Origin: Plasmodiophora brassicae | Taxonomy: Eukaryota | NCBI GenBank assembly: GCA_036867785.1 | Contig: CP145423.1 | Span: 62,001 to 126,000 of the forward strand | Reading direction: 5' to 3' | DNA: 64,000 nt | Shown: positions 1-64,000 of the stretch, in pieces | Numbering within the stretch: position 1 is the stretch's first letter | Layout of the letters: each line of letters opens with the position of its first letter | Notes under the pieces: generated by a model | The model's database searches: none | Told to the model about the DNA's origin: nothing | What the model saw: only the letters and a program-made list of their open reading frames with translations | Program-made: the position numbers and the translations under genes

Positions 1-599
1 GGAAGAAACGTGGCCAAACAGCAGCGGATCGTCAGAACGGCACGTCAGGTGTCCATGCATATCCGCTCTGATGAGAGTTGCCGCCATCGCAAGTTGCAGC
101 TTCTTGCCGATACTGAACGCTTCCGATACTGTTGAGCTCAGGAGCTCTTTCATGAACTTGATCCAAAGCTCCATACAATTGGTCCACAGAAAACCGTAAA
201 CTGGGCCCCAGTATCGTATTATGCCACCGAGATGCGCGAGTGAATGCATCTGATTCCATTTCAATCAAACAAATTATGGACCATGTCTGGGCATATGTCT
301 TACAGAAATTGTCAGCATCACTGGAGAAATAACAGATTCAAGGCGCGCTAGTGAATCCAAGAACGATTCGGACCGCCGGTTTAAGTCGGACCTGACAAAC
401 GCCTTCGACAGGATCTGAGACGCCCAACGCAAAAACGTCGAAGAACGTTATCCAGAACTTGACCGCGCGTTCACTGGCGTTCCTCTCGAGGACGACTCGA
501 TGAATGACCGAATAAAAAAGTTCAATGCCTACGTCGCCGAGCCAACCGATGGAGTCTGAAGCTTTCCAGGATGTCGACGTAGTCCATCACCTATTCGAT

Positions 600-2130
600 A
601 TATCAGATATGCCGTTAGACTTACAGCGGTTGCCATTACCATCGATGCAAATGTACAACGAGCCACTTGACGAGAGGATTGAATGCATCGTATACCACAA
701 ACCGATAATGATACATGATGTTCAGCTCAAATGCATCTAGGCGAAGAAAATTCCGTCGATGGGCTTTGGCAATATTTGGGATCAAGAAGACCGGTTGCAT
801 CAGCCCAACGTTGCAACGGACAGCTGCTGACAACCCCAGAACAATCTGTACGAGCGGTACAACCGATCTTGATCCCCATCTGAGGACATCCGCACCGTCA
901 AGCATTGACGAAAGTCCCAGAGGGAACTCATCGAATCGCATGCACCGCCGCATGAAATCGGCATAACGCACAGAGAAGTTTGCCCCGTCGGTCCAGTCAC
1001 GGAAGGTATCGGCTGGCTCGTCGAGTTGATTGATATGTCTAGCGTATTCTTCGTTCAACTGTTGAGCAAACGTTTTGGACCGGAACAGCGACTGGAGGAA
1101 GAGGATTCGCGAGAATTAAGGAAATGGCTCCGAAGTAGCACCGCAAGCATTGCCAGGCGCGTTCGTGTCCGCTGGCGAGATATGGCCCTCGGAACATACA
1201 CGATAAGTCAGGGAAGGAATGGCTAGGCCGAGGTCGAGGAGATGCCTCCGCAGATGAGCGACAGAGGCGATGCCGACGTTTGTGCTGTTTCGCGACAACA
1301 TGAAATCGTCAAAATCGCCGATGTCGATGCCTCTCGGGGTCGCCTATTCGTGAACCTACAGGGGTAGGATATCGTCAATTTGGGTTCGAGCATCCTTGCA
1401 CAGTGCACCTTACCAGCGCGTTATGCTTCTCAACCAATTTCATCGACCTTTCACAGCTAATCTACAGTCGGCTGTCGACAGCCTGGCACGAATGGCCTCG
1501 TCGAAAACATCAACGGCGTCCGTGTCCAGTTCGTCGATTGCCACGGGCACCAGACGAGAGTTAATATGCGTCATAAGATGATCGTAGAGAGCAAGTTCGG
1601 CCATATATCCACCCTCGTTGTCACGACGCCAATCGTCGAACGAATCGGTGTTTTCACGAGCCGCAACGTCGAGGAGTGCAGGTCGAATGCCGGATGCCGC
1701 GACTCGTGGTGCATCATCAGGTCCCTCGAGTTCGAACTGTGCCGGACCGTCATCGTCATTCACGAGTTCAACGTCATCGCCGCCAGACATGGCATCCCCA
1801 TTGTGGCGACGTCGGATCCATTGACGCAGGAAATACTCATTTGCGTCACCCTCGTCCGGCAGTTTCGCTTCGCCGTCATCGCTGGACTCCAACCATTCCC
1901 GAAGAAAGAAGTTGCCATCGACGTCGTCATCGGGCGACTTGGCCTCGACACCATCGCCACGCCTCGCCCATTCCTGCCAGAGCAGTCTCCCACTGCGTCA
2001 TCATCGGTCGACGACTTCTCCTCCAGTGCGGCGTTCACATCACGACTCGACGACGCGAATCTCACGCGGGGACCAACTGATACCCGCGTTCGTTGCGGAG
2101 TGCGTGGTACCACCTTCAACTTCCATGACG
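600..2130 (-). mobile_element. Probable degenerate DNA-transposon (CACTA/Plavaka-like) transposase relic
   Basis: Minus-strand ORF 636-1058 reads 'FRDWTDG...PLGLSSMLDGADVLRWGSRSVVPLVQIVLGLSAAVRC...VFLIP', resembling the D..DG / L.L..DG...S..P...I..L...R core of CACTA/Plavaka transposases. Flanking frames are broken by stops. An acidic repeat (K.PDD...FLR.W) lies upstream at ~1800-2030. Boundaries approximate. Confidence 0.35.
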
Positions 2131-2590
2131 ATCCGACCGCGCAGAGAACTGGATCCTGTAACCGGTTGCTGTGGCTGCAAGCTGTCCCGAATTGACCAAA
2201 ACTGACATTCTCTGTAATGTTGACCTGAATTTGACGCGGAATTTCTCTCAGTGCAACGTTCTGCATTCATATCCTGGCACCACGTATCAACATTTAGGAC
2301 GTCCTGAGAACGGCCATGCGGTTGACAAGGGGGTCGGCCATCATTTGATGACATTCGCACCCATTTCGCTCCATTCATGCTACAAAGCCGATATCACGTC
2401 CAGCGCTATGCCTGCACCAATCGAAGAAGTGATAGCCACGCGTAAAACGTAGCATTACGGTTCACAGCGCAACGCCTGGCGACCAGCACGCTCGCGAGCG
2501 ACGACGTCCAGCTCGGCAGGAACCAATAACCGTGAGACCAGGACGGCATCCATACGAAGGCGCCAGGCACGCCAAGGCGCTATATTGTGA

Positions 2591-2809
2591 CTACTGGTCA
2601 AGGGGAACGCTAATGTGGTCCGCCCGGCTCGGCATCTGTTGGGAGGCTTGCTCTTGTCCATGATCGACGCTAGACGTCAAGACGATTGATGCTTTGTCAA
2701 AGTCCAAGAGCCATATCTTTAAGAACTTGCTGGACTTGCTGCCGAGGAAGGTGGCCTGGTTCTCGTCTTTGAACGACAGATCTCGGAATCGTCGAACGTT
2801 GCGGATCAC
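2591..2809 (-). pseudogene. Gene fragment with 'FLGS...IWLLDFD' motif (DUF3669/kinase-like)
   Basis: Short ORF 'QATFLGSKSSKFLKIWLLDFDKA'; no complete gene structure found around it. Confidence 0.2.
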
Positions 2810-3149
2810 GACAACCGGCCCTGTACGTGACCAGTTACATCAATAAGGCCATCGCCTTGAGACTTGGAGACAGGATGACAAACCCTTGATATCGGCTGCC
2901 TTCTTAACCACCCAGCCCTCGGGTCGCTTGACGAGGGCTGCCACCGTCCGCTCGCCCCGAAAGCGGCGAACAAACAATTTCAGTTGGTGCGCCAGGATCA
3001 CCCTGTTCCCTGCCGCGAAGGACACGGCGGGGGCTGCACAGCAGAAGGTCAGTGCAACAACCTGATGGCGTGTATACCTTTACCTGCATACGCAGGCAGG
3101 GGATCCCGGCCCGCCGTCGGTGTCCCCGTCGCCACCACTTCAATGTAGT

Positions 3150-3335
3150 TGGCGTGTTGGAAGGCGACGGTCGTCTGCCCAGTGAGGTTCTCGATAGCGA
3201 TCTGCACGTCGTCGTAGGTTGGCGCGGCGCGCCGTCCTGCGTTGCCGCGCAGATGCTCGATAACGGTCGATGGGGACTGCATCATATCCACAATGATTCT
3301 GACAATGGTAGGCGGTACCGGGTACGCTGACGCCG
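3150..3335 (-). pseudogene. Histone-fold-like (TAF9/bromodomain-associated type) fragment
   Basis: 'PTIVRIIVDMMQ...NAGRRAAPTYDDVQIAIENLTGQ' resembles the histone-fold loop2-helix3 signature (HAgR.T...DDV.lAi). Confidence 0.25.
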
Positions 3336-3789
3336 CAAAGGAGACGACGCTGTGTAACCAATGTAGGACCCATTCCACGCCGGCCTGTGCTCTGGATCCA
3401 ACCATCACCTCGAACGCGAGCTCGGTTGTCCTTGTCAACAGCTTGGGCAACCGAATGAGACGGCATGGCACCGGTGCGGTAATGCTATGAACATACCGAC
3501 CGGGAACGCGCGGGAGGAAGTGTCTGCGCACTCGGATGGAGCGCTGACAAACGCGATAGTGCCCGCACGTGTGTCGGAGGCGGCCGGTCGCAAGAGTCGA
3601 CGCCTGATGATAAAACGAACTGACGTCGCTGCGGGATCGAGAGCCGTCTCGGTAGAGTGATGGGAGCCAGGCGCGCGCAAGGCTGGTGGTACGCACACAC
3701 AATAGCAGAGTGACTGTATATACACATGCGGTCATAGGAATACGGGGGCTGCGATACGCGTTGCGACCCATGTCAACTGATATCCTCCT

Positions 3790-4360
3790 CGCGCGCCCCC
3801 ATTTGGCGTGCGCGCTTAGCGAGCGGGCCTGGGCCAAACGGCTTCGTCAGGATGTCGGCTATGATTTTCTCCAACTCGATGTACTGGATTTCGACGACCT
3901 TCTCGTTGAGCTTCTCTCGCACGAAGTGATACTTAATACTGTCGATGTGCTTTGACTGACAACGCAGATCCGTACGTAATACGAGTCGTTGCCAACGATA
4001 TGGCGCCTTCGCTATCGGAGTACATAAGCATTGGACGATGCACCTTAACCTCAGGGAACTTTGCGATCTCACTCTGAGCCAAAGAAGTTCGCGGGTTCCC
4101 GCAGTCAGCGCCATGTACTCGGCCTCGGCCGACGATAGGGCCACCGTCTTCTGCAGTGAAGACTTCCAGGCCACTGTGCTGGTAGCGACACTACAGATGA
4201 AACAGGTCGTTGAACGGCGCGTACCGAGGCTTCCCGCCCAATCGGGGTCAGGGGCCATTGCACGCGCGCTCCTCCTCGCCTCGGACGAACTGATCAGGCG
4301 GACGGTCTTGCTCGCCTCCAGGTACAGAAGAACGCGCTTCGCTGCCCGCCAGTGTGTAAT
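3790..4360 (-). mobile_element. Ty1/copia LTR retrotransposon relic (RT end and RNase H)
   Basis: 'HWRAAKRVLLYL', 'DPDWAG...RRSTT', 'VAWKSSLQKTVALSSAEAEYMAL', 'SKHID.KYHFVRE', 'ADILTKP' are copia RNase H motifs. The sequence is degenerate and 5'-truncated. A purine-rich PPT-like tract (GAGGAGGA on minus) follows at ~3783-3790. Confidence 0.93.
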
Positions 4361-4399
4361 GCAAGCCAGGCGCACCTCGACATGCAGGGCGCGCCCGCC

Positions 4400-4860
4400 G
4401 TCATGCTCGGTCCGGGCGAGTCGGCCACGTTCCAGGTGCTGTTCACGACGTACCGCGGCGTGCTCCAGTTAGACGCCAACGGGTTCTACAAGGTCGACCT
4501 GCAGGTCGTCGTTGGCGAAGGCGTGGCGCCCCGCATCGACCTGCTCGACGTCGCCAACGACATTGGGCGTGCGACAACACCTGCCGCGCCTGACCGGCAC
4601 CTGCTACGGATTCGGCGTCCTGCTGGAACAGACCCTGGTCCCGTTCGGCGCCGTCATCGCCGGGTCCACCCTCACCAAGCGCATCAAGCTCAACAATGTC
4701 GGTGACGTGCTTAGCACTTTCAAATGGGGCGTGGCTTGGCTTCATCTGGCGTACGTTGCCGCGAACGATCGTGTGCCACAGGCCTGGTGGCTAACGATAG
4801 GTGGTTGTTGTTCAGGTGGGCACCGGACGTTCAACGGGACGGCACAATACGAATCGTAGC
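4400..4860 (+). pseudogene. Frameshifted internal fragment of a HYDIN-like axonemal gene (ASH/Ig-like domains)
   Basis: 'YRGVLQLDANGFYKVDLQVVVGEGVAPRIDLLD' and, in another frame, 'LTGTCYGFGVLLEQTLVPFGAVIAGSTLTKRIKLNNVGDVLSTFKW' match HYDIN ASH-repeat motifs. No start, only ~450 bp, and it abuts the copia relic. Confidence 0.65.
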
Positions 4861-4936
4861 TATTTGGCAGTCAGCAAGGTCGGTAGAGGTGATTGTATTT
4901 ACTTGCGGAAACAGCCAGGTATGGCGATGGTGCCGG

Positions 4937-6220
4937 CTACTGATGGTCGCTTGCCTCGTGGTGCCTCCTGCTGTCATCGCTGACGAACGATGCGCGATGG
5001 TGCGCGTTAGCGACATCATGATGGTCTCCGGCGTCGCGATCCCTGGAATCCCTCCTGTGATGCTCGTTCTCGTGATTATGGCTATCGTGGTGCTCGTTCG
5101 AATGCGAATCCGTCCCGATAACACTGGCACTGATCGATGCGGTCGTCATCACCTTCGCCTTGTCCTTGGCGACGCCTTCGACTTCTTCCACGCCCTCGTT
5201 GGCGTGCGCCGCTTCGTTCTCGACCTTCTCGCTCCCATGGTGGCCGTCATCCACGTTCGCGGCGTCCAAATGATCGTGTCCGAGCTCGTGCCCGTGGCCG
5301 TGGCCGTGGCCATCATCATTGTGGTCGTGCAGGTGAGACATGCGGAACCCATGGAAGTGCCCCCCATCGTGATGCTCGTCGCCGTCGTCGTCATTGTCGT
5401 GGTCACGCAGATGCGATGTGTGGAAGCCATGGAACATCTCATGGTCGCTCTCATGCTCGTGGTGCCCCTCGTCGCCGTGGCGACGATCGGCGCCGTGGTG
5501 GAACATGCCATGGTCATGATCATCGAACATGTGGTGATCCCGGCCGAACATGTGCCCATCGTCCCAGGCGTCGTCGTCGAAGCGGAACTCGTCGATCTCG
5601 TCGTGCATATCGTCAAAGTCGTCGTCATAGTCGTCATGGTCGAATTCGTGATCCCAGCCGTGGTCATCGTGACCGCCGTGGTCGTCATGACCGCCGTGGT
5701 CGTCGTGACCGCCGTGGTCGTCGTGACCGCCGTGGTCGTCGTGACCGTCGTGGTCATCGTGACCGCCGTGGTCGTCGTCCCCATGGTGATGGTTTTCGTT
5801 GTCATGGTGACCTTCGTCGTCGTGGTGATGGCCTTCATGCTCGCGGTGGTCGCCGTCCTGATGGTCATGGTCATGCTCGCCCAGATGGCCCTGGTGGTCG
5901 CCATCATGGTGATGGTCCCCGTGGTGCCCTTCTCCATGACGATCGTGCCCGTCGTGGTCATCATCATCATCAGTACCGTCATGGTGAGGATCACGGTGGT
6001 CGACTTCCCAGTCGAAACGCTCATCATCCTCATCGTCCAGGTCGCGCTCCAGGCGCAGGTCGTCGTGGTCGTCGTGGTCGGCCTCGTGCCGATGGGACAG
6101 GAGGTGCCCCCGGCGATTCATCCCGCTCAGGCGGTGGTGTCCGAAACGGCCGTGGCCGACGGCCTGCACGGCCACAGCCAGCATCACGAGGCATAGCAGA
6201 ACGCGTAGTACGCCTTGCAT
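4937..6220 (-). CDS. Secreted His/Asp-rich protein 1 (427 aa)
   Basis: Single ORF. Signal-peptide-like MQGVLRVLLCLVMLAVAVQA. Mature part dominated by H/D/G/E with GGHDDH repeats and no Cys. Confidence 0.85.
   Translation of the reverse strand: MQGVLRVLLCLVMLAVAVQAVGHGRFGHHRLSGMNRRGHLLSHRHEADHDDHDDLRLERDLDDEDDERFDWEVDHRDPHHDGTDDDDDHDGHDRHGEGHHGDHHHDGDHQGHLGEHDHDHQDGDHREHEGHHHDDEGHHDNENHHHGDDDHGGHDDHDGHDDHGGHDDHGGHDDHGGHDDHGGHDDHGWDHEFDHDDYDDDFDDMHDEIDEFRFDDDAWDDGHMFGRDHHMFDDHDHGMFHHGADRRHGDEGHHEHESDHEMFHGFHTSHLRDHDNDDDGDEHHDGGHFHGFRMSHLHDHNDDGHGHGHGHELGHDHLDAANVDDGHHGSEKVENEAAHANEGVEEVEGVAKDKAKVMTTASISASVIGTDSHSNEHHDSHNHENEHHRRDSRDRDAGDHHDVANAHHRASFVSDDSRRHHEASDHQ
5658..5778 (-). repeat. 18-bp coding tandem repeat (GGHDDH, ~7 copies)
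   Basis: Plus-strand unit ccgtggtcgtcgtgaccg repeated with minor variants. Confidence 0.9.
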
Positions 6221-6306
6221 TGGTCAAATTACAGATATGTTACGTTTGACAGGGCCCAGCGACCTGGGTGGCGATTCGACTTGCACCAAGCACACCCCAT
6301 CCAGTG

Positions 6307-6313
6307 TGACTCA
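6307..6313. promoter_or_regulatory. TGACTCA (AP-1/GCN4-type bZIP site) upstream of His-rich gene 1
   Basis: Exact match ~90 bp upstream of the ATG at 6220; recurs before every His-rich gene. Confidence 0.6.
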
Positions 6314-6373
6314 TCCAGGTGACTCCAGCGCCCTGGTGAGCCGGTCTCAATCGGCGGCGACTCGTCTGTATTG

Positions 6374-6925
6374 CTACGTGTGCGGGCCTCGCCCCGATCG
6401 TCGTGCCAGACTCGTGTCAAGGCGAGCAACGGGTCGGTAGGCGCCGGCGAAGGCGCGGGCGATGCCGGCGGCGATCTCGTCGAGATCGTCGTGCAGGACG
6501 TCAGGGGACGCACCGCAGCAGGCGCAACGGTTCGCGCGCCTCGAGCAGGACCCGCACAGGGATACGCTCGACCAGGCCGTGGCGATCGTCGACGCGCAAC
6601 TCGTACACGACGCCTGCGACCGTCCCAGGCAGACTCGCTTCGGGCCGCGATGCCGATGGCACAGTGCGTACTCATCGTCGTTGGGGATATCGACCGATGG
6701 GCACGGCTGCACCCGCAGGGCGCCGTCGTCGGGCGTGGCCGGCGACTTCACGACGATGCTGTGCCGCTGGGCGGGATTGGCGTAATTGACAACCAGGTCA
6801 GCTCTGGCCAGGAACGGTGCCGGTTTGCCCTTGCTTGGCGTCGTGTCGTCATCCGGTGGGACTTTTGCGATGTTGTCGTCGGCGTCCTCGACGACCGCCG
6901 GAGGAACCACGCCGACATCGCCCAT
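6374..6925 (-). CDS. Small protein with CRIPT-like Cys-rich zinc-binding motif
   Basis: MGDVGVV... ORF containing CTSC-x12-CGSC-x6-CACC (three CxxC pairs, CRIPT-like spacing). Confidence 0.6.
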   Translation of the reverse strand: MGDVGVVPPAVVEDADDNIAKVPPDDDTTPSKGKPAPFLARADLVVNYANPAQRHSIVVKSPATPDDGALRVQPCPSVDIPNDDEYALCHRHRGPKRVCLGRSQASCTSCASTIATAWSSVSLCGSCSRRANRCACCGASPDVLHDDLDEIAAGIARAFAGAYRPVARLDTSLARRSGRGPHT

Positions 6926-7129
6926 TATGCAGACTGTATATAGGTCAGGTACCATAGGCGATCCGCTCGCCCGGTGGCAACCCTTTGCTGACGACGATGT
7001 ACATAGGACGGGAATGCTCCTCGTCAGCAATGGCACGTCTGTGATGCACCGCAGGTGTCCGATGCGGTACGGTGGACGGCAACACGGGTGGAGAATCTCG
7101 CCCGATCGATCGGTAGACGGTCGGTGACG

Positions 7130-7575
7130 ATGGGCGAACGCGACGACCAGCGCCTTCTACCTGTTGCTGATGTCGCTCACGCCGCTGCCGAGCCTACACC
7201 GGCGGCAACGAGCGCCGCCATGGAAGTGAAACTCAGGACCGTGACGGGGCAGACGCTGGTCGTCCACGACGTCCAGGACGGCATGACAACCGACGATCTC
7301 AAGGTACGCGTTTCTGTTGCACCTCCGCCCCCCAGGCGATCGTCCTGATTGGGGGTTCGTTCCGCAGGGGCTCGTCGAGCGCCAGCACATGGTGCCAAGC
7401 GACCTGCAGCGACTGATCTTCAACGGGCGCGAATTGCAGGCCGGCGACGTCATCAAGGATGCTGGCATCCAGGCAGGGTCGATCCTGCATATCGCCATAC
7501 GCCAGGTGCGCGGAACGTATTCCAGCCTATCCTGATGACACCGGGCCCGGTCAGCCCTGATGAACCTCGCAGCAG

Positions 7576-7617
<42 letters not shown>

Positions 7618-8521
7618 CCGCTGGGCACGACTGCGGCCGACGGCGACGCCAGCACGGTACGAGTGCTGGCTGTGATAGAAGGAGACAGCGCCCGGCAACC
7701 TGACCCATACGCGATTGTCCGTTCAGCGAGTTGTGGGTGTGGGTTCCCTGACGGCCGGCCCCGCCAATCCCTTCTTGATGAGCATGTTCATCATCACGGT
7801 GCGTGCTGTGCCACGGCCCTCTATCGTCCACGTTCAATCGCCCAACCATCGACGTCTGGATCGTGCAGGGACCGGACCGCCGCGAACCCGTCCAGGACGT
7901 CCACGTGCCCTCGACTCGTCTCGCCTATCGCGTGCGGACCCTGGTGCGTTGCACATGGCCCGTGCCTCGTGCGCCCGCGCTGACTGTGTGCGGGATCGAA
8001 GGCGTTCACGTCTGCATTCCTGTACCTCGTCCTGATGATGCTCAGCCTGGTGAGCGCGGGATCGCGCGTGACTGTTTGCGGGTCGACTGTGTCGTGACAC
8101 GTCGCCTGGGACAGACGTGGGCCCCGTTCCTGCTCGGGTCCATCCTGGGCATATACGGCGCCAGCCAGCGCAAACCCGACTGGATCACGATCGTAAGGAG
8201 ACCCAGTGGGCAACGATACCATACACCCGGGTGCTGACCGCCGCTCTGTCCCCTGCTGTCGACCAGTTCGCGATCCTCGAGTTCATCTCCGGGATCCTGC
8301 TCACGGCCCTGGCGTACGCGCTGGGGACATCAGGCGACTCGACGTCGGGCGCGATCGCCCCGATCATCCTGATGATCGCCGGGTTCCGCTTCTACGTCGT
8401 CAGCCAGGGCGTCCGCCTCCTGAAGGAGCTGCGGCACGGGCCGCCGCTGCCGACCACGATCCCACGCGCCCGGCCCGAACCGGATCGCGCCCCGCACCTC
8501 CAGACGGCGCATCGTGTATAA
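7130..8521 (+). CDS. Ubiquitin-like domain membrane protein (multi-exon)
   Basis: UBL 'MEVKLRTVTGQTLVV...QRLIFNGRELQAGDVIKDAGIQAGSILHIAIR' split by the intron 7304-7367. A poly-Ala linker follows, then several hydrophobic exons ending at TAA 8521. Confidence 0.8.
7580..7615 (+). repeat. (CAG)12 microsatellite, read as poly-Ala in the spliced frame
   Basis: Direct sequence. Splicing to the acceptor at 7572 gives QAPAAAAAAAA...GPLG. Confidence 0.85.
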
Positions 8522-8592
8522 ACACGTCGGTCCTGGGGGCGACTGGGTCGCCATTCGATCACGACGGTACGCGTACTGCCTAGCGCCTGGGG

Positions 8593-10313
8593 ATGTACGT
8601 CTTCCCGGTGTCGCCGATCACGCCGACGAACCACAGGCTGACCGCGGCCGAGTGCTCCGCTTGGTTCCAGTCGGTGCGGCCGGCCGCGTCCTACCCCGAC
8701 GACGAGCAGCGATCGGTGCCCGCACCGGCGCGAACACGTCCGCGCTGTCGGCGCCCACGCCCGACACCACTGCCCGTGTCGCAGGCGCGATCGTGGGCGA
8801 CGCCTCGCTTGGCGCCGACGTCGTTCCCGTCGTACGCACCGATGGCGATCGCGCACGCGCCGTCGCACGTCGACAGGTGGCCGGTGGCCGCCTCGCGGCT
8901 GGTGGCGTTCCCGGAGCGCCCGCCGACGCCGAACACGCTGCTGGACGAGATCCTGTCGCCGCGTACGCCCGTCACCTGCCTGCCGTTGCACCCGCCGGCG
9001 ACGACGACGGCGCGGCGCCGCCACCATCAGCTGTTGCCGTGTCACAGCGCCGTCGTGCTCGGGGGCGACACGCGCGGCCAACGCCGACCGTCGTACTGGG
9101 TCCCGACGCGACCCGGCACCGATCGAGCGATTCGCAAGGCGGCGCCGTCTGCCCGGATCGGCCGGGCGTCGCGGCGCCTGGCGTCCCCGCCGCCGACGCC
9201 CGGCCCGGGGGCGTTCACCGTCGAGTACGACGCCGTCCTGCCCCGGGCGCCCGCCCCCATCCTGCCCCTCAACGAGGCGCCACCGCAGACGTCGAAGCGA
9301 CCGATCCGGTACGTTCGCCAAGGGCGCGGGCGTCGCTGGCTGACGTTGTCGGTGGCGTACAGGGCGACGAGCGCCGCCGTGCTGCCGTTAGCGGAGCGCG
9401 TCAAGCGGGACCGGGCGCGTTCCGCCGATGCCCAGCGACGGCGCCGGGCATTGGAATCGGCGCGACGCGCCCGGTTAGACGACGCACAGGGCGCGTCGGG
9501 GCGCGAGGAGCCCGGCGACGGGCGGTCGCGGCGATGGCTGGCCGTGACGGCCGCCATTCTGGCCGCGCACGCGTTGACAGACGGCGCGAGGAGCGTTCGC
9601 ACCCCCCGGCTCAGGGTACGGTGCGCGTGTGCGCCCGCCCCCGTTCGGGTATCGTGACGATACGCCCATAGTTCCGGGACGCGGCCATCATTGTCACGCG
9701 CCTGCAATGCTGGGTGCTTCGTTCGCAGGCGTCGGCGCGTGGCATGGCAATCGAGGAGCTGGACCGTGAGCAGTTCAGCCAGCGGCGCCGGGCGGTCGTA
9801 CGGGAGCATCGGGTCGCGGCGCTCAAGTGCCTCGTCGACCTGTTCGACAACGCCACGCTCCGGGCGACGTTCTTCAGGTCGATTCACCGCGTCCTGGACT
9901 CGGTCACCGTCCTGCAACGATGGTGGCGACGCGTGCGCCTCGTTCGACGGGCGCGCCTCGACTTCATCCGGCGTCTGATCCGCGCGGCGATCACGTGTCG
10001 TCGCCTGCGCGTGCGTCGATCGCGGCGCTGCGCCCTGCTGGAGAACATCATCGTGTCGCAGATGGTGGACACGGTCTACGTCGAGGCGCAGCGCGCGTTC
10101 CGCGACGTGAACAAGCGCCGCATGGCGGGGATCGCCATCGAGATCGCCCCCGACACCGGCCTGCTGCGCCGTGAGTGCTGGTTCCGCATGCCGCTGCTGC
10201 ACCGGCGCGGGCAGTGGCGCGCCAGGATCGTCGCGGCGCTGAAGACGGCCCGGCCCAGGAAGGGCGCTCGACAGGTGGCCGTGGCACGCACAAGGCGCCG
10301 CGGCGAGCGGTGA
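8593..10313 (+). CDS. Pro/Arg-rich protein with SHIPPO-like PGPG repeat and IQ-like motif (possibly flagellar)
   Basis: 'TPGPGAFTVEYDAV' in ORF 8593-9657. The second exon contains 'VTVLQRWWRRVRLVRR'. Putative intron ~9616-9729. Confidence 0.55.
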
Positions 10314-10465
10314 CGGACTGGCGGGCCCTGTCTCCGCAGTGCGCGCAACTACAATCGCGCACCGCGCACTTTCGTTTTGCGCGACTCGCGTGTGGGACCA
10401 CAAATAGCATCTGGGTCGACCGACCCCAGCCCCCAGGTAGGAATGCGACAATGAATTCGGTATAG

Positions 10466-12859
10466 TCATTTCGCTTCGTACCACGTGTGGACGATCTTGG
10501 CGTCGACGACGAGGTCGACGCAGAGCGGTGTGCTGAACGGGTGCTCCATGCACCGGCGGACGAGGTCCAGCGCCTCCTGGGCGGATTCCTGCGGCCCCTC
10601 GACGATGACCTCGTCGTGGATCTGCAACAGCATGCGCCAGCCGAGCGCCCGCAGCCTCTCGTTCCGGCTGATCTCGATCATGGCCTTCATGACGACGTCG
10701 GCGGCGCCGCCCTGGATCGGCGTGTTGATGGCGGCCCGCTCGGCCCCGCCTCGATGCGACGCGACCGCCGAGTTGATCAGCTCCAGCTTGCGGTACCGGC
10801 CCATCAGCGTCCTCGTGTACCCGGTCTGCTTCGCGCGTTGGATCACGAACTCCTGCCAGGCCTTCACCTCGGGGCGATCCTGGTACCAGCGCTGCAATGT
10901 CGCCTTCGCGTCCGCTATTGACGTCCTCCAGTCCCTGGCCAGGCCGCTCGCCGTCTTGCCGTACGCGATCGAGAAGTTCAGCGTCTTCGCCTGACGACGC
11001 TCGGCCCCGAACACGTCCTTCAGCAGCTTCGCATCAGGGGCCACGCCGGCACCCTTCTCCAGGACGACCTCGCCGGATTCCACCGCCGCCTTGATGTGGT
11101 CGTACATGCCCATGGCCGTTCGCGAGTGGAAATCGCCACCTGACCGACACCGCCGTTATCGAAACGCTGCCTGCGAAGTGAACGGCCGGCACACGTACCG
11201 GCTTTGAACGCGTCGATCATGCTCCTGCACCTGGCCATGTGCGCCAGGATGCGAAGTTCCAGTTGCCCATAGTCTGCGACGACGAGCGCCTTGCCCTCGG
11301 GGGCGGCGAACGCGTTCCGGATCCTGTAGACGTCCTTGTCGAGCGACGGCTGGTTCTGCAGGTTCGGCCGGCGGGACGACAGACGCCCCGTTTCCGTGTT
11401 CAGGTTCAGCGAGCAGTGGATGCGCGATTCGCTGTCGGTCTGCTCCTGCAGCGGGACGATGTACGTGTTCAGGAGCTTCTCGATGGACGACGCTTTGATG
11501 ACGGAGTCGACGGCGACGCAGGCGTCGTGCCCGGCGACGCCGCCGCCGCATGCATCGTATGCGTCGCCGTACACGGGCGGCGACGCTAAGGGCGACCCGG
11601 CCAGCTTCTCCAATGCGTTCGCATCCGACTGCGCCAGGCCCGTTGCGGTTCGCGCCTTGCAGGGCAACCCCATGCCCGAGATGACGAACGACCGGTTCTT
11701 CAGCGGTTTCGTCTTGCCGGGTTCGATGTACCCATCCGTGTTGTCGGTCTTGAACACGCGTTCGTCGCCCTTGGGCGCGTACAGCAACTGCTGCAGCTGG
11801 ACCTTGGATTTCGGGTTCAGGAAGCGCCCATCTGGGCATTGCTTGGCGACCCAGGCAAGGAAGACGGCGTACTGGGTGACGGCCTCGCCCTGTGCCTGCT
11901 GCTGGATCTGGGACAGGTAACCGCGGTCCACGTAGATGCCGGCGCGTTCCATGTCGGTCAGGATCTCGCCGAACGGCCTCCAGTACTCGTTGTAGAAATC
12001 AAACATGGTGGTCCCCTCCGTGCACGGCATGGCCCGCAGGCGCGCCTCCAGAATTCGTCGAAGCTTCCAGGTTGCTTCGGCGTCATTCGTGGCGTAGTCG
12101 ATCCATTCGTCACGCGTTTCAGCGTTCCTCTGCAGTAGGGCGAGGTCGGGCATTACAGGGACCTGTGTTGGTGCCATTAGTGGAGTTGACACAGCAAGCA
12201 CGAGACGAACGACCGACCTTGGCTAGGGAGCCGTCCTTGAGCTTCTTATGCCCGAAACGCTCCTTGATGGGGACCTTGCGGTTGCCGATCAGTTCTTCGG
12301 ACAGTTTCTCGAGCGAGTAGCCGCCCGAGAACGTCCGCGACGCGTCCCACAGCCGGGCCATGTGCATGGTGTCGGCGGAGAACCCGTGGCAATCGATCCC
12401 GTGGTTGTACAGGATGTGCCTGTCGAACCCGTAGTTGTGCCACACCTTCAGGTAGTCGTCCGACTGGAAAAAGTCCCGGAAACGGTCGAGCGTGCCCTCG
12501 GCCGCATCGAGGTTGTCAATGAACAGTCGCGGGCCGTTCCCGAAATCGACGTCGCCGCCGGCGTAGACGGTTGCACAGATGACACGCCCTGCGCCGACGG
12601 GCGACTGCTCCTTGACCTCGATGTCGACCGCTTCCGTGTCGCATGCAAACTGCCGATGCGGATCTCGTTCGATCAGGTCGCGCATGGCGGACAGCGCCGT
12701 CCGCGCCGACGCGTCGCATTTGACAACAGTGACGCCATCGGGCGCGTCGGCAGCTGGTGCGGTCGTGTTCCCTGCAGGCGCTGCAGCAGTCAGGTGTCGC
12801 AGGCGGCGCGTTGCAGCTCCGCACCGTGCCGCCGCCGTACGGCACACGCACCACAGCAT
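10466..12859 (-). CDS. Family A organellar DNA polymerase (POP type) with 3'-5' exonuclease domain
   Basis: Exo motifs 'FACDTE', 'WHNYGFD', 'YATNDA'. Pol motifs 'TGRLSSRRPNLQN', 'ADYGQLELRILAH', 'RRQAKTLNFSIAYG', 'LLQIHDE'. Arg/Ala-rich N-terminal targeting peptide; two short introns. Confidence 0.96.
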
Positions 12860-13214
12860 TCCACTGCGGTCCGCTGCTGCACGGCCGCCGGGCACCCGCG
12901 GGTGCGACGTCACGATGGGACTCCGCGGACGGACCCGAACGAGAACGACGTCGCCGTCTCCATCCTGCAGTGACCCCGTTAAGTAGAGGGTTGTGAGGGC
13001 AGAAGAAACCTCAGCGGCAGCGATGTATGTACGTCTGGTAGGTGAGCTTCGTACCGCCTTTGCGAATACCGCTCGTCATCTCGGCAGATCCAGGCCCGGC
13101 ACAATGTGCGGGGGCACAGCACGGGGGCACGAGAACACTTGTCGTGAGTTGAAGTTTGCTGCGACGTTAGACACCTCGACAAAGATGCGTACAGGACTGC
13201 TCAACACAGCGTTC

Positions 13215-13299
13215 GCTAGCGTGGCCGAGTTGGTCTAAGGCGCCAGATTAAGGCTCTGGTCTTCTCCGGAAGGCGCAGGTTCAAATCCTGCCGCTGGCA
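13215..13299 (+). tRNA. tRNA-Leu(AAG)
   Basis: Acceptor GCTAGCG/CGCTGGC, anticodon arm CCAGA-TTAAGGC-TCTGG, long variable arm, GTTCAAATC T-loop, T6 terminator downstream. Confidence 0.97.
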
Positions 13300-13857
13300 T
13301 GCGTTTTTTGCCCCATCGGGCGACCATCAGGGCTACCGTACACCGAACGTTGAATTTCGGTGGCCACCTTGTGGTGTCGGGTTTCGCAACTACAGTACCT
13401 ATGTAGGTAGTGCATGTTCTTTTGTCTCCGAACAAAGGTCCCCAGCATGAAATGGATTGCGTGGACACGCACCACGATACGTGTCAAATTTCGCGTGGCG
13501 GTCGAGGTCCCGGTGCTTCTCTATGGTCCTGCGGATGACCACTGGACAGCATAGGTTTGCCCTGTTTGTACACGAGTTGGTGCGGTGAGGTCGGCCCATG
13601 CCAGGTTCCAAGATCGCGCAGTTTCCAGAGACCTGTCAAGGGCATCAAAAATTGCGCGTGACTGGCCGCTTGGAACGACGGGAAAATTCTTCGCGGCTGG
13701 TCCACCCGACCCAACATTCCATTGGAACCCTTCATACCGACACTTTGGCGGACTTGACAGGGCTGCGTCGTGGTCGTCACTGACTACTGTGTGCTGCGTC
13801 GATATCTGTTGGACGCGCCTGCCCCTCCCAGTGCCCCCGGCTGACAGAGGCGGCGCA

Positions 13858-15121
13858 ATGGGTCACCCCAGGTCGGCGACGCGCATCGCAATCACCACCT
13901 GCCTCGTCTCACTGCAGTTACTGCGTTGTGTGGTACGCGCCGTGCTGTAAAGCGTTGTCGTACACCTCTCACAGTCCACCCAGGTGAAGCCGGAGCAACC
14001 AGACATCCGCGTAACAGTCGACCCTAGGGAAGGCACTCGCGTCGACTTGTTCCGCTTTGACGACGACCTTTTGGAGAGTTTCCACAAAGAACGCGTCGTG
14101 TCTCGCGGGTTGACTAATGGACGCCTACCGAAATCCGTGTCAGATACCCTTGAGCAATTATTTCATACTGGAACCGGTGCGGATGAAGGTGCCGGGTTCC
14201 AGGAACCCGAATGGTTCTTTGGGGCTTACGACGACGATGACGACTTCCACCGCCTTGTTAGGCAGCGTTCGACGGCGTCGAGGTTGGGCAACATCGACCA
14301 GGACGCGTACGTTCGTGTCGTTTCCCAAGCTGAACGCAAAGTGGACGCACGCATTGCTGTCGTCGAAATGGTCATGCGGTCGTTCCTACCAGAGTTCCGC
14401 GCAACTGGAAGAATGCTACAGGACATTGATTTGGTATGGGACGCGATTACATACGGGTATGCATATACGCGCATTGTGGTGCGTTGTTTTCCTTGTACGC
14501 TGAACGCTGTGTCCAGGTCACCACCCAGCTGGTGGTGCTCGTATGTGTCCTGGCTGTGTCCATCTACGTGGTCAACGGATCGTGCCAAACGGCGTCTGCT
14601 GGACCAAGTTGGGCATTCCCCTAGGCTATTCCATCACATGATGCTCTCGGCGACATCATTCTGGAATACCGTCGACCGCATTCTTCGAATCCAGCCGACG
14701 TTTCGCGATACGGTACGGTTGCTTGCGTCCTCGGCTGCTCTCTAGAAGTCCAGGTTAAGTCTAATGACCGCAGTTGAGGCGTCACTTCAAGGACCGTCCG
14801 AACTACCCCGTGTCGTTGTTCCAGGACGCCTGGCCGACCGAGATTTATCGTGTCACGACGCGACCCGTTCACATTCAATCGAATAATGTATCCGTCCCGG
14901 TTGATGCCTTGATGGTGTTCCACATCAGAAACGCAGAGACTCTTCGCGGTCGCTTCCAGGTACACAGACTCCAGCGAAAGCCACACGACCTATTCGCCTG
15001 TCTAACCAAAGTGTCCCAGAACTGTCCCGCAAGCACATTCATGACCGCGTTCCTCGAGAAACTGGCAAGCGAGTGTCTCCAGGACACACTGAAATGCCGG
15101 TTCGAACACGATCACTATTGA
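13858..15121 (+). CDS. Hypothetical secreted protein (multi-exon; candidate effector)
   Basis: Hydrophobic N-terminus MGHPRSATRIAITTCLVSLQLLRCV. A phase-0 intron 13933-13974 joins ORF 13984-14745; last exon 14774-15121. No recognisable domain. Confidence 0.55.
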
Positions 15122-15356
15122 CTATTTTCAACTGTGTCGATTGTCCACATTGCATTGCGAGCAGTCGTCGTGGGCTGTGCGCGCCACCACATGACCGTTG
15201 CCGCCGTACAATGCCTGAGGTGGCCTGAGAAGGGCGCCCTGGACCTTGACACGGTCTGAGACGACGCGTTTGTGGCTATCGATCATTTGCAGAAGTTGGG
15301 TCGCGAAATATGGTAGCTAAGGAACGTACCAGGTCGACGATGCCGTATTCGTTGAT

Positions 15357-16481
15357 TCATTTCAGAGTGAATGCAAAGCGGCCGACCAGGGGTAGGTGGT
15401 CACTGCTGTGAATAGCATGGACGGCGGCGACGAACTCGAGGTTGGCCTGGTCGGGGTCGAACAGGATCTGATCCGTCCACGAGACGGGCCTGGTCGCGTC
15501 GTAGCAGACCCGGCCGGGGCCACAGTTGCCATCGGCCACGGGAGCATCCCAGTCGCGAACCTTCAGCAACCTGCCGATGTCGATGCAGGCGCTGGTGTCC
15601 ATGCACAGGCGGGTGTCAGGTCGAACCAGCAGTTTATAGGTTGGCAGGTGCAGGCCAGCCGTGCAGACCAGTCCACGCAGGCTGTTCACACGGCCGACCA
15701 ACGCCCGCGTCATCTCATCCTGGGCGACGAGATCGTGCCACGAGTGGCACTTCGCAACAATGTCGGACACGTTCGCCGTTGTCGTCGGGGAATCCGTTCG
15801 CGAATTCAGATCGCCGATCAGGAATCGGGCACTGCAACCGTCCCACATGGGCCCGAGCTGACCGCCCCGGAAGGCATGTCGCAGGCAAGCCACGCGCGAC
15901 TTCATGTTGGCGCTGGGCAGATGCGCCGACAGGAAGCAGAGGCGGTGGCCGGACCCGGTGGTTAATGCCACGGCGGATATCGCTTTCTCGCCTCGCGACC
16001 ACCACCGACAGTAGGACGTCCCCGATGTCACCCGTGGGATGGTGCTGTTGTTGGACGATGCGCGTCGCAAGACGACGACCCCGGATAGGTGATGGCCCCA
16101 GGTGCGGACGTGTTTGGGGACCCACTGGCCCCATCGTGACGTTGCCTCGCCGACAACGTCGTATCGCGTGCGTCGCTCCGCGAAATAGTGATCGTTGACG
16201 GCGTCGCGAATCCAGTCGGCGACCGCCCGCCGGGGTCGTATGCGCGCCTCCTGTACGCCGAACACGATCAGCTCGGGGAGGCTGTCCGCGTCGTCGTCGG
16301 CGGGCAGGCCGTGCAGGGCGAACCGCAGCGCCCTGGCGACCTCGACGCCAGACGGGAACCCATCCGCCAGGTTCCAGGTCAGCAGGACGACCCGCCCAGG
16401 GGCCCCAGCAGCGATCGCCGACGCAAGGCACACGGCGACGGAGACGACGACGACGCCCCTGCAACGGGTAGCGCCGCCCAT
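15357..16481 (-). CDS. Secreted inositol polyphosphate 5-phosphatase-like EEP enzyme (copy A)
   Basis: Signal peptide MGGATRCRGVVVVSVAVCLASAIA. Motifs LLTWNLA, FGVQEA, FLSAHL, IGDLNSR, PTYK, PVSWTDQI, SDHLP. Intronless. Confidence 0.85.
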   Translation of the reverse strand: MGGATRCRGVVVVSVAVCLASAIAAGAPGRVVLLTWNLADGFPSGVEVARALRFALHGLPADDDADSLPELIVFGVQEARIRPRRAVADWIRDAVNDHYFAERRTRYDVVGEATSRWGQWVPKHVRTWGHHLSGVVVLRRASSNNSTIPRVTSGTSYCRWWSRGEKAISAVALTTGSGHRLCFLSAHLPSANMKSRVACLRHAFRGGQLGPMWDGCSARFLIGDLNSRTDSPTTTANVSDIVAKCHSWHDLVAQDEMTRALVGRVNSLRGLVCTAGLHLPTYKLLVRPDTRLCMDTSACIDIGRLLKVRDWDAPVADGNCGPGRVCYDATRPVSWTDQILFDPDQANLEFVAAVHAIHSSDHLPLVGRFAFTLK

Positions 16482-16569
16482 CGACGTCCGCGCGCGACAC
16501 AAAAGCGCCTTCGGACAACGAACGGGAGCGGTGCTCCTCCTACGTACCAGGCGCGGCGGTTTATACATT

Positions 16570-17673
16570 TCAGTCCAGATCGACGGTGAAGCGGCCGGCC
16601 AGCGGCAGGTGGTCACTGGTATGGACGCCGTGGACGGCGGCGACGAACTCGAGGTCGGCCCGGTCGGGGTCGAACAGGATCTGATCCGTCCAGGAGACGG
16701 GCCTGGTCGGGTCGTAGCAGATCCGGTCCTCGCCGCAGTTGCCGTCGGCGTGCGGGACGTCCCAGCGGTGTACGGCGAGGAACCGTTGCACGTCGACGCA
16801 GGTGCTGGCCGTTAGGCAAACGTTGCTGTTGTGTCGCAGCATCTTGTAGGTGGGAAGGTGGAGGCCAGCCGTGCCCGTCAATCCTCGCATGTGGGCGACC
16901 TTGCCGGTCAGCTCGTGCGTCATTTCGTCGCGGGCAACCAACGCGTCCCAGGACGGGCGTCGGTCGGCAATGTCAAAGACGTGGGCCGCTGCGGTCCTGC
17001 CGGTTCGCGAATTGAAGTCGCCGATCATGAATCGTGTATCGCAGGCGTCCCACAACTGCCCGAGTTCGTCGTGTTGGAATCCGTGCTGGAGGCACGCGAG
17101 TCGCGCGTCGCTCGTTGCGCTCGGCAGGTGCGCCGACAGGAAGCAGAATCGACGAGGTCCCGCCGTTAACGTCACCAGGGTGATGGCCTTCTCGCCTCGT
17201 GACCACCTGCGGCAGTACGATGTTTTAGCTGTCATGCGCGTGGCCACCTTGGACGATTCGCGTCGCAGGACAACGATGCCCGATAGGAAATGACCCTTTT
17301 CCTGGAAACGCCTGGGGATCCATCCTCCCCAACGCGACGCTGCTGCACCAACCACTTCGTACCGGGTTTGACGAGCCTTGAAGTAGTGATCATTGATCGC
17401 GTCGCGAACCCATTGAGCAATGCGCTGCTCGGATAGGTTCGCCTCCTGAAGGCCAATAACAATGAATTCGGGCAGGGAGCTCGAATCATCTGGCAGGCCG
17501 TGTAGGGCGAATTGCATCGCCTGCCTGATCTCGGCACCGTCCGGGAACCCATCGGCCAGGTTCCACGTCAGCAAGACAATTCGCGCGGATCCCTTGTCGA
17601 GCGTCGACCTCGACAGACCATAGGCGACGCAGGTAAGGGCAACAATGTTGCGAAATACATAAGCGCTCCCCAT
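16570..17673 (-). CDS. Secreted inositol polyphosphate 5-phosphatase-like EEP enzyme (copy B)
   Basis: Signal-like MGSAYVFRNIVALTCVAYGLS. Same motif set (IGLQEA, IGDFNSR, PTYK, PVSWTDQI, SDHLP). Tandem paralog of copy A. Confidence 0.87.
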   Translation of the reverse strand: MGSAYVFRNIVALTCVAYGLSRSTLDKGSARIVLLTWNLADGFPDGAEIRQAMQFALHGLPDDSSSLPEFIVIGLQEANLSEQRIAQWVRDAINDHYFKARQTRYEVVGAAASRWGGWIPRRFQEKGHFLSGIVVLRRESSKVATRMTAKTSYCRRWSRGEKAITLVTLTAGPRRFCFLSAHLPSATSDARLACLQHGFQHDELGQLWDACDTRFMIGDFNSRTGRTAAAHVFDIADRRPSWDALVARDEMTHELTGKVAHMRGLTGTAGLHLPTYKMLRHNSNVCLTASTCVDVQRFLAVHRWDVPHADGNCGEDRICYDPTRPVSWTDQILFDPDRADLEFVAAVHGVHTSDHLPLAGRFTVDLD

Positions 17674-18163
17674 TGCTTGCAGCGTCTCCCGTCTGGTGGC
17701 GTCGAATAGTTACAAGTGTGCGTTCGCTGGAACGATGGCCCTGGGTGCCGGACCCGCTTCCGTCCACATGCCATGACAACTGATTCCAGTATCGATCCAG
17801 GTCGTCAGGCAGCCAACGATTAATCCATCGACGGCGAAAGCACGCGCCATACTGTGGCAGTGTCCACAGCAAAGCAGCGAGTGTGTTAAGTTGTGACAAT
17901 CCAAAGCAACGTATCGACAGAGAGATGTTCGGCGCCCGGCTCGCGGCTTCAACGACCACAGACCAGTGCCCGATGTACACCCTTGCAATTGCGCTTCAGT
18001 TCGTCGTGGTGCAATGCGTATCGCCACTCTAAAGTCGGTGTACAATGTAGGCATGCTGTGCGCGCCGATGCGACATCGGAGATGACCCACGTTCCAGCCC
18101 ATCCGTACGCCCTACGTGGAGGACGACAGGACCATGTCAACAGGGGAGGACCAGTCGGAACCG

Positions 18164-18170
18164 TGACTCA
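18164..18170. promoter_or_regulatory. TGACTCA upstream of His/Asp-rich gene 2
   Basis: Exact match ~120 bp before ATG 18288. Confidence 0.6.
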
Positions 18171-18287
18171 CGATCCGGGCGAAATTCGTGCCAGTGAACA
18201 CGGGCGCCCCCATTCCAGCAATCGTCCTGCTGACTTTGGTCGGTCGTCGCGATCACCATCGTCCCGTCCCCCGCCCTGCCGACACGA

Positions 18288-18779
18288 ATGCCACTCCACA
18301 TTCGCGTGCCGCAATGCATCCTGCTGCTGTTGTTGGGGGCCCTGGCCATCAGGTCCGGTTTCGGCCAGGACCTGTTCGGCCTAGGCCCCGACGACGACGA
18401 CGACGACGCGTATGCGCATGATGTCGAACACGACCACGGGTACGAGCACGACCTGCGCAATGACGACAAGGTCGCCGATCAGGCGCACACCACCGGGCAA
18501 CACGTTGCCACGGGGGTCGTAACCACGACGGCCACAGGGACAGCAGAGCACATCGACGAGAGCCACTCCCGGCAAGATCGATCCCACGATCACCTCCGGC
18601 TGAAAGCCAAAGCTGAGACGGACGCCAGCGACGCATTGGCGACGAACGCGGCCGCACCGGTCGGCGACGTGCACGCACCGCTGCCGGGCAACGAACACCC
18701 GGGAACCATCGCACCACCCGTCCTCGAGAACAGAGCCCTGGCGCCACACGCCCAATGGACTGGACTGCATGGCATGTAG
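18288..18779 (+). CDS. Secreted His/Asp-rich protein 2 (163 aa; 3' end uncertain)
   Basis: MPLHIRVPQCILLLLLGALAIRSGFG signal, then DDDDDDAYAHDVEHDHGYEHD... and a Thr-rich segment. Confidence 0.7.
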   Translation: MPLHIRVPQCILLLLLGALAIRSGFGQDLFGLGPDDDDDDAYAHDVEHDHGYEHDLRNDDKVADQAHTTGQHVATGVVTTTATGTAEHIDESHSRQDRSHDHLRLKAKAETDASDALATNAAAPVGDVHAPLPGNEHPGTIAPPVLENRALAPHAQWTGLHGM

Positions 18780-19195
18780 GCGCGGGTTCTGGACCGCAAT
18801 CGTTCCACGCCGACCTGGGGCCACACGGTCCTCCAATGAGAGCAGATGCAGGCCGGGCACACGCGCTTCCGGGCGCACGTGTGCCTCGAGACGCAGGCCG
18901 GGCCCGCCTTCTTGGACAATACAGCATTGGCGTCCTCTGCAAATGCGTTCCAGCTGGCCGGTCGCCCCTCACCCGGTTACGTGAGCTCTAGTGCCCTGCG
19001 ACGCCTGTGCAGGTCGTTGCCTATGCTGAACTTGACGAACGCCCCCCGCCATCGTCTGTGCGTTCGTGAGCGCACATGGCCTGGTCAAGCACCGGGGACG
19101 TCCCGTACAGTCGACCCAGATCGATGGACAACGGACAGTCGGATGGGTTGGCCGCTGTTTGTCGACGTGGTTGTTATTAGACAGCAGGTTAGAGA

Positions 19196-19666
19196 TCAGT
19201 GGTGGTCGCCATGGTCGCGGAACGCTCTGTACTCGCGCAGCGCCCTCATCTCGTCCTCGCTGAGGAACTCGGTGCTGTGCGGGATGCCGTCCTCGTGGTG
19301 CATGTGATGGTCGACGTCGGGTTCAGCGTGGTGCGGGTGGTGACGAGGGTGATGGTCCTCGTCGATGTGGTGATGGTCGTGCATTGCGTGCCATTCGTCG
19401 GCCGGCGACGGATGGTGCTCGTGATGGTGGTCATCGTGGTGGTGATCATCGTGATGGCGATCCTCGTGATGGTGGTGGTGTTCGGGCAGGTCGAAGAGCG
19501 TCAGCGCGTCGCCGTCGGGCATGGGGAAATCACGTAGCGCATACACGGCATGGTTATCGTTATCAACGTGGCCATCGCCGTGATCGACCCAGATCAGCGT
19601 GTCACCGGCCAGCACGACGCCGACCAGCACCGCCAGCGCCGCCGTCGTCACCAGCATCTTCCTCAT
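19196..19666 (-). CDS. Secreted His/Asp-rich protein 3 (156 aa)
   Basis: MRKMLVTTAALAVLVGVVLA signal. Mature 'GDTLIWVDHGDGHVD...EHHHHHEDRHHDDHHHDDHHHEHH'. No Cys. Confidence 0.85.
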   Translation of the reverse strand: MRKMLVTTAALAVLVGVVLAGDTLIWVDHGDGHVDNDNHAVYALRDFPMPDGDALTLFDLPEHHHHHEDRHHDDHHHDDHHHEHHPSPADEWHAMHDHHHIDEDHHPRHHPHHAEPDVDHHMHHEDGIPHSTEFLSEDEMRALREYRAFRDHGDHH

Positions 19667-19777
19667 GCCTGCCTGCGAGACACCGATTCGATATAATAGA
19701 CAATTACGGGAGTGATGACGCACACGCGAGTCGAGTCACACCTAGATTACGTGCACGGTGTGTCGGGACGAGCCAGT

Positions 19778-19784
19778 TGACTCA
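19778..19784. promoter_or_regulatory. TGACTCA in the divergent promoter between His-rich gene 3 and the ankyrin gene
   Basis: Exact match ~112 bp from ATG 19666 and ~116 bp from ATG 19900. Confidence 0.55.
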
Positions 19785-19899
19785 TGGGGTCACACACGCG
19801 CCAGCCACCGGTGGAGTACGTATGGAGAATCCCCTGGATTCGGACAGGGCCGGGTGTGATCACATCGAGGTACCCGGTCGCTGTCAGTAAAGGGGGGCC

Positions 19900-21273
19900 A
19901 TGTCGGAGTCGGTGTTCCAGGCGGCCGCCCGAGGCGATGTTCGCATGCTGCGCCTTCTGATCCGCAAGGGCCACATGGATGACGCCGACGACGAGGGCAA
20001 CACGCCGCTGATGATTGCAACGCGATGCAATCGACCGCAGGCCGTCGCCATCCTCCTCGAGCGCCAGGCGAACGTCAACCAGGTCAATGCGCATGGCGAC
20101 GGCGCGTTGCACATTGCGGCCCAGAAGGGTAACGTTGAAGGGGAGCTGCGAGGGAAGGCACCTGTCGCTGACGTTGCTTGCCGCACGCCCAGGGATCATG
20201 CATGTATCGATTATTCGCATGCTGATCGAAGCGGGCGCGAACGTCACCTCGCAGAACGCGGACAGGGAGTCGCCCGTGTCGCTGATAGCGAAGAACACGA
20301 AGCTGGCCCGGCATCCGACGATAGCGCCCCTGCTGGAGAAGCGCCTCGCCGCCAATCGCCTACGTCGAAAGGTTTGGCGGGAACCTGTCGTTCGTAGGGT
20401 GCTTGCTACGACGCCCTTACGACAGTGGCCAGTCAACGATGCGTCTGTCGAGCATGGGGCGCTACCAGAAACAGGTCGAGCAGCTCCAGAAGAAGAAGAA
20501 GGAGAACGCGTTGAACGTTTACTCGCGAGCGGAAGACATGACGAGCTTCAAACAGATCTGGGAGATCCTGACCAGGTGGGACGGGCGCTGCTCTCGTGGC
20601 CGGTCGTTACATTTACAGGTGCACCGTTGTGTGTGTAGGTCCCCGGCGGAATCGTCGACGACGCTGGCAGCCGAGACGCTGACACCCTTCTTCAACCTGC
20701 TGGGGGCATCACTGAGCCCGGTAACCCGATCGCATAGACCGCACGACGCCGGTGCCTCTGATCAACCCGTTTTCAGCCCGAGACGGCGGCCCTCTTCGAC
20801 CTGCTGGACGACGACCAGGACGGTTCCGTGGACTTTAGCGACTTCTACATGTCGATGGTCGGCCGGGCACGCTGCTGTCATAGCTTCGTACACACGTGTG
20901 TGAATGGGGCACACGTTGTCAGATGTGGCGCAAACCGCCGGACGCGCTGGAGTCTGCCGCCATCGACCTGCCGTTCGAGGTCCTCGACTCGTGCGCCGGG
21001 ACGCAGGACCCGACCGGCATCATCGCGAAGTCGTCCTACAAGGCGGCGCAGCGCGCCCTGGGCCCCGTGTTCTTCGCCGACAGCGAACGCGACACGTTCC
21101 GCATCCTGTCCAGCCTCGTGCCCGGCTACGCCAACGCCGTCCGCCTCGACACGCACGCGGGCATCGACCGCAAGCTCTTCCTTCGCATCGTCAGCGGCCG
21201 CGCCGAGCTCCAACTTCGGAAACCGGCCCAGACGCAGGGCGCACCGCAAGCACAATCGTCATCGATCCAATAG
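19900..21273 (+). CDS. Ankyrin-repeat plus EF-hand protein (multi-exon)
   Basis: Ankyrin motifs 'GNTPLMIAT', 'GDGALHIAAQKG', 'LIEAGANVT'. EF-hand 'DDDQDGSVDFSDF' at ~20806-20845. Several GT-AG introns. Confidence 0.8.
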
Positions 21274-21529
21274 ACGCGTATAATAGTAACGTATCGGTGT
21301 GTCACCCCTTTTCCCTGTGATAAACTCTGTCGAGCGACACTGATTGAAGCGGACGAACATTGCTGGCGGCCGGTGCACCGCTGGCGGTTGCATATCATCG
21401 GCAGGACGGCATACAGTGGGCGATGTGGAGCGACAGTGGATGCGGTCAGACGACGGCCCGTTGCGTCACGCGGGCGAATCAGCGATCACGGCGGGGCCTG
21501 TGTGCGTCACGCTGGGGGAATCCCGTATG

Positions 21530-21536
21530 TGACTCA
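21530..21536. promoter_or_regulatory. TGACTCA upstream of His-rich gene 4 (plus TGCGTCA variants at 21462 and 21503)
   Basis: Exact match ~130 bp before ATG 21666. Confidence 0.6.
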
Positions 21537-21665
21537 GCTGTCCTGCATGACCATTCGTCATGGTCATAACCCTGTTTATCGATTTATATCGACGACTGCC
21601 CGACGCCCACCGCGCCTCTGCACGCGTAAGTAATTAGCCCCACCCAGAAGCAGATTGCAGACCCG

Positions 21666-22548
21666 ATGGCGAGGTTGGTGTTGCTGTTCCCGCTCCTGGT
21701 CGCGCTCCTGGCGGCCGCCGCCGTGGCCGACGGCGAGCACGCCGAAGAGATGCTGAACAGGAAGGATTCCGACGCGGTTCGTGGGGCGAACCACGTCGAC
21801 ATGCACGATTTCGAGCAGGGGGCGCACCGGGGCGCGAACTCGATCGACCAGATCGGGGGCGACAAGAGCACGGTGCAGACGACGGCCCAGCTGACGGCGG
21901 CGATGACCGCCTCGGACGCCCACGCCGACTCGTACTCGCAGCTGCTGGACGACCAGCACGAGGTCGAGGCCGAGACGGAGCACGACCACGAAGGTGGCCG
22001 CGACTCGCAGCTCGGCGTACACCATGGCGTTAACAGCGACGTCGACGTCAACGGCGATGCCCACCTTCGTCACGACATGGTCGCGCCGCACCGCCTCCAC
22101 CAGAACGACTGGGATGGCATCGAGGTACGCCCCCGCTCGACACGTGGTTGCTGCTGCCTCTGGGGTTCTGACGAGTCGCGTTTCGCTTCAGTACGAACAG
22201 ATGCACGGGCCGCACGGCTGGGGCCACGAGCACGCGGGCCACTACCACAACGACCTGCTGGGCGAGGAGGATGCCGGCGCCATGCTGATGCACGGCGGCG
22301 ACGAGTTCAACCACGATGGCCCGCACGACCAGTGGTACGGGCACGGGCACGGGCACGACGAGTACGGGCAGCACGGGTGGGACGGCGAGCACATGCACCC
22401 GATGGCCGACGACGGGTTCGTCTACGACCACCGGCACGGGGACCCGTACATGCACCACCATGGCCATGGCGGCGACTTCCACGGCATGCACGGCCATGGC
22501 GGCGAGTTCGAGGGCGACATGATGCCCTGGATCGCCGGCGGGCACTAA
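21666..22548 (+). CDS. Secreted His/Gly/Asp-rich protein 4 (exons 21666-22124 and 22192-22548)
   Basis: Signal MARLVLLFPLLVALLAAAAVA. The phase-0 GT-AG intron 22125-22191 joins to YEQMHGPHGWGHEHAGHYH...WIAGGH*. No Cys. Confidence 0.88.
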
Positions 22549-22954
22549 ATGGGCACCGAACGTCGCCGTCAACGCCCCGCCATAGACGCCGAGTACGATG
22601 TACCCCTCCTCCACCATCCAATAAAATCAAGACGACCCCCATGAGGTCTACCAACACTATCACGGCCGCGCCGTCGCTGGCGGCAACCAGGATGACGCCT
22701 GCTCTTAGCGAACCTGCTGTCACTGCTAGAAACTGGCCGGGACATCTGATCAGGTATCAGTATCACTAACGACGTCAGGCACTGCCACGAGGACGACAGC
22801 AACGGCAGCCCCCGATGGCCTCCCGCGTAACACGATTGAGCGGATGCGGCTGACCGAACAGCTGTCCAGTTCGCGTTCATGGGCCGAGAGCGGCTCGCGC
22901 TGGTGCCACGCTGCCAGAACGGGGTGGTTTACGGGAGGCCCGACGACCGCTGGT

Positions 22955-22997
22955 TGACTCAAGCCAAAGGGATTCTGTGATCTCTCATGTTGAGTCA
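22955..22997. promoter_or_regulatory. Two AP-1-type sites (TGACTCA 22955-22961, TGAGTCA 22991-22997)
   Basis: Exact matches ~155-200 bp upstream of ATG 23153. Confidence 0.55.
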
Positions 22998-23152
22998 ACG
23001 CAGGGACAGAGTGCCATGACGCTGACTAGGTACGAGTTTTCGTTGGCGAGTGACGCGTTGGCCCCATTCCAGTAATTATCTCAGACGGACGACGTACCTG
23101 CACACACACACACCCACACACACTGCCGAACATCCTATCTCGTCAATCAGTA

Positions 23153-23986
23153 ATGCCAGTCCCGCGTTCGGCCATCGCGCTCGGCCTGCTGGCAGCCACC
23201 GCCCTCATCGCCGTCACCGTGGATTCGCACGAGTACCACGACGGCCCCGCCATCAACGTCAACATTGCTCAGAAGACGAGTGACGAATTCAACAAGGGCG
23301 GATCAGGCGGCAGCAGGTCCAGGTCGTCGTCCGCGTCCAAGTCAGTAATGTGTTCAGCGGCCAAGAAGACCATTCACGTCGACCCGGCGAAGGTCACCGA
23401 TTACATCCAAGCGGGTGCCACGCTGGGCAAATGCGTCGCCGTCCCGAAGCCGGCACCAGCACAGGCGTCGGCGGCGCCTGCCGATCCACCGGGTGCGGAT
23501 CCTGAACCCGAGCCAGTTCCAGTGCCAACGCCGGCACCGGCAACGACGAAATCGCCAATGGTCCCCGTCTGCATCCCGCACCTTGGTGGGTCCACGATCA
23601 TGGTCCCGTCCGCCACGTTGCAGGCGTTCCTATCCAAGGGTGCCGTCCTGGGTAACTGCACAGCGATGAGCACAGTGGCACCGACGCCGGCACCGACGCC
23701 GGCGCCGACGCCCAAACCGACGACACCGGCGCCAACGACGACGATGCCGACAACGCCGCCGACGTTGTTGCCAACGACGCAGCCGACGCTGATGCCGCAA
23801 ATCATTCGGATCGGTGGTGAGGACTGTGAGTCGGGCGGCGACAATGACCCGACGCCGTACGGGATGGGCAATCGACGCGGGCGCGTCGAGATGCCCGTTC
23901 GAGCTGGAGCGCCGATGACGGCGGGTGGCCATGACGTGATTCCACAGGCGGCCGCCCCAAGCGTCCCCCGAATCCTGTCCCCGTGA
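23153..23986 (+). CDS. Secreted Pro/Thr-rich (mucin-like) protein with two small Cys-bounded repeats
   Basis: Signal MPVPRSAIALGLLAATALIAVTVDS. Repeats 'VMC...TIHV...YIQAGATLGKC' and 'VPVC...TIMV...FLSKGAVLGNC'. PTPA/PTT linkers. Confidence 0.82.
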   Translation: MPVPRSAIALGLLAATALIAVTVDSHEYHDGPAINVNIAQKTSDEFNKGGSGGSRSRSSSASKSVMCSAAKKTIHVDPAKVTDYIQAGATLGKCVAVPKPAPAQASAAPADPPGADPEPEPVPVPTPAPATTKSPMVPVCIPHLGGSTIMVPSATLQAFLSKGAVLGNCTAMSTVAPTPAPTPAPTPKPTTPAPTTTMPTTPPTLLPTTQPTLMPQIIRIGGEDCESGGDNDPTPYGMGNRRGRVEMPVRAGAPMTAGGHDVIPQAAAPSVPRILSP

Positions 23987-24860
23987 TCGATAGCATCCCA
24001 CACAATTACTATTAAAACCAGAAGGCGTGCCATCAGCCATGACGTTGTGCCGTTCGTGTTGAGGAAGCCCTGAACGCAGGCCAACTGAGCATGTGGTGCT
24101 ACTTGCAAGACAGCGGGCCTACAGTGCTCCTCGTTGGCAGTATTGGCCATGAAAGGTCTGCGATGGTGGGTAGCGATGTGATCGGAAATCACAACGCGAC
24201 GTCGCAGGCACGAAATGAGGACACGTGCACAACCCTGAAGTACATCGTCGGCATCCAATTCGGGCCAGCCGGCAAGAACACGACTGATACGAATGCGCAG
24301 CCGACGACGTACTCGAGGGCCATGCCCATGGCGTCTCCCCAGGATCGGCAACCTCTTGTCCATCGATACTGATGAAGGCGGTTTAAATCTCGCACAAACG
24401 TGAATCGCAGAGCAATTGTGTGGTGCAATGCGACTGTCTGTCGTGCTTGGTGAAGGTGGCCCGGTCGACTATACACTCGTGTCGAGGCGGTGCGTGCTAA
24501 TCGAACCCAACGCCAGCGGTGCGGAACCCTTGACCAGTTGGAACCTTCCGGAAAACACAACACGTACACGCGACACCATTGTCTTGTGTTCTGCGGTAGC
24601 CTTCAACTACTTATGGACCCGTGGCCGAGGCAAAACCGGGGCCACGACTGAATCAGCAATCTGCAGCCGGACAGTCAACGAACGCTGGGACAATGGTCCA
24701 TGGAGACGCCGACACGCGTCCGAAAGGAACGCCGGAGAAACGGCAGAGCATCAGGCCGCGCGGATGCCGTGGCGGAGTGCGCCACCCGCGTACCTAATAT
24801 TCAATACAGAAGGTAGACTGGAACGCTCCGCCTGGAAAGTCCGTGACGGACCAGCCGATC

Positions 24861-25527
24861 ATGTCGGTCACGGTGCACACGTCTGCAGGCGACCTGAAGA
24901 TCGAGATAGCATGTGACCTGGTTCCCGGCGCCGCCAAGGTGTGTAATCAGGCGTGTCTGGTATTATAACATGCACGTTGACGCGGGAGCAGAATTTCCTG
25001 GCGTTGTGCGCGTCGGGTGCATACGATAACACGCTGTTCCATCGCGTCATCCCTGGGTTCATGGTCCAGGGCGGCGATCCGACTGGCACTGGCAAAGGAG
25101 GACGTGCCTGGAACGGGGATTTCCTTAAAGATGAGTTTCATGCTTCCCTAAGGGTTCATTTCACCATTATGATGATCGTTCATAGGCGTAGGAGTTCTGA
25201 CTGGGTCGCAATGTACCGTAGCATGACCGACGCGGGGTCGTTGCATTCGCCAACCGCGGCCCGAACACGAACGCGTCCCAGTTCTACATCACGTTCGCCG
25301 CGGCGCCCCATCTCGACAATACGTCGACCATCTTTGGAAGGTTCGGGACCGTTGTGGCCGCGCGCCTGACGACTTGGCCTAATGTGCTGTGCAGTCTCAT
25401 TGACGGGTTCTCCACTCTGGATGCTATTGAAAAGGTGCCCATCGGTGATAAGCACCGACCCGTTACTGATATCGTCATATCGTCGGTCACGATTCATGCC
25501 AACCCGATCGCCGATCTGGAAGCCTGA
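24861..25527 (+). CDS. PPIL3: Cyclophilin-type peptidyl-prolyl isomerase PPIL3 (4 exons)
   Basis: [15 protein letters not shown]...[37 protein letters not shown]...NASQFYITF...VTIHANPIA; three introns. Confidence 0.93.
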
Positions 25528-25666
25528 TGCCTACTTATTGTTCCAGTGGTCACCGTAAGCCGATGGTTTGTCAGACGTTCGGTTATCGTGACCTGCTACT
25601 TGTAAAATATAACCTGCGTAAAGACAAAGGTGCTGTTCGACTGTTTCGTGAGAGTGTATGTAGTAC

Positions 25667-25948
25667 CTAATAGAATGACTTGACGATGGCGTGGTGAGCT
25701 TTCATTACGGCTGAATTCCACGCCATGGCCGCACGATCGAGGACGCGCGTCGGTATGGGCGTCGTCGAACTGTACACGTCGCCGATCGAGGGCCGGCGCG
25801 GCCCGCCCGATTCGGGGCGCCGTCGAGGCTGTACCCGGTCCAGAATCGACTGGTGCGCCGCGAAGATCGTCTCCCGCATCGACAGATACATGACGGCGCC
25901 GGCCGCCCCGCCTAGCGCCAGCCCCTGTGCCGCAACGCGAACCGACAT
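25667..25948 (-). CDS. Small membrane protein, MICOS Mic12/Mic13(QIL1)-like
   Basis: 93 aa. N-terminal TM with GxxxG (ALGGAAGAVMYL) and C-terminal 'AWNSAV' WN motif, the two hallmarks of Mic12/Mic13. Confidence 0.5.
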   Translation of the reverse strand: MSVRVAAQGLALGGAAGAVMYLSMRETIFAAHQSILDRVQPRRRPESGGPRRPSIGDVYSSTTPIPTRVLDRAAMAWNSAVMKAHHAIVKSFY

Positions 25949-26544
25949 CGTGTGGTGCCCCGGTTCAGGTACCAAAAAAAGACGCTCGCTGGCGATGCGC
26001 CCTCGTTGTTGTCCGAATCGTGCAGAGCGTGATCATTAAGCGCCAAGCACTGACGATGTGTACGTACCAACCAGGCCTTCACGGTAGCGCTGCATGGGTG
26101 TGAACCTCTCGCCGTATACATGGTCCTACGTAATGGTGGGCCTTCAGTGTACTGTGTATTAATTACGCAGTAGGCGCGAGGTTACAGCAGGCAGATCAGA
26201 CACAGGCGCATCGTGCGTGGCGGATGCCCTCTTCGAGATTCTCGGCTGGGATCCTGCGAACGAAACGACACTGCAAAACCTTGAACGTGAGGAATAGCAG
26301 GCAACAGCTGATAGGATATGTTTCCCCAATGACTGGGTGGCGTCAGACCGCTTCAGCAGGTGCTCTGGTTTCTGGCGCTGCCTCCTGGGCGCAGTCGCGC
26401 GGGATCCCCCGCAGGACCGACCCTGGCTGTTGACGTTACCTCGCCGAGCACTATTCGACTCACAGCAGAACCTAAGCTGTCCTGTGAAACACTTTGGCTC
26501 TGCTCCTTGACGCTATCCAGTTCGTGACTGAGTTGGAAGCTGCG

Positions 26545-27641
26545 ATGAGCGGCGATCTGTATCCAGGGGACCTGGTGGCCCGGCGTGTGCTGCGGGCGCT
26601 CAACTGTGCGGTAATGGGATGGATCCTGTTCTCCTCGGCGCTATACGTGAAGCGCAAGAACGCCAAGGACCGCAAACGCCTGGAGCTTGTCACAATTGGG
26701 TGCATGCTTATGTCGTTCGTCTGTGAGTGGGCTCGGCGTCTCTGTCGCTGGCCGGGCACTGATACCAGCGGTCCTCGTTTGCCAGGCGTCTTCTTGGTGA
26801 CGATCAATATCGTGCTTCTGCCGTTCCGGGGAACGCCGGCCACCGACTTCGAATGCAACCTCTTCGAGCGTGGCGGAAACATCACCAATTTCGTGATGTA
26901 CGCCGGCATGGTGTACTTCTTCTACCTGCGCACGGAAACGATTCGCAAGAACATCATGTCGACGAACTTCATCAAGACACCGTTGTTCACATGGCTCTGC
27001 ACGTCGCTCGCCTACGCCATCATCGTTGGGTTTTTCGCCACGTGTGCCTATATCGAGTCGTTCCCGCTCAGAGCTGAGGAGTGCTTCTTCGGCGTTCCGC
27101 CCTTTGTTGGTACCCTGGTGATCAGCCTGCTAGCGGCGTCGGCCTTTACGTTCCTGATCATCTTCACGTACATTCTGTTGAAAGAAACGCTGATGTCTGA
27201 GGCCCTGCGACGCAAAGCGATAACCTGCTGGGTCACGACGTTGCTCGCCTTTATTACCGAGTCGATGTGCTTCCTCGTTCTTAACCACTACTTCGCCGAT
27301 GAGCTGTGGAACATGGTGTTGCACATGGACATGGTAATCATATTAATTTGGAATTTCCAACTGCTGTCCACACGAAATGCCACTAACAGAAAATGGTGTA
27401 GACGTGGAACATGGTTCTTCTAGCGGTAAACCTGTCGGACTGGAAGGCCCGGCTGTTACAAAACCCGTTCAAGCCGGGAACCATCATCAACCTTCCGACG
27501 GTGTCTACCACGAAAGATCGAACAGTCAAGACAACTGGCAGTACTGAGAAAGGCAGCAAGGAGGGATTGTACCCTGCAGGCACGAGCCAAGATTCCAAGA
27601 GCAAGTCGAACGCTGCTGTCGTTCCTGTCCAGAATACCTGA
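26545..27641 (+). CDS. Seven-transmembrane (GPCR-like) protein
   Basis: About seven hydrophobic segments, Cys in the predicted extracellular loops (FEC, EECFFG), 'FFYLR' after TM3, Ser/Thr/Lys-rich tail in the last exon. Confidence 0.72.
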
Positions 27642-28017
27642 TTACATGTACCCGAAAGCCTCTCATGCTGCTCTGTTAATAAAGCCGCGGGTTTTGAGGC
27701 AATATGGCGTCTCACGTCTCGAACGGTACGTAGCAAATCTGCCAGAACCCGCTAGGACGGGTGTCAGCCGGCGCAGGCGCATGCTTTGAGTTGTGTACTT
27801 GTGCTGCAAGGCGAAAGTGCTCCTATTGACATTAACCCCAACGACGAGGACGCTGATACGTTGAGCCTACGGCATCATCGGGGAACACCTCGCAACGTCG
27901 TGCTGCCGGAGTCGTTGCTCGCTTCGTTGCTCGCTCTCGTCCTGAATAGTCCTGCTCGTGATATACTACAGCAGTTGGCATTCGTTGAACGATCAAGGCA
28001 GGATTTTATGAGGGCGG

Positions 28018-28347
28018 TCAGTGGTACCGGTCGTGGTGGTGATCAAAGTGCGGGTAACCGTCTTCGTCGTCGTACCCGTGTGCCATGCCCATCATCTCAT
28101 GGGCGGAAAGCGGGTGCCCGTGCCCGTGGTGTTCGCCGTCCCCGTAGTCATCGTCGTGGTTGTGAGGGACTGGGGCGTGATCCTGCACGTCAATGTCAAC
28201 CTCGACCTCGTGCTCCTTGCCTTCGTTGTGGGCTGCGTCCTCTCGATGATGCTTGTCCTGCCGGAAGTCGTCCTCGTCGGCGACGACCAGCGATGCACCA
28301 AGCAGCAGAGCAAACGCGACAGCAGCAACGGCAACACCGACCTTCAT
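28018..28347 (-). CDS. Secreted His/Asp-rich protein 5 (109 aa)
   Basis: Signal MKVGVAVAAVAFALLLGASLVVA. Mature DEDDFRQDKHH...EVEVDIDVQDH...HHHDRYH*. No Cys. Confidence 0.85.
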   Translation of the reverse strand: MKVGVAVAAVAFALLLGASLVVADEDDFRQDKHHREDAAHNEGKEHEVEVDIDVQDHAPVPHNHDDDYGDGEHHGHGHPLSAHEMMGMAHGYDDEDGYPHFDHHHDRYH

Positions 28348-28414
28348 GATTGATGATCTCTTTGAACAGTGGCGTACCTGGGCGGGGCCGCACCACCGGA
28401 ACCGACCAAGTGCA

Positions 28415-28848
28415 TGACTCATCTGGGGCAGCGTGACATCACGCCGATGCTGTCTCGAACTACCGGCAATGGGAGCTGGCAGAGAGAGAGAGAGAGAGAC
28501 AAGTTCCATTGGTGTTGGCCTGCGTTAAAAGCGCGAAACGCATAAAAACTAAACTAAACTAACTGCCGTTGGTGTCTCTCCAAAGTGCAATGCAATCTGG
28601 AAATCGTACTGGAAACGTGCTGTCTTGTACGATGAAGGCGAGCGCAGCACCGTCCCTTTGCCATGAGGTCATGTTGGACGCTGCCTTTATGCTTTCGTTT
28701 CGTCGGAACGACGCGACACGTTTCGATTGGCGTCATTGTACAGTACAAGTTAGAGCACGTCTCGCCGCCGATAAGCCGGATATACTCAGAGTCCATAATG
28801 AAGGGACGATGAGAGTTGCAGTAGTGTGACTCACGACATCGTGAGTCA
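28415..28848. promoter_or_regulatory. Divergent promoter of His-rich genes 5 and 6, with three AP-1-type sites and one CRE-like site
   Basis: TGACTCA 28415-28421, TGACATCACGCC 28434-28445, TGACTCA 28827-28833, TGAGTCA 28842-28848. (GA)n microsatellite at ~28481-28499. Confidence 0.62.
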
Positions 28849-28928
28849 ACAGAGCCACACTAGTGAGCAAGTGCCCACTGAATCGTCCAGTGAGCAGGTA
28901 GCCCTGAATCACCAGTCATTCACTAACT

Positions 28929-29462
28929 ATGGCGATAATGTCGACAAGAGTTGCCCTTGCACTGGCCGTTATCGTCGGTGTTGTTGCTGTATCGGGTTTC
29001 GATACCCACCACGATGACGGGTACCATCACGACCCCTACGCGCACCACGACGACGGGCTCCATCATCACGGTGACGGGCATCACCACGATCCGCACGAAC
29101 ATTATGACGATGACCATGATCACGAGGATTCGTCGCAAGGCCTTGATGTCCACGTTCATGTTCGGCGTCATGATCTAGCAGGTGAGAAGGACGGCCAACG
29201 TCTCGACCATGGCGTAGATACCGATGCGCATCATGGCCCCGAACACTACGACGAACATGGCGAATGGATGCCAGGACACGCCTTGCATGGACATGACGAT
29301 GGGCACCATGCTGACCATGGTGAGCATCACGACCCGCACCACGATCTCCACCACGAATACGACACGTTCCCGTTCGAGCACACACATCACGACCACGATC
29401 ACGATCACGACGATGACGCGTGGATGGACCACCTGTTGGGCCATGACGGCCACTTCCACTGA
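28929..29462 (+). CDS. Secreted His/Asp-rich protein 6 (177 aa)
   Basis: Signal MAIMSTRVALALAVIVGVVAVSG. Mature FDTHHDDGYHHD...LDVHVHVRRHD...HDHDHDHDDD...GHFH*. No Cys. Confidence 0.87.
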   Translation: MAIMSTRVALALAVIVGVVAVSGFDTHHDDGYHHDPYAHHDDGLHHHGDGHHHDPHEHYDDDHDHEDSSQGLDVHVHVRRHDLAGEKDGQRLDHGVDTDAHHGPEHYDEHGEWMPGHALHGHDDGHHADHGEHHDPHHDLHHEYDTFPFEHTHHDHDHDHDDDAWMDHLLGHDGHFH

Positions 29463-29698
29463 TTACCCATCTCGTTAGGCCAGTAAATACCCGATTCGCC
29501 ATGGCAACTGTCTGGCTAGCCTTCGAGAATGTATTTACGTGCCCCAGCAGTAACATTCGCTGGGGCGGGTGTACGGACTCCGTGGCGAGTGGTGTAGCTC
29601 ACACTGGCCGCGTTGGCGCCGACCGACCACCAGACGCACCGCGACGATTAGCGTCCCATTCGCTGGTACCGACCGCTCTGAGCAGGACCGGGCACACG

Positions 29699-31316
29699 AT
29701 GGCGAGCAAATCGGCCCTGGGGAAAATCGCCGAGATCGAGGCCGAAATGGCAAGAAGTACGGATCGCTGTTCCGCGCGTTGCCTGGGCGGTGGCTAACGG
29801 ATGCACGCAGCTCAAAAGAACAAGGCCACGAACCAGCACTTGGGATTGTTGAAGGCCAAGCTCGCTAAATTACGACGTGAGGTTCTTGATTCAGGCAGCA
29901 GCGGTGGCGGTAAGACTGGCGAAGGTTTCGATGTCACAAAGTACTGCGAAACGCTGGTGCTTGGCGCGTTTATCCTCATCTGACGGCTTGCTCGTGTCCA
30001 GGTCAGGAGATGCTCGAGTTGGGTTGATCGGGTTCCCGTCTGTTGGAAAGTCGACGCTGCTAACGAAGCTGACCGGCACGCAATCGGAAGCCGCCTCGTA
30101 CGAGTTCACGACGCTGACATGCATTGTATGGCAGCAACTTGATTGTCCGCCCGCTGGATGTCATAGTTTAACGTGTTATTGACAGCCTGGAACGTTCCAG
30201 TACAAAGGATGCCGAATACAGCTTTTGGATCTGCCTGGGATTATCGAGGGTGCCAAGGATGGCAAGGGTCGTGGGCGACAAGGTATGAACGCAGGGTTTT
30301 CAATGTGTCGACACGTGTCGAACGCTGAAGTTTATCAGTCATTGGTGTGGCGCGTACCTGCAATCTGATCTTGATTGTGCTGGATGCTGCCCAGCCCATG
30401 ACGCACAAGAAGATCATCGAACGTGAACTGGAAGGTTAGGGGCGCACGGTCGATCACCATCCTACCAAACCTGATGTTGATGTGCATAGGATTCGGGATC
30501 AGGCTGAACCAGAAGCCACCGAATATCAAGTTTACGAAGAAGGACAGCGGCGGGATCGCTATCACCAAGTCGGTGCCACTCACGAAACTGGACGATCAGA
30601 CTATCCAGGCAGTGTATCGTTCGACGATGCCCGTTTATGCTGCTGACTTCGAGCCTGCAGGCCATCTGCAAGGAGTACCGCTTCCTGAACTGTGATGTCA
30701 CTCTGAGAGAGGACTGCTCAGCAGACCAGTTGATTGATGTGATTGAAGGTTGGACATGAGCTGGCGTTGTGACGCACGGTTGTGTGTGTTCAACGCGCTG
30801 TCTAGGCAACCGGCACTATGTTCCGGCACTGTACATTCTGAACAAGATCGACACGATCTCCATTGAAGAGCTCGATCTTCTCGCTCGTGTCCCACATTAC
30901 GTACCTATTTCTGCCAAGGACGAATGGAACTTCGATGACCTGATGGTACGTGTCAACCGGTAGCTGCCGTCCAGTTCGTTGACGTTCGCCTCCATGATCA
31001 GGAGACCGTTTGGAAGTACCTGAACATGCTCCGTATCTATACGAAGCCTAAGGGCAAGATTCCCGACTACGAAGCGCCGGTGGTGATGCCTGCCCACAAG
31101 AACACGATTCAGAACTTTTGTGGACGCATCCACAAGGCCCTGCTAGCCCAATTCAAATAGTAAGCCCCTGCTTGCGTGTCTCGCTCAGCGTCATTACTGA
31201 ACGGCCTATCCAGTGCCTGGGTGTGGGGATCGTCTGTCAAGCACAACCCCCAGAAGGTTGGCCTCGATCACCTTCTCGCCGATGAAGACATTGTCCAAAT
31301 CGTCAAGAAAGTATAA
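29699..31316 (+). CDS. DRG1: Developmentally regulated GTP-binding protein 1 (OBG family, many introns)
   Basis: '[11 protein letters not shown]', '[21 protein letters not shown]', '[10 protein letters not shown]', 'YEFTTLTCI', '[18 protein letters not shown]', TGS-domain end '[11 protein letters not shown]'. Confidence 0.95.
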
Positions 31317-31563
31317 ATGGCTGACGACGTGTCTCATCGCATCGTGCATGTGTGAATGCTGGCCAATTCGTTGCTCCTATATTCCTCCCAGCACGAACGC
31401 CGAGTACCGCTGGGCCCGTTGCTAGGGAGTAGGGCACGTCCAGTCGCAGGCGTCATCTTGGCGCAGCGTCCGGGACAGCGCCGGACGGACTTGTACCTAT
31501 CCGGTGTCCGTAGCGGTGTCCGTCGCGGACACCGGAGCGACGCTTGCCGGTGCTGCGGTGGTC

Positions 31564-32515
31564 ATGGCCAAGTCCAGGTTCGAATACGTTCGCGAGTTCG
31601 AGCAGCAGGACTGCCTGCTGAAGAATGCCTGGATTGTGGTCCGGATCGACGGGCGCGGGTTTCACAAGTACGCTTCGGCTGGCCTGCCCCAGCCGTACTC
31701 GGTGGCGCGCTTACCGTTACGCTTGATCGTAGGTTCACATCGGCGCATGGCTTCCTGAGACCGAACGATGCGCGCGGACTCAGTCTGATGAATGCTTGCG
31801 CCAAAGCTGTCATGGAAGACTTCGAGGACATTGTAATCGCGTACGGTCACTCGGATGAGTTTTCGTTCGTCATCAATCGTCATGCAACTGTCTACAAGCG
31901 TCGTGCGTCGAAGATCCTGTCCACCATTGTCTCTCTTTTCACTGCGAGGTGTGGTGTCTCTCTCTCCCTCCCTCTCTAAACCTGGTCACCTTGTTGTGTT
32001 CTCTGACATGGTGAACCGTACCCAGGTACGTTATGGACTGGCCGACCTATTTCCCCGATGTCGCCCTGAGGTCGACGCCAATGTTTGACGGGCGCGTCGT
32101 TCTGTATCCGACGAACGAGAATGTCATCGACTATATGAAATGGCGTCAGGCAGACTGCCACGTCAACAACCTGTACAACACGACGTTCTGGTGCCTCGTG
32201 CTGCGCGGCGGCCGGTCCAATGCCGAGGCCGAGCGCGACCTGATTGGTTCGTCGAGGCCATCGCCCGACTGTACCTTTGCGCGCACTGACCCACCTGTGT
32301 TCGTAGGTACGTCGTCCGCCGACAAGAACGAGATCATGTTCTCGCGGTTCTCCCTGAATTACAACAACGAACCGGCCATGTTCCGCAAGGGATCCATCCT
32401 GGTCCGGTACGAACCTCGCCAGCCCGACAGACGCCTGAAGCACCCCATCATCATCCACGACGACCTGATCCACAACGCCTTCTGGTCCGACATGTTCCCT
32501 AACGTTATCCGATAA
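31564..32515 (+). CDS. THG1: tRNA(His) guanylyltransferase
   Basis: [13 protein letters not shown]...[55 protein letters not shown]...YNN...FRKGS; three introns. Confidence 0.96.
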
Positions 32516-32929
32516 ACGCACAAGTCGGGAGCGTGCTCGAGCTGTGCGCCACAGTGGAATATCTTCGGCCTGAACCTCGGCCCGTCTCGGCACCACCAGC
32601 TGTTCGTGCGGATCCTGCCCTCCGGCGTCGCCGCCGGCTACTTCCTCGTTGAGCACGTCGCCGTCATCCACGCCAAGTACCTGGAGAAGGTCCCCGACGC
32701 TGTCCGGTCGCGCCGCCGCCTCCTATTGGAATTCACTCTGTCGACGCTGTCGTACCCGCACGCGGCGCCGCTCGTCAAGCTGTGCACGGGTGACGACCGC
32801 GGGCGTCTACCTGGCGATCTCCGGGCTCTTCGCCAAGGACGTCGGGGCTCCCGCGTTCCGGCTCCAGCGCCTGGGACCCAATCGCGGTAGAACGACGAGG
32901 GCACCGGTCATGGGTTTCAGCAGCGTGTT

Positions 32930-35388
32930 TTACATGTCTGCCAGGTTGTCCATCAGGTTACGTACGGCCGTTTCCCGAGCCCGTTGCTGGGATAGGCGAC
33001 GTCGCCGCCAGATGCCAGCCCAGGTGACGATGAGGGCGACAAACAGGACGACGGCGACCCATGGTGAGACAGCCAGTGCCCAGGACGGCCAATGAATCGA
33101 CGGCAAGCCGAACGGTGTGCTGTCGACAGTTGTTGGGCGGGCGTCTATCGCCTGCGCCGCCTTGCTGGTGCTAACCCGCAGCAGGCCACGAGGCGCACCA
33201 CTCGAGGTCGCTTGTCGGCGAATTGGGATGCCTGTCGACGCCGTGCGCCTGGACGACGCGCCCGCGCTCGTGCGACGACGTCGCGATGCCTGGGACGATG
33301 CCTTACCGCGAATCGGGACAGCGATCGTGGCCGCGCGTCTGGAGGACTTGCCTGCGCTCGTGCGACGACGTACTGGCTTGGACGATGTCTTACCGCGAAT
33401 CGGGACAGCGATCGTGGTCCTGCGCCTGGAGGACTTGCCCGCGCTCGTGCGACGACGCACTGACTTGGACGATGTCTTACCGCGAATCGGGACAGCGATC
33501 GTGGTCCTGCGCCTGGAGGACTTGCCCGCGCTCGTGCGACGACGTACTGACTTGGGCGATGTCTTACCGCGAATCGGGACAGCGATCGTGGTATTTCGTC
33601 TGGAGGACTTGCCTGCGCTCGTGCGACGACGCGCCGACTTGGACGATGTCTTACCGCGATTCGGGACAGCGATCGTGGTCCTGCGCCTGGAGGACTTGCC
33701 TGCGCTCGTGCGACGACGCGCCGACTTGGACGATGTCTTACCACGATTCGGGACAGCGATCGTGGTCCTGCGCCTGGAGGACTTGCCTGCGCTCGTGCGA
33801 CGACGTACTGACTTGGACGATGTCTTACCGCGAATCGGGACAGCGATCGTGGTCCTGCGCCTGGTAGTCGCCAGCCTTCTCGATGTGCAGGCTAACGCGA
33901 CGGTGACGATTGCGTTCACGGGAACGCTGACGTTGAACGATGCCGACGAGGCCGACGCGGACAACGAGACGGTAGGTGCCGCCTGCGTGTTCCAGGACGT
34001 GGCACCAGTAATGACCGGCTGGCAGGTTGGGCAGCAGAAGCCGTCGAGCGCGACGATTGCCGTCTGGCTGCTGGGTGACGCGTTGACGATGGCGACCGTG
34101 ACGTTGCTGCCGGCAGTAGTCGTGGCCAGCGCCATCGCCGACAGGTTGCCATGCAGCAGGATCGGACGCAGGACGACCCCATGACGGGGCAAACGCGATG
34201 TGATCGCCCTGAACGCATCGTACACCGGCCTGGCTGTGCCGTCGGCGCCCAGCAGGCCCCAATCCGATGTCGTTGCCGACGGTTGATGATGGATCTCCCA
34301 GATGAGAGCGCCATTGGCGCCTGCATAGATGAGCTCCAGCAGATTGCTGGCGACTCGCGCCGCGTACGGGACCGACGAATGGTTGCCGGCGACGCCATTG
34401 AACACGAACGCCGTCGTCGCGAATTCCGTCACGATCAACGGGAGACTGGACGGGTACGAGCTCGCCGCCATGGCGGCGAAGTGTCGCCGCATCCACTGCT
34501 GCCCGTTGATCGCGTTCACGCTCGTATCCCATTCGTAGGCGTGGACGGACCAGGCGCCCAGCAGCGAGGCGTCCACCGACCCGACGTACCTGGTGGCATC
34601 GATCAGGCGCGCGGCAAACGACGAACGAGCGCTGACACACGTACTGGTCGACAGGTGCAACGTGGGACAGGCCCGGACCGACAATCCGGACGTGAGACAG
34701 GCCGCGTCGGTCCAGGTCGGATCGTGTCGCCCGCAGGACGTCCTGGTACAGGGTGCCGTTCACCATGTTGCTCCAGGTGCCATCCGGTTCGTTGAGCAGC
34801 TCGAGGTACGGGAACCGGAACCCGGTCAGCGCCTCGAGGTAGGCGACGCCGGCGGCCAGCGTCAGCCCATAGACGCGGCAGAACGGGGGCAACAGGACAT
34901 GGTTGCCGTTGACCGCCTGCAGCCAGGTCGCTGGCATACCGGCCCGGATGCCGATTGTGAGGACGACGTCGACGCCGGACGCGTTCAGCATCGCAACCGA
35001 CTGCCTGACGGCGCTGCCGGACGGGAACGCGCTCCAGACGGCGTCGAGCTGGGCGGGCGTGGCCGACGGCGGCAGCGTCGTTAGCCGCGCGATCAAATCG
35101 TCGGGAACGTCGCTCCATAGTCGAACTAGGCCGATGTTCAGGTCTGCGACGGCCTGCCTGATGGACACGTCGCCCGGCCAGACAGTGCCGCCAACCCCTA
35201 CGCGCCAGAACACCAACCGTTGGATCGAACATGTGTGTGCCAGGAACAGGGTTCGATCAGCGCGTACCGATCCACGGTCGGGCGTTCGTGACGTTGCCGT
35301 CGAATCGGATATTGGCGGACGCCTGCGACGGGTCGAGCATCAGCCCAGCGACAAGGATGGCGGCGACGGCCACCTCGCTGCGAGTCAT
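32930..35388 (-). CDS. Membrane-anchored secreted clan GH-A glycoside hydrolase with a basic repeat stalk
   Basis: Signal MTRSEVAVAAILVAGLMLDPSQA. Acid/base 'LELLNEPDG', 'WSVHAY', nucleophile 'IVTEFA', 'ALIWE'. Beta-rich domain, 29-aa repeats, C-terminal TM (WVAVVLFVALIVTWAGIW-RRRR). Confidence 0.8.
33250..33862 (-). repeat. 87-bp coding tandem repeat, ~7 copies (RRTTIAVPIRGKTSSKSVRRRTSAGKSSR)
   Basis: Equivalent unit positions at 33294, 33381, 33468, 33555, 33642, 33729, 33816. Confidence 0.95.
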
Positions 35389-35686
35389 GATACGCGACGA
35401 CAAGTGTGGCACCCAGATATCGGGTGCGATTCGAGCCGCCCCGCACCCACATATCTTCGAAAGCAAACCCCCGACGGCGCGGGCCCTGTCCGATCTGAAC
35501 AGCGACCCGACCGAATCTGGCACCCGAATTGTCTGTGGGCCGAGCGCCGAGGCGTCAGAGAACGGTCACTGGAGTCACGGTCCAGTTTCGGCGGGTGCGG
35601 CATGTACGCACACGCACAGGCACGCGCCCTCCTGCACGCTTGACCGCTGCCGGCCTGCGAGCCCATTCCTGCAAGTTCTTACCGCG

Positions 35687-37035
35687 ATGTACAGGGCGAC
35701 GAACATGGCGAACGCGGCCCGGCTGTTGCTCGGGTTCGCCCTCATCGGTACGCTGGCGGGCGCGGAGGACGTCGCGTCGTCCTGCGCGAGCACCGCCGGC
35801 GGCAACGACTACAACATGTCGCTGCACATCGCGTCCATCTTCATCCTCATGGCCGTGTCCGGCGCCGGCATCTTCACGTCGCTGACGCTGGGCACGTACC
35901 AGAACTCGCCCAAGCTGATGCGCGTCCTGCAGGTCGGCGGCGACTGGGACGCCACGCCTGCCCGCCGCTAGTCCTCCCCCCTGACAGCGTTCGTCGCAGA
36001 TCTTCAAAATGTTCGGCATCGGCGTGATCGCCGCGACGGCCTGGTGCCACCTGCTGACCGACGCGTACGCGCAGTTCTCCAACCCGTGCTTGGACCAGTC
36101 GTGGCAGGGGTACGGCGCCAACTTTGTCGGCGTGTTCGCGCTGGCGGCGTCGTTCGCGATCCAGCTCATTGAGCTGATGGCGGTCGGCCATGCCAAGCAC
36201 CGCCGGACGGCCTCGGACCTGGACCCGGAACCGTCCATGCCCGACAGCCTGACCGCGAAACAGGCCCTGCCCGCCAGCCATGGACACAATATCGAACTCG
36301 AGGGGCACTACCACGAGGACGGAGCCGGCCTGGTACGTGTGGCACCGCTGCATGATGTACGGCGAATGGACTGTGACGCCTGCCTGGATGAAGTCGACCC
36401 TGATCCTGGAGGCCGGCATCCTGTTCCACTCCCTCATCATCGGGATCACCCTGGGCGTCACTGTGGAATCCAGCCATTTCCAGACCCTGCTGATCGCCGT
36501 CTGCTTCCATCAGGTGCGTTCCGCCTGCGTTGCCGTTTGCGGAACAGGGTTGCCCACTAGGCGAGGCACAGATGTTTGAAGGTCTGGCACTGGGGGCGTT
36601 GATTGCCAACCTGAAGCGCGGGACGCTGTTCAAGTTCCTGGTGCTGGGCTTGCTGTACCCAATGGTGACGCCGATTGGTATCGCGATCGGCATCGGATGG
36701 CACAGCTCGTACAATGATAACTCGACCGCGGTCATCGTCGTGCAGGGTATCTTCGATTCCCTTTCGTCAGTTATCGATCATAATACCCGTGATGGCAAAC
36801 GCTGATGGTTTGTTGGCAGCGGCGGGATCCTCATGTACAATACCTACTGCGAGCTGATGTCTGTCGAGGTACCGACCAGACCAGGGGAATGTCAGCTGGG
36901 ATCACTAATGTATGCCTGTTCCAGATCAACCATAACAGGTCGTTCCGCAAGTTCTCACGTCGGTTCAAGGTCGTGAACATGGTGGCGATGTACCTCGGCG
37001 CGGCCGCTATGGCGATCCTTGCCTACTGGGCCTGA
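35687..37035 (+). CDS. ZIP family (Zrt/Irt-like) zinc/iron transporter
   Basis: 'LHIASIFILMAVSGAG', 'KMFGIGVIAATAWCHLL', 'LEAGILFHSLIIGITLG', 'FHQ|MFEGLALG', 'TPIGIAIG', 'MAILAYWA*'; multi-exon. Confidence 0.95.
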
Positions 37036-37611
37036 TCGCGCCATACCTCGTCGTCACAGGCCTATGCTCCTCAGTGCTGACGAGCATGTGGATACTGTCG
37101 TCGCCGTCATGCTGTATATACACTGCCGTACCGGCACACCTTTAGCGGTAGGCACCAGATCGTCAATGTCGACACGTGGACGTCGCGGTCGATGCCGAGC
37201 CGATCGTACATCGCGAGTCAACAATAACAGCCTTCGCCAAACGGTAGTAGACAATCTATTGTATAAGCATGACGACGTACGTACGTTACATAGACGGGCC
37301 GCGGTTCTACCACCAGAGGACCTCGACGTTCGCGGCGGTGGTCTGCCCAGGAGCCTGTACCGCGCCTGCCTGCTGGCGCTTAGAACGACATCGTCCGAAG
37401 CAGCAGCGGACGATGACGACGGTGAACGATAGTACAGCGACGGCACCACATGCCGCCACTATAGGGACCAGCGGCCATTTGGACAGCCAAGAGGCACCCT
37501 CGACACCAGCCTCCTGACCCGGTTCCGATGTATGCTCAGGCGATGACGTCTGAGCACCTGGGACAGACGCTGGAACGGCCTACGAAGCAACAGGACTTAG
37601 AGCCGGCGCTA

Positions 37612-39250
37612 TCACACATGAAGGAAGCAAACCTGCTCTCTCGCAGGGGATGCGTCAGAATCCGGCCGCTCGATCTCCGGTTGACTCGCAGGTGCGCCTT
37701 CCCGCGAGGAACCGCTGTTGGCCGACACGGCAGGCGACTGAGGTGTGCCCTGTATGGTACACAACATTAGACTGCCTTGTACGAGTGCGACAATACGTTC
37801 TTCAACCTCTGAGACGTCAATAGGGTAGCGAGCCTGCTCTGTCGAATGTGATGCGTCAGAATGCGGCCGCCCGATCTCCGGTTGACTCGCAGGCCCGCCT
37901 TCCCGCGAGGAACCGCTGTTGGCCGACTCGGCAGGCGACTGAGGTGTGCCCTGTATGGTACACAACATTAGACTGCCTTGTACGAGTGCGACAATACGTT
38001 CTTCGACCTCTGAGACGTCAAGAGGCACTAACGCCGACGGTTCGCGGACGCTGCTGTCGGTCGGTTCCTCAGCAAAGTGCTCATCGTCCGGAAATGACGA
38101 GCCAGGTTGCCCTTCAGGCTGATCTGGAGGCGCCGCCGCTTGGCCTGCTGACGTGTAAACGTCGCCGTCGTCTCGCAACGCAGGAGCGCTTGTCGATGAA
38201 CATGAATCGTCGACAACGTCGTTTGAGTCGGGGTCCGCCCAAACACTGGAACCTCCGTATACACTGAGCTCGCGCCCCGCTTCGGTTTCATCCTGGTCAC
38301 TTTCCGCAACGTCGGGATCAGCAGCAGGAGCAGCAATTACTCCCGAGGACGATCCCAGGACTTCGTCGAGAGAAGCAACAGATAACCGGAACCAGCAGAA
38401 CCAATGGCCCCATTGCGGTGCGCAAGTCCTGGTCGATGGCGGCGTCTTATCCATGATATCGCTCGTCACTCGAATTCCCCTAGGCAAGTAATTGCTGTCA
38501 GCTGGTGCCAGGTTAACATATCGATGGCGGCGTTACAGCGTGAAGTCTGTGCATCCAGAATCGAGGATAAGCTTGACGAATCGGAGAGGAAGCGTATCGT
38601 AGGTGAAAGGTGACGAGTCTTTCAATTCAAGGGCAACTCTTTCCACCTTCGTTATAGCGCTAGCCTCGTTCATCCGAGCTCGCATAGACGCAGCTTCCTG
38701 AAACGTGAATAGTGTCCTGCAAGCTAGAACTGAGTATGGCAGGTGCGTCGTTCCATCCGTCCCGTACAGGTGAATAACGTCGACAGAAGATGCCAGATCG
38801 GACGTGAGCAAATGGAAATGCGATGGGTTCGAGAGTCGCAGATGCAGCCGTTTGACACGGTGAGGCAGCATGCGCAGGGAACGGGAATGAATTCTTCCGT
38901 TGAACGACGGCTCGATGGTGATGGTGAGGCTACATCGACGATAAGGTTTCCCAGTTCCCATCGAATGTGTCCTTGCGGTGCCGCGTACCTGTCCTCCGTT
39001 GGGAACCCTTCTGCCCTGTCAAGGGACGGCAACTGGACCGGCTGACCGGTGTTGCGGTATCTGTGGCTGGGTGAGCGGCAGCCAGACCACAACGCTGGCG
39101 ACGACGCTGTACCGCAGTTCTGAGACGTCAGGGACGGCATCTCGGGTCAGGTGCCCCAAATTGACGAACCTGGCATTGTCGACGGTCAGCGCTACGACGA
39201 AGGCGACTGGCAACCTCGGGACGCTTACGTTATCGCGTTGATCGCATCGT
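37612..39250 (-). CDS. Hypothetical multi-exon protein with acidic, low-complexity C-terminus
   Basis: Chain of minus-strand ORFs (39019-39213, 38724-39140, 38533-38961, 37612-38487) with plausible splice sites. Ends uncertain. Confidence 0.35.
37632..38021. repeat. Two-copy direct repeat, period 201 bp
   Basis: 37632-37820 is nearly identical to 37833-38021. It encodes the duplicated DVSEVEERIVALVQG...PASQPEI in the minus-strand ORF 37612-38487. Confidence 0.9.
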
Positions 39251-40076
39251 GCGTAATGCTCTGCAGGGCGCCTTCGACAACGCCGTTGACGTTGGAGAGC
39301 CTGGTGAGCCGGTTAGGCCACAGCGCGGCACGCCCAACGGTTATGCACGCACTGAAGTTGCTGGGTTTCCAGGCGAGTCGCCGTCAGCTGCTTCTTAATC
39401 GAATGCCCCTGGAAGTCGATCTCGAGGTAGAACATCGAGCTGCATCCGACCAGCCAGTCATGTGTCGACGGCGACGGCGGATCCGACAGCATCGTGCTAG
39501 ACGCGCAACCAATTCAGCGGCCGGGCGTTCCATCGTCCACCGCGCACGTCGTTCACATTTTGTTGTACATCTCATGAGAGTCGCTTGAGCAGCGCGCCGC
39601 CCTGAACTTGGGCGAACAGGCCCGGCAGTCCGTTAACCTGCGCGCGGGCCCTGCTGATCAGCCGGGTGGCGATCACGAATATCGGACGTCGTCGGCGCCC
39701 CCCCTCACCATACGGCTCCGCAGAGCACGCCCGCGTGCACCAGCAGGACAACGGCCACGCACCGCCACGACATGTCGAATGTTCCGCCCACCGCGGGCGG
39801 ACGCCCCCCTCAACTGTTACGCGCCGACGGTGCCCCTTACGATACAGGAACGCGTGCGCCGCGGCTCCCTTGGCTGGGGCGGGCCACGGCTGCAGGTTCC
39901 GCCAGGACCGCCACGCGCTGTCGGGCCGCGTCAAAATAGAACGCGCGCCGTGGGATGCCCCCCGAAAGATCGTGTGGTCATGTTCTATTTTGGGGGGAGG
40001 GGGGTGTGGCCGGGACGACCGACCCGCGGTCGCAGCCACGGGGCCCTGGGCCTCGTCACCGTCCGACGCGGTCATC

Positions 40077-41018
40077 ATGTCGGTACGCGCGGGCGCAGGG
40101 CTGTCTGCCGTCGCCGTCGTCGCCCTGCTGATGAACTACACGCTGCTGCGGTTGATGACGGAAGAGCGTCCGTCGTCGACGACGGGCGCCCGGTCACCGG
40201 AGGACGTCGCAGGCCCGACCGCTCCGTTCTGCCCGGCCGCGTTCGCGTATTTCATAACGGGGGAGGCGGGGCTGCCCGACCACATGCGCGACAGCCTGTC
40301 GTCGGACCGGTCCGTGATATTCACGCTGAGCTATAAGGAGGAGACGTCGTCGACGGACGTATTCCTGCCCGACTCCACGTGGACCGACGCGCGCAACCGC
40401 CTGTACGAATTCGGCCTGGAGTGGCAGCAGGAGCACAACTGCGTCTTCCAGTTCTGGACGTTCGTCGACTCGGATCTGCGCCTAACGCCCAAGCCCGACG
40501 GGGACGCGCCCGTGAACCCATTGATTCGCGCGTACGAGGATATGCTGAGGGAATGGGAGCCAGCAGTGGCGATCCCGGGAACGGGACGACAGCCGGTTCA
40601 GAGTCGCGTCTGGATGGACGCCATGTTCATAACGTTCCACCACGAGGCCGTCGGCGTGGCGCTGCCGTATGACGGGTCGCTGGACGAGCAGTCGTGGTGG
40701 ATCTCGGGCCTGATCTGCATCTACAAGATGTCGAGATGGCTCGGGCACACGCTGCAGCTGGACGCCGGGTTCGACCTGGTGAACCCAGTCAGCAACCCGT
40801 ATCCTCGGAATATCGAGAACGTGCAGAAGGTTGAGCCCAGGCTCAAGTACCTGGTGCCCGAGCCGCTTCGCGACTGCCTCCTGAACGAGCCGTTCTCCGC
40901 CCGGTCGATCCGGTTCGAATGGTTCGCGGGCACGCCTAAGAAGAAGGACATGCACTACCGAGACCAAGCCACATGGTCTATCAGCGAAATCGTCAATTGC
41001 CCGTCAACCCTATACTAA
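40077..41018 (+). CDS. Type II membrane protein, putative GT-A-like glycosyltransferase
   Basis: N-terminal anchor (GLSAVAVVALLMNYTLL), 'STWTDARNRLY', DxD-like 'FVDSDL', 'EWEPAVA', 'DAMFITFH', 'LPYD', 'SWW'. Intronless. Confidence 0.6.
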   Translation: MSVRAGAGLSAVAVVALLMNYTLLRLMTEERPSSTTGARSPEDVAGPTAPFCPAAFAYFITGEAGLPDHMRDSLSSDRSVIFTLSYKEETSSTDVFLPDSTWTDARNRLYEFGLEWQQEHNCVFQFWTFVDSDLRLTPKPDGDAPVNPLIRAYEDMLREWEPAVAIPGTGRQPVQSRVWMDAMFITFHHEAVGVALPYDGSLDEQSWWISGLICIYKMSRWLGHTLQLDAGFDLVNPVSNPYPRNIENVQKVEPRLKYLVPEPLRDCLLNEPFSARSIRFEWFAGTPKKKDMHYRDQATWSISEIVNCPSTLY

Positions 41019-41442
41019 GTATATCCCCGGGCCGCCGCCCTGCCCGACTTCGACGTCGTGGCCGCCTCGCGCCCGACCCTGATATCTCATCCGCTACCGG
41101 CGAGTTCCTATGCGCTCGGGAGCGGATAGCGGCGTTTGCTTAGGCAATGGCTCTGGACGCGCGACATCAGGCCACCCGACGAGCAGGCATCGTGCCGCTG
41201 GGCGGCCATGCGATCAGGTCACTTCCGAATGCAAGTACTAGGAACGGCAGTACTGTCGGACACCGTTGCGATCCGTCCCACGGATTCACCTCAGCCAGAG
41301 CCGGGTTGACCGACTATCGTCAGTCCCCGCTCGCAAGTGATATATGACTGGTTACATGTCGATGCCAGACAAAGCTTCCTGCTCGGAATCGGTCGGTCCT
41401 TATCAAGAGAATAGCTGTACGCTATAGTATTGTGCAATGGAG

Positions 41443-43602
41443 CTATTGAACGGAGCAGCGCGGCTGATCAGGAGCTGGTGGCGGTCCCGGCGACGGTGCC
41501 GATGGCGGATCACCGTCCGAACCTGGCACCAGCTCTAGGGCGCCGGGCGTTGGGGTGCAGCTGACAGACTTGAGCTTATTGTCGATAAACCGTGCAAACC
41601 CGTACACGTTTCCATCCCCGTCGTAAATTGGGCACCCGCAGATTCCCGACATGTCAATGGCGTTGGGCAGCATCGTCGTAATCTGGAAAACGTGAAGGCA
41701 CGTATGGTATGTGCCGTCGGCGTTCCCGAACGCCGAAACCACACCGACATACGTCAGCGAGAGTGGGCGAGCTGGAGCAAGGTGGAAATCCAGGTAGCAC
41801 GTGGTTTGCTTCAGGGTAAGGTTGATGGGCGCGAACCGGAGAAGCCTGATGCCGCCGACCATGTTCTTGAACTGTACGTTGCCCAGATCAACCGAAAGCA
41901 GGGACAGGCCGGTAGTATTGTCACGGCAATCTGCATCATTGATGACAGGCTCGATTCGGTCGAACGTGTGGTGGAACACGCCCACTGGCTGCGACGTCGT
42001 GCCGCAATGGTACACGACCTTGCCGTGCAGGCGCCGCCGCCGTTGCTTCCTGAACATCAACCAGTATTGCACCAGGTCGCGCGCGCTCTTGACCGGTTCA
42101 ACGGCGGGCGTGTGAGGAAAGAACCCATGCGTCGAATACGTCAGCACGGTCTGACCCTGCCAGGTGCATAGGACGCCTGCCGACGTGATCGGGCAGCGCC
42201 GCGAGTGCCGGACGATGGACCCGGGCCGCAGGTTCGGCCACAGGTTGTGCTGGGCGATGAAGGCGGGCGAGAAGTTCAGGACGTCGCCACCCTGCGTCAA
42301 CGGCATCACGCGTCGCAAGCGCACCGTCAGGCCGCCGATCGTCGCCGGGTGCTGCCACGGGTGGACGAACGTGCCGTGTGGAACGCCAAGCCACATCTCG
42401 GTCGCCGTGCACCAAATCGACTTCGCCCAGGGGAACGCGTCGCCGATCATCTTCATTTGCCGGCCGTCGACGGCCACCCGAACACGTGTGCCGTCGGGCA
42501 GTGGGTCCATCGGGCGCTCGACGTCGCCCTGGAACGCGGGATGGGCGACGATATTCGGGTACAGGTTGGCGTGCATAAAGAAGCGCTTCCCGCCGACGTA
42601 CTCGAACGCGAACCCGAAATCGGAGAAGTCGGGGACGACCGCGTGCAGGTACGGGCCGTCGACGTGGAAGATGGCGTGCGACCCCAGGCGCAGCGAATGC
42701 AGGGCCAGGAGTGTGTCCCATTGAACCTCGTTGCCGATGTCGACGCCGTCCAGCGGGTCACGACGGAATCCGACCTCGTCGTCTCCGGGATCGCCCGGCG
42801 TCGTCATGGCCAGACGACGACGTTCTGCGGGCGAGGCCCCCATATGGCATAGCATCAGCACGCTCGGCAGGAACGGCAGGTCACTGGCCGGGGTGGAGTC
42901 GCAAAGCTCGTCGTCGACGCGCTCGATGTCGCACTTCAAGTGCACCAGCGACCTGGTGTTCACGAGAACGGCCTCGGCGTCGGCGTGGCGGCCCAGACGA
43001 CGCAGTATGCCGGCCGACATCAGCCCCATTGTCAGGGCCTCGTAATCGGGGGCTCCCGGTTGGCGCCGCGCTTCCGTAAGCAGGGCGAGCGCGACGCGAT
43101 CCTCCACGAGCTGGGCGCTGACGATCAGCCATGTTGTGTCGTGCACCGGGTCCGGCCAGGCTGCCATCAGCGAGGAAAGGTCGGCCGACGACGACTTGCG
43201 CCCAATCTGTTGTTGGACGAACCGTAGAAACAAGGCCTGACTACCGACGATATCGTTGGTCGTGTAGGCCAGCGCGCGGCGCGAAACAGGCTCCTCTGAG
43301 GTGAAGCACTCGTTGTGCACGTCGCGATAGTGGGACTGCGCCTCGCCGATTGGGTGAAGGTGGCGATCGCACAGGAGGCACGGGACGGGACATGCTTCCC
43401 GGTGGTCAGCGTACGCGGCCGCGTCGACGAACGCGCGGCAAGCCTCGCAGAAGCGAGGCCGCTCCCTGCATGATCGATCCTGGTGGGCGACCAGGGCCAC
43501 CGGCGCGAGGCGTATGCCACATCGGCACGCGATCGTCAATCCAAGTAGTACGGGCGCCGCAGCGACGCTCTCCGCCATCGTCGCGGTGCCAGTTGCCACC
43601 AC
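41443..43602 (-). CDS. Zn-finger (TRAF-like) plus C-terminal trypsin-fold-like protein
   Basis: 719-aa ORF. N-terminal C/H clusters (CRC..H..C..CEAC..H..C..CLLC..H..H). C-terminal 'LRPGS..TSAGVL..TYSTHGF..LSLL..SGICGCPIY..VYGF'. Start may be 43578. Confidence 0.7.
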   Translation of the reverse strand: MVATGTATMAESVAAAPVLLGLTIACRCGIRLAPVALVAHQDRSCRERPRFCEACRAFVDAAAYADHREACPVPCLLCDRHLHPIGEAQSHYRDVHNECFTSEEPVSRRALAYTTNDIVGSQALFLRFVQQQIGRKSSSADLSSLMAAWPDPVHDTTWLIVSAQLVEDRVALALLTEARRQPGAPDYEALTMGLMSAGILRRLGRHADAEAVLVNTRSLVHLKCDIERVDDELCDSTPASDLPFLPSVLMLCHMGASPAERRRLAMTTPGDPGDDEVGFRRDPLDGVDIGNEVQWDTLLALHSLRLGSHAIFHVDGPYLHAVVPDFSDFGFAFEYVGGKRFFMHANLYPNIVAHPAFQGDVERPMDPLPDGTRVRVAVDGRQMKMIGDAFPWAKSIWCTATEMWLGVPHGTFVHPWQHPATIGGLTVRLRRVMPLTQGGDVLNFSPAFIAQHNLWPNLRPGSIVRHSRRCPITSAGVLCTWQGQTVLTYSTHGFFPHTPAVEPVKSARDLVQYWLMFRKQRRRRLHGKVVYHCGTTSQPVGVFHHTFDRIEPVINDADCRDNTTGLSLLSVDLGNVQFKNMVGGIRLLRFAPINLTLKQTTCYLDFHLAPARPLSLTYVGVVSAFGNADGTYHTCLHVFQITTMLPNAIDMSGICGCPIYDGDGNVYGFARFIDNKLKSVSCTPTPGALELVPGSDGDPPSAPSPGPPPAPDQPRCSVQ

Positions 43603-46600
43603 TGATCAGCTCCAAAATCACTGTGACACGTGCACGCCTCTCGAGCCCTCGACAGTCGAGCTTGGACTTCGTACTGATGCGACTGCGCTTCCTTTTAAGG
43701 GCCCTTTATGTTTGCTGGCAGACGGGGGAGGGGCTGCCCCAGTGGTCTACCTAGTCGGTCAGCGGGCAGCCCAAAGTGCCAGAGCAAAGCTTAAGCATTG
43801 TTGCCGCTCTTGTCATGACGCAACTCGACCTGCAGGTCGACCAAGCGTTCTGACGAGACTTACGTCAGTACAGCCACAGAATCGACTTCGATCCTGGGTC
43901 TCCTGTCACGTTCCACAGTTGATGCTGCGAATCCGTTGGCACGACAGCCACCGATCCGGCAAACTCGTCGTCGCTGACAGACGGTGGTGGTCAGCAGGCG
44001 AATCGAACAGATTGGCTAACCACGGGCGCGTACAGTTACGACGATGGCAGACAACACGAGACGCAACGGCAACGATGTCCCCTGCGACGCAGACGAGGGA
44101 GACACCGGCACAGGCGGGTTCGACGATGACGCTAGACGGAATCGGCAGTGTCGTCGACGACTCGCTTTGCGTGGTTTCCGACGACATGCTGCAGGTCTGC
44201 AGAGACACGTAGTGAGATCGGGCGCCGCAATAGAGTCAGCCTCGAGCGAACCGAGACGACTGTAGCGGACAGTTCGCCAGGCAGCGGCAGTGACGACAAC
44301 GTTGGCCAAGAAGACGCCGGCAGCACGATGGCGGCGATGCGGAGCACACGTGTCGTCGTCGTTGTCCTGATGGTCTCGACCCTAACGCGGTTCGGGCGGT
44401 TGTACCCGTCCCGTCTATCGCATCGGCGCTACCTGGCTACACGACAACGTAACATTGCAGATGATCTGCATGATGCCGATGTCGCATCCGTTATGGCTCG
44501 TAGTTGAAGCACTCGCCTGTGCAGGCTGTGGTTGGGCCGCGGAACCTGTATTAGTAGAACGCGGATCAAGGTGGCAATGTGTCGAGGAAGCTGAGCCGCT
44601 CAGCCATTTCCCGTTCGCCGCGGTACGAAGAGAGTCCACCAAGTTCGTCGTCGGCAGCGCCGACACCGACAAGGAGATCATGATCCTCTGCGGCTTCCCA
44701 CGCGGACAGGATGGCGTATCCCGACAAATACAGGCGAGCCTGCTCAATACTGCCCTACAGTTGTTACTGCTTTAGCCAGACACGCAAGTAGGATCGCATC
44801 ACGCATCAATATCACATACCGAGTGAATGATCAGCGAGTGCATGACAACCTCCGTCGGCTGGTGGAATTCTTCCACAAGGCGCATGACAACGGCTTCCAC
44901 TGACTCGGGAGATGGATAGCTCTTGCAACTTTGGCCAGGGTCAGCTGGCCTGCTTGTATAGAGGACGATGCACCCAGGTTCGCGATGGACAGCTGGGGGA
45001 TCATCGACGCCGGAAGGTACGACGTAGCGCACCCTGTGGTCGCAAGCGCGTCGATTTCGATCATCAGTCCTCTGTGCGCATACCGATCACCACACAATAC
45101 ACGAATGTCGCCAACAACACTGACCTTGCCGTTCATGTTACTCGGCGCCGTGACGGCCCTGCATTCTTCACAAACGATTCGAGGCGGTGAACCCGACACA
45201 GGTGTAGGACGCAGTCGCATCTGCGACAGCACTACTGAACTGCCCAGATCATTGACCTTCCTTGGGGATCGCTGCACCTGGCAATATCCTTGAGTATGAA
45301 TACTTACAGTAATAACGGTAACTAGACGACGACGAAACCAACAGGATGGCGGACTGGACCGGAACCGTATGGACGAGGCGGCTTTTGGTGAAGGGCTTCA
45401 TCGGCTGCATTTGACGTTGTTGCCGAACGTGACAAAGAAGGACGTCGCGACGGACGTGGACGCAGACGCTGCTCCCGGTTGCCATCTCCGTTTGATCCTA
45501 TCCCCACATCAATTACGGCAAGTGCGATCTGTATCATTATTATTTACGTACCTCGTCGTGACGCGGTCACATCGAACGCCTGTTGATTGGTTGCAGCATG
45601 CGACCCGGTCGCATTCGAGGCCTGTCACGAGGACGCCACAGCGTCAGGGAATGTGCTCCCTAACTAACCCGGTGCGTCGTGGACCTTCAACACCTGCTGT
45701 TGTACCTGTACCCGCGCCTCATGGCGAGCTGCCGCTTGCTGCTGGCGTCTCTTCAGTCGCCGCCGTTCCAGAATCGCCTCCCTATGCCTGTCGTAGTACC
45801 GCCTTGACTGTCTAGCGTCCCTGCTCTGACGGCCGATGCCAATGCGTCCCATATTCTCGCGAGGCGAACTGCGGCTTCTTTTTTGCTGAGACGTGCTCGA
45901 CGCACATCGGCCCCGCACCATGTCTGACCGGGTTCAATTTCTTCACGACCTTGAGCTCGCGGCAACCCGCGGCCAGCTGGAACACCATCTTTCCAGACGA
46001 TCCCGGTGTCTCCATCGAGATCTTCTGGCCGTGTCACAGTCAAATCAGCCCCATCGTCCACCATAAGCGTAAGTTCCTTGGGCGCGTCCAGATCAATGGA
46101 GTAATCACGACCTTGAGGTCGCGGTGGACGACAACTGATATGATTCAAACCTACCGCGATCACGTTCGTCAGCGATGGAACTGGATCCGGAGCCGGGCTC
46201 GGGAAATTTCAGGTACAAGCCTAAAACATTTCGAGACCTGCAGTCCTACCAACTCATGAGAGACGCATTCGAGCTGAGGTGGTACCGGTCGTTCCGGTTT
46301 CGGCCAGAGTACGCCGATCTGCGTCCTGATTCCAAAGTTGCTGTTCACAAATCGGGAATTGTACTTCCAGGGGCGAGCGTACGCGACGTAGAAACCGCGG
46401 AACGTGATCTTCCAGTTGAGTATTGTCACTTGTATTGGCGCCTGAAATACCGCATCATTGCATACGAACATGCAGCAGATCGAGTACGTTCTGGTACAGT
46501 ACTGGGATGCAATGTGGACCCGAGCCAGCACAGGTCCGATTCAGTATTTGGACATGATGTGGACAGATCTTAAAACGGTTGTTATAACTGCATTGGCCGA

Positions 46601-46691
46601 CGTGACGTTGGTACTCGTTGTGGACACAGCGGCCAATGAAAGGTACAAACAGGCGACCGGCACGCCGATGTCGACCCCGTCGAGGTCGCAC

Positions 46692-47325
46692 TAACGTACG
46701 GCGTCGTCTCGGCCAGACGACGACGTTCGACGGGCGCGATCCCGCGGTTCCCGCCCATGTAGCACCGCACTAGCACGCTCGAGAGGATCGGGAGGACACT
46801 TGCTCGGACGGTGTCGCGTAGGTCATCATCGACGCGGTCAATGTCCCCTTGCAGGTTGCGTAAACGCGAACGAAACCACATCGGAGCCACTCCCGTCGTT
46901 ACCACGGTCGGCAGCGGGCACACATCATCCGTCTTGCCTGTTTCCGACCTGCGTCGACGTGTTGGGAACGGTCGGCGAGCGTATTACGACACAGGGACGA
47001 CGAGGTCGGCATCGGCGACGACATCGGACCGGACGCCTTGCTGGCCCTGCATTCGCCGCGCCTGGCGTCGCATGCCATCTTTTCACGTCGACGCCCCATA
47101 CTTGCATGCGGCCGTGCCCGACTTCTCCGATTTCGGGTTCGTGTTCGAATACATCTGCGGGAAGAGATTCTTCATGCATGCCAACGTGTACCCGAACATC
47201 GCCCCTCCGCTCGCGTTCCAGGGCGTTGTGGAGAGCCCGCTCGACCCACTGCCCGACGACTCGTTCGAGCGAATAGTTCAGGTCACCTCTACGTCAACGG
47301 CATCACGCGTCGCAGACGACGCACC
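46692..47325. pseudogene. Rearranged pseudogenic copy of the 41443-43602 gene
   Basis: Minus 46692-46870 'DIDRVDDDLRDT...ERRRLAETTP' and plus 47015-47262 'LLALHSPRLASHAIF/HVDAPYLHAAVPDFSDFGFVFEYICGKRFFMHANVYPNI' match consecutive parts of that gene. Frameshifted. Confidence 0.85.
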
Positions 47326-48454
47326 ACGTTGACCTGCCCAGACGGACGCGTCGGCGACAGCACGGGTCGACGTCTAGGTACGAAGCCACACCAAAGCTCG
47401 TATCGTGCAGGCAATTTACTGAGCTGGTTTCTCCTGGGTCGCAGGTTGTGCCGGATCCGGGTTCGCCGCAGGCGCTACAGCAGCGCCGCCTGCCGCCAGG
47501 TCGTCCAGCGCGGAAGTCGCCTGCTGCATGTCGGCCTCCTGATGCGCCGCACGTCGCAGGATTAACGCGTCATGCAGCAGGCCGAGGACCTCGTCCAGCG
47601 CCGACACGTCGCCCGGTCCCGCCTGGCGCGCCACCACCCTCGCTCGAACCTGCTGCAGGAGCGCCTCTGCGCGACTGACATCGCTGATGTCCATCGTTGC
47701 GTTGGTCAGCGAACCACCAAGCAGCTGGGCTGTCACAGGGCGAACCCATCGCTCGGCGGGCAAGATACTACGACCCTTGCGACCGATACACATTGACGAT
47801 GTAAGTCACGGAGGTTCACCAGCCTCCGAACACGCCGAACACACATGGTTGACCAGAGCAGGACGTTCGGGACATGCACTCTTCGGTTCCAACAAACACA
47901 TTGCTATCGCCACATGACCACGGCGCCTGCAGCGACCACTACGATCCGTCCAGCACACAATTCGGCACCCTGCATCCCAGGATCGCTCCAGCTAGGTAGC
48001 CAGTTGAAAACATCGACCGCGTGCACGAAGTCATTCGAGGTGAACCCGATCTGGTCGACGGTGCGCCCCACAGCGCCGATCAGCGCCATCGATTCCAGTT
48101 ATTCAATACGATCCAGCAGCTGTGCTCGACACGGCTAGACAGAAGGTCTGTTTGGAGTTCTTGCTGGTCGCAATGCAATCGCAGCTGGAAGAAGTTCGAA
48201 GCTTCGCAGGAGAGAGCACACTAGCAGCGATCATTGCCAAATCGGTACAAACGTGTCCTGAAAAAGGCAGTCTCAGCAGCATCTACCCCCGGTTACATAT
48301 TAGTTTATCATGGCTTCTCAAATTGACGCTCTGAACGCATGCATGATCAGCAAACTCCAACAACAACAAACTGAACCAGGCGAATCGTACATCTTGAAGC
48401 AGAATGGCCTCCTACGAACGGTAGCGATCGTGAATCTCGGAGAGCTTCGCCCAG

Positions 48455-48820
48455 CGATTCCAGGACCATCGAGGACGTCGCGGGCCACTACTGCAAGCAG
48501 TTCCGCATCGAATTCCGGCTCACTCAGATACCGCCACGAAGAACGGAACGCGAAGATGGCACAACGATTCGCAGCGCAACGAGCCCAGCAGAACGCCACG
48601 GGACTCGTCACCGAGAAGCAATTGCAAGCTTCGGTCGCCAAATACATGGCCAACGGTTTGCAAGTTGCTTCTCGGTGACGAGTCCCGGGGCGCTCTGCTG
48701 GGCTCATTGCGCTGCGAATTGTTGTGCCTTCTTCTTCGTGGCGCATCTGCGCTGGGCGGAATTCGAGGCGGAACTGCTGGCAGTTTGGGCTCCACGACGT
48801 CTTCGATGATCGGATTCGGG
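48455..48820. repeat. Long imperfect inverted repeat (arms ~170 bp, loop ~25 bp)
   Basis: For example 'gcagcgcaacgagcccagcagaacgccacgggactcgtcaccgagaagcaa' pairs with 'ttgcttctcggtgacgagtcccggggcgctctgctgggctcattgcgctgc'. Confidence 0.9.
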
Positions 48821-48891
48821 ATTCTGGACCGGAAAAACACCACTTGCGCGTCGGCGAGCAGGTGGCGTGAGACGCGCCGTCCTTTACCCAC

Positions 48892-49509
48892 ATGCCCACA
48901 ACGTTTCGGTCCGCGTGTATCCTGCTGTCTTTCGTCATCGGACTTCGTCTACTGGAATGGCCATCCGCGACGTCTGTCAAGGTCGACGGCGATCGTTTGC
49001 GCCGGTACGCCATGGCGAACGCATTCGCCAAACGTTTGGGCAACGGCCCCGCGCATGGCCGCGATAACAGATTAAGCCTGGTGCGTTTCACGGAACGCGA
49101 CCGTTTGACGAACCAGACGATTGCGATGGTTCGGGAACAGGTCGCCCTGCTTCGTGCCATTCGCGTCGCGGTCGTCGCCGGCCACGACTCCAACCACAAC
49201 GTCACAGCGTACCGAGACCGGGTCGTTCAGCACGACCAACGATGGCAGGCACTTCGGCAACGGCTAGAGGATATCGCGTCCATCGAGATCATGCCAGACC
49301 CGCTCCAGCAGTATGTCCTGTCGATGCCGCTGATCCAGCGGGCCCGGCACGTTCTGGCACCACGCGCCCGTGGCCCTGCCTTGGCTGGCAACCTGCAAGG
49401 CCTCATTGACGCGTTAGTGTCGAGATCGCAAGAACTCGTTGAGCACGATGCGCTCATGCTGGTGGCCCTAATCCGGCGACTGATCACACGAGGGACTGCG
49501 AGCACGTGA
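48892..49509 (+). CDS. Hypothetical small secreted helical protein (candidate effector)
   Basis: 205-aa ORF with hydrophobic N-terminus (MPTTFRSACILLSFVIGLRLL); Arg/Leu/Ala-rich. Confidence 0.5.
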   Translation: MPTTFRSACILLSFVIGLRLLEWPSATSVKVDGDRLRRYAMANAFAKRLGNGPAHGRDNRLSLVRFTERDRLTNQTIAMVREQVALLRAIRVAVVAGHDSNHNVTAYRDRVVQHDQRWQALRQRLEDIASIEIMPDPLQQYVLSMPLIQRARHVLAPRARGPALAGNLQGLIDALVSRSQELVEHDALMLVALIRRLITRGTAST

Positions 49510-49721
49510 ACGACGAGGAGCGCCATCGATGTAACCGACCAGTGTCGAAGCCGTGAAACGGCGGGCCCCCCTATTGCTAATGTAGGAGGGCGAGTCTCTC
49601 TGCCGTTCACGATATCTTCGCGTCGTTCACAGAGCGTACCTGATCGGGGTACTGCCATCGTGATCCTCCGCATATCTCTCCAGCGTGCGGCGCCACCTCC
49701 GTCTACGGTGGCGGGCGCGTC

Positions 49722-52700
49722 ATGGGGAACGACCTCAGCGTCGAGGCCAAGACGGTCATTAAGAAGGTCCTCGACCTGCGCAAGGACGACTCCAACTGGA
49801 GGCCGTACGTTTGTCGCTTGAGCGGGCGATCCCGCGCGGGCCCTGGTCTGACCCCGGTTCCGTTCGGCAGGGTGATCGAGGAGTTCAACCGGGTCGTGCC
49901 GCCCGACTTCTCGACGAAGAAGTTCGACGATAGGCGGATCGTCGACCTGGTCCTGACGCTGCTGCAGACGCAGCTGAAGGACGCGCATGGCGACGCACGC
50001 GGCATTACGAACCTGCTGGAGGCGTCCCGTCGCCTGCTGAAATTCAAGGGGCTGTACAAGACCATCCCGGTCGGCGGCAAGACCAGCATCCTGCCATGGA
50101 TACAGTGCCTGCAGCACGAAGCACCCGAGGTACGCGTTCTGCATCGTCGTCCCCCACCCACCGTGTAACGTCGACCGCCCGGCTGTGCAGATCGTGGAAG
50201 CATCGTTGAACGTGATGCGGAACTTTGTCGAGTACACGGGCCTGGAGACGAAGGACGACGTCAAGGTGGCGATCGAGTCGCAGGCGCGCGATCTGCTGTT
50301 CCAGTCCAAAGGGTACCAGGTCCTGGTCGACGTCCTGCAGCGGTTCGCGGCGACCCAGCACTGGGTCATCGTCGCCGGCACGTTGCGCATCTTGACGATC
50401 ACGCTGCTGAACGGGGCCCGGTCCACGCCCGCGGACGTGGTCGCCCCGATCGTCGCCTCGCTGCAGAAGATCGTCGGCCCGCTGCTCGACCTGTCGTACG
50501 ACCCGAACCCCGACATCTGCTACTTTGGCATCCTGACCGTAAGTAGCGCCCGACACAACCCTTCTTATCGTTGGCGCCGCTGATCGCGCGCGCCGCGCTC
50601 CTGTGCCCTAGGTGCAAGCGGTCATGATGCACAGCGACCCGAAGGCGACCAGGTCGATCCAGAACCAGGCGCTGTCGAGCGGGTGCCTGCTGAGACACTT
50701 CCACCTGTCGGTCAGCGGCGAACGGGCGCTGCAGGAGCAGAGGCAGATCGGGCCGAACGCCAAGGCGATCGTGCTGGAGAGCCGCAACCTGATCGGGTTG
50801 CTCAGCGACGGCCACACGAAGGCGACGGAAACGCTGCAGCGTTGCCTGCCGAACCACCTGCTGAAGCACCTGTGCGAGAACCACCCGTACCCGAAGGTGT
50901 TCAACTTCGTCAAGGTGCGGTCGGGGCTGACGACGACGGACGCGACCTGGCAGCGATACCAGAAAGGGACGCACCGGGCGAACTGGATCGCCGTCTTCGC
51001 CGAGCTGGACAAGGAGCACAGCCTGCCGCACCTGATCTGGAACGACACGACCCGGAAGGAGCTGCTGGAGACGCTGCACCTGGAGATCGTCGAGCTGGAG
51101 CACCAGAAGAAGCGGAACCCGGCCGCCGAATGGGACTACGAGGGGTTCGAGCCCCGCTACGCCAGCGTCGAGGCCGAGCTCCAGGTCCACGGGTACTACC
51201 TGCGCATGCTGATCGCCACGCTCAACGACCCGAAGTCGACGTACGAGATCAACCAGAAGGACCTGGTCGTCCTGATCAACCACCTGTACAACCACGCCGT
51301 CATCGAGGACAAACCCGCCTGGAAGCTCGCCTGCCTGCGCTGCATGTCGGCCCTGTACAAACGGTACTCACAGGTCAGTGTACTGCTGCTGCTGCTGCTG
51401 TTGTTGTTCGGTGCCGTGTCTCACCGGGCACACCCAGGTCCTGCTTGACTTTGAGCCGCTGGCCTACCTGGTCTGGCTGATGACGCCGAAGCACACCCGA
51501 CCGCTCTGGTACGAGGAGCGCTAGCCGCGTCGACGGCAGCACCCTAACGGCTGCTGGCTGCGCGTTGACAGGCGGGACCATATCCTGGACTTCTTCCGGG
51601 ACCTGCTGCACCATCAGCCGAACGCGCGACGGTTCATGCAGGCGGACGGGTGCCGGCACATTGTCACGTACATGTGCCAGGTGCACAGCGGCCCGGCCAA
51701 GTACCTGCACGTACGGCCGGGGGGTGCCGCGTCGCCGACGATCGCGATCTGACCCGATGCCCAGGGCCGTCACATGACGCTGGAGCCGCTGTACGCCGTG
51801 CCGATCAAGGCGACCTCGTCCGGGCACCTGGAGCCGGCGGGCGGCGGCGGCGACGACGACGCCGGCGGCGTCGGCGACCCGAACGAATTCGGCCCGCTGC
51901 CCGAGCCGCTGAGCAACGGCGCCCTGGCCGACATCTGCATCGACCTGCTGAAGCTGCTGCTGAGCCGCGTGCCGCGCCTCTGCAAGTCGATCACGAAGAC
52001 GACCGAGTTCCAGTACATCCTCCAGTTCCTGCTGTCGCCCGACACGGCCCAGGCCGTGCGCATCATGCCCGTCATCACACAGGTACGACGCCGCCGCCGG
52101 CCGCAGACGTGTGTGGGAGGACGTACGCGCGCGCTGACCACCTGTGCCCCGTTGTCGCAGCTGTCGTCGGGGTCGGTGAGCGCCCAGTCGACGCTGTCGC
52201 AGCGAGGCGCCGTTCTGTTCGCGCTGTGCGCCATCGGCGACCGGACCGACCTGTCCATCATCCAGTTCCTGCAGACGTTCCACGCGAAGCAGGCGGACGA
52301 CACGATCGAGTACGGCGTCAGCGCGCTGACCCCGTTCCTGCCGTTCCCCATGGTGCGCTACTTGCAACTTCAGACGTAGGCGCCCCTCGTCGTCGTCGTC
52401 GTCGTCAGCGGTTGCTGAGCGCAGTGGCGCAGGGCGGAACGCTTCCTGGAGGTGTTCGACGGCCAGGCCGACCAGGCGGACCTGATCTGGTCGCCGGCGC
52501 TGCGAGCGCGCCTGCTGGACTCGGTGCGCAGCGACGTGCGCCCGTTCTGCGACCAGCTGCGCGAGCGCCCGATGGCCCTGTACACGTACGCGAGGCCGAC
52601 GACCGTGGTGTACCCGGAGCTGGCCGACGAGGTGTGCTGCGGCGGCATCTACCTGCGCAACCTGGTCATCGACCCGACGTTCGCCGTCGCCGACCCCGTC

Positions 52701-55700
52701 TTCATGGTGAACGGGTTCGTCGGCGCCATGAAGGCAGGCCTGAAGGACGCCGACCTGGACCTGCTGCTGCAGTCGCAGATCATCGCCGTCGAGCGCTTCC
52801 CCGACCTGTCCGACTGCAGGACGTACCCGGCGTTCGTCGAGCTGCTGCGCGTGCTGACCCGCGAGATCCGACAGGTGCGTATTCGTAGTGCCGGATTGGC
52901 TTCATGAGGCGGGCTGACGCTCCGCGCGCGCGCAGGACATCGACCTGCGCCTGGTGGAGAAGGCCGCCGACCTGATGCACCGCCTGCTGACGCTGCCGAA
53001 CAGCCTGAACCTGGCGTCCTGCCTGCAGCACGACGCGTTCGTCGGCACGTCGCAGAGCCTGCTGAACACGGTGCAACTCGAGTCGGCCGACGGCAAGACG
53101 GACGGGCTCCTGCAGAAGCTGCTGCGCATCATGCACATCCTGGCGTTCGCCAACGACGAAGTAGGGCGGCGTGTGTGTGTGTGTGTCGGTGCGCATCGTG
53201 ACGCTGAACGATGTCGGCCAGGCGTTCCTGACGGTGCACGAGAACCCGCAGGTCATCGTGGAACTCGTCGCGCTGATCGCGGGCCCCTACGCCCAGGACC
53301 ATGCCGACATCGCTGTCGAGGCCGTCCGCCTGTTCAAGCTCCTCGCCGAGGCGTCGGTGACCTGTCGCGACCTGCTGACGAGGTTGGCGCGCGCTCTCCG
53401 GCGCCGATGCGGGTTGCTGACCGCTGTGCCCACCCCCACCACCCAGCGGCGCGATCGTCAACCTGCTCAACCTTGCCGTGTTCTTCGACGAGCACGGCGA
53501 CCTGGCCAAGGAGGCCACCGGCGCGCTCGTGTCCCTGTCGGGGGTGCAGAACCCGCCCGATCTAGTCGACCAGGACATTCGGTCTGCCGTGCTCGCGTGT
53601 GTCACCAGCCTGCGCCCTGCTGACGCGTCGTCCGCCGTCGCAGGCGCGTTCTACGCGGGTTGCTGACGTCTGGCCTGCACGTGCGCCTGGGCAAACCGGA
53701 CAAGTTCGCCCACGATTGCCGGGCGGCCTTCTACCAGCCGTGCCTGATCTGGGGCAACCAGCAGAGGAAGGAGCTGCAGGACTACCTGAAGAAGCAGTCG
53801 GAGCTGATCGGCAAGGCGCACACGTGGGAGTGCTACGCGCCCGACAAGTTCAAGTTCGAGTTCACCGGGCTGAACACCGAGATCCAGGTCGGCGACGTCT
53901 ACCTGAAACTGTACAACCTGCAGGAGGTCGGCTACCCCTCGATGTGTGTGTGTGTGTGTGCCGGTGCCCGCGTTCTGAACGACGACGTCCAGGATTTCGT
54001 GATCCCCAACGAGCCGGCCGTCTTCCTCGTCGAGCTCGTCGAGTACCTGAAGGCCCGCGCCATGAGCCTGGTCACAGACGGGCAATCGGCGATGGCGCTG
54101 GTCTGCGAGCAGGTCTCCACAACCGCCGCGTCCATCAAGCGCCTGCTGAAAGACTCGCCGGCGCTGATGAACTCGGAGCCGAAAGACAGGCTGGTACCGC
54201 GGCCGCGCCGACGTCGTTCCCCGCGACAACGTCGATGCTGAGCGATCGCTGACGCAGGTGGCCGTCGTCAACGGTCTGTTCGACTCGTTGAACCCGATGG
54301 TGATGCATACGGCGCTGCTGGTGATCGACGCGCTGGCGCAGAGCCCGGCGAGCTTCTCGCTGACGACGCAGTACGCGTTCGTCCTGCACCGCGTCGTCAA
54401 CTTCAGGCGCAAGGCGATCGGCGAGTACCCCAGCCTCGAGTTCACGCTGCGCATCCTGCACAACCTGTGCACGAAGGATTCCGAGGTCGTCGACGCCTTC
54501 TTCGACGACGGCTTCCTGATCTCGATCATGTACGTAGCTGTCGTGCGGCGACCCACCCGCTTGCAGGTTGCCGCCCTGACGATGAACGTTCGCCCAGGTA
54601 CATTTTCGCGGAGAGTGGCAAGGAGATCCCCCAGACGCGTCGGCAGTGCACGGCGATCTTCGGGACGCTGGTCAACGACCCGCGTAAGGGCGAGGCCTAC
54701 ATGGAAATGCTGACGCACCTGCTGGCGCCGACCTTCAGGGAGCACCTGCTGAAGGGCAGCGAGAACCCGAACGCCCTACTGGAATTCTACGACGACGTCA
54801 GTCACGATCGCGTGTCTCGGGTTGCCTAGCGTGTCGGGTCTACAGCAGCGGCTCGCATAGGACCACGATACGCCCGTCGTGTTCTGGACCGAAGGGTGCC
54901 GTCAGGATCTGGCCTGTTTCCTGAAACAGGAGCTCGAGAGCATCCTGGAACACCAACGCGTAATGACCTGTCGCTGCGCCTGGTAGTACGCCATGTCGTA
55001 CGTCTGACGCGCCGTCCGTCGTGCAGGAGGCGTTGAAGGCGGGCGTGAACTCCCCGCCCTACCAATGGAACTGGGCCTCCATCCCGGAACGATTCAGCCA
55101 GAAGACGCTGGGCGCCCAGCTCTACATCGACGGCATCTACATCAACGCGTTCAACGCCAACCCGTACTTCCAGGTCAAGCCGGACAGGTACGGCCAGACG
55201 CCCCCGCCCCCCGTCCTGTCGTCGTTACTGATGGGCCGTGTCCCCAGGTTCTTCGTCAAACTCGTCGAGGCGCTGTACGGCGTCTTCTCCGAGTACGAAT
55301 CGTTCCGCGACGACAAGCAGACCGAATGGGTCAACCGCTCCGTCGCGAACCTACTGGTGACGACCGAGTGGAACGTGGCACCCCGTTCGTCGGCGTTGCT
55401 GATGCCGCGTGCAGGCGCTCTGGGAGGCGGTGCTGAACCTGCTGACGAACCTGCCCCACCTGCAGGACCGCTGCGTCGACTACCTCGACTACGTGTTCGG
55501 GTACTTCCACCCGTCGGTCGACGTCGAGCTCCAGCTCGTCGCCCTGCGCGTCACCTGCATCCTGGCGACCAACGCGCTCTGTGCCGAGAACATTGCCAAG
55601 TTCCGTCTGGTCAAGAACCTCCTCCCGCTGCTGGGCACCCTGCGCGATCGAGGTTCCATTCCTCAGGTACAGGACACGGGGCCCGCCTCTGTCGACGTTC

Positions 55701-56319
55701 GTGAGCGTTCGGCTGACAACGCACGCGGCAGATCCTGTCCTTCCTGCTGGACGTCATCCGTCGATCGTCGCCGGTGGTGGCCCAGATCCGGTCGACGGGC
55801 GGCATCATCATGCTGCTGAACGTGATCCTGGACAAGACGCAGCGGCGGGAGGACCGCGAGAACGCCGCCATGATCGTGTCGGCCATGGTCCAGGACAACG
55901 TGTACGGGATCAGCATCGCCGACTACGTCGCCTTCATCCTGACCGACAAGTTCCGCACCATCTTCCAGTCGCGCCCGTCCAAGTTCATCGACTTTGTCGA
56001 CGCCGACCACACGAGCAGCGTCGACTCCCGCATCTGGAACGGCAAGACGCGCCAGGCCATCACGACGCTGCTCAAGTCGCAGACGGATGAGCTGTCGACC
56101 GCCATGTGGTTCTGGGACGGCGTCTCCGACGTCTGGGACGTGAACCTGCTGGCCTCCGTCTGGGACGACGTCATCGTCAAGCCCAAATCGGTGCCCGTCT
56201 CGATGGCCACCGGCGGCGACCTGCTGCCGCCAAAGGTCGACGACCAGCCGCTGGACGCGTCCAAGGTGCCCAGCACCGCCATGCCGTTGCCGGCGTCCAC
56301 CAAACCGGAAGGACAATGA
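49722..56319 (+). CDS. RME-8/DNAJC13-like ARM-repeat protein (IWN repeats, no visible J-domain; many introns)
   Basis: 'WIAVFAELDKEHSLPHLIWNDTTRKEL', 'WDYEGFEPRYASVEAELQVHGYYLRML', 'LIWSPALRARL', 'YPELADEVCCGGIYLRNL', 'LIWGNQQRKEL', 'RIWNGKTRQAI'. Confidence 0.85.
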
Positions 56320-56424
56320 ACGAACTTAACTAAACAGGCAAGCGCGCAATCAGAGTACCCGTCCGCCCCCTGAACCACACAACGATGGATGATAAACGCA
56401 GCCTGGCCCGTCTTCATTGCACAA

Positions 56425-57294
56425 TCAGCTGGTCGGCTCCTCGACCTTCCTCGTCTTGTCCTCGCTCATATTTACCTTCACTAACCGGACGGCGCCGAGC
56501 GTGCGCTCTACATCGGGACGTTTACCGAGCGGCAGCGCCCCACATGGAAGGCGGACGCGGTCATACCTGGGAGCTCCTCGGGCGTCAGCCCCTCCAGCGT
56601 GAAGCCGAGGTCGATGATGAGCTTGGCGGCGGCGCCCTCGACGTAGCCGTAGATGAACTTTGCGACGCGACTGGAAAACACATTGATGTCGACCTCGACC
56701 TGCACGTCAGGACGCGGTCAGCACGTCGTCGCGCAGCGTCCATCGGGACCCAACCAGGTTGTCGCTGCGGAAGAACTGGCAGGACAGCTTGTTGGCGATG
56801 ATGGTCGGGCGGTTCAGGTTGACGCCGGGCACGCTGAAGTTCTCGATGCGCGGTATGAGCTTCAGGCGGTGGCCACGATCGTCGTCGCTCCATTCGGTGC
56901 CGAAGAACCGGTCGAGCAGCTTGCCGGCCTCGATGCGTTCGTTGGCCGGGCGGTCCGTCTCGACGTACGTCAGGACCAGGTACCGCGGGTGCACCTGGAA
57001 GACGACGACGAGCATCCGGCGCTGATCCTTGCAGACCTCCCGCAGGTAGTACGCGTACGAGTCCGGGCGCTTCGAGAAGTGATCGATCTTCAGCGAGTTC
57101 TTGCTGCCGGTGACCAGGACGATATCGGCGTCGACCAGCGTCATGAGCGACGCGTCCGAGTCCACCTTGACCTTATCGGTGACGTACGTCTTGGAGCGGA
57201 CCTCGAACGGGACGGCGGGCTCCGACCAGGAATGATCGCCGGTGCCCTTGACGAAGACGCGGGGCGGGGCGTCGCTGGCGAACGACACCGCCAT
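56425..57294 (-). CDS. DUF1336 (EDR2 C-terminal-like) protein, 3 exons
   Basis: 'WSEP...FEVRSKTYVTDKVK', 'RLKLIPRI', 'VEVDINVFSS', 'LIIDLGFTLEG..PEELP|ERTLGAVRL'. Confidence 0.85.
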
Positions 57295-58269
57295 GATCGG
57301 TCGCCGCTAGACGAGCGCGCGCGCGCGCGTGTGCCAGTAATATGCTCTGAAATCGCGGGTCAGAGTGCCCCGTGACGCATGCGCGGCCACCGCCAGAGCG
57401 CCCCCCACAGACCCGACGGTCGATGCGTCTCGCCCGTCGTCGCTGTGATGATGCGGAACGGTGCCCCTTCCCGGGCTCCGGACTGGATCTGACGCCTGGG
57501 CGCGACCGTTTTTGTTGCGGGGACGACAACAAATGGCGACACGTCATCAGCCCCGTTTTTGTTGGCGTTTTGGTGTACGTGATCTGGTCTAGGTTCGTCG
57601 ACAGACCCGGGCCACCGCCAACAACAAAGGAACCCTTGACAGGGGCGGGAAATTTGAGCGGCAACTGGGCCGTTTGCCTTGGCACATGTGCCGCACGATT
57701 CGTCTCATTTCGCGAGGAACGTATATTCAGTAGATTGGTCCGGTTGGTTATGGTACGGGTCGGTAAGTCAAATTGAAGTCCGTGGAAGTGCGCAACATGC
57801 CGCGCGCGGACTCATTTAGCGCGACGGCCGACTTGCGTTTGAGTCACGCTCTGACTGGGCGAGTCGGTCCACGCGCCGCGCGACTGCCCATTTCGAATTG
57901 TGAATCACCGGCTCGCGAGGCGTCTCGTACGTCTTGACGACCAGGTTGTGGACACAGCTCTGAGCACTCTTAGCCGCTCTGTCGATCCTCTGGCTCGCAT
58001 GCTATGTAGAATCGGGACACTGGTGCGACCTCGAGTCCGCAGAGTGCCTCAGATCCGCAATCATAGGGCGCCCCGCACATATACCGCGCCGCACTGCCGT
58101 ACGGCGTCCGTGGCGCACCAATCCCATTTGCATCATTCTGCTATCTGGTCTTGTCTCGTCTTGTCCGTGTCCTGCGTGCTAATCGCTAGTTTTACGAATA
58201 GCGTTTGAAGACGCTCGCGACCGCCTCAGAGTCGAAACGGGTGAAACGCAGACTCACAGGCCGACAGTC

Positions 58270-58900
58270 CTGTCAGCCCGCCATTGTGTCTCCGTCATAG
58301 CTACGCCGTCACAATACGTCCGCTGAAAGAGGTGGGTATTACCGCAGCGAATGCCACTGGGATCTGCAACGGCAGGAGCATGACCTTTCCTCAAATATCA
58401 GTCGGGCACAATTCATGACCGCATGCAGGCCGCAGCTGATGACGCCATCTTCCTGCCGGCTGATCGAGACAGGACGGCCCTCCAGCGTCCAGTCTTTCTC
58501 CTGCGTACGTTCCTGACACAGGAGCAACTTCTCGCGCCACGACCCTCCCGTACTCCTTATCATCTGCGCGTCGTTCAGCGAATCACGCAGGGCACAGTTG
58601 AGAGCGTCGTGGCGCGAGATGTTGCAGCTGTGACAGAAACATAGGTGAACGACTGAAACGCTGGAGGAACATCGATCCTGTCCTAGTCAACCAGCAGGGA
58701 GACACTGTCGGCTGCGCCGCGCATGCGATCATCAACTGTGCCCGCCTTGTCTTTGAGTAAAGGTCAAGTTCCTGCCGCAATGACGTCGCAGATCCCAGTG
58801 ACGTTCGCTGGGCAATTAGTCAACTACCCACCTCCTTGAGCGGATGTATTTCGACGGGAGGTGGCCAATGGGCTATGACGCAGACACAATGGCGGTGGGT
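58270..58900. repeat. Diverged inverted duplication of a Ulp1/C48-peptidase-like fragment
   Basis: Minus 'RQEDGVISCGLHAVMNCARLIFEE' versus plus 'NQQGDTVGCAAHAIINCARLVFE*'. Nucleotide similarity continues to 'ctatgacg.agacacaatggcgg' in both arms. Confidence 0.75.
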
Positions 58901-59990
58901 CCTCAGGCATACTTCTATTGTTACTGTGTCTGATTGACAGGTCTGTAGGCCTAGTGCAACTATCAGGAAAGAGCGGGAAGCAGTCCGAGAGGTACCTCAG
59001 ATCTCAGGGCATCGTTGCGGCCATTCACTGAAACCCAGCCTGGTCTGACATGTGTTGCTTTCCCTGTAGGACCATGGGCGGACAAACAAGTGTGCTGTAT
59101 TACAATCGGCGACGGCGTCGACATCCCGAGCAGCGTACCGTACCGTACGCGCCCTCGAACCAAACGGGGGAGCAGGACGGGAACGTCAAGCAGCGCTGCC
59201 GTGAACATGTCCCTATCATACTGGCGGTCGCGTAAGTACAGGAATGACGCCTTGATGACGTCATGACGGGACCATGAGTCTGCTGTACGCACGTACGTGC
59301 ACTGGCCGGCTGCGTAATGCTGACGACCTGCGGCGGCGACGGCGGCTGCTGGAGTCCTTGGGGCAGCATATTGATATTGCCGGTCGAGCTGATGTTGACC
59401 GGCAATAGGCCGATGCTTTCAAGTAGCGCGCCAATATCCCCGGTCGCGCTGACGTCGCACGACACGCCTGACGGCATATCAAGTCTCCCGTGCACAGCGC
59501 GGCAACGCTCTGGACCAGGCTACCGGCGACTGCTCGAAGCTGGACCAGACCACCCGAGAACGGCGCCTTCGTCTTGGTGCTACGGTGCCTACTTGAGCTG
59601 AGTAGGGAAATACAGTACACGATAGGCATGCCTAGACAGTCGTCTGGTACCATTGGAACTTGCCCATGTGGCCATGTCAGCTGCCGCTGAGTGCATCCCT
59701 GCGAGTCATCAATGGCTGCCATGCACACCTGTGCAAGGACCAGTTGAGTTGCTATAGCCTATACTCGAAATGAGCCGGAGACGGTCTCCGTCGATCGTCT
59801 TGTGCTCCTGAACGCCCACATGCCCAGCGCCTGTCGGATATTATGTGTTTGATTGAGTATTCTGTTCTTGCGCAGGCTCGCTTGCAGGATGTACAATACA
59901 AAGAATGACGCTCAACAATGTAGCATATGGATCGCATTTGTAATGACTAGCTGGCAGCTTGATCACATTTCCTATCCCGGACGGAACGTG

Positions 59991-61313
59991 TCAACCATAA
60001 AAGTGAGCACCCGGGTGGGATGTGTTGCTGGGCGGTAACTGGTTGTAATCTCCTGCAGCAATATTACTTCCAGAGAACAGGACCGGGGCGCCCATGCGAA
60101 TTTCTTGCGCGTGCTCGAGCAGGAACGCACTCTGAGGCAGGCTGGCCTGGCGAGCTAGTTCGAGTGCCGTCCTGTGATACGTTCCTGTTGCGTGGATGTC
60201 GACGCGATGATCCCGAATGAGCATCATGATTACGTCAGGGCAGCTTCCCCAGGTCTGCAAGGCAGCTACCTGCAATGGTGTCCAGTAGGCATCTCCCACG
60301 AGTGCAGGTTCATTAACCAGGATGCTGTTAGATTTCAGCAATTCCGAAACGGCACCGATTTTACATAGCTTGGCGGCTAGTTCGAGCGGTGTCTCCCCGC
60401 CGTTTTCTTGGCGCCCTTTCGTATTGACGTCAATCTCGGGAGTGTTAACCAGCAAACGGATGACGTCAGAACAGTCATTGAGGACCGCCCAGTGGAGCGC
60501 CGTATAGCCATGGCGACCGGGATCATTGATGGCGAGGCCAGGCACATGACGTACAAGCAGGTCGACAACAAATTCATCACCAGAGTACGCTGCGCTGTGC
60601 AGGACGTTGCCGAAGATGGGGTCCCACTCGACACGATTCACCATGTTGATATCACCTCCCATGCGGGCAAGAATTTCGCGAATACGCTTGAATACCGCCT
60701 TCTGTGCAACCGAGCGCCCGTTTACGAACCTTCCCAGCCGGACGAGGCCAACATGGAACCGAAACGCTTTTTCGTCGACGGCTTCCTTCAGCAGACCATA
60801 ACCGGGTTCAGCATTGGCGTCGTCGGGGTGGGAAGCAATTAGAGCGACGCTAAGCGTCCTCATTTGGAGGTTGTGAGCCAACTTAACCAGTGAACAGACC
60901 CGGCCGAAAGAGATTTCGTTTCTGCTCGAAAGCCAGGTCGCGGCCTGGTCAACCTGATATGACGTCATCGCTGTCTATCAGGAGACCATAACGTACGAGC
61001 TTTCGATAAATTGGACGTTTACCTCATAGGTACCCGGACGGTTACCAGAAATGAACTGACGTGTTAGCTCCAAGTCAATCCAGGACAACGTATCCAGGGC
61101 AATGAAGTTATCGTTGATAAGGAGGGCGTATCGAATCATTTCGCGTAGCACAGGAGAATGCCAGGAAGCAGCCTCAACGTCGATGTCGGCTGTGTACAAA
61201 CATTCCTTGGAGCGCAGCTTAAAAGCGTCGGCACTCCCCGCACAGAGAACCGCGAGCACGAGCAGGGGAGATGATGCGACACCAGCGACTCGAACGCGAG
61301 TCCGGGTCGACAT
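59991..61313 (-). CDS. Signal peptide + BTB/SKP1-like + ankyrin-repeat protein (candidate effector)
   Basis: Exon 1 'PLLVLAVLCAGSADA|FKLRSKE...AASWHSPVLREMI'. Exon 2 'SLVKLAHNLQMRTL' then ankyrins (GYTALHWAV, GETPLELAA, WTPLQVAA, RTALELA). Confidence 0.8.
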
Positions 61314-62159
61314 AGGGCCCTGCGAACGTACGTTTCCCGGGCGGTGGCCAAATGGATGGTGCAAACTGCTGAGGCAGTACGATGGCGAAAACACAATGGC
61401 CGTACCGTACGTGGCGCTCAGCTGCCGTGTCACCGAGCGACGCGGACTAGGAACAGGCCCGGAAACGCATTACCTACGCGTGGTGTGTGCGAGTGCAAAT
61501 TAGGGGGGCCCGGGGCCGTGCACAATAGGCTGTGCCTCGACGAGAAGTTCGGACAGACCGCCAAGTTATAAACGGTAAACGGTATTAAGCGGTTCGTTGG
61601 CAGTTCGAGCAAAACGGTTTAGACCAATGGCTCCTTTCGGAACCTCAACGGGACGCGTGAGCGCGTATCACAACCCTCGCACAGCATGTACTTGGATTGC
61701 CGATGAACGGTTTGATGAAGGTCGCATTGACAGTGCTTACGGCATCGCAGATGCGCTTGGCGCGACCATACACTGGTGCGCTTTGAATTCGGGACCACGC
61801 CACGCCAAAGTGTCACACGCATATATACCTATGCCCACGTACTGCTCACATCAATTCAGTATTACCCACGCGTGGGCGATCGCTATCAGGGACAGACGGA
61901 TACTTGCACCGATGAAGTCGCTTGCGGACAGCTTGCGCAAAGGTCGGGTGCGCTCGGCACCAGGTTACCGTCAGAGGTAACGGCGGCGACATGCGTTGCC
62001 GTCGGTCCCGAATCTCCAGCGGTACGTCGAGAGCAAACATGACGCGCGAGCCGCGAGGCCATCTCCAGCCAATGGTCGCATAGTCCACGCCCTGCACAGC
62101 CACATTGGTAACGATACCTCTTCAGTAGAGAACTTGGAACGGCACGATCACAGGTTTCT

Positions 62160-62251
62160 GGCTGCGTGACCGAGTTGGTTAAGGTGGTAGATTCGAATCC
62201 TCGAAACATCTACTGGGCTTGCCCGCGCGCGTTCGAATCGCGTCGAAGCCT
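62160..62251 (+). tRNA. tRNA-Ser(CGA) with a 10-nt insertion at the canonical intron site; one acceptor-stem mismatch
   Basis: Identical to the 62569 copy except the insert TCCTCGAAAC (62198-62207) after position 37 and T>G at position 5. T-run terminator follows. Confidence 0.8.
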
Positions 62252-62568
62252 ACACTTTTTTGCCCATCGTCTCAAGTCATCGACCATCGTGGGACGACTG
62301 ACTGACTTGCGTCGTGTCTTGGAAACCGAATATGGATGGGATATGCGAATCCATCTGAACACGGCTGCAGGGTAGTAGGCATCAGAAGAAGAACTGATCA
62401 GACTTGTACCTGATGCTCGCCGTCAAACGCTGCTCTCTCACCCGTAAATGGGCGATCAGATGCAAGCCGAACATCAGATGCAAGCCGAATACAGCGCGCC
62501 GCCGCAACGAGGTTTAATAATAAACTTTGATAAAAAACTTTGCAAACCGTCCAAAGTGAGCGTGAGCT

Positions 62569-62650
62569 GGCTTCGTGACCGAGTTGGTTAAGGTGGTAGA
62601 TTCGAAATCTACTGGGCTTGCCCGCGCGCGTTCGAATCGCGTCGAAGCCT
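62569..62650 (+). tRNA. tRNA-Ser(CGA), intronless
   Basis: Acceptor GGCTTCG/CGAAGCC, anticodon arm GTAGA-TTCGAAA-TCTAC, variable arm GGGC-TT-GCCC, GTTCGAATC, T7 terminator. Confidence 0.95.
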
Positions 62651-62993
62651 TTGTTTTTTTGCTATTGATACAATGCTTCTCCGCTAAAAAAAACGATCGC
62701 CAACATCTGATGATGGGCACCCCCTCGGGTCGTAGGCCACTTTGGGCGGCGGCGACGATGTACGTTTTTCCCGATCCGTGTCATTGCTCTGACGAAAGTG
62801 GGGCAACTACATGGTCCTTGACGAAATGTGAAGAGATGGAGGACAAGTAAGGCTACCAGATGCCCGGGTCACTTGGGTCCAACTGGACTGTGGGTTCCTC
62901 GGGGAATGCTTCACATCACGCTGGCATACGGACGGTGGGCGGCATGGTTTATTCGGATCGTCCAGATAGAAACCCACATAGCCGCCGTTACAA

Positions 62994-63598
62994 TTACGCC
63001 CAGTGGCCGCTGCACACAAATCTCATCAGAAAGGGAGCTGACCGTCGTCCAGTGCCTCACGTACTGATGCCCATCGGTGGCGCCTTCGTAATGGTGGTCG
63101 CTGTTGGCAGCCAGTCAGATATGCATACACAACGTGGGCCACGTTACTTTGCACGTACTGTTCACCATCGGCGTCGTCGTGATATTCATGTTCGTGATCC
63201 TCCTCCTCGTCATCCTCCTCGCCCTGCCATCAGTGTGGTCAGTCTCTTTCACCATATACATGCCGTGCCGGCCACACTTACATCGTGATGGTAGCCGTGA
63301 GAGTGCGCGTCGCCTATCCAGAACCAGGACGATCAGAGTCACATTGCCACATTCACGCAGCAACGCAACGAACCGTGGTGATGGCGGTCGTGCTCCGCCC
63401 ACTCATCGCCGTGCACGTCTCGACTGCGAAACGCGTCACTTACCCGCATATAGACTGCGCCCTAAGATTCACTTACTGGTCGATATGGCCGTCACCGTGG
63501 AACACCTTCAGGCGCGTGTCGTCGGCGTCGACCCCGTTGAGGAACATCATGAGTACGAGGGCGATAGCCAGGAGCAACCCAAATGGGGACGACAACAT
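62994..63598 (-). CDS. Secreted His/Asp-rich protein 7 (6 exons, 106 aa; not in the ORF track)
   Basis: Exons 63598-63477, 63423-63374, 63313-63282, 63223-63159, 63100-63065, 63009-62994, joined by GT-AG introns of 53-60 nt, give MLSSPFGLLLAIALVLMMFLNGVDA-DDTRLKVFHGDGHIDHRDVHGDEWAEHDRHHHGDAHSHGYHHDGEEDDEEEDHEHEYHDDADGEHDHHYEGATDGHHGHWA*. Confidence 0.88.
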
Positions 63599-63676
63599 TT
63601 CGGGATTTTCGTGAATGGCCACCGCATTGCAAGCGCAGCTCGCCACGATCCGACCTCAACGGTGTGTCACGGCGCA

Positions 63677-63956
63677 TGACATCACGCCTCGACCAGTAGC
63701 CAGTTTGTAATGGTCTTCAGTGCTTCTGCAATGCCGAAAGCGGCTTGAAGTCATTGCATTCTTTTCTGGCCAAGGTACTTCTAAGACGATGTATAGACTA
63801 CGCCAGCCCTAGCGCGCGCGCGTTGGACAGCGGTGTACGTAGCTGGGCAGCTTCGTGTGCCCCCACCTTGGTAATGCGTAGTACACTAGTAAAGGTTTAT
63901 GCAGGCGGCCTGCCGAGTTCTCCGACCACGATCGACACGTCACTGCGCGTGACTCA
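63677..63956. promoter_or_regulatory. Upstream elements of His-rich gene 7: TGACATCACGCC (63677-63688) and TGACTCA (63950-63956)
   Basis: The 12-mer is identical to that upstream of gene 5 at a similar distance. Exact AP-1-type site ~350 bp upstream of the ATG. Confidence 0.55.
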
Positions 63957-64000
63957 ACTGGGCTCAGTCGGCATCGTTGATATGTCGAAGATGTCTACCG

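Follow-up and report, generated by a model that had tools for sequence, protein, structure and literature searches.

Seven protein-coding regions, here called g1 to g7, are present in the window (the whole 64-kb stretch of Plasmodiophora brassicae DNA that was analysed) at the coordinates and on the strands listed in Table 1. The initial annotation had delimited these seven genes, and all of its models prove to be right, including the five GT..AG introns of 53-60 nt each that the open frame of g7 needs in an in silico model and the single intron of g4, whose absence from contigs of runs X15 and X18 (joint 22122>22190, cut +2) confirms splicing. The spliced product of g4 is identical to a database protein, P0006, which is PBTT_08748 of P. 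brassicae, and contigs of X17 and X18 run across g6 with no splice. Codon use in the seven equals that of nearby Pfam-supported genes (GC3 0.60-0.94 versus 0.60-0.93), and histidine is encoded 181 times by CAC versus 70 times by CAT. Six of the genes span 24.5 kb, in agreement with the clustering within 25 kb that had been described, and the view that the seven are not recent duplicates likewise holds. A six-frame scan of the window returned no further peptide rich in both His and acidic residues outside the seven; three more His-dense stretches were rejected as wrong-frame, His/Arg-rich reads.

Table 1. Coding regions and TGA(C/G)TCA (TGASTCA) sites in the window.
Feature	Position	Strand	Structure or location	Product or remarks
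g1	4937-6220	-	single exon	427 aa
g2	18288-18779	+	single exon	163 aa; exact sequence present in NCBI
g3	19196-19666	-	single exon	156 aa
g4	21666-22548	+	two exons, one intron	spliced product 271 aa
g4 exon 1	21666-22124	+		signal peptide, then conserved DKSTVQTTAQLTAAMTASDAHADSYS module
g4 intron	22125-22191	+	67 nt, GT..AG	
g4 exon 2	22192-22548	+		His/Gly/Asp-rich; C-terminal end MPWIAGGH
g5	28018-28347	-	single exon	109 aa; exact sequence present in NCBI
g6	28929-29462	+	single exon	177 aa
g7	62994-63598	-	six exons (in silico model)	106 aa
g7 exons	63477-63598, 63374-63423, 63282-63313, 63159-63223, 63065-63100, 62994-63009	-	predicted	
g7 exon 1	63477-63598	-		signal peptide and DDTRLKVFHGDGHID
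Neighbouring ORF	23153-23986	+		277 aa; signal-peptide-like start; Pro/Thr/Ala-rich; 5 Cys; not His-rich
TGASTCA	6307-6313		87 nt upstream of g1 ATG	
TGASTCA	18164-18170		118 nt upstream of g2 ATG	spacer common to divergent phosphatase-like gene
TGASTCA	19778-19784		112 nt upstream of g3 ATG	
TGASTCA	21530-21536		130 nt upstream of g4 ATG	
TGASTCA (two)	22955-22961, 22991-22997		192 and 156 nt upstream of ORF at 23153	
TGASTCA	28415-28421		68 nt upstream of g5 ATG	581-nt head-to-head spacer with g6
TGASTCA (two)	28827-28833, 28842-28848		96 and 81 nt upstream of g6 ATG	
TGASTCA	63950-63956		352 nt upstream of g7 ATG	

The signal peptides claimed for all seven products are borne out: each protein has a signal-peptide-like start with an uncharged stretch of 15-23 residues, whose best 12-mer scores 2.92-3.33 on the Kyte-Doolittle scale, and g4, as PBTT_08748, is listed in a published P. 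brassicae secretome that was predicted by SignalP6 and DeepTMHMM filtering and includes sequence clusters (PMC12503489). None of the seven has a second hydrophobic segment after the N-terminus, a C-terminal hydrophobic tail included, and inspection of the seven C-termini by eye found no ending of the KDEL/HDEL type. The mature parts contain 10-30% His and 13-23% Asp (24% and 23% in g1, 21% and 20% in g5, 30% and 22% in g6), and all of them are free of Cys, the one Cys of g1 and that of g2 lying within the signal peptide. The description of the mature proteins as Cys-free and His/Asp-rich stands as regards Cys but has to be weakened for g2, which has 10% His and 15% Ala (4-8% in the other six genes) and consists of an Asp-run followed by a Thr/Ala-rich portion. 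Tyr makes up 3-6% of several members. In g3, the signal peptide is followed by a conserved N-terminal module, GDTLIWVDHGDGHVDNDNHAVYALRDFP, by a core with 36% His and by a C-terminal helix, LSEDEMRALREY. An 18-nt tandem array in g1 (5657-5778) encodes 6.8 copies of HDDHGG, and Tandem Repeats Finder reports weaker arrays besides it in g1, g3 and g7, none of which spans most of its protein.

The set is strongly acidic, with calculated pI values of 4.75-6.03, and the net charge calculated for g1 (His pKa 6.5) goes from +7 at pH 5.0 to -90 at pH 7.5. Predicted folds have a mean pLDDT of 55.6 for g3 and 46.5 for g4. The spacing of His residues (HH, HxH, HxxH, HxxxH) does not depart from that of shuffled sequence (P 0.10-0.73), and no defined site geometry can be seen. 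A Pfam scan of g1, g2, g3, g4 exon 2, g5 and g6 found no metal-binding domain and no family at E<=0.01, returning at E<=10 sub-threshold rows only (Zip, 9.3 bits versus 35.1; DUF1120, 11 versus 21; DUF4307, 13 versus 27), and g1 as a query matched no PDB chain at E<=10.

A module of the form DKST..TA.LTA..D.H is common to g1 and g4. In the g4-type family (alignment A2) it follows the signal peptide, reads G.DKST.QT.A.LTA.MTA.D.H.DSYS and is carried by g4 and four outside relatives with 32-52% identity, and a diverged copy, DKxxVxTTAxxxAS..D.H, lies near the C-terminus of g1 (aa 346-387), where it is matched by the g4-family HMM with 17.2 bits and an E of 3e-4 among 1,244 six-frame pieces. The same HMM gives an E of 0.026 for g2 with the full profile and no match with the core profile, and a profile search finds no g4-type module in g3, g5, g6 or g7. 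A second module, GDTLIWVDHGDGH[IV]DN, lies directly after the signal peptide in the g3-type family (alignment A3), whose carriers are g3, P0005 and the ORF of L001; this N-terminal module is common to g3 and g7, as an HMM made with g7 left out matches exon 1 of g7 with an E of 4e-4 (next best 1.4), and the remaining five genes give no match better than E 1. The statement that the genes share short motifs holds in part: HGDGH recurs in g3, g6 and g7 (P=0.0005 versus shuffles, for a motif picked post hoc).

Of the 21 possible pairs, only 2 are more alike than shuffles of matched composition (z 3.0), so that descent of all seven from one ancestor is not demonstrated; apart from the g3/g7 and g1/g4 modules, the likeness among the seven is, judged from the sequences, compositional. 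P0005 has 32% His in its His-rich core versus the 36% of g3, His amounts to 15-19% downstream of the module in the relatives of g4, the L001 ORF has 22% His and 15% Asp, and the mature parts of all these relatives lack Cys. The relatives in other organisms retain the modules and the composition, not the His-rich sequence itself. A database search with g6 by itself found no relative, and nothing but the word in its promoter was detected to tie g5 to the other six.

This word, TGASTCA, is an AP-1/GCN4-type palindrome with 11 occurrences across the 64 kb, about as many as expected by chance (8.63 +/- 2.81), and 10 of the 11 sites lie 68-352 nt upstream of eight ATGs, namely those of g1 to g7 and that of the ORF at 23153, each of the eight carrying one or two. 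None of 200,000 random placements equalled this clustering, the highest random value being 5, and a binomial estimate gives 5e-13; both figures concern a motif that was picked by inspecting these same promoters and is therefore post hoc. The sequences flanking the sites are dissimilar from one another, the remaining signal-peptide-like starts within the window have no site, and one site (57840) has no such gene adjoining it. L001, the sole outside relative with flanking DNA, has no TGASTCA in 1,596 nt of a contig that is possibly a transcript. Upstream of g7, TGATGTCA is found at 63677-63684, 79 nt from the ATG.

In yeast and animals TGA(C/G)TCA is read by bZIP-type factors, and TGACTCA is the response element of Gcn4, the amino-acid-starvation factor of yeast. 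PMC8805717 bears on this subject. According to PMC6205968, metallothionein promoters of the protist Tetrahymena carry repeated AP-1-like sites of the TGA.TCA type, with bZIP factors as their presumed readers; the parallel with our set is an analogy only, and the Tetrahymena metallothioneins differ in being Cys-rich and intracellular and in having a motif with a central A (GTGTGAATCATGAGT).

We regard it as highly probable that the seven genes form a real co-regulated secreted set. The interpretation given in the initial annotation is thus supported in part, by the promoter word, the two protein modules, the relatives that keep the composition and the listing of g4 in the published secretome, while its stage-specific role in a spore or cyst wall, in a penetration structure or in the sequestering of host metals stays a proposal. 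A word common to all seven promoters suggests a single concerted task, possibly the handling of metal. Our preferred reading, to which we give a probability of about 0.45, is that the set consists of co-regulated, secreted, disordered, pH-switchable polyanions predicted to bind metal; that metal handling is the function under selection is a slightly more tentative proposition. The eight genes would constitute one regulon under a bZIP-type factor, as the TGASTCA sites suggest, and the proteins would exit the parasite cell and serve as high-capacity, low-specificity binders of divalent Zn, Cu, Ni and possibly Ca, the metal being held by many His imidazoles and Asp and Glu carboxylates. Binding would be gated by pH, the calculated net charge being close to zero at pH 5-6 and strongly negative at pH 7-7.5, and its purpose may be the capture, buffering or withholding of metal at the parasite-host interface. 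Against this reading, two genes of the presumed regulon, g2 and the ORF at 23153, do not encode His-rich proteins.

Going by general descriptions, the nearest compositional match is HRC, the sarcoplasmic-reticulum histidine-rich calcium-binding protein, which has a signal peptide and His/acidic low complexity and is a high-capacity, low-affinity cation binder; unlike HRC, the set has neither a Cys-rich tail nor an ER-retention ending and comes from a protist parasite, not muscle, and no His-rich repeat model of the HRC type was matched in Pfam at E<=10 (g1-g3, g4 exon 2, g5, g6). HRP2 and HRP3 of Plasmodium falciparum, which are exported, His-rich, low-complexity proteins that bind zinc and haem, resemble the set in signal peptide, His richness, low complexity and origin in an intracellular parasite. 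HRP2, however, is mostly made of Ala-His-Asp tandem repeats, whereas the set has 4-8% Ala in six of seven members (15% in g2), 13-23% Asp and almost no tandem repeats; no database search run with set members revealed a sequence relation to HRP2/HRP3, and membership in the HRP2 type is rejected, no tandem array covering most of any protein. The fungal zincophores Pra1/AspF2 and bacterial Hpn are likewise His-rich and, secreted or stored, capture or buffer Zn or Ni, but Pra1 has a folded domain, none being detected by Pfam in the set, and Hpn is known as a cytoplasmic, Cys-containing protein. Worm-jaw and squid-beak hardening proteins are Gly/His-rich, secreted and Cys-poor, and the set is like them, by comparison with their description rather than their sequences, in high His, secretion and paucity of Cys, and unlike them in consisting of polyanions with Asp equal to His.

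In the accessible part of PMC12503489, PBTT_08748 is scored 'Disordered' by IUPred3 with a pLDDT of 44.6, the g4 family is sequence cluster 167, and PBTT_08746, 08747, 08749, 08752 and 08766, nearby, are like it 'Disordered' orphans with partners in Polymyxa or Spongospora. From gene order only, with PBTT_08744 (374 aa, the ORF at 15360-16481 on the minus strand) and the ankyrin gene PBTT_08765 as anchors, we infer that g2, g3, g5 and g7 are PBTT_08746, 08747, 08752 and 08766, respectively; g1 and g6 are unmatched. His richness, the promoter word and the genes as a group receive no mention in that part of the paper, and no paper found in our literature search describes any of the three. What is new here is the promoter word, the partial kinship through modules and the relatives that retain the composition, the supposed job of the group being previously undescribed.

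Strain differences are few at two of the genes, the X18 contig over g6 having none in 561 nt and that from g4 exon 2 to 23989 having two in 1,800 nt, versus 45 in 2,069 nt for the neighbours at 15342-17407, and such scarcity is more in keeping with a housekeeping structure than with an arms-race effector. It would suit proteins co-deposited as a structural matrix, with His-metal or His-Tyr/quinone cross-links, in an extracellular structure such as the wall of the resting spore, the coat of the cyst or the Stachel/Rohr penetration apparatus of the parasite, as would the Tyr content of several members, retention across plasmodiophorids and a promoter word in common with a secreted, mucin-like protein that is rich in Pro and Thr, contains Cys and is of a kind typical of walls and coats. 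Such a role is nevertheless unlikely for a set that is strongly acidic and Asp-rich, unlike the Gly/His-rich jaw and beak proteins, and whose repeat architecture is limited to one 18-nt array in g1. There is a slim chance that these proteins make up the matrix of an extracellular device, hardened or triggered (resting-spore wall or Stachel/Rohr injection apparatus), whose histidine-metal bridges would set or come apart around pH 6-7. Higher soil pH and calcium suppress clubroot in agronomic practice; since His protonation and Ca/Zn binding shift steeply near pH 6-7, the proteins could, on this proposal, account for the suppression at the molecular level. Alternatively, the seven may be host-directed disordered effectors that enter the host cell and act by charge (through pH-switchable condensation or by binding basic host proteins or membranes, for example), metal binding being incidental. 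Predicted secretion and disorder agree with this, as do short conserved modules flanking variable low-complexity cores, in the manner of linear-motif effectors, and the commonness of disordered regions among candidates found inside host cells, as given in the available part of a preprint (10.1101/2025.11.18.684874). None of the set is named in that part, however, no host-targeting motif is present in the set, none being known for P. brassicae according to PMC4471660, and the two strains compared show no sign of diversification. On balance we consider effectors of this kind improbable.

Secretory-pathway proteins rich in His and Asp might instead store histidine and nitrogen for host-free spore germination, a role with which the yeast Gcn4 response element, TGACTCA, would be in keeping. 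Plasmodiophorids are reported to be without histidine biosynthesis genes (PMC4471660), which also speaks for such a reserve; its probability is very small nonetheless, conserved N- and C-terminal modules being unexpected in a mere store and the proteins being small and few. We also disfavour, as scarcely probable, the absence of any common function, whereby unrelated orphans would have come to a similar composition through codon-repeat slippage and lie near one another by accident. That 19 of the 21 pairs score no higher than shuffled sequence would agree with it, as would the failure of g6 by itself to find a relative and a g5 linked, as far as detected, only through the promoter word; yet this word stands upstream of all seven genes, the sign of slippage is limited to one main tandem array (g1), the orthologues retain the composition though the sequence differs, and the counterparts of g3, g4 and g7 in Polymyxa betae carry neighbouring gene numbers in PMC12503489.

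The seven secreted-type genes considered here (g1 to g7) stand behind one promoter word. They encode Cys-free His/Asp polyanions that bear signal peptides and are predicted to be disordered, and whose modules and amino-acid make-up are conserved. The promoter word, TGA(C/G)TCA (TGASTCA), is a palindrome recognised by AP-1/GCN4-type bZIP factors. It is not in overall excess, the window holding 11 sites against a chance expectation of 8.63 +/- 2.81, but 10 of them precede the start codons of the seven genes and of a neighbouring Pro/Thr/Ala-rich ORF (ORF 23153). In 200,000 random placements of 11 sites the count never rose above 5, and neither 9 sites within 200 nt nor 10 within 400 nt was ever reached; a binomial estimate of the clustering gives approximately 5e-13. 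The word was found post hoc, by inspecting promoters, and tested within the 64-kb window alone; a value of this order nonetheless survives any reasonable correction for such a discovery. The flanks of the sites are dissimilar, so that they did not arise by duplication of a single promoter, and no TGASTCA occurs at the five other signal-peptide-like starts in the window. The eleventh site, the sole one not adjoining any of the eight genes, has neither a signal-peptide-like start nor a His-rich exon within 400 nt and lies in a stretch (57.8-59.9 kb) without a clear gene.

Positions of genes and other features in the window, with distances of TGASTCA sites from start codons
Feature	Position (strand)	Site upstream of ATG (nt)	Locus tag (inferred from gene order, except g4 and anchors)
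g1	4937-6220 (-)	87	
g2	18288-18779 (+)	118	PBTT_08746
g3	19196-19666 (-)	112	PBTT_08747
g4	21666-22548 (+)	130	PBTT_08748
g4 intron	22125-22191		
ORF 23153	23153-23986 (+)	192 and 156	PBTT_08749
g5	28018-28347 (-)	68	PBTT_08752
g6	28929-29462 (+)	96 and 81	
g7	62994-63598 (-)	352	PBTT_08766
Eleventh TGASTCA	57840-57846		
Other signal-peptide-like starts	16481 (-), 24323 (-), 35388 (-), 44328 (+), 51344 (+)		
Core of 12-mer in g5 and g7 promoters	28434-28441, 63677-63684		
Third copy of 12-mer core	30693		
Loose contig ends over g2	18388-18437		
X19 contig; its joint	22984-24737; 24068-24122		
Tandem phosphatase-family genes	15360-17709 (-)		
First of these (anchor 1)	15360-16481 (-)		PBTT_08744
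Ankyrin-repeat gene; its ORF	19900-21300 (+); 19900-20397 (+)		
Ankyrin gene (anchor 2)	near 60 kb		PBTT_08765
Copia-recalling ORF	3773-4258 (-)		
201-nt duplication; its ORF	37632-38025; 37615-38532 (-)		
87-nt repeat; its frame	33244-33864; 32933-34759 (-)		

Some of the spacers with sites are shared between divergent genes: g5 and g6, arranged head to head, have a common spacer of 581 nt with three sites, and the 233-nt spacer between g3 and the divergent ankyrin-repeat gene, which lies between g3 and g4 (Pfam Ank, E 2e-13), likewise includes a site. The signal emerged only in a whole-window palindrome search with C/G degeneracy; an oriented k-mer count without that degeneracy, covering 300 nt upstream of each of the seven genes, gave no significant result, its top 7-mer being present in four of seven regions, a value matched by roughly half of the random sets. 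TGAYGTCA was rejected as a shared element, being found upstream of g5 and g7 but elsewhere too (seven distinct sites, no excess over chance). A 12-mer, GGCGTGATGTCA, is common to the g5 and g7 promoters and may be a second shared element; its core, TGATGTCA, has three copies in the window. We regard the promoter word as the most useful new fact. Eight genes with one word offer a regulatory handle for finding the remaining regulon, and its transcription factor, in the genome.

All seven gene models of the initial annotation proved correct, on the basis of ORF scans, splicing in silico and, for g4, contigs. Five (g1, g2, g3, g5 and g6) are uninterrupted single open frames. The single 67-nt intron of g4 is missing from contigs of two sequencing runs, and its spliced product equals in length (271 aa) and sequence a database protein, P0006, named 'Uncharacterized protein PBTT_08748 [Plasmodiophora brassicae]'. 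The predicted g7 model becomes continuous, at 106 aa, solely after in silico removal of five GT..AG introns of 53-60 nt. Well-supported contig joints in the window (G+C 55-68%) skip 51-68 nt (GT..AG introns), and these short introns agree with the approximately four introns per gene, of 60 bp, reported for the P. brassicae genome (PMC4471660). The presence of this stretch in 'plant metagenome' runs likewise accords with that organism. Contigs were examined through their joints and cover over the 20 kb holding g2-g6, the RNA nature of the four runs being guessed; depth over g4 is run-dependent but cannot rank genes, and it carries no inference on expression level or stage. Over g2 the covering pieces stop in loose ends, and g2 is therefore not counted as shown transcribed. 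A contig of run X19 bears a joint with CT..AC ends, that is, a minus-strand intron, antisense across ORF 23153, and its spliced minus-strand read contains no convincing ORF. Codon use of the seven genes is that of adjoining Pfam-supported genes; the frames opposite them are also open but encode Val/Met/Ile runs. A six-frame scan of the window revealed no further peptides rich in His and acidic residues, three other His-dense stretches being discarded as His/Arg reads in the wrong frame.

At the protein level, the signal peptides and Cys-free mature parts originally described were recovered throughout. At the start of each protein lie 15-23 uncharged residues in a row, a plausible cleavage point being preceded by small residues; no second hydrophobic segment follows in any of them, and by eye no ER-retention ending is seen at the printed C-termini. 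The mature parts are Cys-free, the single Cys of g1 and that of g2 falling within the signal peptide, and hold 13-23% Asp and 10-30% His, with g2 an outlier in composition at 10% His. AlphaFold2 gave a mean pLDDT of 46.5 for g4 and 55.6 for g3, the latter reaching moderate confidence only over its signal peptide and at residues 137-153, which form a C-terminal helix. Calculated pI values range from 4.75 to 6.03, and with the His pKa set to 6.5 the calculated net charge falls steeply between pH 5 and 7.5, from +7 to -90 in g1 and from +10 to -35 in g6. HG and GH pairs are enriched relative to shuffled sequence, and the spacings HH, HxH, HxxH and HxxxH are the same as in shuffled sequence. No Pfam family was matched by the set members scanned and no relative of g1 was found in the PDB; the best protein atlas scores, 0.78 for g3 and 0.79 for g6 (arthropod 'histidine-rich glycoprotein-like'), were dismissed as lying under a meaningful level.

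The seven appear mostly not to be related in alignable fashion. When the mature parts were locally aligned in all 21 pairings, g3-g7 and g4-g6 alone exceeded composition-matched shuffles (z 3.0), the other 19 having z between -1.6 and 2.1. The short motifs initially said to be common to the set hold in part, since HGDGH recurs in g3, g6 and g7 (a post hoc choice, with P 0.0005 relative to shuffled sequence). Two short modules connect four of the genes. In a search of 1,244 six-frame pieces of the window, the g4-family profile matches g1 residues 346-387 (KDKAKVMTTASISASVIGTDSHS...) at 17.2 bits (E 3e-4), the runner-up having E 3.4. Likewise g7 exon 1 (DDTRLKVFHGDGHID) is matched at E 4e-4, with a runner-up at E 1.4, by a profile of the N-terminal g3-type module from which g7 had been left out. 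The full g4-family profile ties g2 to that family only doubtfully (E 0.026) and the core profile gives no match, and the same profiles connect neither g5 nor g6 to other members.

Relatives elsewhere are few. A homology search with g6 yielded no matches from 394 candidates. For g3 one outside protein, P0005, was found, which shows 71% identity across the N-terminal 29% of the query and has a C-terminal LSEDEM..RE helix in common with it; a metagenome scan with the g3 alignment added a further relative on contig L001, in which a signal peptide is followed by GDTLIWVDHGDGHIDN and, after it, His/Gly/Asp repeats. This contig (1-1596) carries on one strand an actin gene's 3' half (2-571) and the His-rich gene (~756-1511), an arrangement that reflects either very tight packing of genes in the genome or an assembled transcript that is chimeric; the contig, which may derive from transcripts, holds no TGASTCA in its 1,596 nt. 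Searched with its non-repetitive half, g4 has four outside relatives (32-52% identity) among 1.84 billion representatives, with an invariant core, G.D....T.A...A...A.D.H.DSYS, and in three of the four a common C-terminal ending, PW[IV]..G.H; a profile search retrieved a fifth. In none of these relatives are the His-rich parts alignable, but composition is retained: mature Cys is 0, core His is 32% in P0005 versus 36% in g3, and His after the module amounts to 15-19% in the g4 relatives. This is the pattern expected if selection acts on composition plus short modules, and the set may thus exemplify such selection, modules and amino-acid make-up being preserved across genera and the His-rich sequence left free to vary.

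The genes are already known as anonymous disordered orphans. A P. brassicae secretome of 806 proteins, predicted by SignalP6 and DeepTMHMM, is reported to include PBTT_08748 (g4) as 'Disordered' (pLDDT 44.6), PBTT_08746, 08747, 08749, 08752 and 08766 as likewise disordered orphans (pLDDT 49-63) and, further off in numbering, PBTT_08734 and 08735 (PMC12503489, the only paper found using these tags). Two anchors fix the gene order from which the tags in the table are inferred: PBTT_08744 (374 aa, endonuclease/exonuclease/phosphatase) corresponds to a 374-aa ORF, and PBTT_08765 (a 417-aa ankyrin protein) to the ankyrin gene near 60 kb. No number is left in this scheme for the ankyrin-repeat ORF beside g3, and g1 and g6, which have no exact-sequence match in the protein collection, were not matched to tags. 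The first anchor is one of two tandem genes of its family (Pfam PF22669, E 1.7e-12 and 6.9e-13); it has a signal-peptide-like start and the length of the secreted PBTT_08744, and the second gene has no such start. Six of the nine tags 08744-08752 are secreted (P 1.4e-5) and eight of 23 (P 2e-4), taking 806 secreted among at least 10,515 numbered genes and a tag range chosen post hoc. BLAST-based clusters are reported to group 08748 with jg7874 and jg7762 of Polymyxa and a single Spongospora protein, 08747 with jg7876, 08766 with jg7877, 08752 with jg7759, and 08746 with jg3600 and one Spongospora protein (PMC12503489). If the 'jg' numbering follows gene order, as is usual, the counterparts of g4, g3 and g7 would adjoin in Polymyxa betae also. 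Small clusters of uncharacterised effectors, whose number may include the present one, are reported in a 2026 preprint from core regions of chromosomes 12 and 19 (10.64898/2026.10.14.759018); our literature search found no paper linking His-rich proteins or the TGASTCA word to plasmodiophorids.

We put the probability that these genes form a real co-regulated secreted set at roughly 85%. A bZIP factor would drive one regulon comprising the set, and the encoded proteins would bind many divalent metal ions weakly, by way of His and carboxylate groups; pH would switch this binding, and the purpose might be to capture, buffer or withhold metal outside the parasite cell. That metal handling is the selected function is a tentative proposal, to which we give a little under even odds. 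In working principle the set comes closest to zincophores, to the His-rich proteins of parasites (HRP2) and to the His-rich Ca-binding protein of muscle, but it departs from them on every feature tested. Clubroot is a major Brassica disease, and to our knowledge almost no secreted protein of its agent has a known job; pH-gated metal binding is a simple biochemical hypothesis, open to testing with recombinant proteins.

Other explanations have to be weighed against these. Sheer coincidence we consider very improbable. Between two strains no differences were found in 561 nt over g6 and two in 1,800 nt from g4 exon 2 to position 23989, against 45 in 2,069 nt for the two phosphatase-like neighbours; such near-identity weakly favours a structural or physiological role over an arms-race effector. 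A cross-linked matrix of the wall or of an injection apparatus is an unlikely reading, and charge-based host effectors we judge somewhat less probable again. Reserves of histidine are conceivable in proteins with up to 30% of this residue, in a parasite reported to have no histidine synthesis (PMC4471660); the same two facts imply that making these proteins costs the host's supply dearly, an investment suggestive of an important role. Storage as such seems very improbable.

Several neighbouring features deserve record. ORF 23153 contains a pair of similar segments bounded by Cys, C...IHVDPAKV..YIQAGATLGKC and C...IMVPSATLQAFLSKGAVLGNC, both of which lead into a Pro/Thr linker; this points to internal duplication of a small unknown domain without a Pfam match. 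The ORF just upstream of g1 ends in ..YHFVREKLNEKVVEIQYIELEKIIADILTKPFG, which we take to recall the C-terminus of a copia-type retrotransposon polyprotein, Pfam giving no confirmation; the labels 'cyclophilin-like', 'DRG-like' and 'copia-like' for neighbouring genes, drawn from sequence patterns, were likewise unconfirmed by Pfam on the ORF pieces given. A 201-nt tandem duplication (2.0 copies, 94% identity) lies inside a minus-strand ORF with no Pfam match, and an 87-nt tandem repeat (7.1 copies, 92% identity, score 1005) sits in a long Ser/Ala/Arg/Thr-rich frame with a weak DUF3645 match.

Follow-up and report, generated by a model that had tools for sequence, protein, structure and literature searches.

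A proximal TGA(C/G)TCA promoter element, probably read by a bZIP factor, precedes His-rich and other secreted protein genes of Plasmodiophora brassicae

The window analysed here, a 64-kb stretch of the Plasmodiophora brassicae genome (contig CP145423.1, positions 62,001 to 126,000), contains genes of secreted His-rich proteins and a mucin-like gene, which are preceded by exact copies of TGA(C/G)TCA (TGASTCA). Gene starts were our own assignments, made from signal-peptide-like N-termini. In window coordinates, the genes and sites are:

4937..6220, minus strand: g1, secreted His/Asp-rich protein of 427 aa, single ORF; no Pfam family
6307..6313: TGASTCA, 86 bp upstream of the g1 ATG
18164..18170: TGASTCA in the best context, CGTGACTCACG, 117 bp upstream of the g2 ATG
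18288..18779, plus strand: g2, secreted protein of 163 aa; exact protein in the sequence collection
19196..19666, minus strand: g3, secreted His-rich protein of 156 aa, HGDGH[VI]D family; contig cover in runs X1, X12 and X18
19778..19784: TGASTCA, 111 bp upstream of the g3 ATG
21530..21536: TGASTCA, 129 bp upstream of the g4 ATG
21666..22548, plus strand: g4, secreted His-rich protein, two exons (intron 22125-22191); GT..AG joint in 4/4 runs
22955..22997: TGASTCA pair (22955 and 22991), 191 and 155 bp upstream of the mucin-like gene
23153..23986, plus strand: mucin-like gene, secreted Pro/Thr-rich protein of 277 aa, not His-rich; no Pfam family; contig cover
28018..28347, minus strand: g5, secreted His-rich protein of 109 aa; exact protein in the sequence collection
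28415..28421: TGASTCA, 67 bp upstream of the g5 ATG
28827..28848: TGASTCA pair (28827 and 28842), 95 and 80 bp upstream of the g6 ATG
28929..29462, plus strand: g6, secreted His-rich protein of 177 aa; contig cover in runs X1 and X18
57840..57846: TGASTCA; closest to it among recognised genes is one with an EDR2_C domain, minus strand
63060..63598, minus strand: gene 7, multi-exon, secreted, HGDGH family; its exons and 3' end were deduced by comparison with its paralog
63950..63956: TGASTCA between the divergent genes 7 and 8, in their shared promoter
64074 (ATG, 74 bases past the window end), plus strand: gene 8, paralog of gene 7

The GT..AG joints seen in contigs of the g4 region show spliced RNA. 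A protein search with g3 gave one unnamed relative. The His content of g2 is merely 9%, which qualifies its His-rich label.

An exhaustive scan of the whole window recovered 11 exact copies of the word, the same 11 that the first-pass annotation had located and none in addition, and the measured spacings agree with the site-to-ATG ranges it had given for six His-rich genes, the mucin-like gene and gene 7. Ten of the 11 precede His-rich or mucin-like genes. The copy at 57840, correctly named as the sole remaining one, is flanked by no His-rich gene, and the start of the EDR2_C-domain gene near it is not fixed (candidate ATGs at 57294 and 57547). The site at 63950 had been assigned to gene 7 and does lie 351 bp before it, but it belongs to a shared divergent promoter and is nearer to gene 8, whose ATG is only 117 bp off. 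No proximal TGASTCA precedes the remaining secreted genes of the window, which are two EEP phosphatase paralogs and an ankyrin gene.

This arrangement had been held to be very unlikely by chance, which is true of the non-random position of the sites before genes but not of their raw number. In 100 dinucleotide shuffles of the window the mean was 8.6 sites (sd 2.8) and 21 shuffles had at least 11, so that the window total is not significant by this measure; relative to the genome rate, the density is threefold (3.5 sites expected per 64 kb, Poisson P 0.001). The signal is the position of the sites, not their total. The accompanying estimate of about a 2% chance per promoter was about right, as the word was present in 23 of 1320 background tiles (300 bp each, from 400 kb).

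Outside the window, His-rich secreted genes were collected by His-codon pattern searches. Two genes were kept from 30 loci, the other loci being discarded because their poly-His runs lay in frames that were non-secreted or antisense, and 7 of a further 20 regions yielded 8 genes, while 13 were removed by a His/acid filter. The resulting list is incomplete, because 61 of 161 pattern matches were beyond those listed and 9 of 27 matches of the second search were left out. Twelve of 15 outside genes carry TGASTCA upstream, at 44-248 bp from the ATG (background, 23/1320 tiles), or 11 of 14 when gene 8, whose site was already known, is left out. Two of the three genes without the exact word carry TGACGTCA upstream, and one has neither. 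Thus, the proposal that a site stands before every His-rich gene extends to 12 of these previously unseen genes and fails, in its exact form, for three. A 16th His-rich gene, found later, has a site at 158 bp, and an unbiased count over 22 promoters, compared with the 1320 background tiles, returned TGACTCA as the top 7-mer. Within the motif-bearing set, coverage is most complete among the His-rich genes.

Since the His-rich genes form at least two paralog families, with clusters on C15 and C9, duplicated genes might simply have inherited one promoter; alternatively, the word might have been spread by a repeat, as an LTR-like element carries a site pair and accounts for 16 of the 50 site pairs listed genome-wide. 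When genes that share a promoter, or form paralog pairs on other contigs, were merged into single units, 6 of 8 units still had the site (P 1.6e-4 even with the rate put at a ceiling of 0.14). Motif-masked promoters did not align, except for DNA common to two divergent genes and a weak 27-bp match, and inherited promoters were rejected on this ground; spread by the LTR-like repeat was rejected because no His-rich promoter matches it. In addition, the site is found at the same distance in unrelated families (tyrosinase, CE4, DOMON and mucin-like). Shared ancestry of either kind is therefore extremely unlikely. That seven bases were retained while the surrounding promoter diverged argues for selection.

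Genome-wide, TGASTCA occurs 1373 times in 25.28 Mb and is not enriched as a 7-mer (0.75-1.2 times the Markov expectation); therefore, most of these copies may be chance occurrences. The numbering of the gene models runs above 10,500, so that with 1373 copies the word is not common to most promoters, and just 1 of 18 signal-peptide-like starts in the 400-kb background has it. Pairs of sites 3-33 bp apart number 62, against 6 for the reversed word, 13 for a commoner control palindrome and 2.3 expected, and 34 of the 50 listed pairs lie outside the LTR-like element. Mixed pairs of TGACGTCA and TGASTCA are also frequent (20 vs 1 for the control), and TGACGTCA-only pairs are not clearly above the control (14 vs 9). 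The extended form CGTGASTCACG was observed 65 times, where 6-16 were expected (4-11 times over) and the control gave 11; the enrichment grows with the flanks, the best form being (C/G)(G/T/A)TGA(C/G)TCA(C/A/T)(C/G). Clustering and flank preference beyond composition are signs of selection on TGASTCA. On account of its proximal position, pair clustering and the over-represented CGTGASTCACG, it is a real position-specific promoter element of P. brassicae.

Read on the sense strand, TGAGTCA outnumbers TGACTCA (19 vs 7), a bias that might point to a non-bZIP protein or an RNA-level signal as the origin of the word. However, the word is found either way round, a single site serves two divergent genes and its palindromic half-sites stand at both classic bZIP spacings, and we regard such an origin as very unlikely.

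TGA(C/G)TCA is the site of yeast Gcn4 and animal AP-1 (Jun/Fos), TGACGTCA is the ATF/CREB site, and half-sites at both AP-1 and CRE spacing were found in P. brassicae promoters. The genome encodes at least four bZIPs with matches above the Pfam cut-off and differing basic regions, including one of the N-R-A-S-A-Q-Q-S-R type and two with Glu replacing Asn. Its bZIP loci include C9:362997, C1:617855, C11:566079, C8:926714, C5:1121627 and C12:1152535. The bZIP at C9:362997 retains N-x2-A-A-x2-S-R, a GCN4-like basic region, and its sole PDB matches, GCN4 and c-Fos, are weak (E 0.007-0.01). We take N-x2-A-A-x2-S/C-R to be the signature positions of the bZIP basic region. Asn235 is given as a signature position in one published study (PMC11267843). 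The half-sites together with the GCN4-like bZIP gene make it very likely that a bZIP binds TGASTCA. The basic region alone does not determine the site preference of a bZIP, and the C9 protein is proposed as the reader tentatively, at slightly less than even chances.

Two or more bZIPs or heterodimers might split TGASTCA and TGACGTCA between them, so that a small network would take the place of a single regulon; this would suit both the number of differing bZIPs and the frequent occurrence of the two words in the same promoter. On the other hand, TGACGTCA replaces TGASTCA in paralogs (C4a has both, C4b TGACGTCA only) and both words share the CGTGAC flank, as expected of one flexible dimer, and GCN4 itself accepts both half-site spacings. 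Such a network is conceivable, if somewhat doubtful.

The initial idea of a regulon specific to His-rich and mucin-like secreted genes is not supported in that form. None of the 20 top-scoring sites sampled lies before a His-rich gene; they precede, for example, genes of a CAP protein, a lectin, an MFS transporter and a CCCH zinc finger, as well as many unknowns. Tyrosinase and CE4 deacetylase genes also carry the site: it was found before 4 of 7 tyrosinase genes (3 of 6 without the gene that prompted the test), one more having TGACGTCA, and in exact form before 5 of 13 CE4 genes, being absent from 8; ceiling-rate P values of 0.04 and 0.03, respectively, are modest, with four families tried. 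A signal-peptide-like start follows 10 of 20 CGTGASTCACG sites and 5 of 38 control words (P 0.004, by heuristic assignment). Thus, the gene set is far wider than the His-rich genes and includes tyrosinases, some chitin deacetylases and other secreted and membrane genes. A regulon of whole spore-wall biosynthesis was rejected, as the site was found in just 1 of 16 chitin synthase upstream regions (starts approximate) and before none of 4 fasciclin genes.

Contig depth was compared over window positions 16500-30500, a stretch that excludes g1 and gene 7, in 4 of 24 listed runs, all of them contigs and none on record as RNA. In X18, g3, g4 and g6 were high and two housekeeping genes low, and in X12 and X20 the reverse; this pattern was not shared by g2, g5 and the mucin-like gene. 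Since genes cannot be ranked by contig depth, and missing cover proves nothing, the comparison is weighed neither for nor against co-expression, and it placed no transcript start. PBRA_002200, a motif-bearing family member, belongs to a published late, spore-formation expression class, which also includes two of the four fasciclins, and a site was found in 1 of 3 mapped late-class genes. Since no fasciclin has the site, the motif does not mark late genes generally. The expression tables of PMC8595600 had no match for the gene IDs tried, PBRA_002205-2209 were not found in the Schwelm paper, and neither PMC9751365 nor a paper search for expression yielded anything. On balance, we lean slightly towards a programme that runs late, around resting-spore formation.

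The word might also be a general strong-promoter or stress-response site of secreted and membrane genes with no special spore link, a reading with which the varied genes behind the 20 sampled sites, and the motif-free chitin synthases and late-class fasciclins, are in agreement. Against it stand the single motif among 18 background signal-peptide-like starts, the site-free EEP phosphatase and ankyrin genes of the window and the one member published as spore-stage; we consider it rather unlikely.

Judging from the sequence, we think it probable that a bZIP-read proximal element controls a set of secreted and membrane-rich genes. The element would usually lie 45-250 bp upstream of the ATG, on one strand or the other, and would often come in two copies or together with TGACGTCA; a bZIP dimer would sit on it with one subunit per TGA(C/G) half-site and presumably switch on perhaps one to a few hundred genes. 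The literature searched yielded no description of a promoter element or regulon for P. brassicae, and a metagenome scan found no related-species locus. Such a shared control circuit may help to build the long-lived resting spore. A more speculative and distinctly unlikely version, based on analogy, is that a single GCN4-like bZIP acts as the switch of resting-spore wall maturation, with His-rich proteins, tyrosinases and membrane-anchored chitin deacetylases producing a chitin wall hardened by histidine-catechol cross-links or metal binding, and with the LTR-like element timed alike. P. brassicae is reported to be without histidine synthesis (PMC4471660), and the wall-hardening reading implies that histidine is taken from the host.

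P. brassicae is unculturable. With a site defined, targets listed and a candidate factor named, its stage control can be tested in vitro and in yeast. Small secreted ORFs that are unnamed in the collection are also flagged by the site, which suggests a structural role for many 'orphan effector candidates'. If the set does build the resting-spore wall, this would bear on the years-long survival in soil and give a control target.

Compared with the sites of yeast Gcn4 and animal AP-1, the P. brassicae word is identical in its core, with palindromic half-sites at both spacings, and is likewise proximal and often multiple, whereas its flanks prefer CG..CG; the likeness is one of the word and of the weak PDB matches of the C9 bZIP. 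Unlike those of Gcn4, its putative targets encode secreted and membrane proteins rather than amino-acid biosynthesis. In cereals, the same word, known as the GCN4 motif, occurs in seed storage protein genes and is read by Opaque-2/RISBZ1; there too it serves stage-specific, abundant proteins of the secretory pathway, although in plant endosperm and with unrelated targets. Within the SAR lineage, the available part of one study reports that the bZIP PITG_04908 of Phytophthora infestans binds TGACTCA in protein-binding microarrays in vitro, and that in its family, as among the P. brassicae bZIPs, the invariant Asn is replaced in some variants (PMC11267843). PITG_04908 is an oomycete protein for which this part of the study describes no His-rich target set, so that the likeness lies in the site and the Asn variants. 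His-rich proteins, chitin and catechol oxidase are combined in the squid beak and in the sclerotization of insect cuticle (PMC9999432). The P. brassicae proteins differ in being acidic and rich in His and Asp, without Gly/His/Tyr pentapeptide repeats, but an analogy may be drawn from the genes, as disordered secreted proteins rich in His occur in the motif-bearing set together with tyrosinases and chitin deacetylases.

TGASTCA, a textbook AP-1/Gcn4-type word, is a real promoter element in Plasmodiophora brassicae, most likely a bZIP site, and it covers the His-rich secreted genes almost completely and extends well past them. An exhaustive scan of the window returned exactly 11 sites, all where the first-pass annotation had placed them, and its distances to the ATG also stand: 67-129 bp for the His-rich genes g1-g6, and 155 and 191 bp for the Pro/Thr-rich, mucin-like secreted gene (23153..23986). 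The site at 63950, from which gene 7 had been proposed, is indeed 351 bp upstream of that gene, but it lies closer (117 bp) to gene 8, a gene 7 paralog on the opposite strand that starts immediately beyond the window. Ten of the sites are located upstream of the seven His-rich genes and the mucin-like gene. The total of 11 is unremarkable against dinucleotide shuffles (mean 8.6; 11 or more in 21 of 100), and the density is three times the genome rate (1373 sites in 25.28 Mb, or 3.5 per 64 kb). Cover by spliced contigs extends to g3, g4 and g6 as well as the mucin-like gene, and the g4 intron is read from these contigs. A single contig (21579-23989; runs X1, X12) spans the stretch from g4 through the intergenic site pair to the mucin-like gene, reflecting either overlapping transcripts or read-through. 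The window also holds:

15360-17673, minus strand: tandem pair of secreted paralogs without a proximal site, the second with an endonuclease/exonuclease/phosphatase domain
60425-60468: pair of TGACGTCA words (half-sites at CRE spacing) within the coding region of an ankyrin gene, probably a chance occurrence
62569-62650: tRNA-Ser(CGA) gene
~62160-62260: near copy of this tRNA gene, 400 bp upstream, with a short insertion near the anticodon, uncalled by ARAGORN

His-rich secreted genes outside the window were gathered through His/Asp codon patterns, protein search and neighbouring DNA, without use of the motif; the His-rich genes fall into at least two paralog families. TGASTCA was found 44-248 bp upstream of the ATG in 12 of the 15 outside genes (seven contigs), or 11 of 14 with gene 8 left out. 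The claim of a site upstream of every His-rich gene thus holds for the window's seven and these 12, but three lack the exact word; two of them carry TGACGTCA at 29-115 bp and one carries neither. In background DNA, TGASTCA occurs in 23 and TGACGTCA in 13 of 1320 300-bp tiles. An unbiased count over 22 promoters (seven from the window) gave TGACTCA as the top 7-mer, and TGA(A/T)TCA, present in 9 of the 22 versus 28 of 1320 tiles, is probably a weaker variant of it. With shared promoters merged, and also paralog pairs wherever they lay outside C15, 6 of 8 units had a site (P 1.6e-4 for a background rate set at a ceiling of 0.14, which assumes all 1373 sites to be in promoters of ~10,000 genes, gene models being numbered above 10,500). 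Motif-masked promoters gave no alignment except shared divergent DNA and one weak match. A secreted protein similar to the g1/g4 family (L167:7992-8819, minus strand), whose gene has TGASTCA as well as TGACGTCA upstream, carries the name 'Tetratricopeptide repeat protein 38' in its source, yet has no Pfam match and is probably misnamed.

Genome-wide, the 7-mer alone is not enriched (0.75-1.2 times the Markov expectation). Pairs 3-33 bp apart number 62 in the whole genome, where 2.3 are expected and the reversed word gives 6; among 50 of the 62, 16 are copies of one repeat and 34 are not. A more frequent control palindrome forms 13 pairs and its reverse 4. Mixed TGACGTCA and TGASTCA pairs number 20 versus 1 for the control, and TGACGTCA-only pairs 14 versus 9. 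C or G stands two bases outside the core in 42 of 46 promoter half-sites, a pattern noticed post hoc and upheld by the genome-wide excess of SDTGASTCAHS (461 versus 238 for the control; 245-349 expected) and CGTGASTCACG (65 versus 11; 6-16 expected), which suggests that working sites number one to a few hundred. The repeat has 153-bp direct ends ~1.6 kb apart and its site pair directly after a purine-rich tract; it resembles a small LTR element whose LTR starts with the paired sites:

L010:1379-1531, L011, L014, L015: repeat with paired TGASTCA, on C3, also C7, C9, C11 and C13

The view of the motif as the mark of a His-rich secreted set agrees with its nearly complete coverage of these genes, but many other gene types carry it too. 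Among the first 20 listed CGTGASTCACG sites beyond the loci already examined, 10 were followed at 38-99 bp by a signal-peptide-like start, as were 5 of the 38 control words (heuristic call, P 0.004), and none by a His-rich gene; named genes behind them encode a CAP protein, a lectin, an MFS transporter and a CCCH zinc finger. In all, 1 of 18 signal-peptide-like starts in background DNA had TGASTCA upstream. Paired sites stand upstream of DOMON proteins and small GPI-like ORFs; three secreted ones (L003:1619-1807, L004:1632-1970, L008:1699-1980) match only unnamed Logan proteins and so may be missing from annotations. Four families were tested. The site is present in 4 of 7 tyrosinase genes at 102-216 bp (3 of 6 once the gene that led to the test is excluded; TGACGTCA occurs in a fifth gene), in 5 of 13 CE4 deacetylase genes at 108-170 bp (drawn from 14 of 22 matching loci; all five within the eight best-scoring), in 1 of 16 chitin synthase upstream regions and in none of 4 fasciclin genes. 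Two CE4 paralogs (L144, L145; C4:494-502 kb) have TGA(A/T)TCA 57 bp upstream. Top-scoring sites precede, by 64 bp, a secreted ORF (L194:541-951; C3:107107) whose N-terminus is tyrosinase-like by eye, with no Pfam match in the available part of its sequence, and, by 86 bp, a secreted SUEL lectin gene (L206:565-951; C5:515349). The late, spore-formation expression class includes one PF02140 gene, possibly this lectin gene (PMC4471660, accessible part).

A classic bZIP site consists of TGA(C/G) half-sites, either overlapping or abutting, and GCN4 binds both arrangements. Pfam models identify four clear bZIP genes and weaker ones. A full N-x2-A-A-x2-S-R basic region is present only in the bZIP at C9:362997; its PDB matches are GCN4 and c-Fos alone, both weak, and no relative of similar length was detected outside the species. 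The basic region at C1:617855 reads N-R-A-S-A-Q-Q-S-R, and the normally invariant Asn is Glu in two further bZIPs and Lys in two:

L019 (C11:566079), L021 (C8:926714), L022, L023: bZIPs with Glu or Lys at the Asn position

Oomycete variants have Cys, Val or Tyr there, and one bZIP from an oomycete is reported to bind TGACTCA in vitro (both from the accessible part of PMC11267843). From these sequence features, TGASTCA would most likely be read by a bZIP. No description of a P. brassicae promoter motif or of the His-rich family was found in the literature outside subscription journals and bioRxiv supplements; use and targets of the word in this lineage appear undescribed, a prior description being possible.

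The site is absent from two late-class fasciclin genes and can therefore mark no more than part of the late genes. Other accessions grouped with two of the His-rich families are presumably from Spongospora. The accessible part of PMC12503489 places Polymyxa betae proteins in the same groups as these families and rates the families as disordered, and that of PMC4471660 gives a match in Spongospora for PBRA_002200, a motif-bearing His-rich member of the late class, and reports the species as without histidine synthesis. Such cross-genus conservation would suit a structural function more than a host-specific function. Expression of one CE4 gene increases over weeks 3-6, alongside spore production, and that of another in week 1, neither mapped to the CE4 loci here (PMC4815078, in the portion available). 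Squid beak and insect cuticle are hardened by His-rich proteins, chitin and catechol oxidase (PMC9999432, available excerpt), and this likeness suggests that the motif-bearing set may serve the spore wall.
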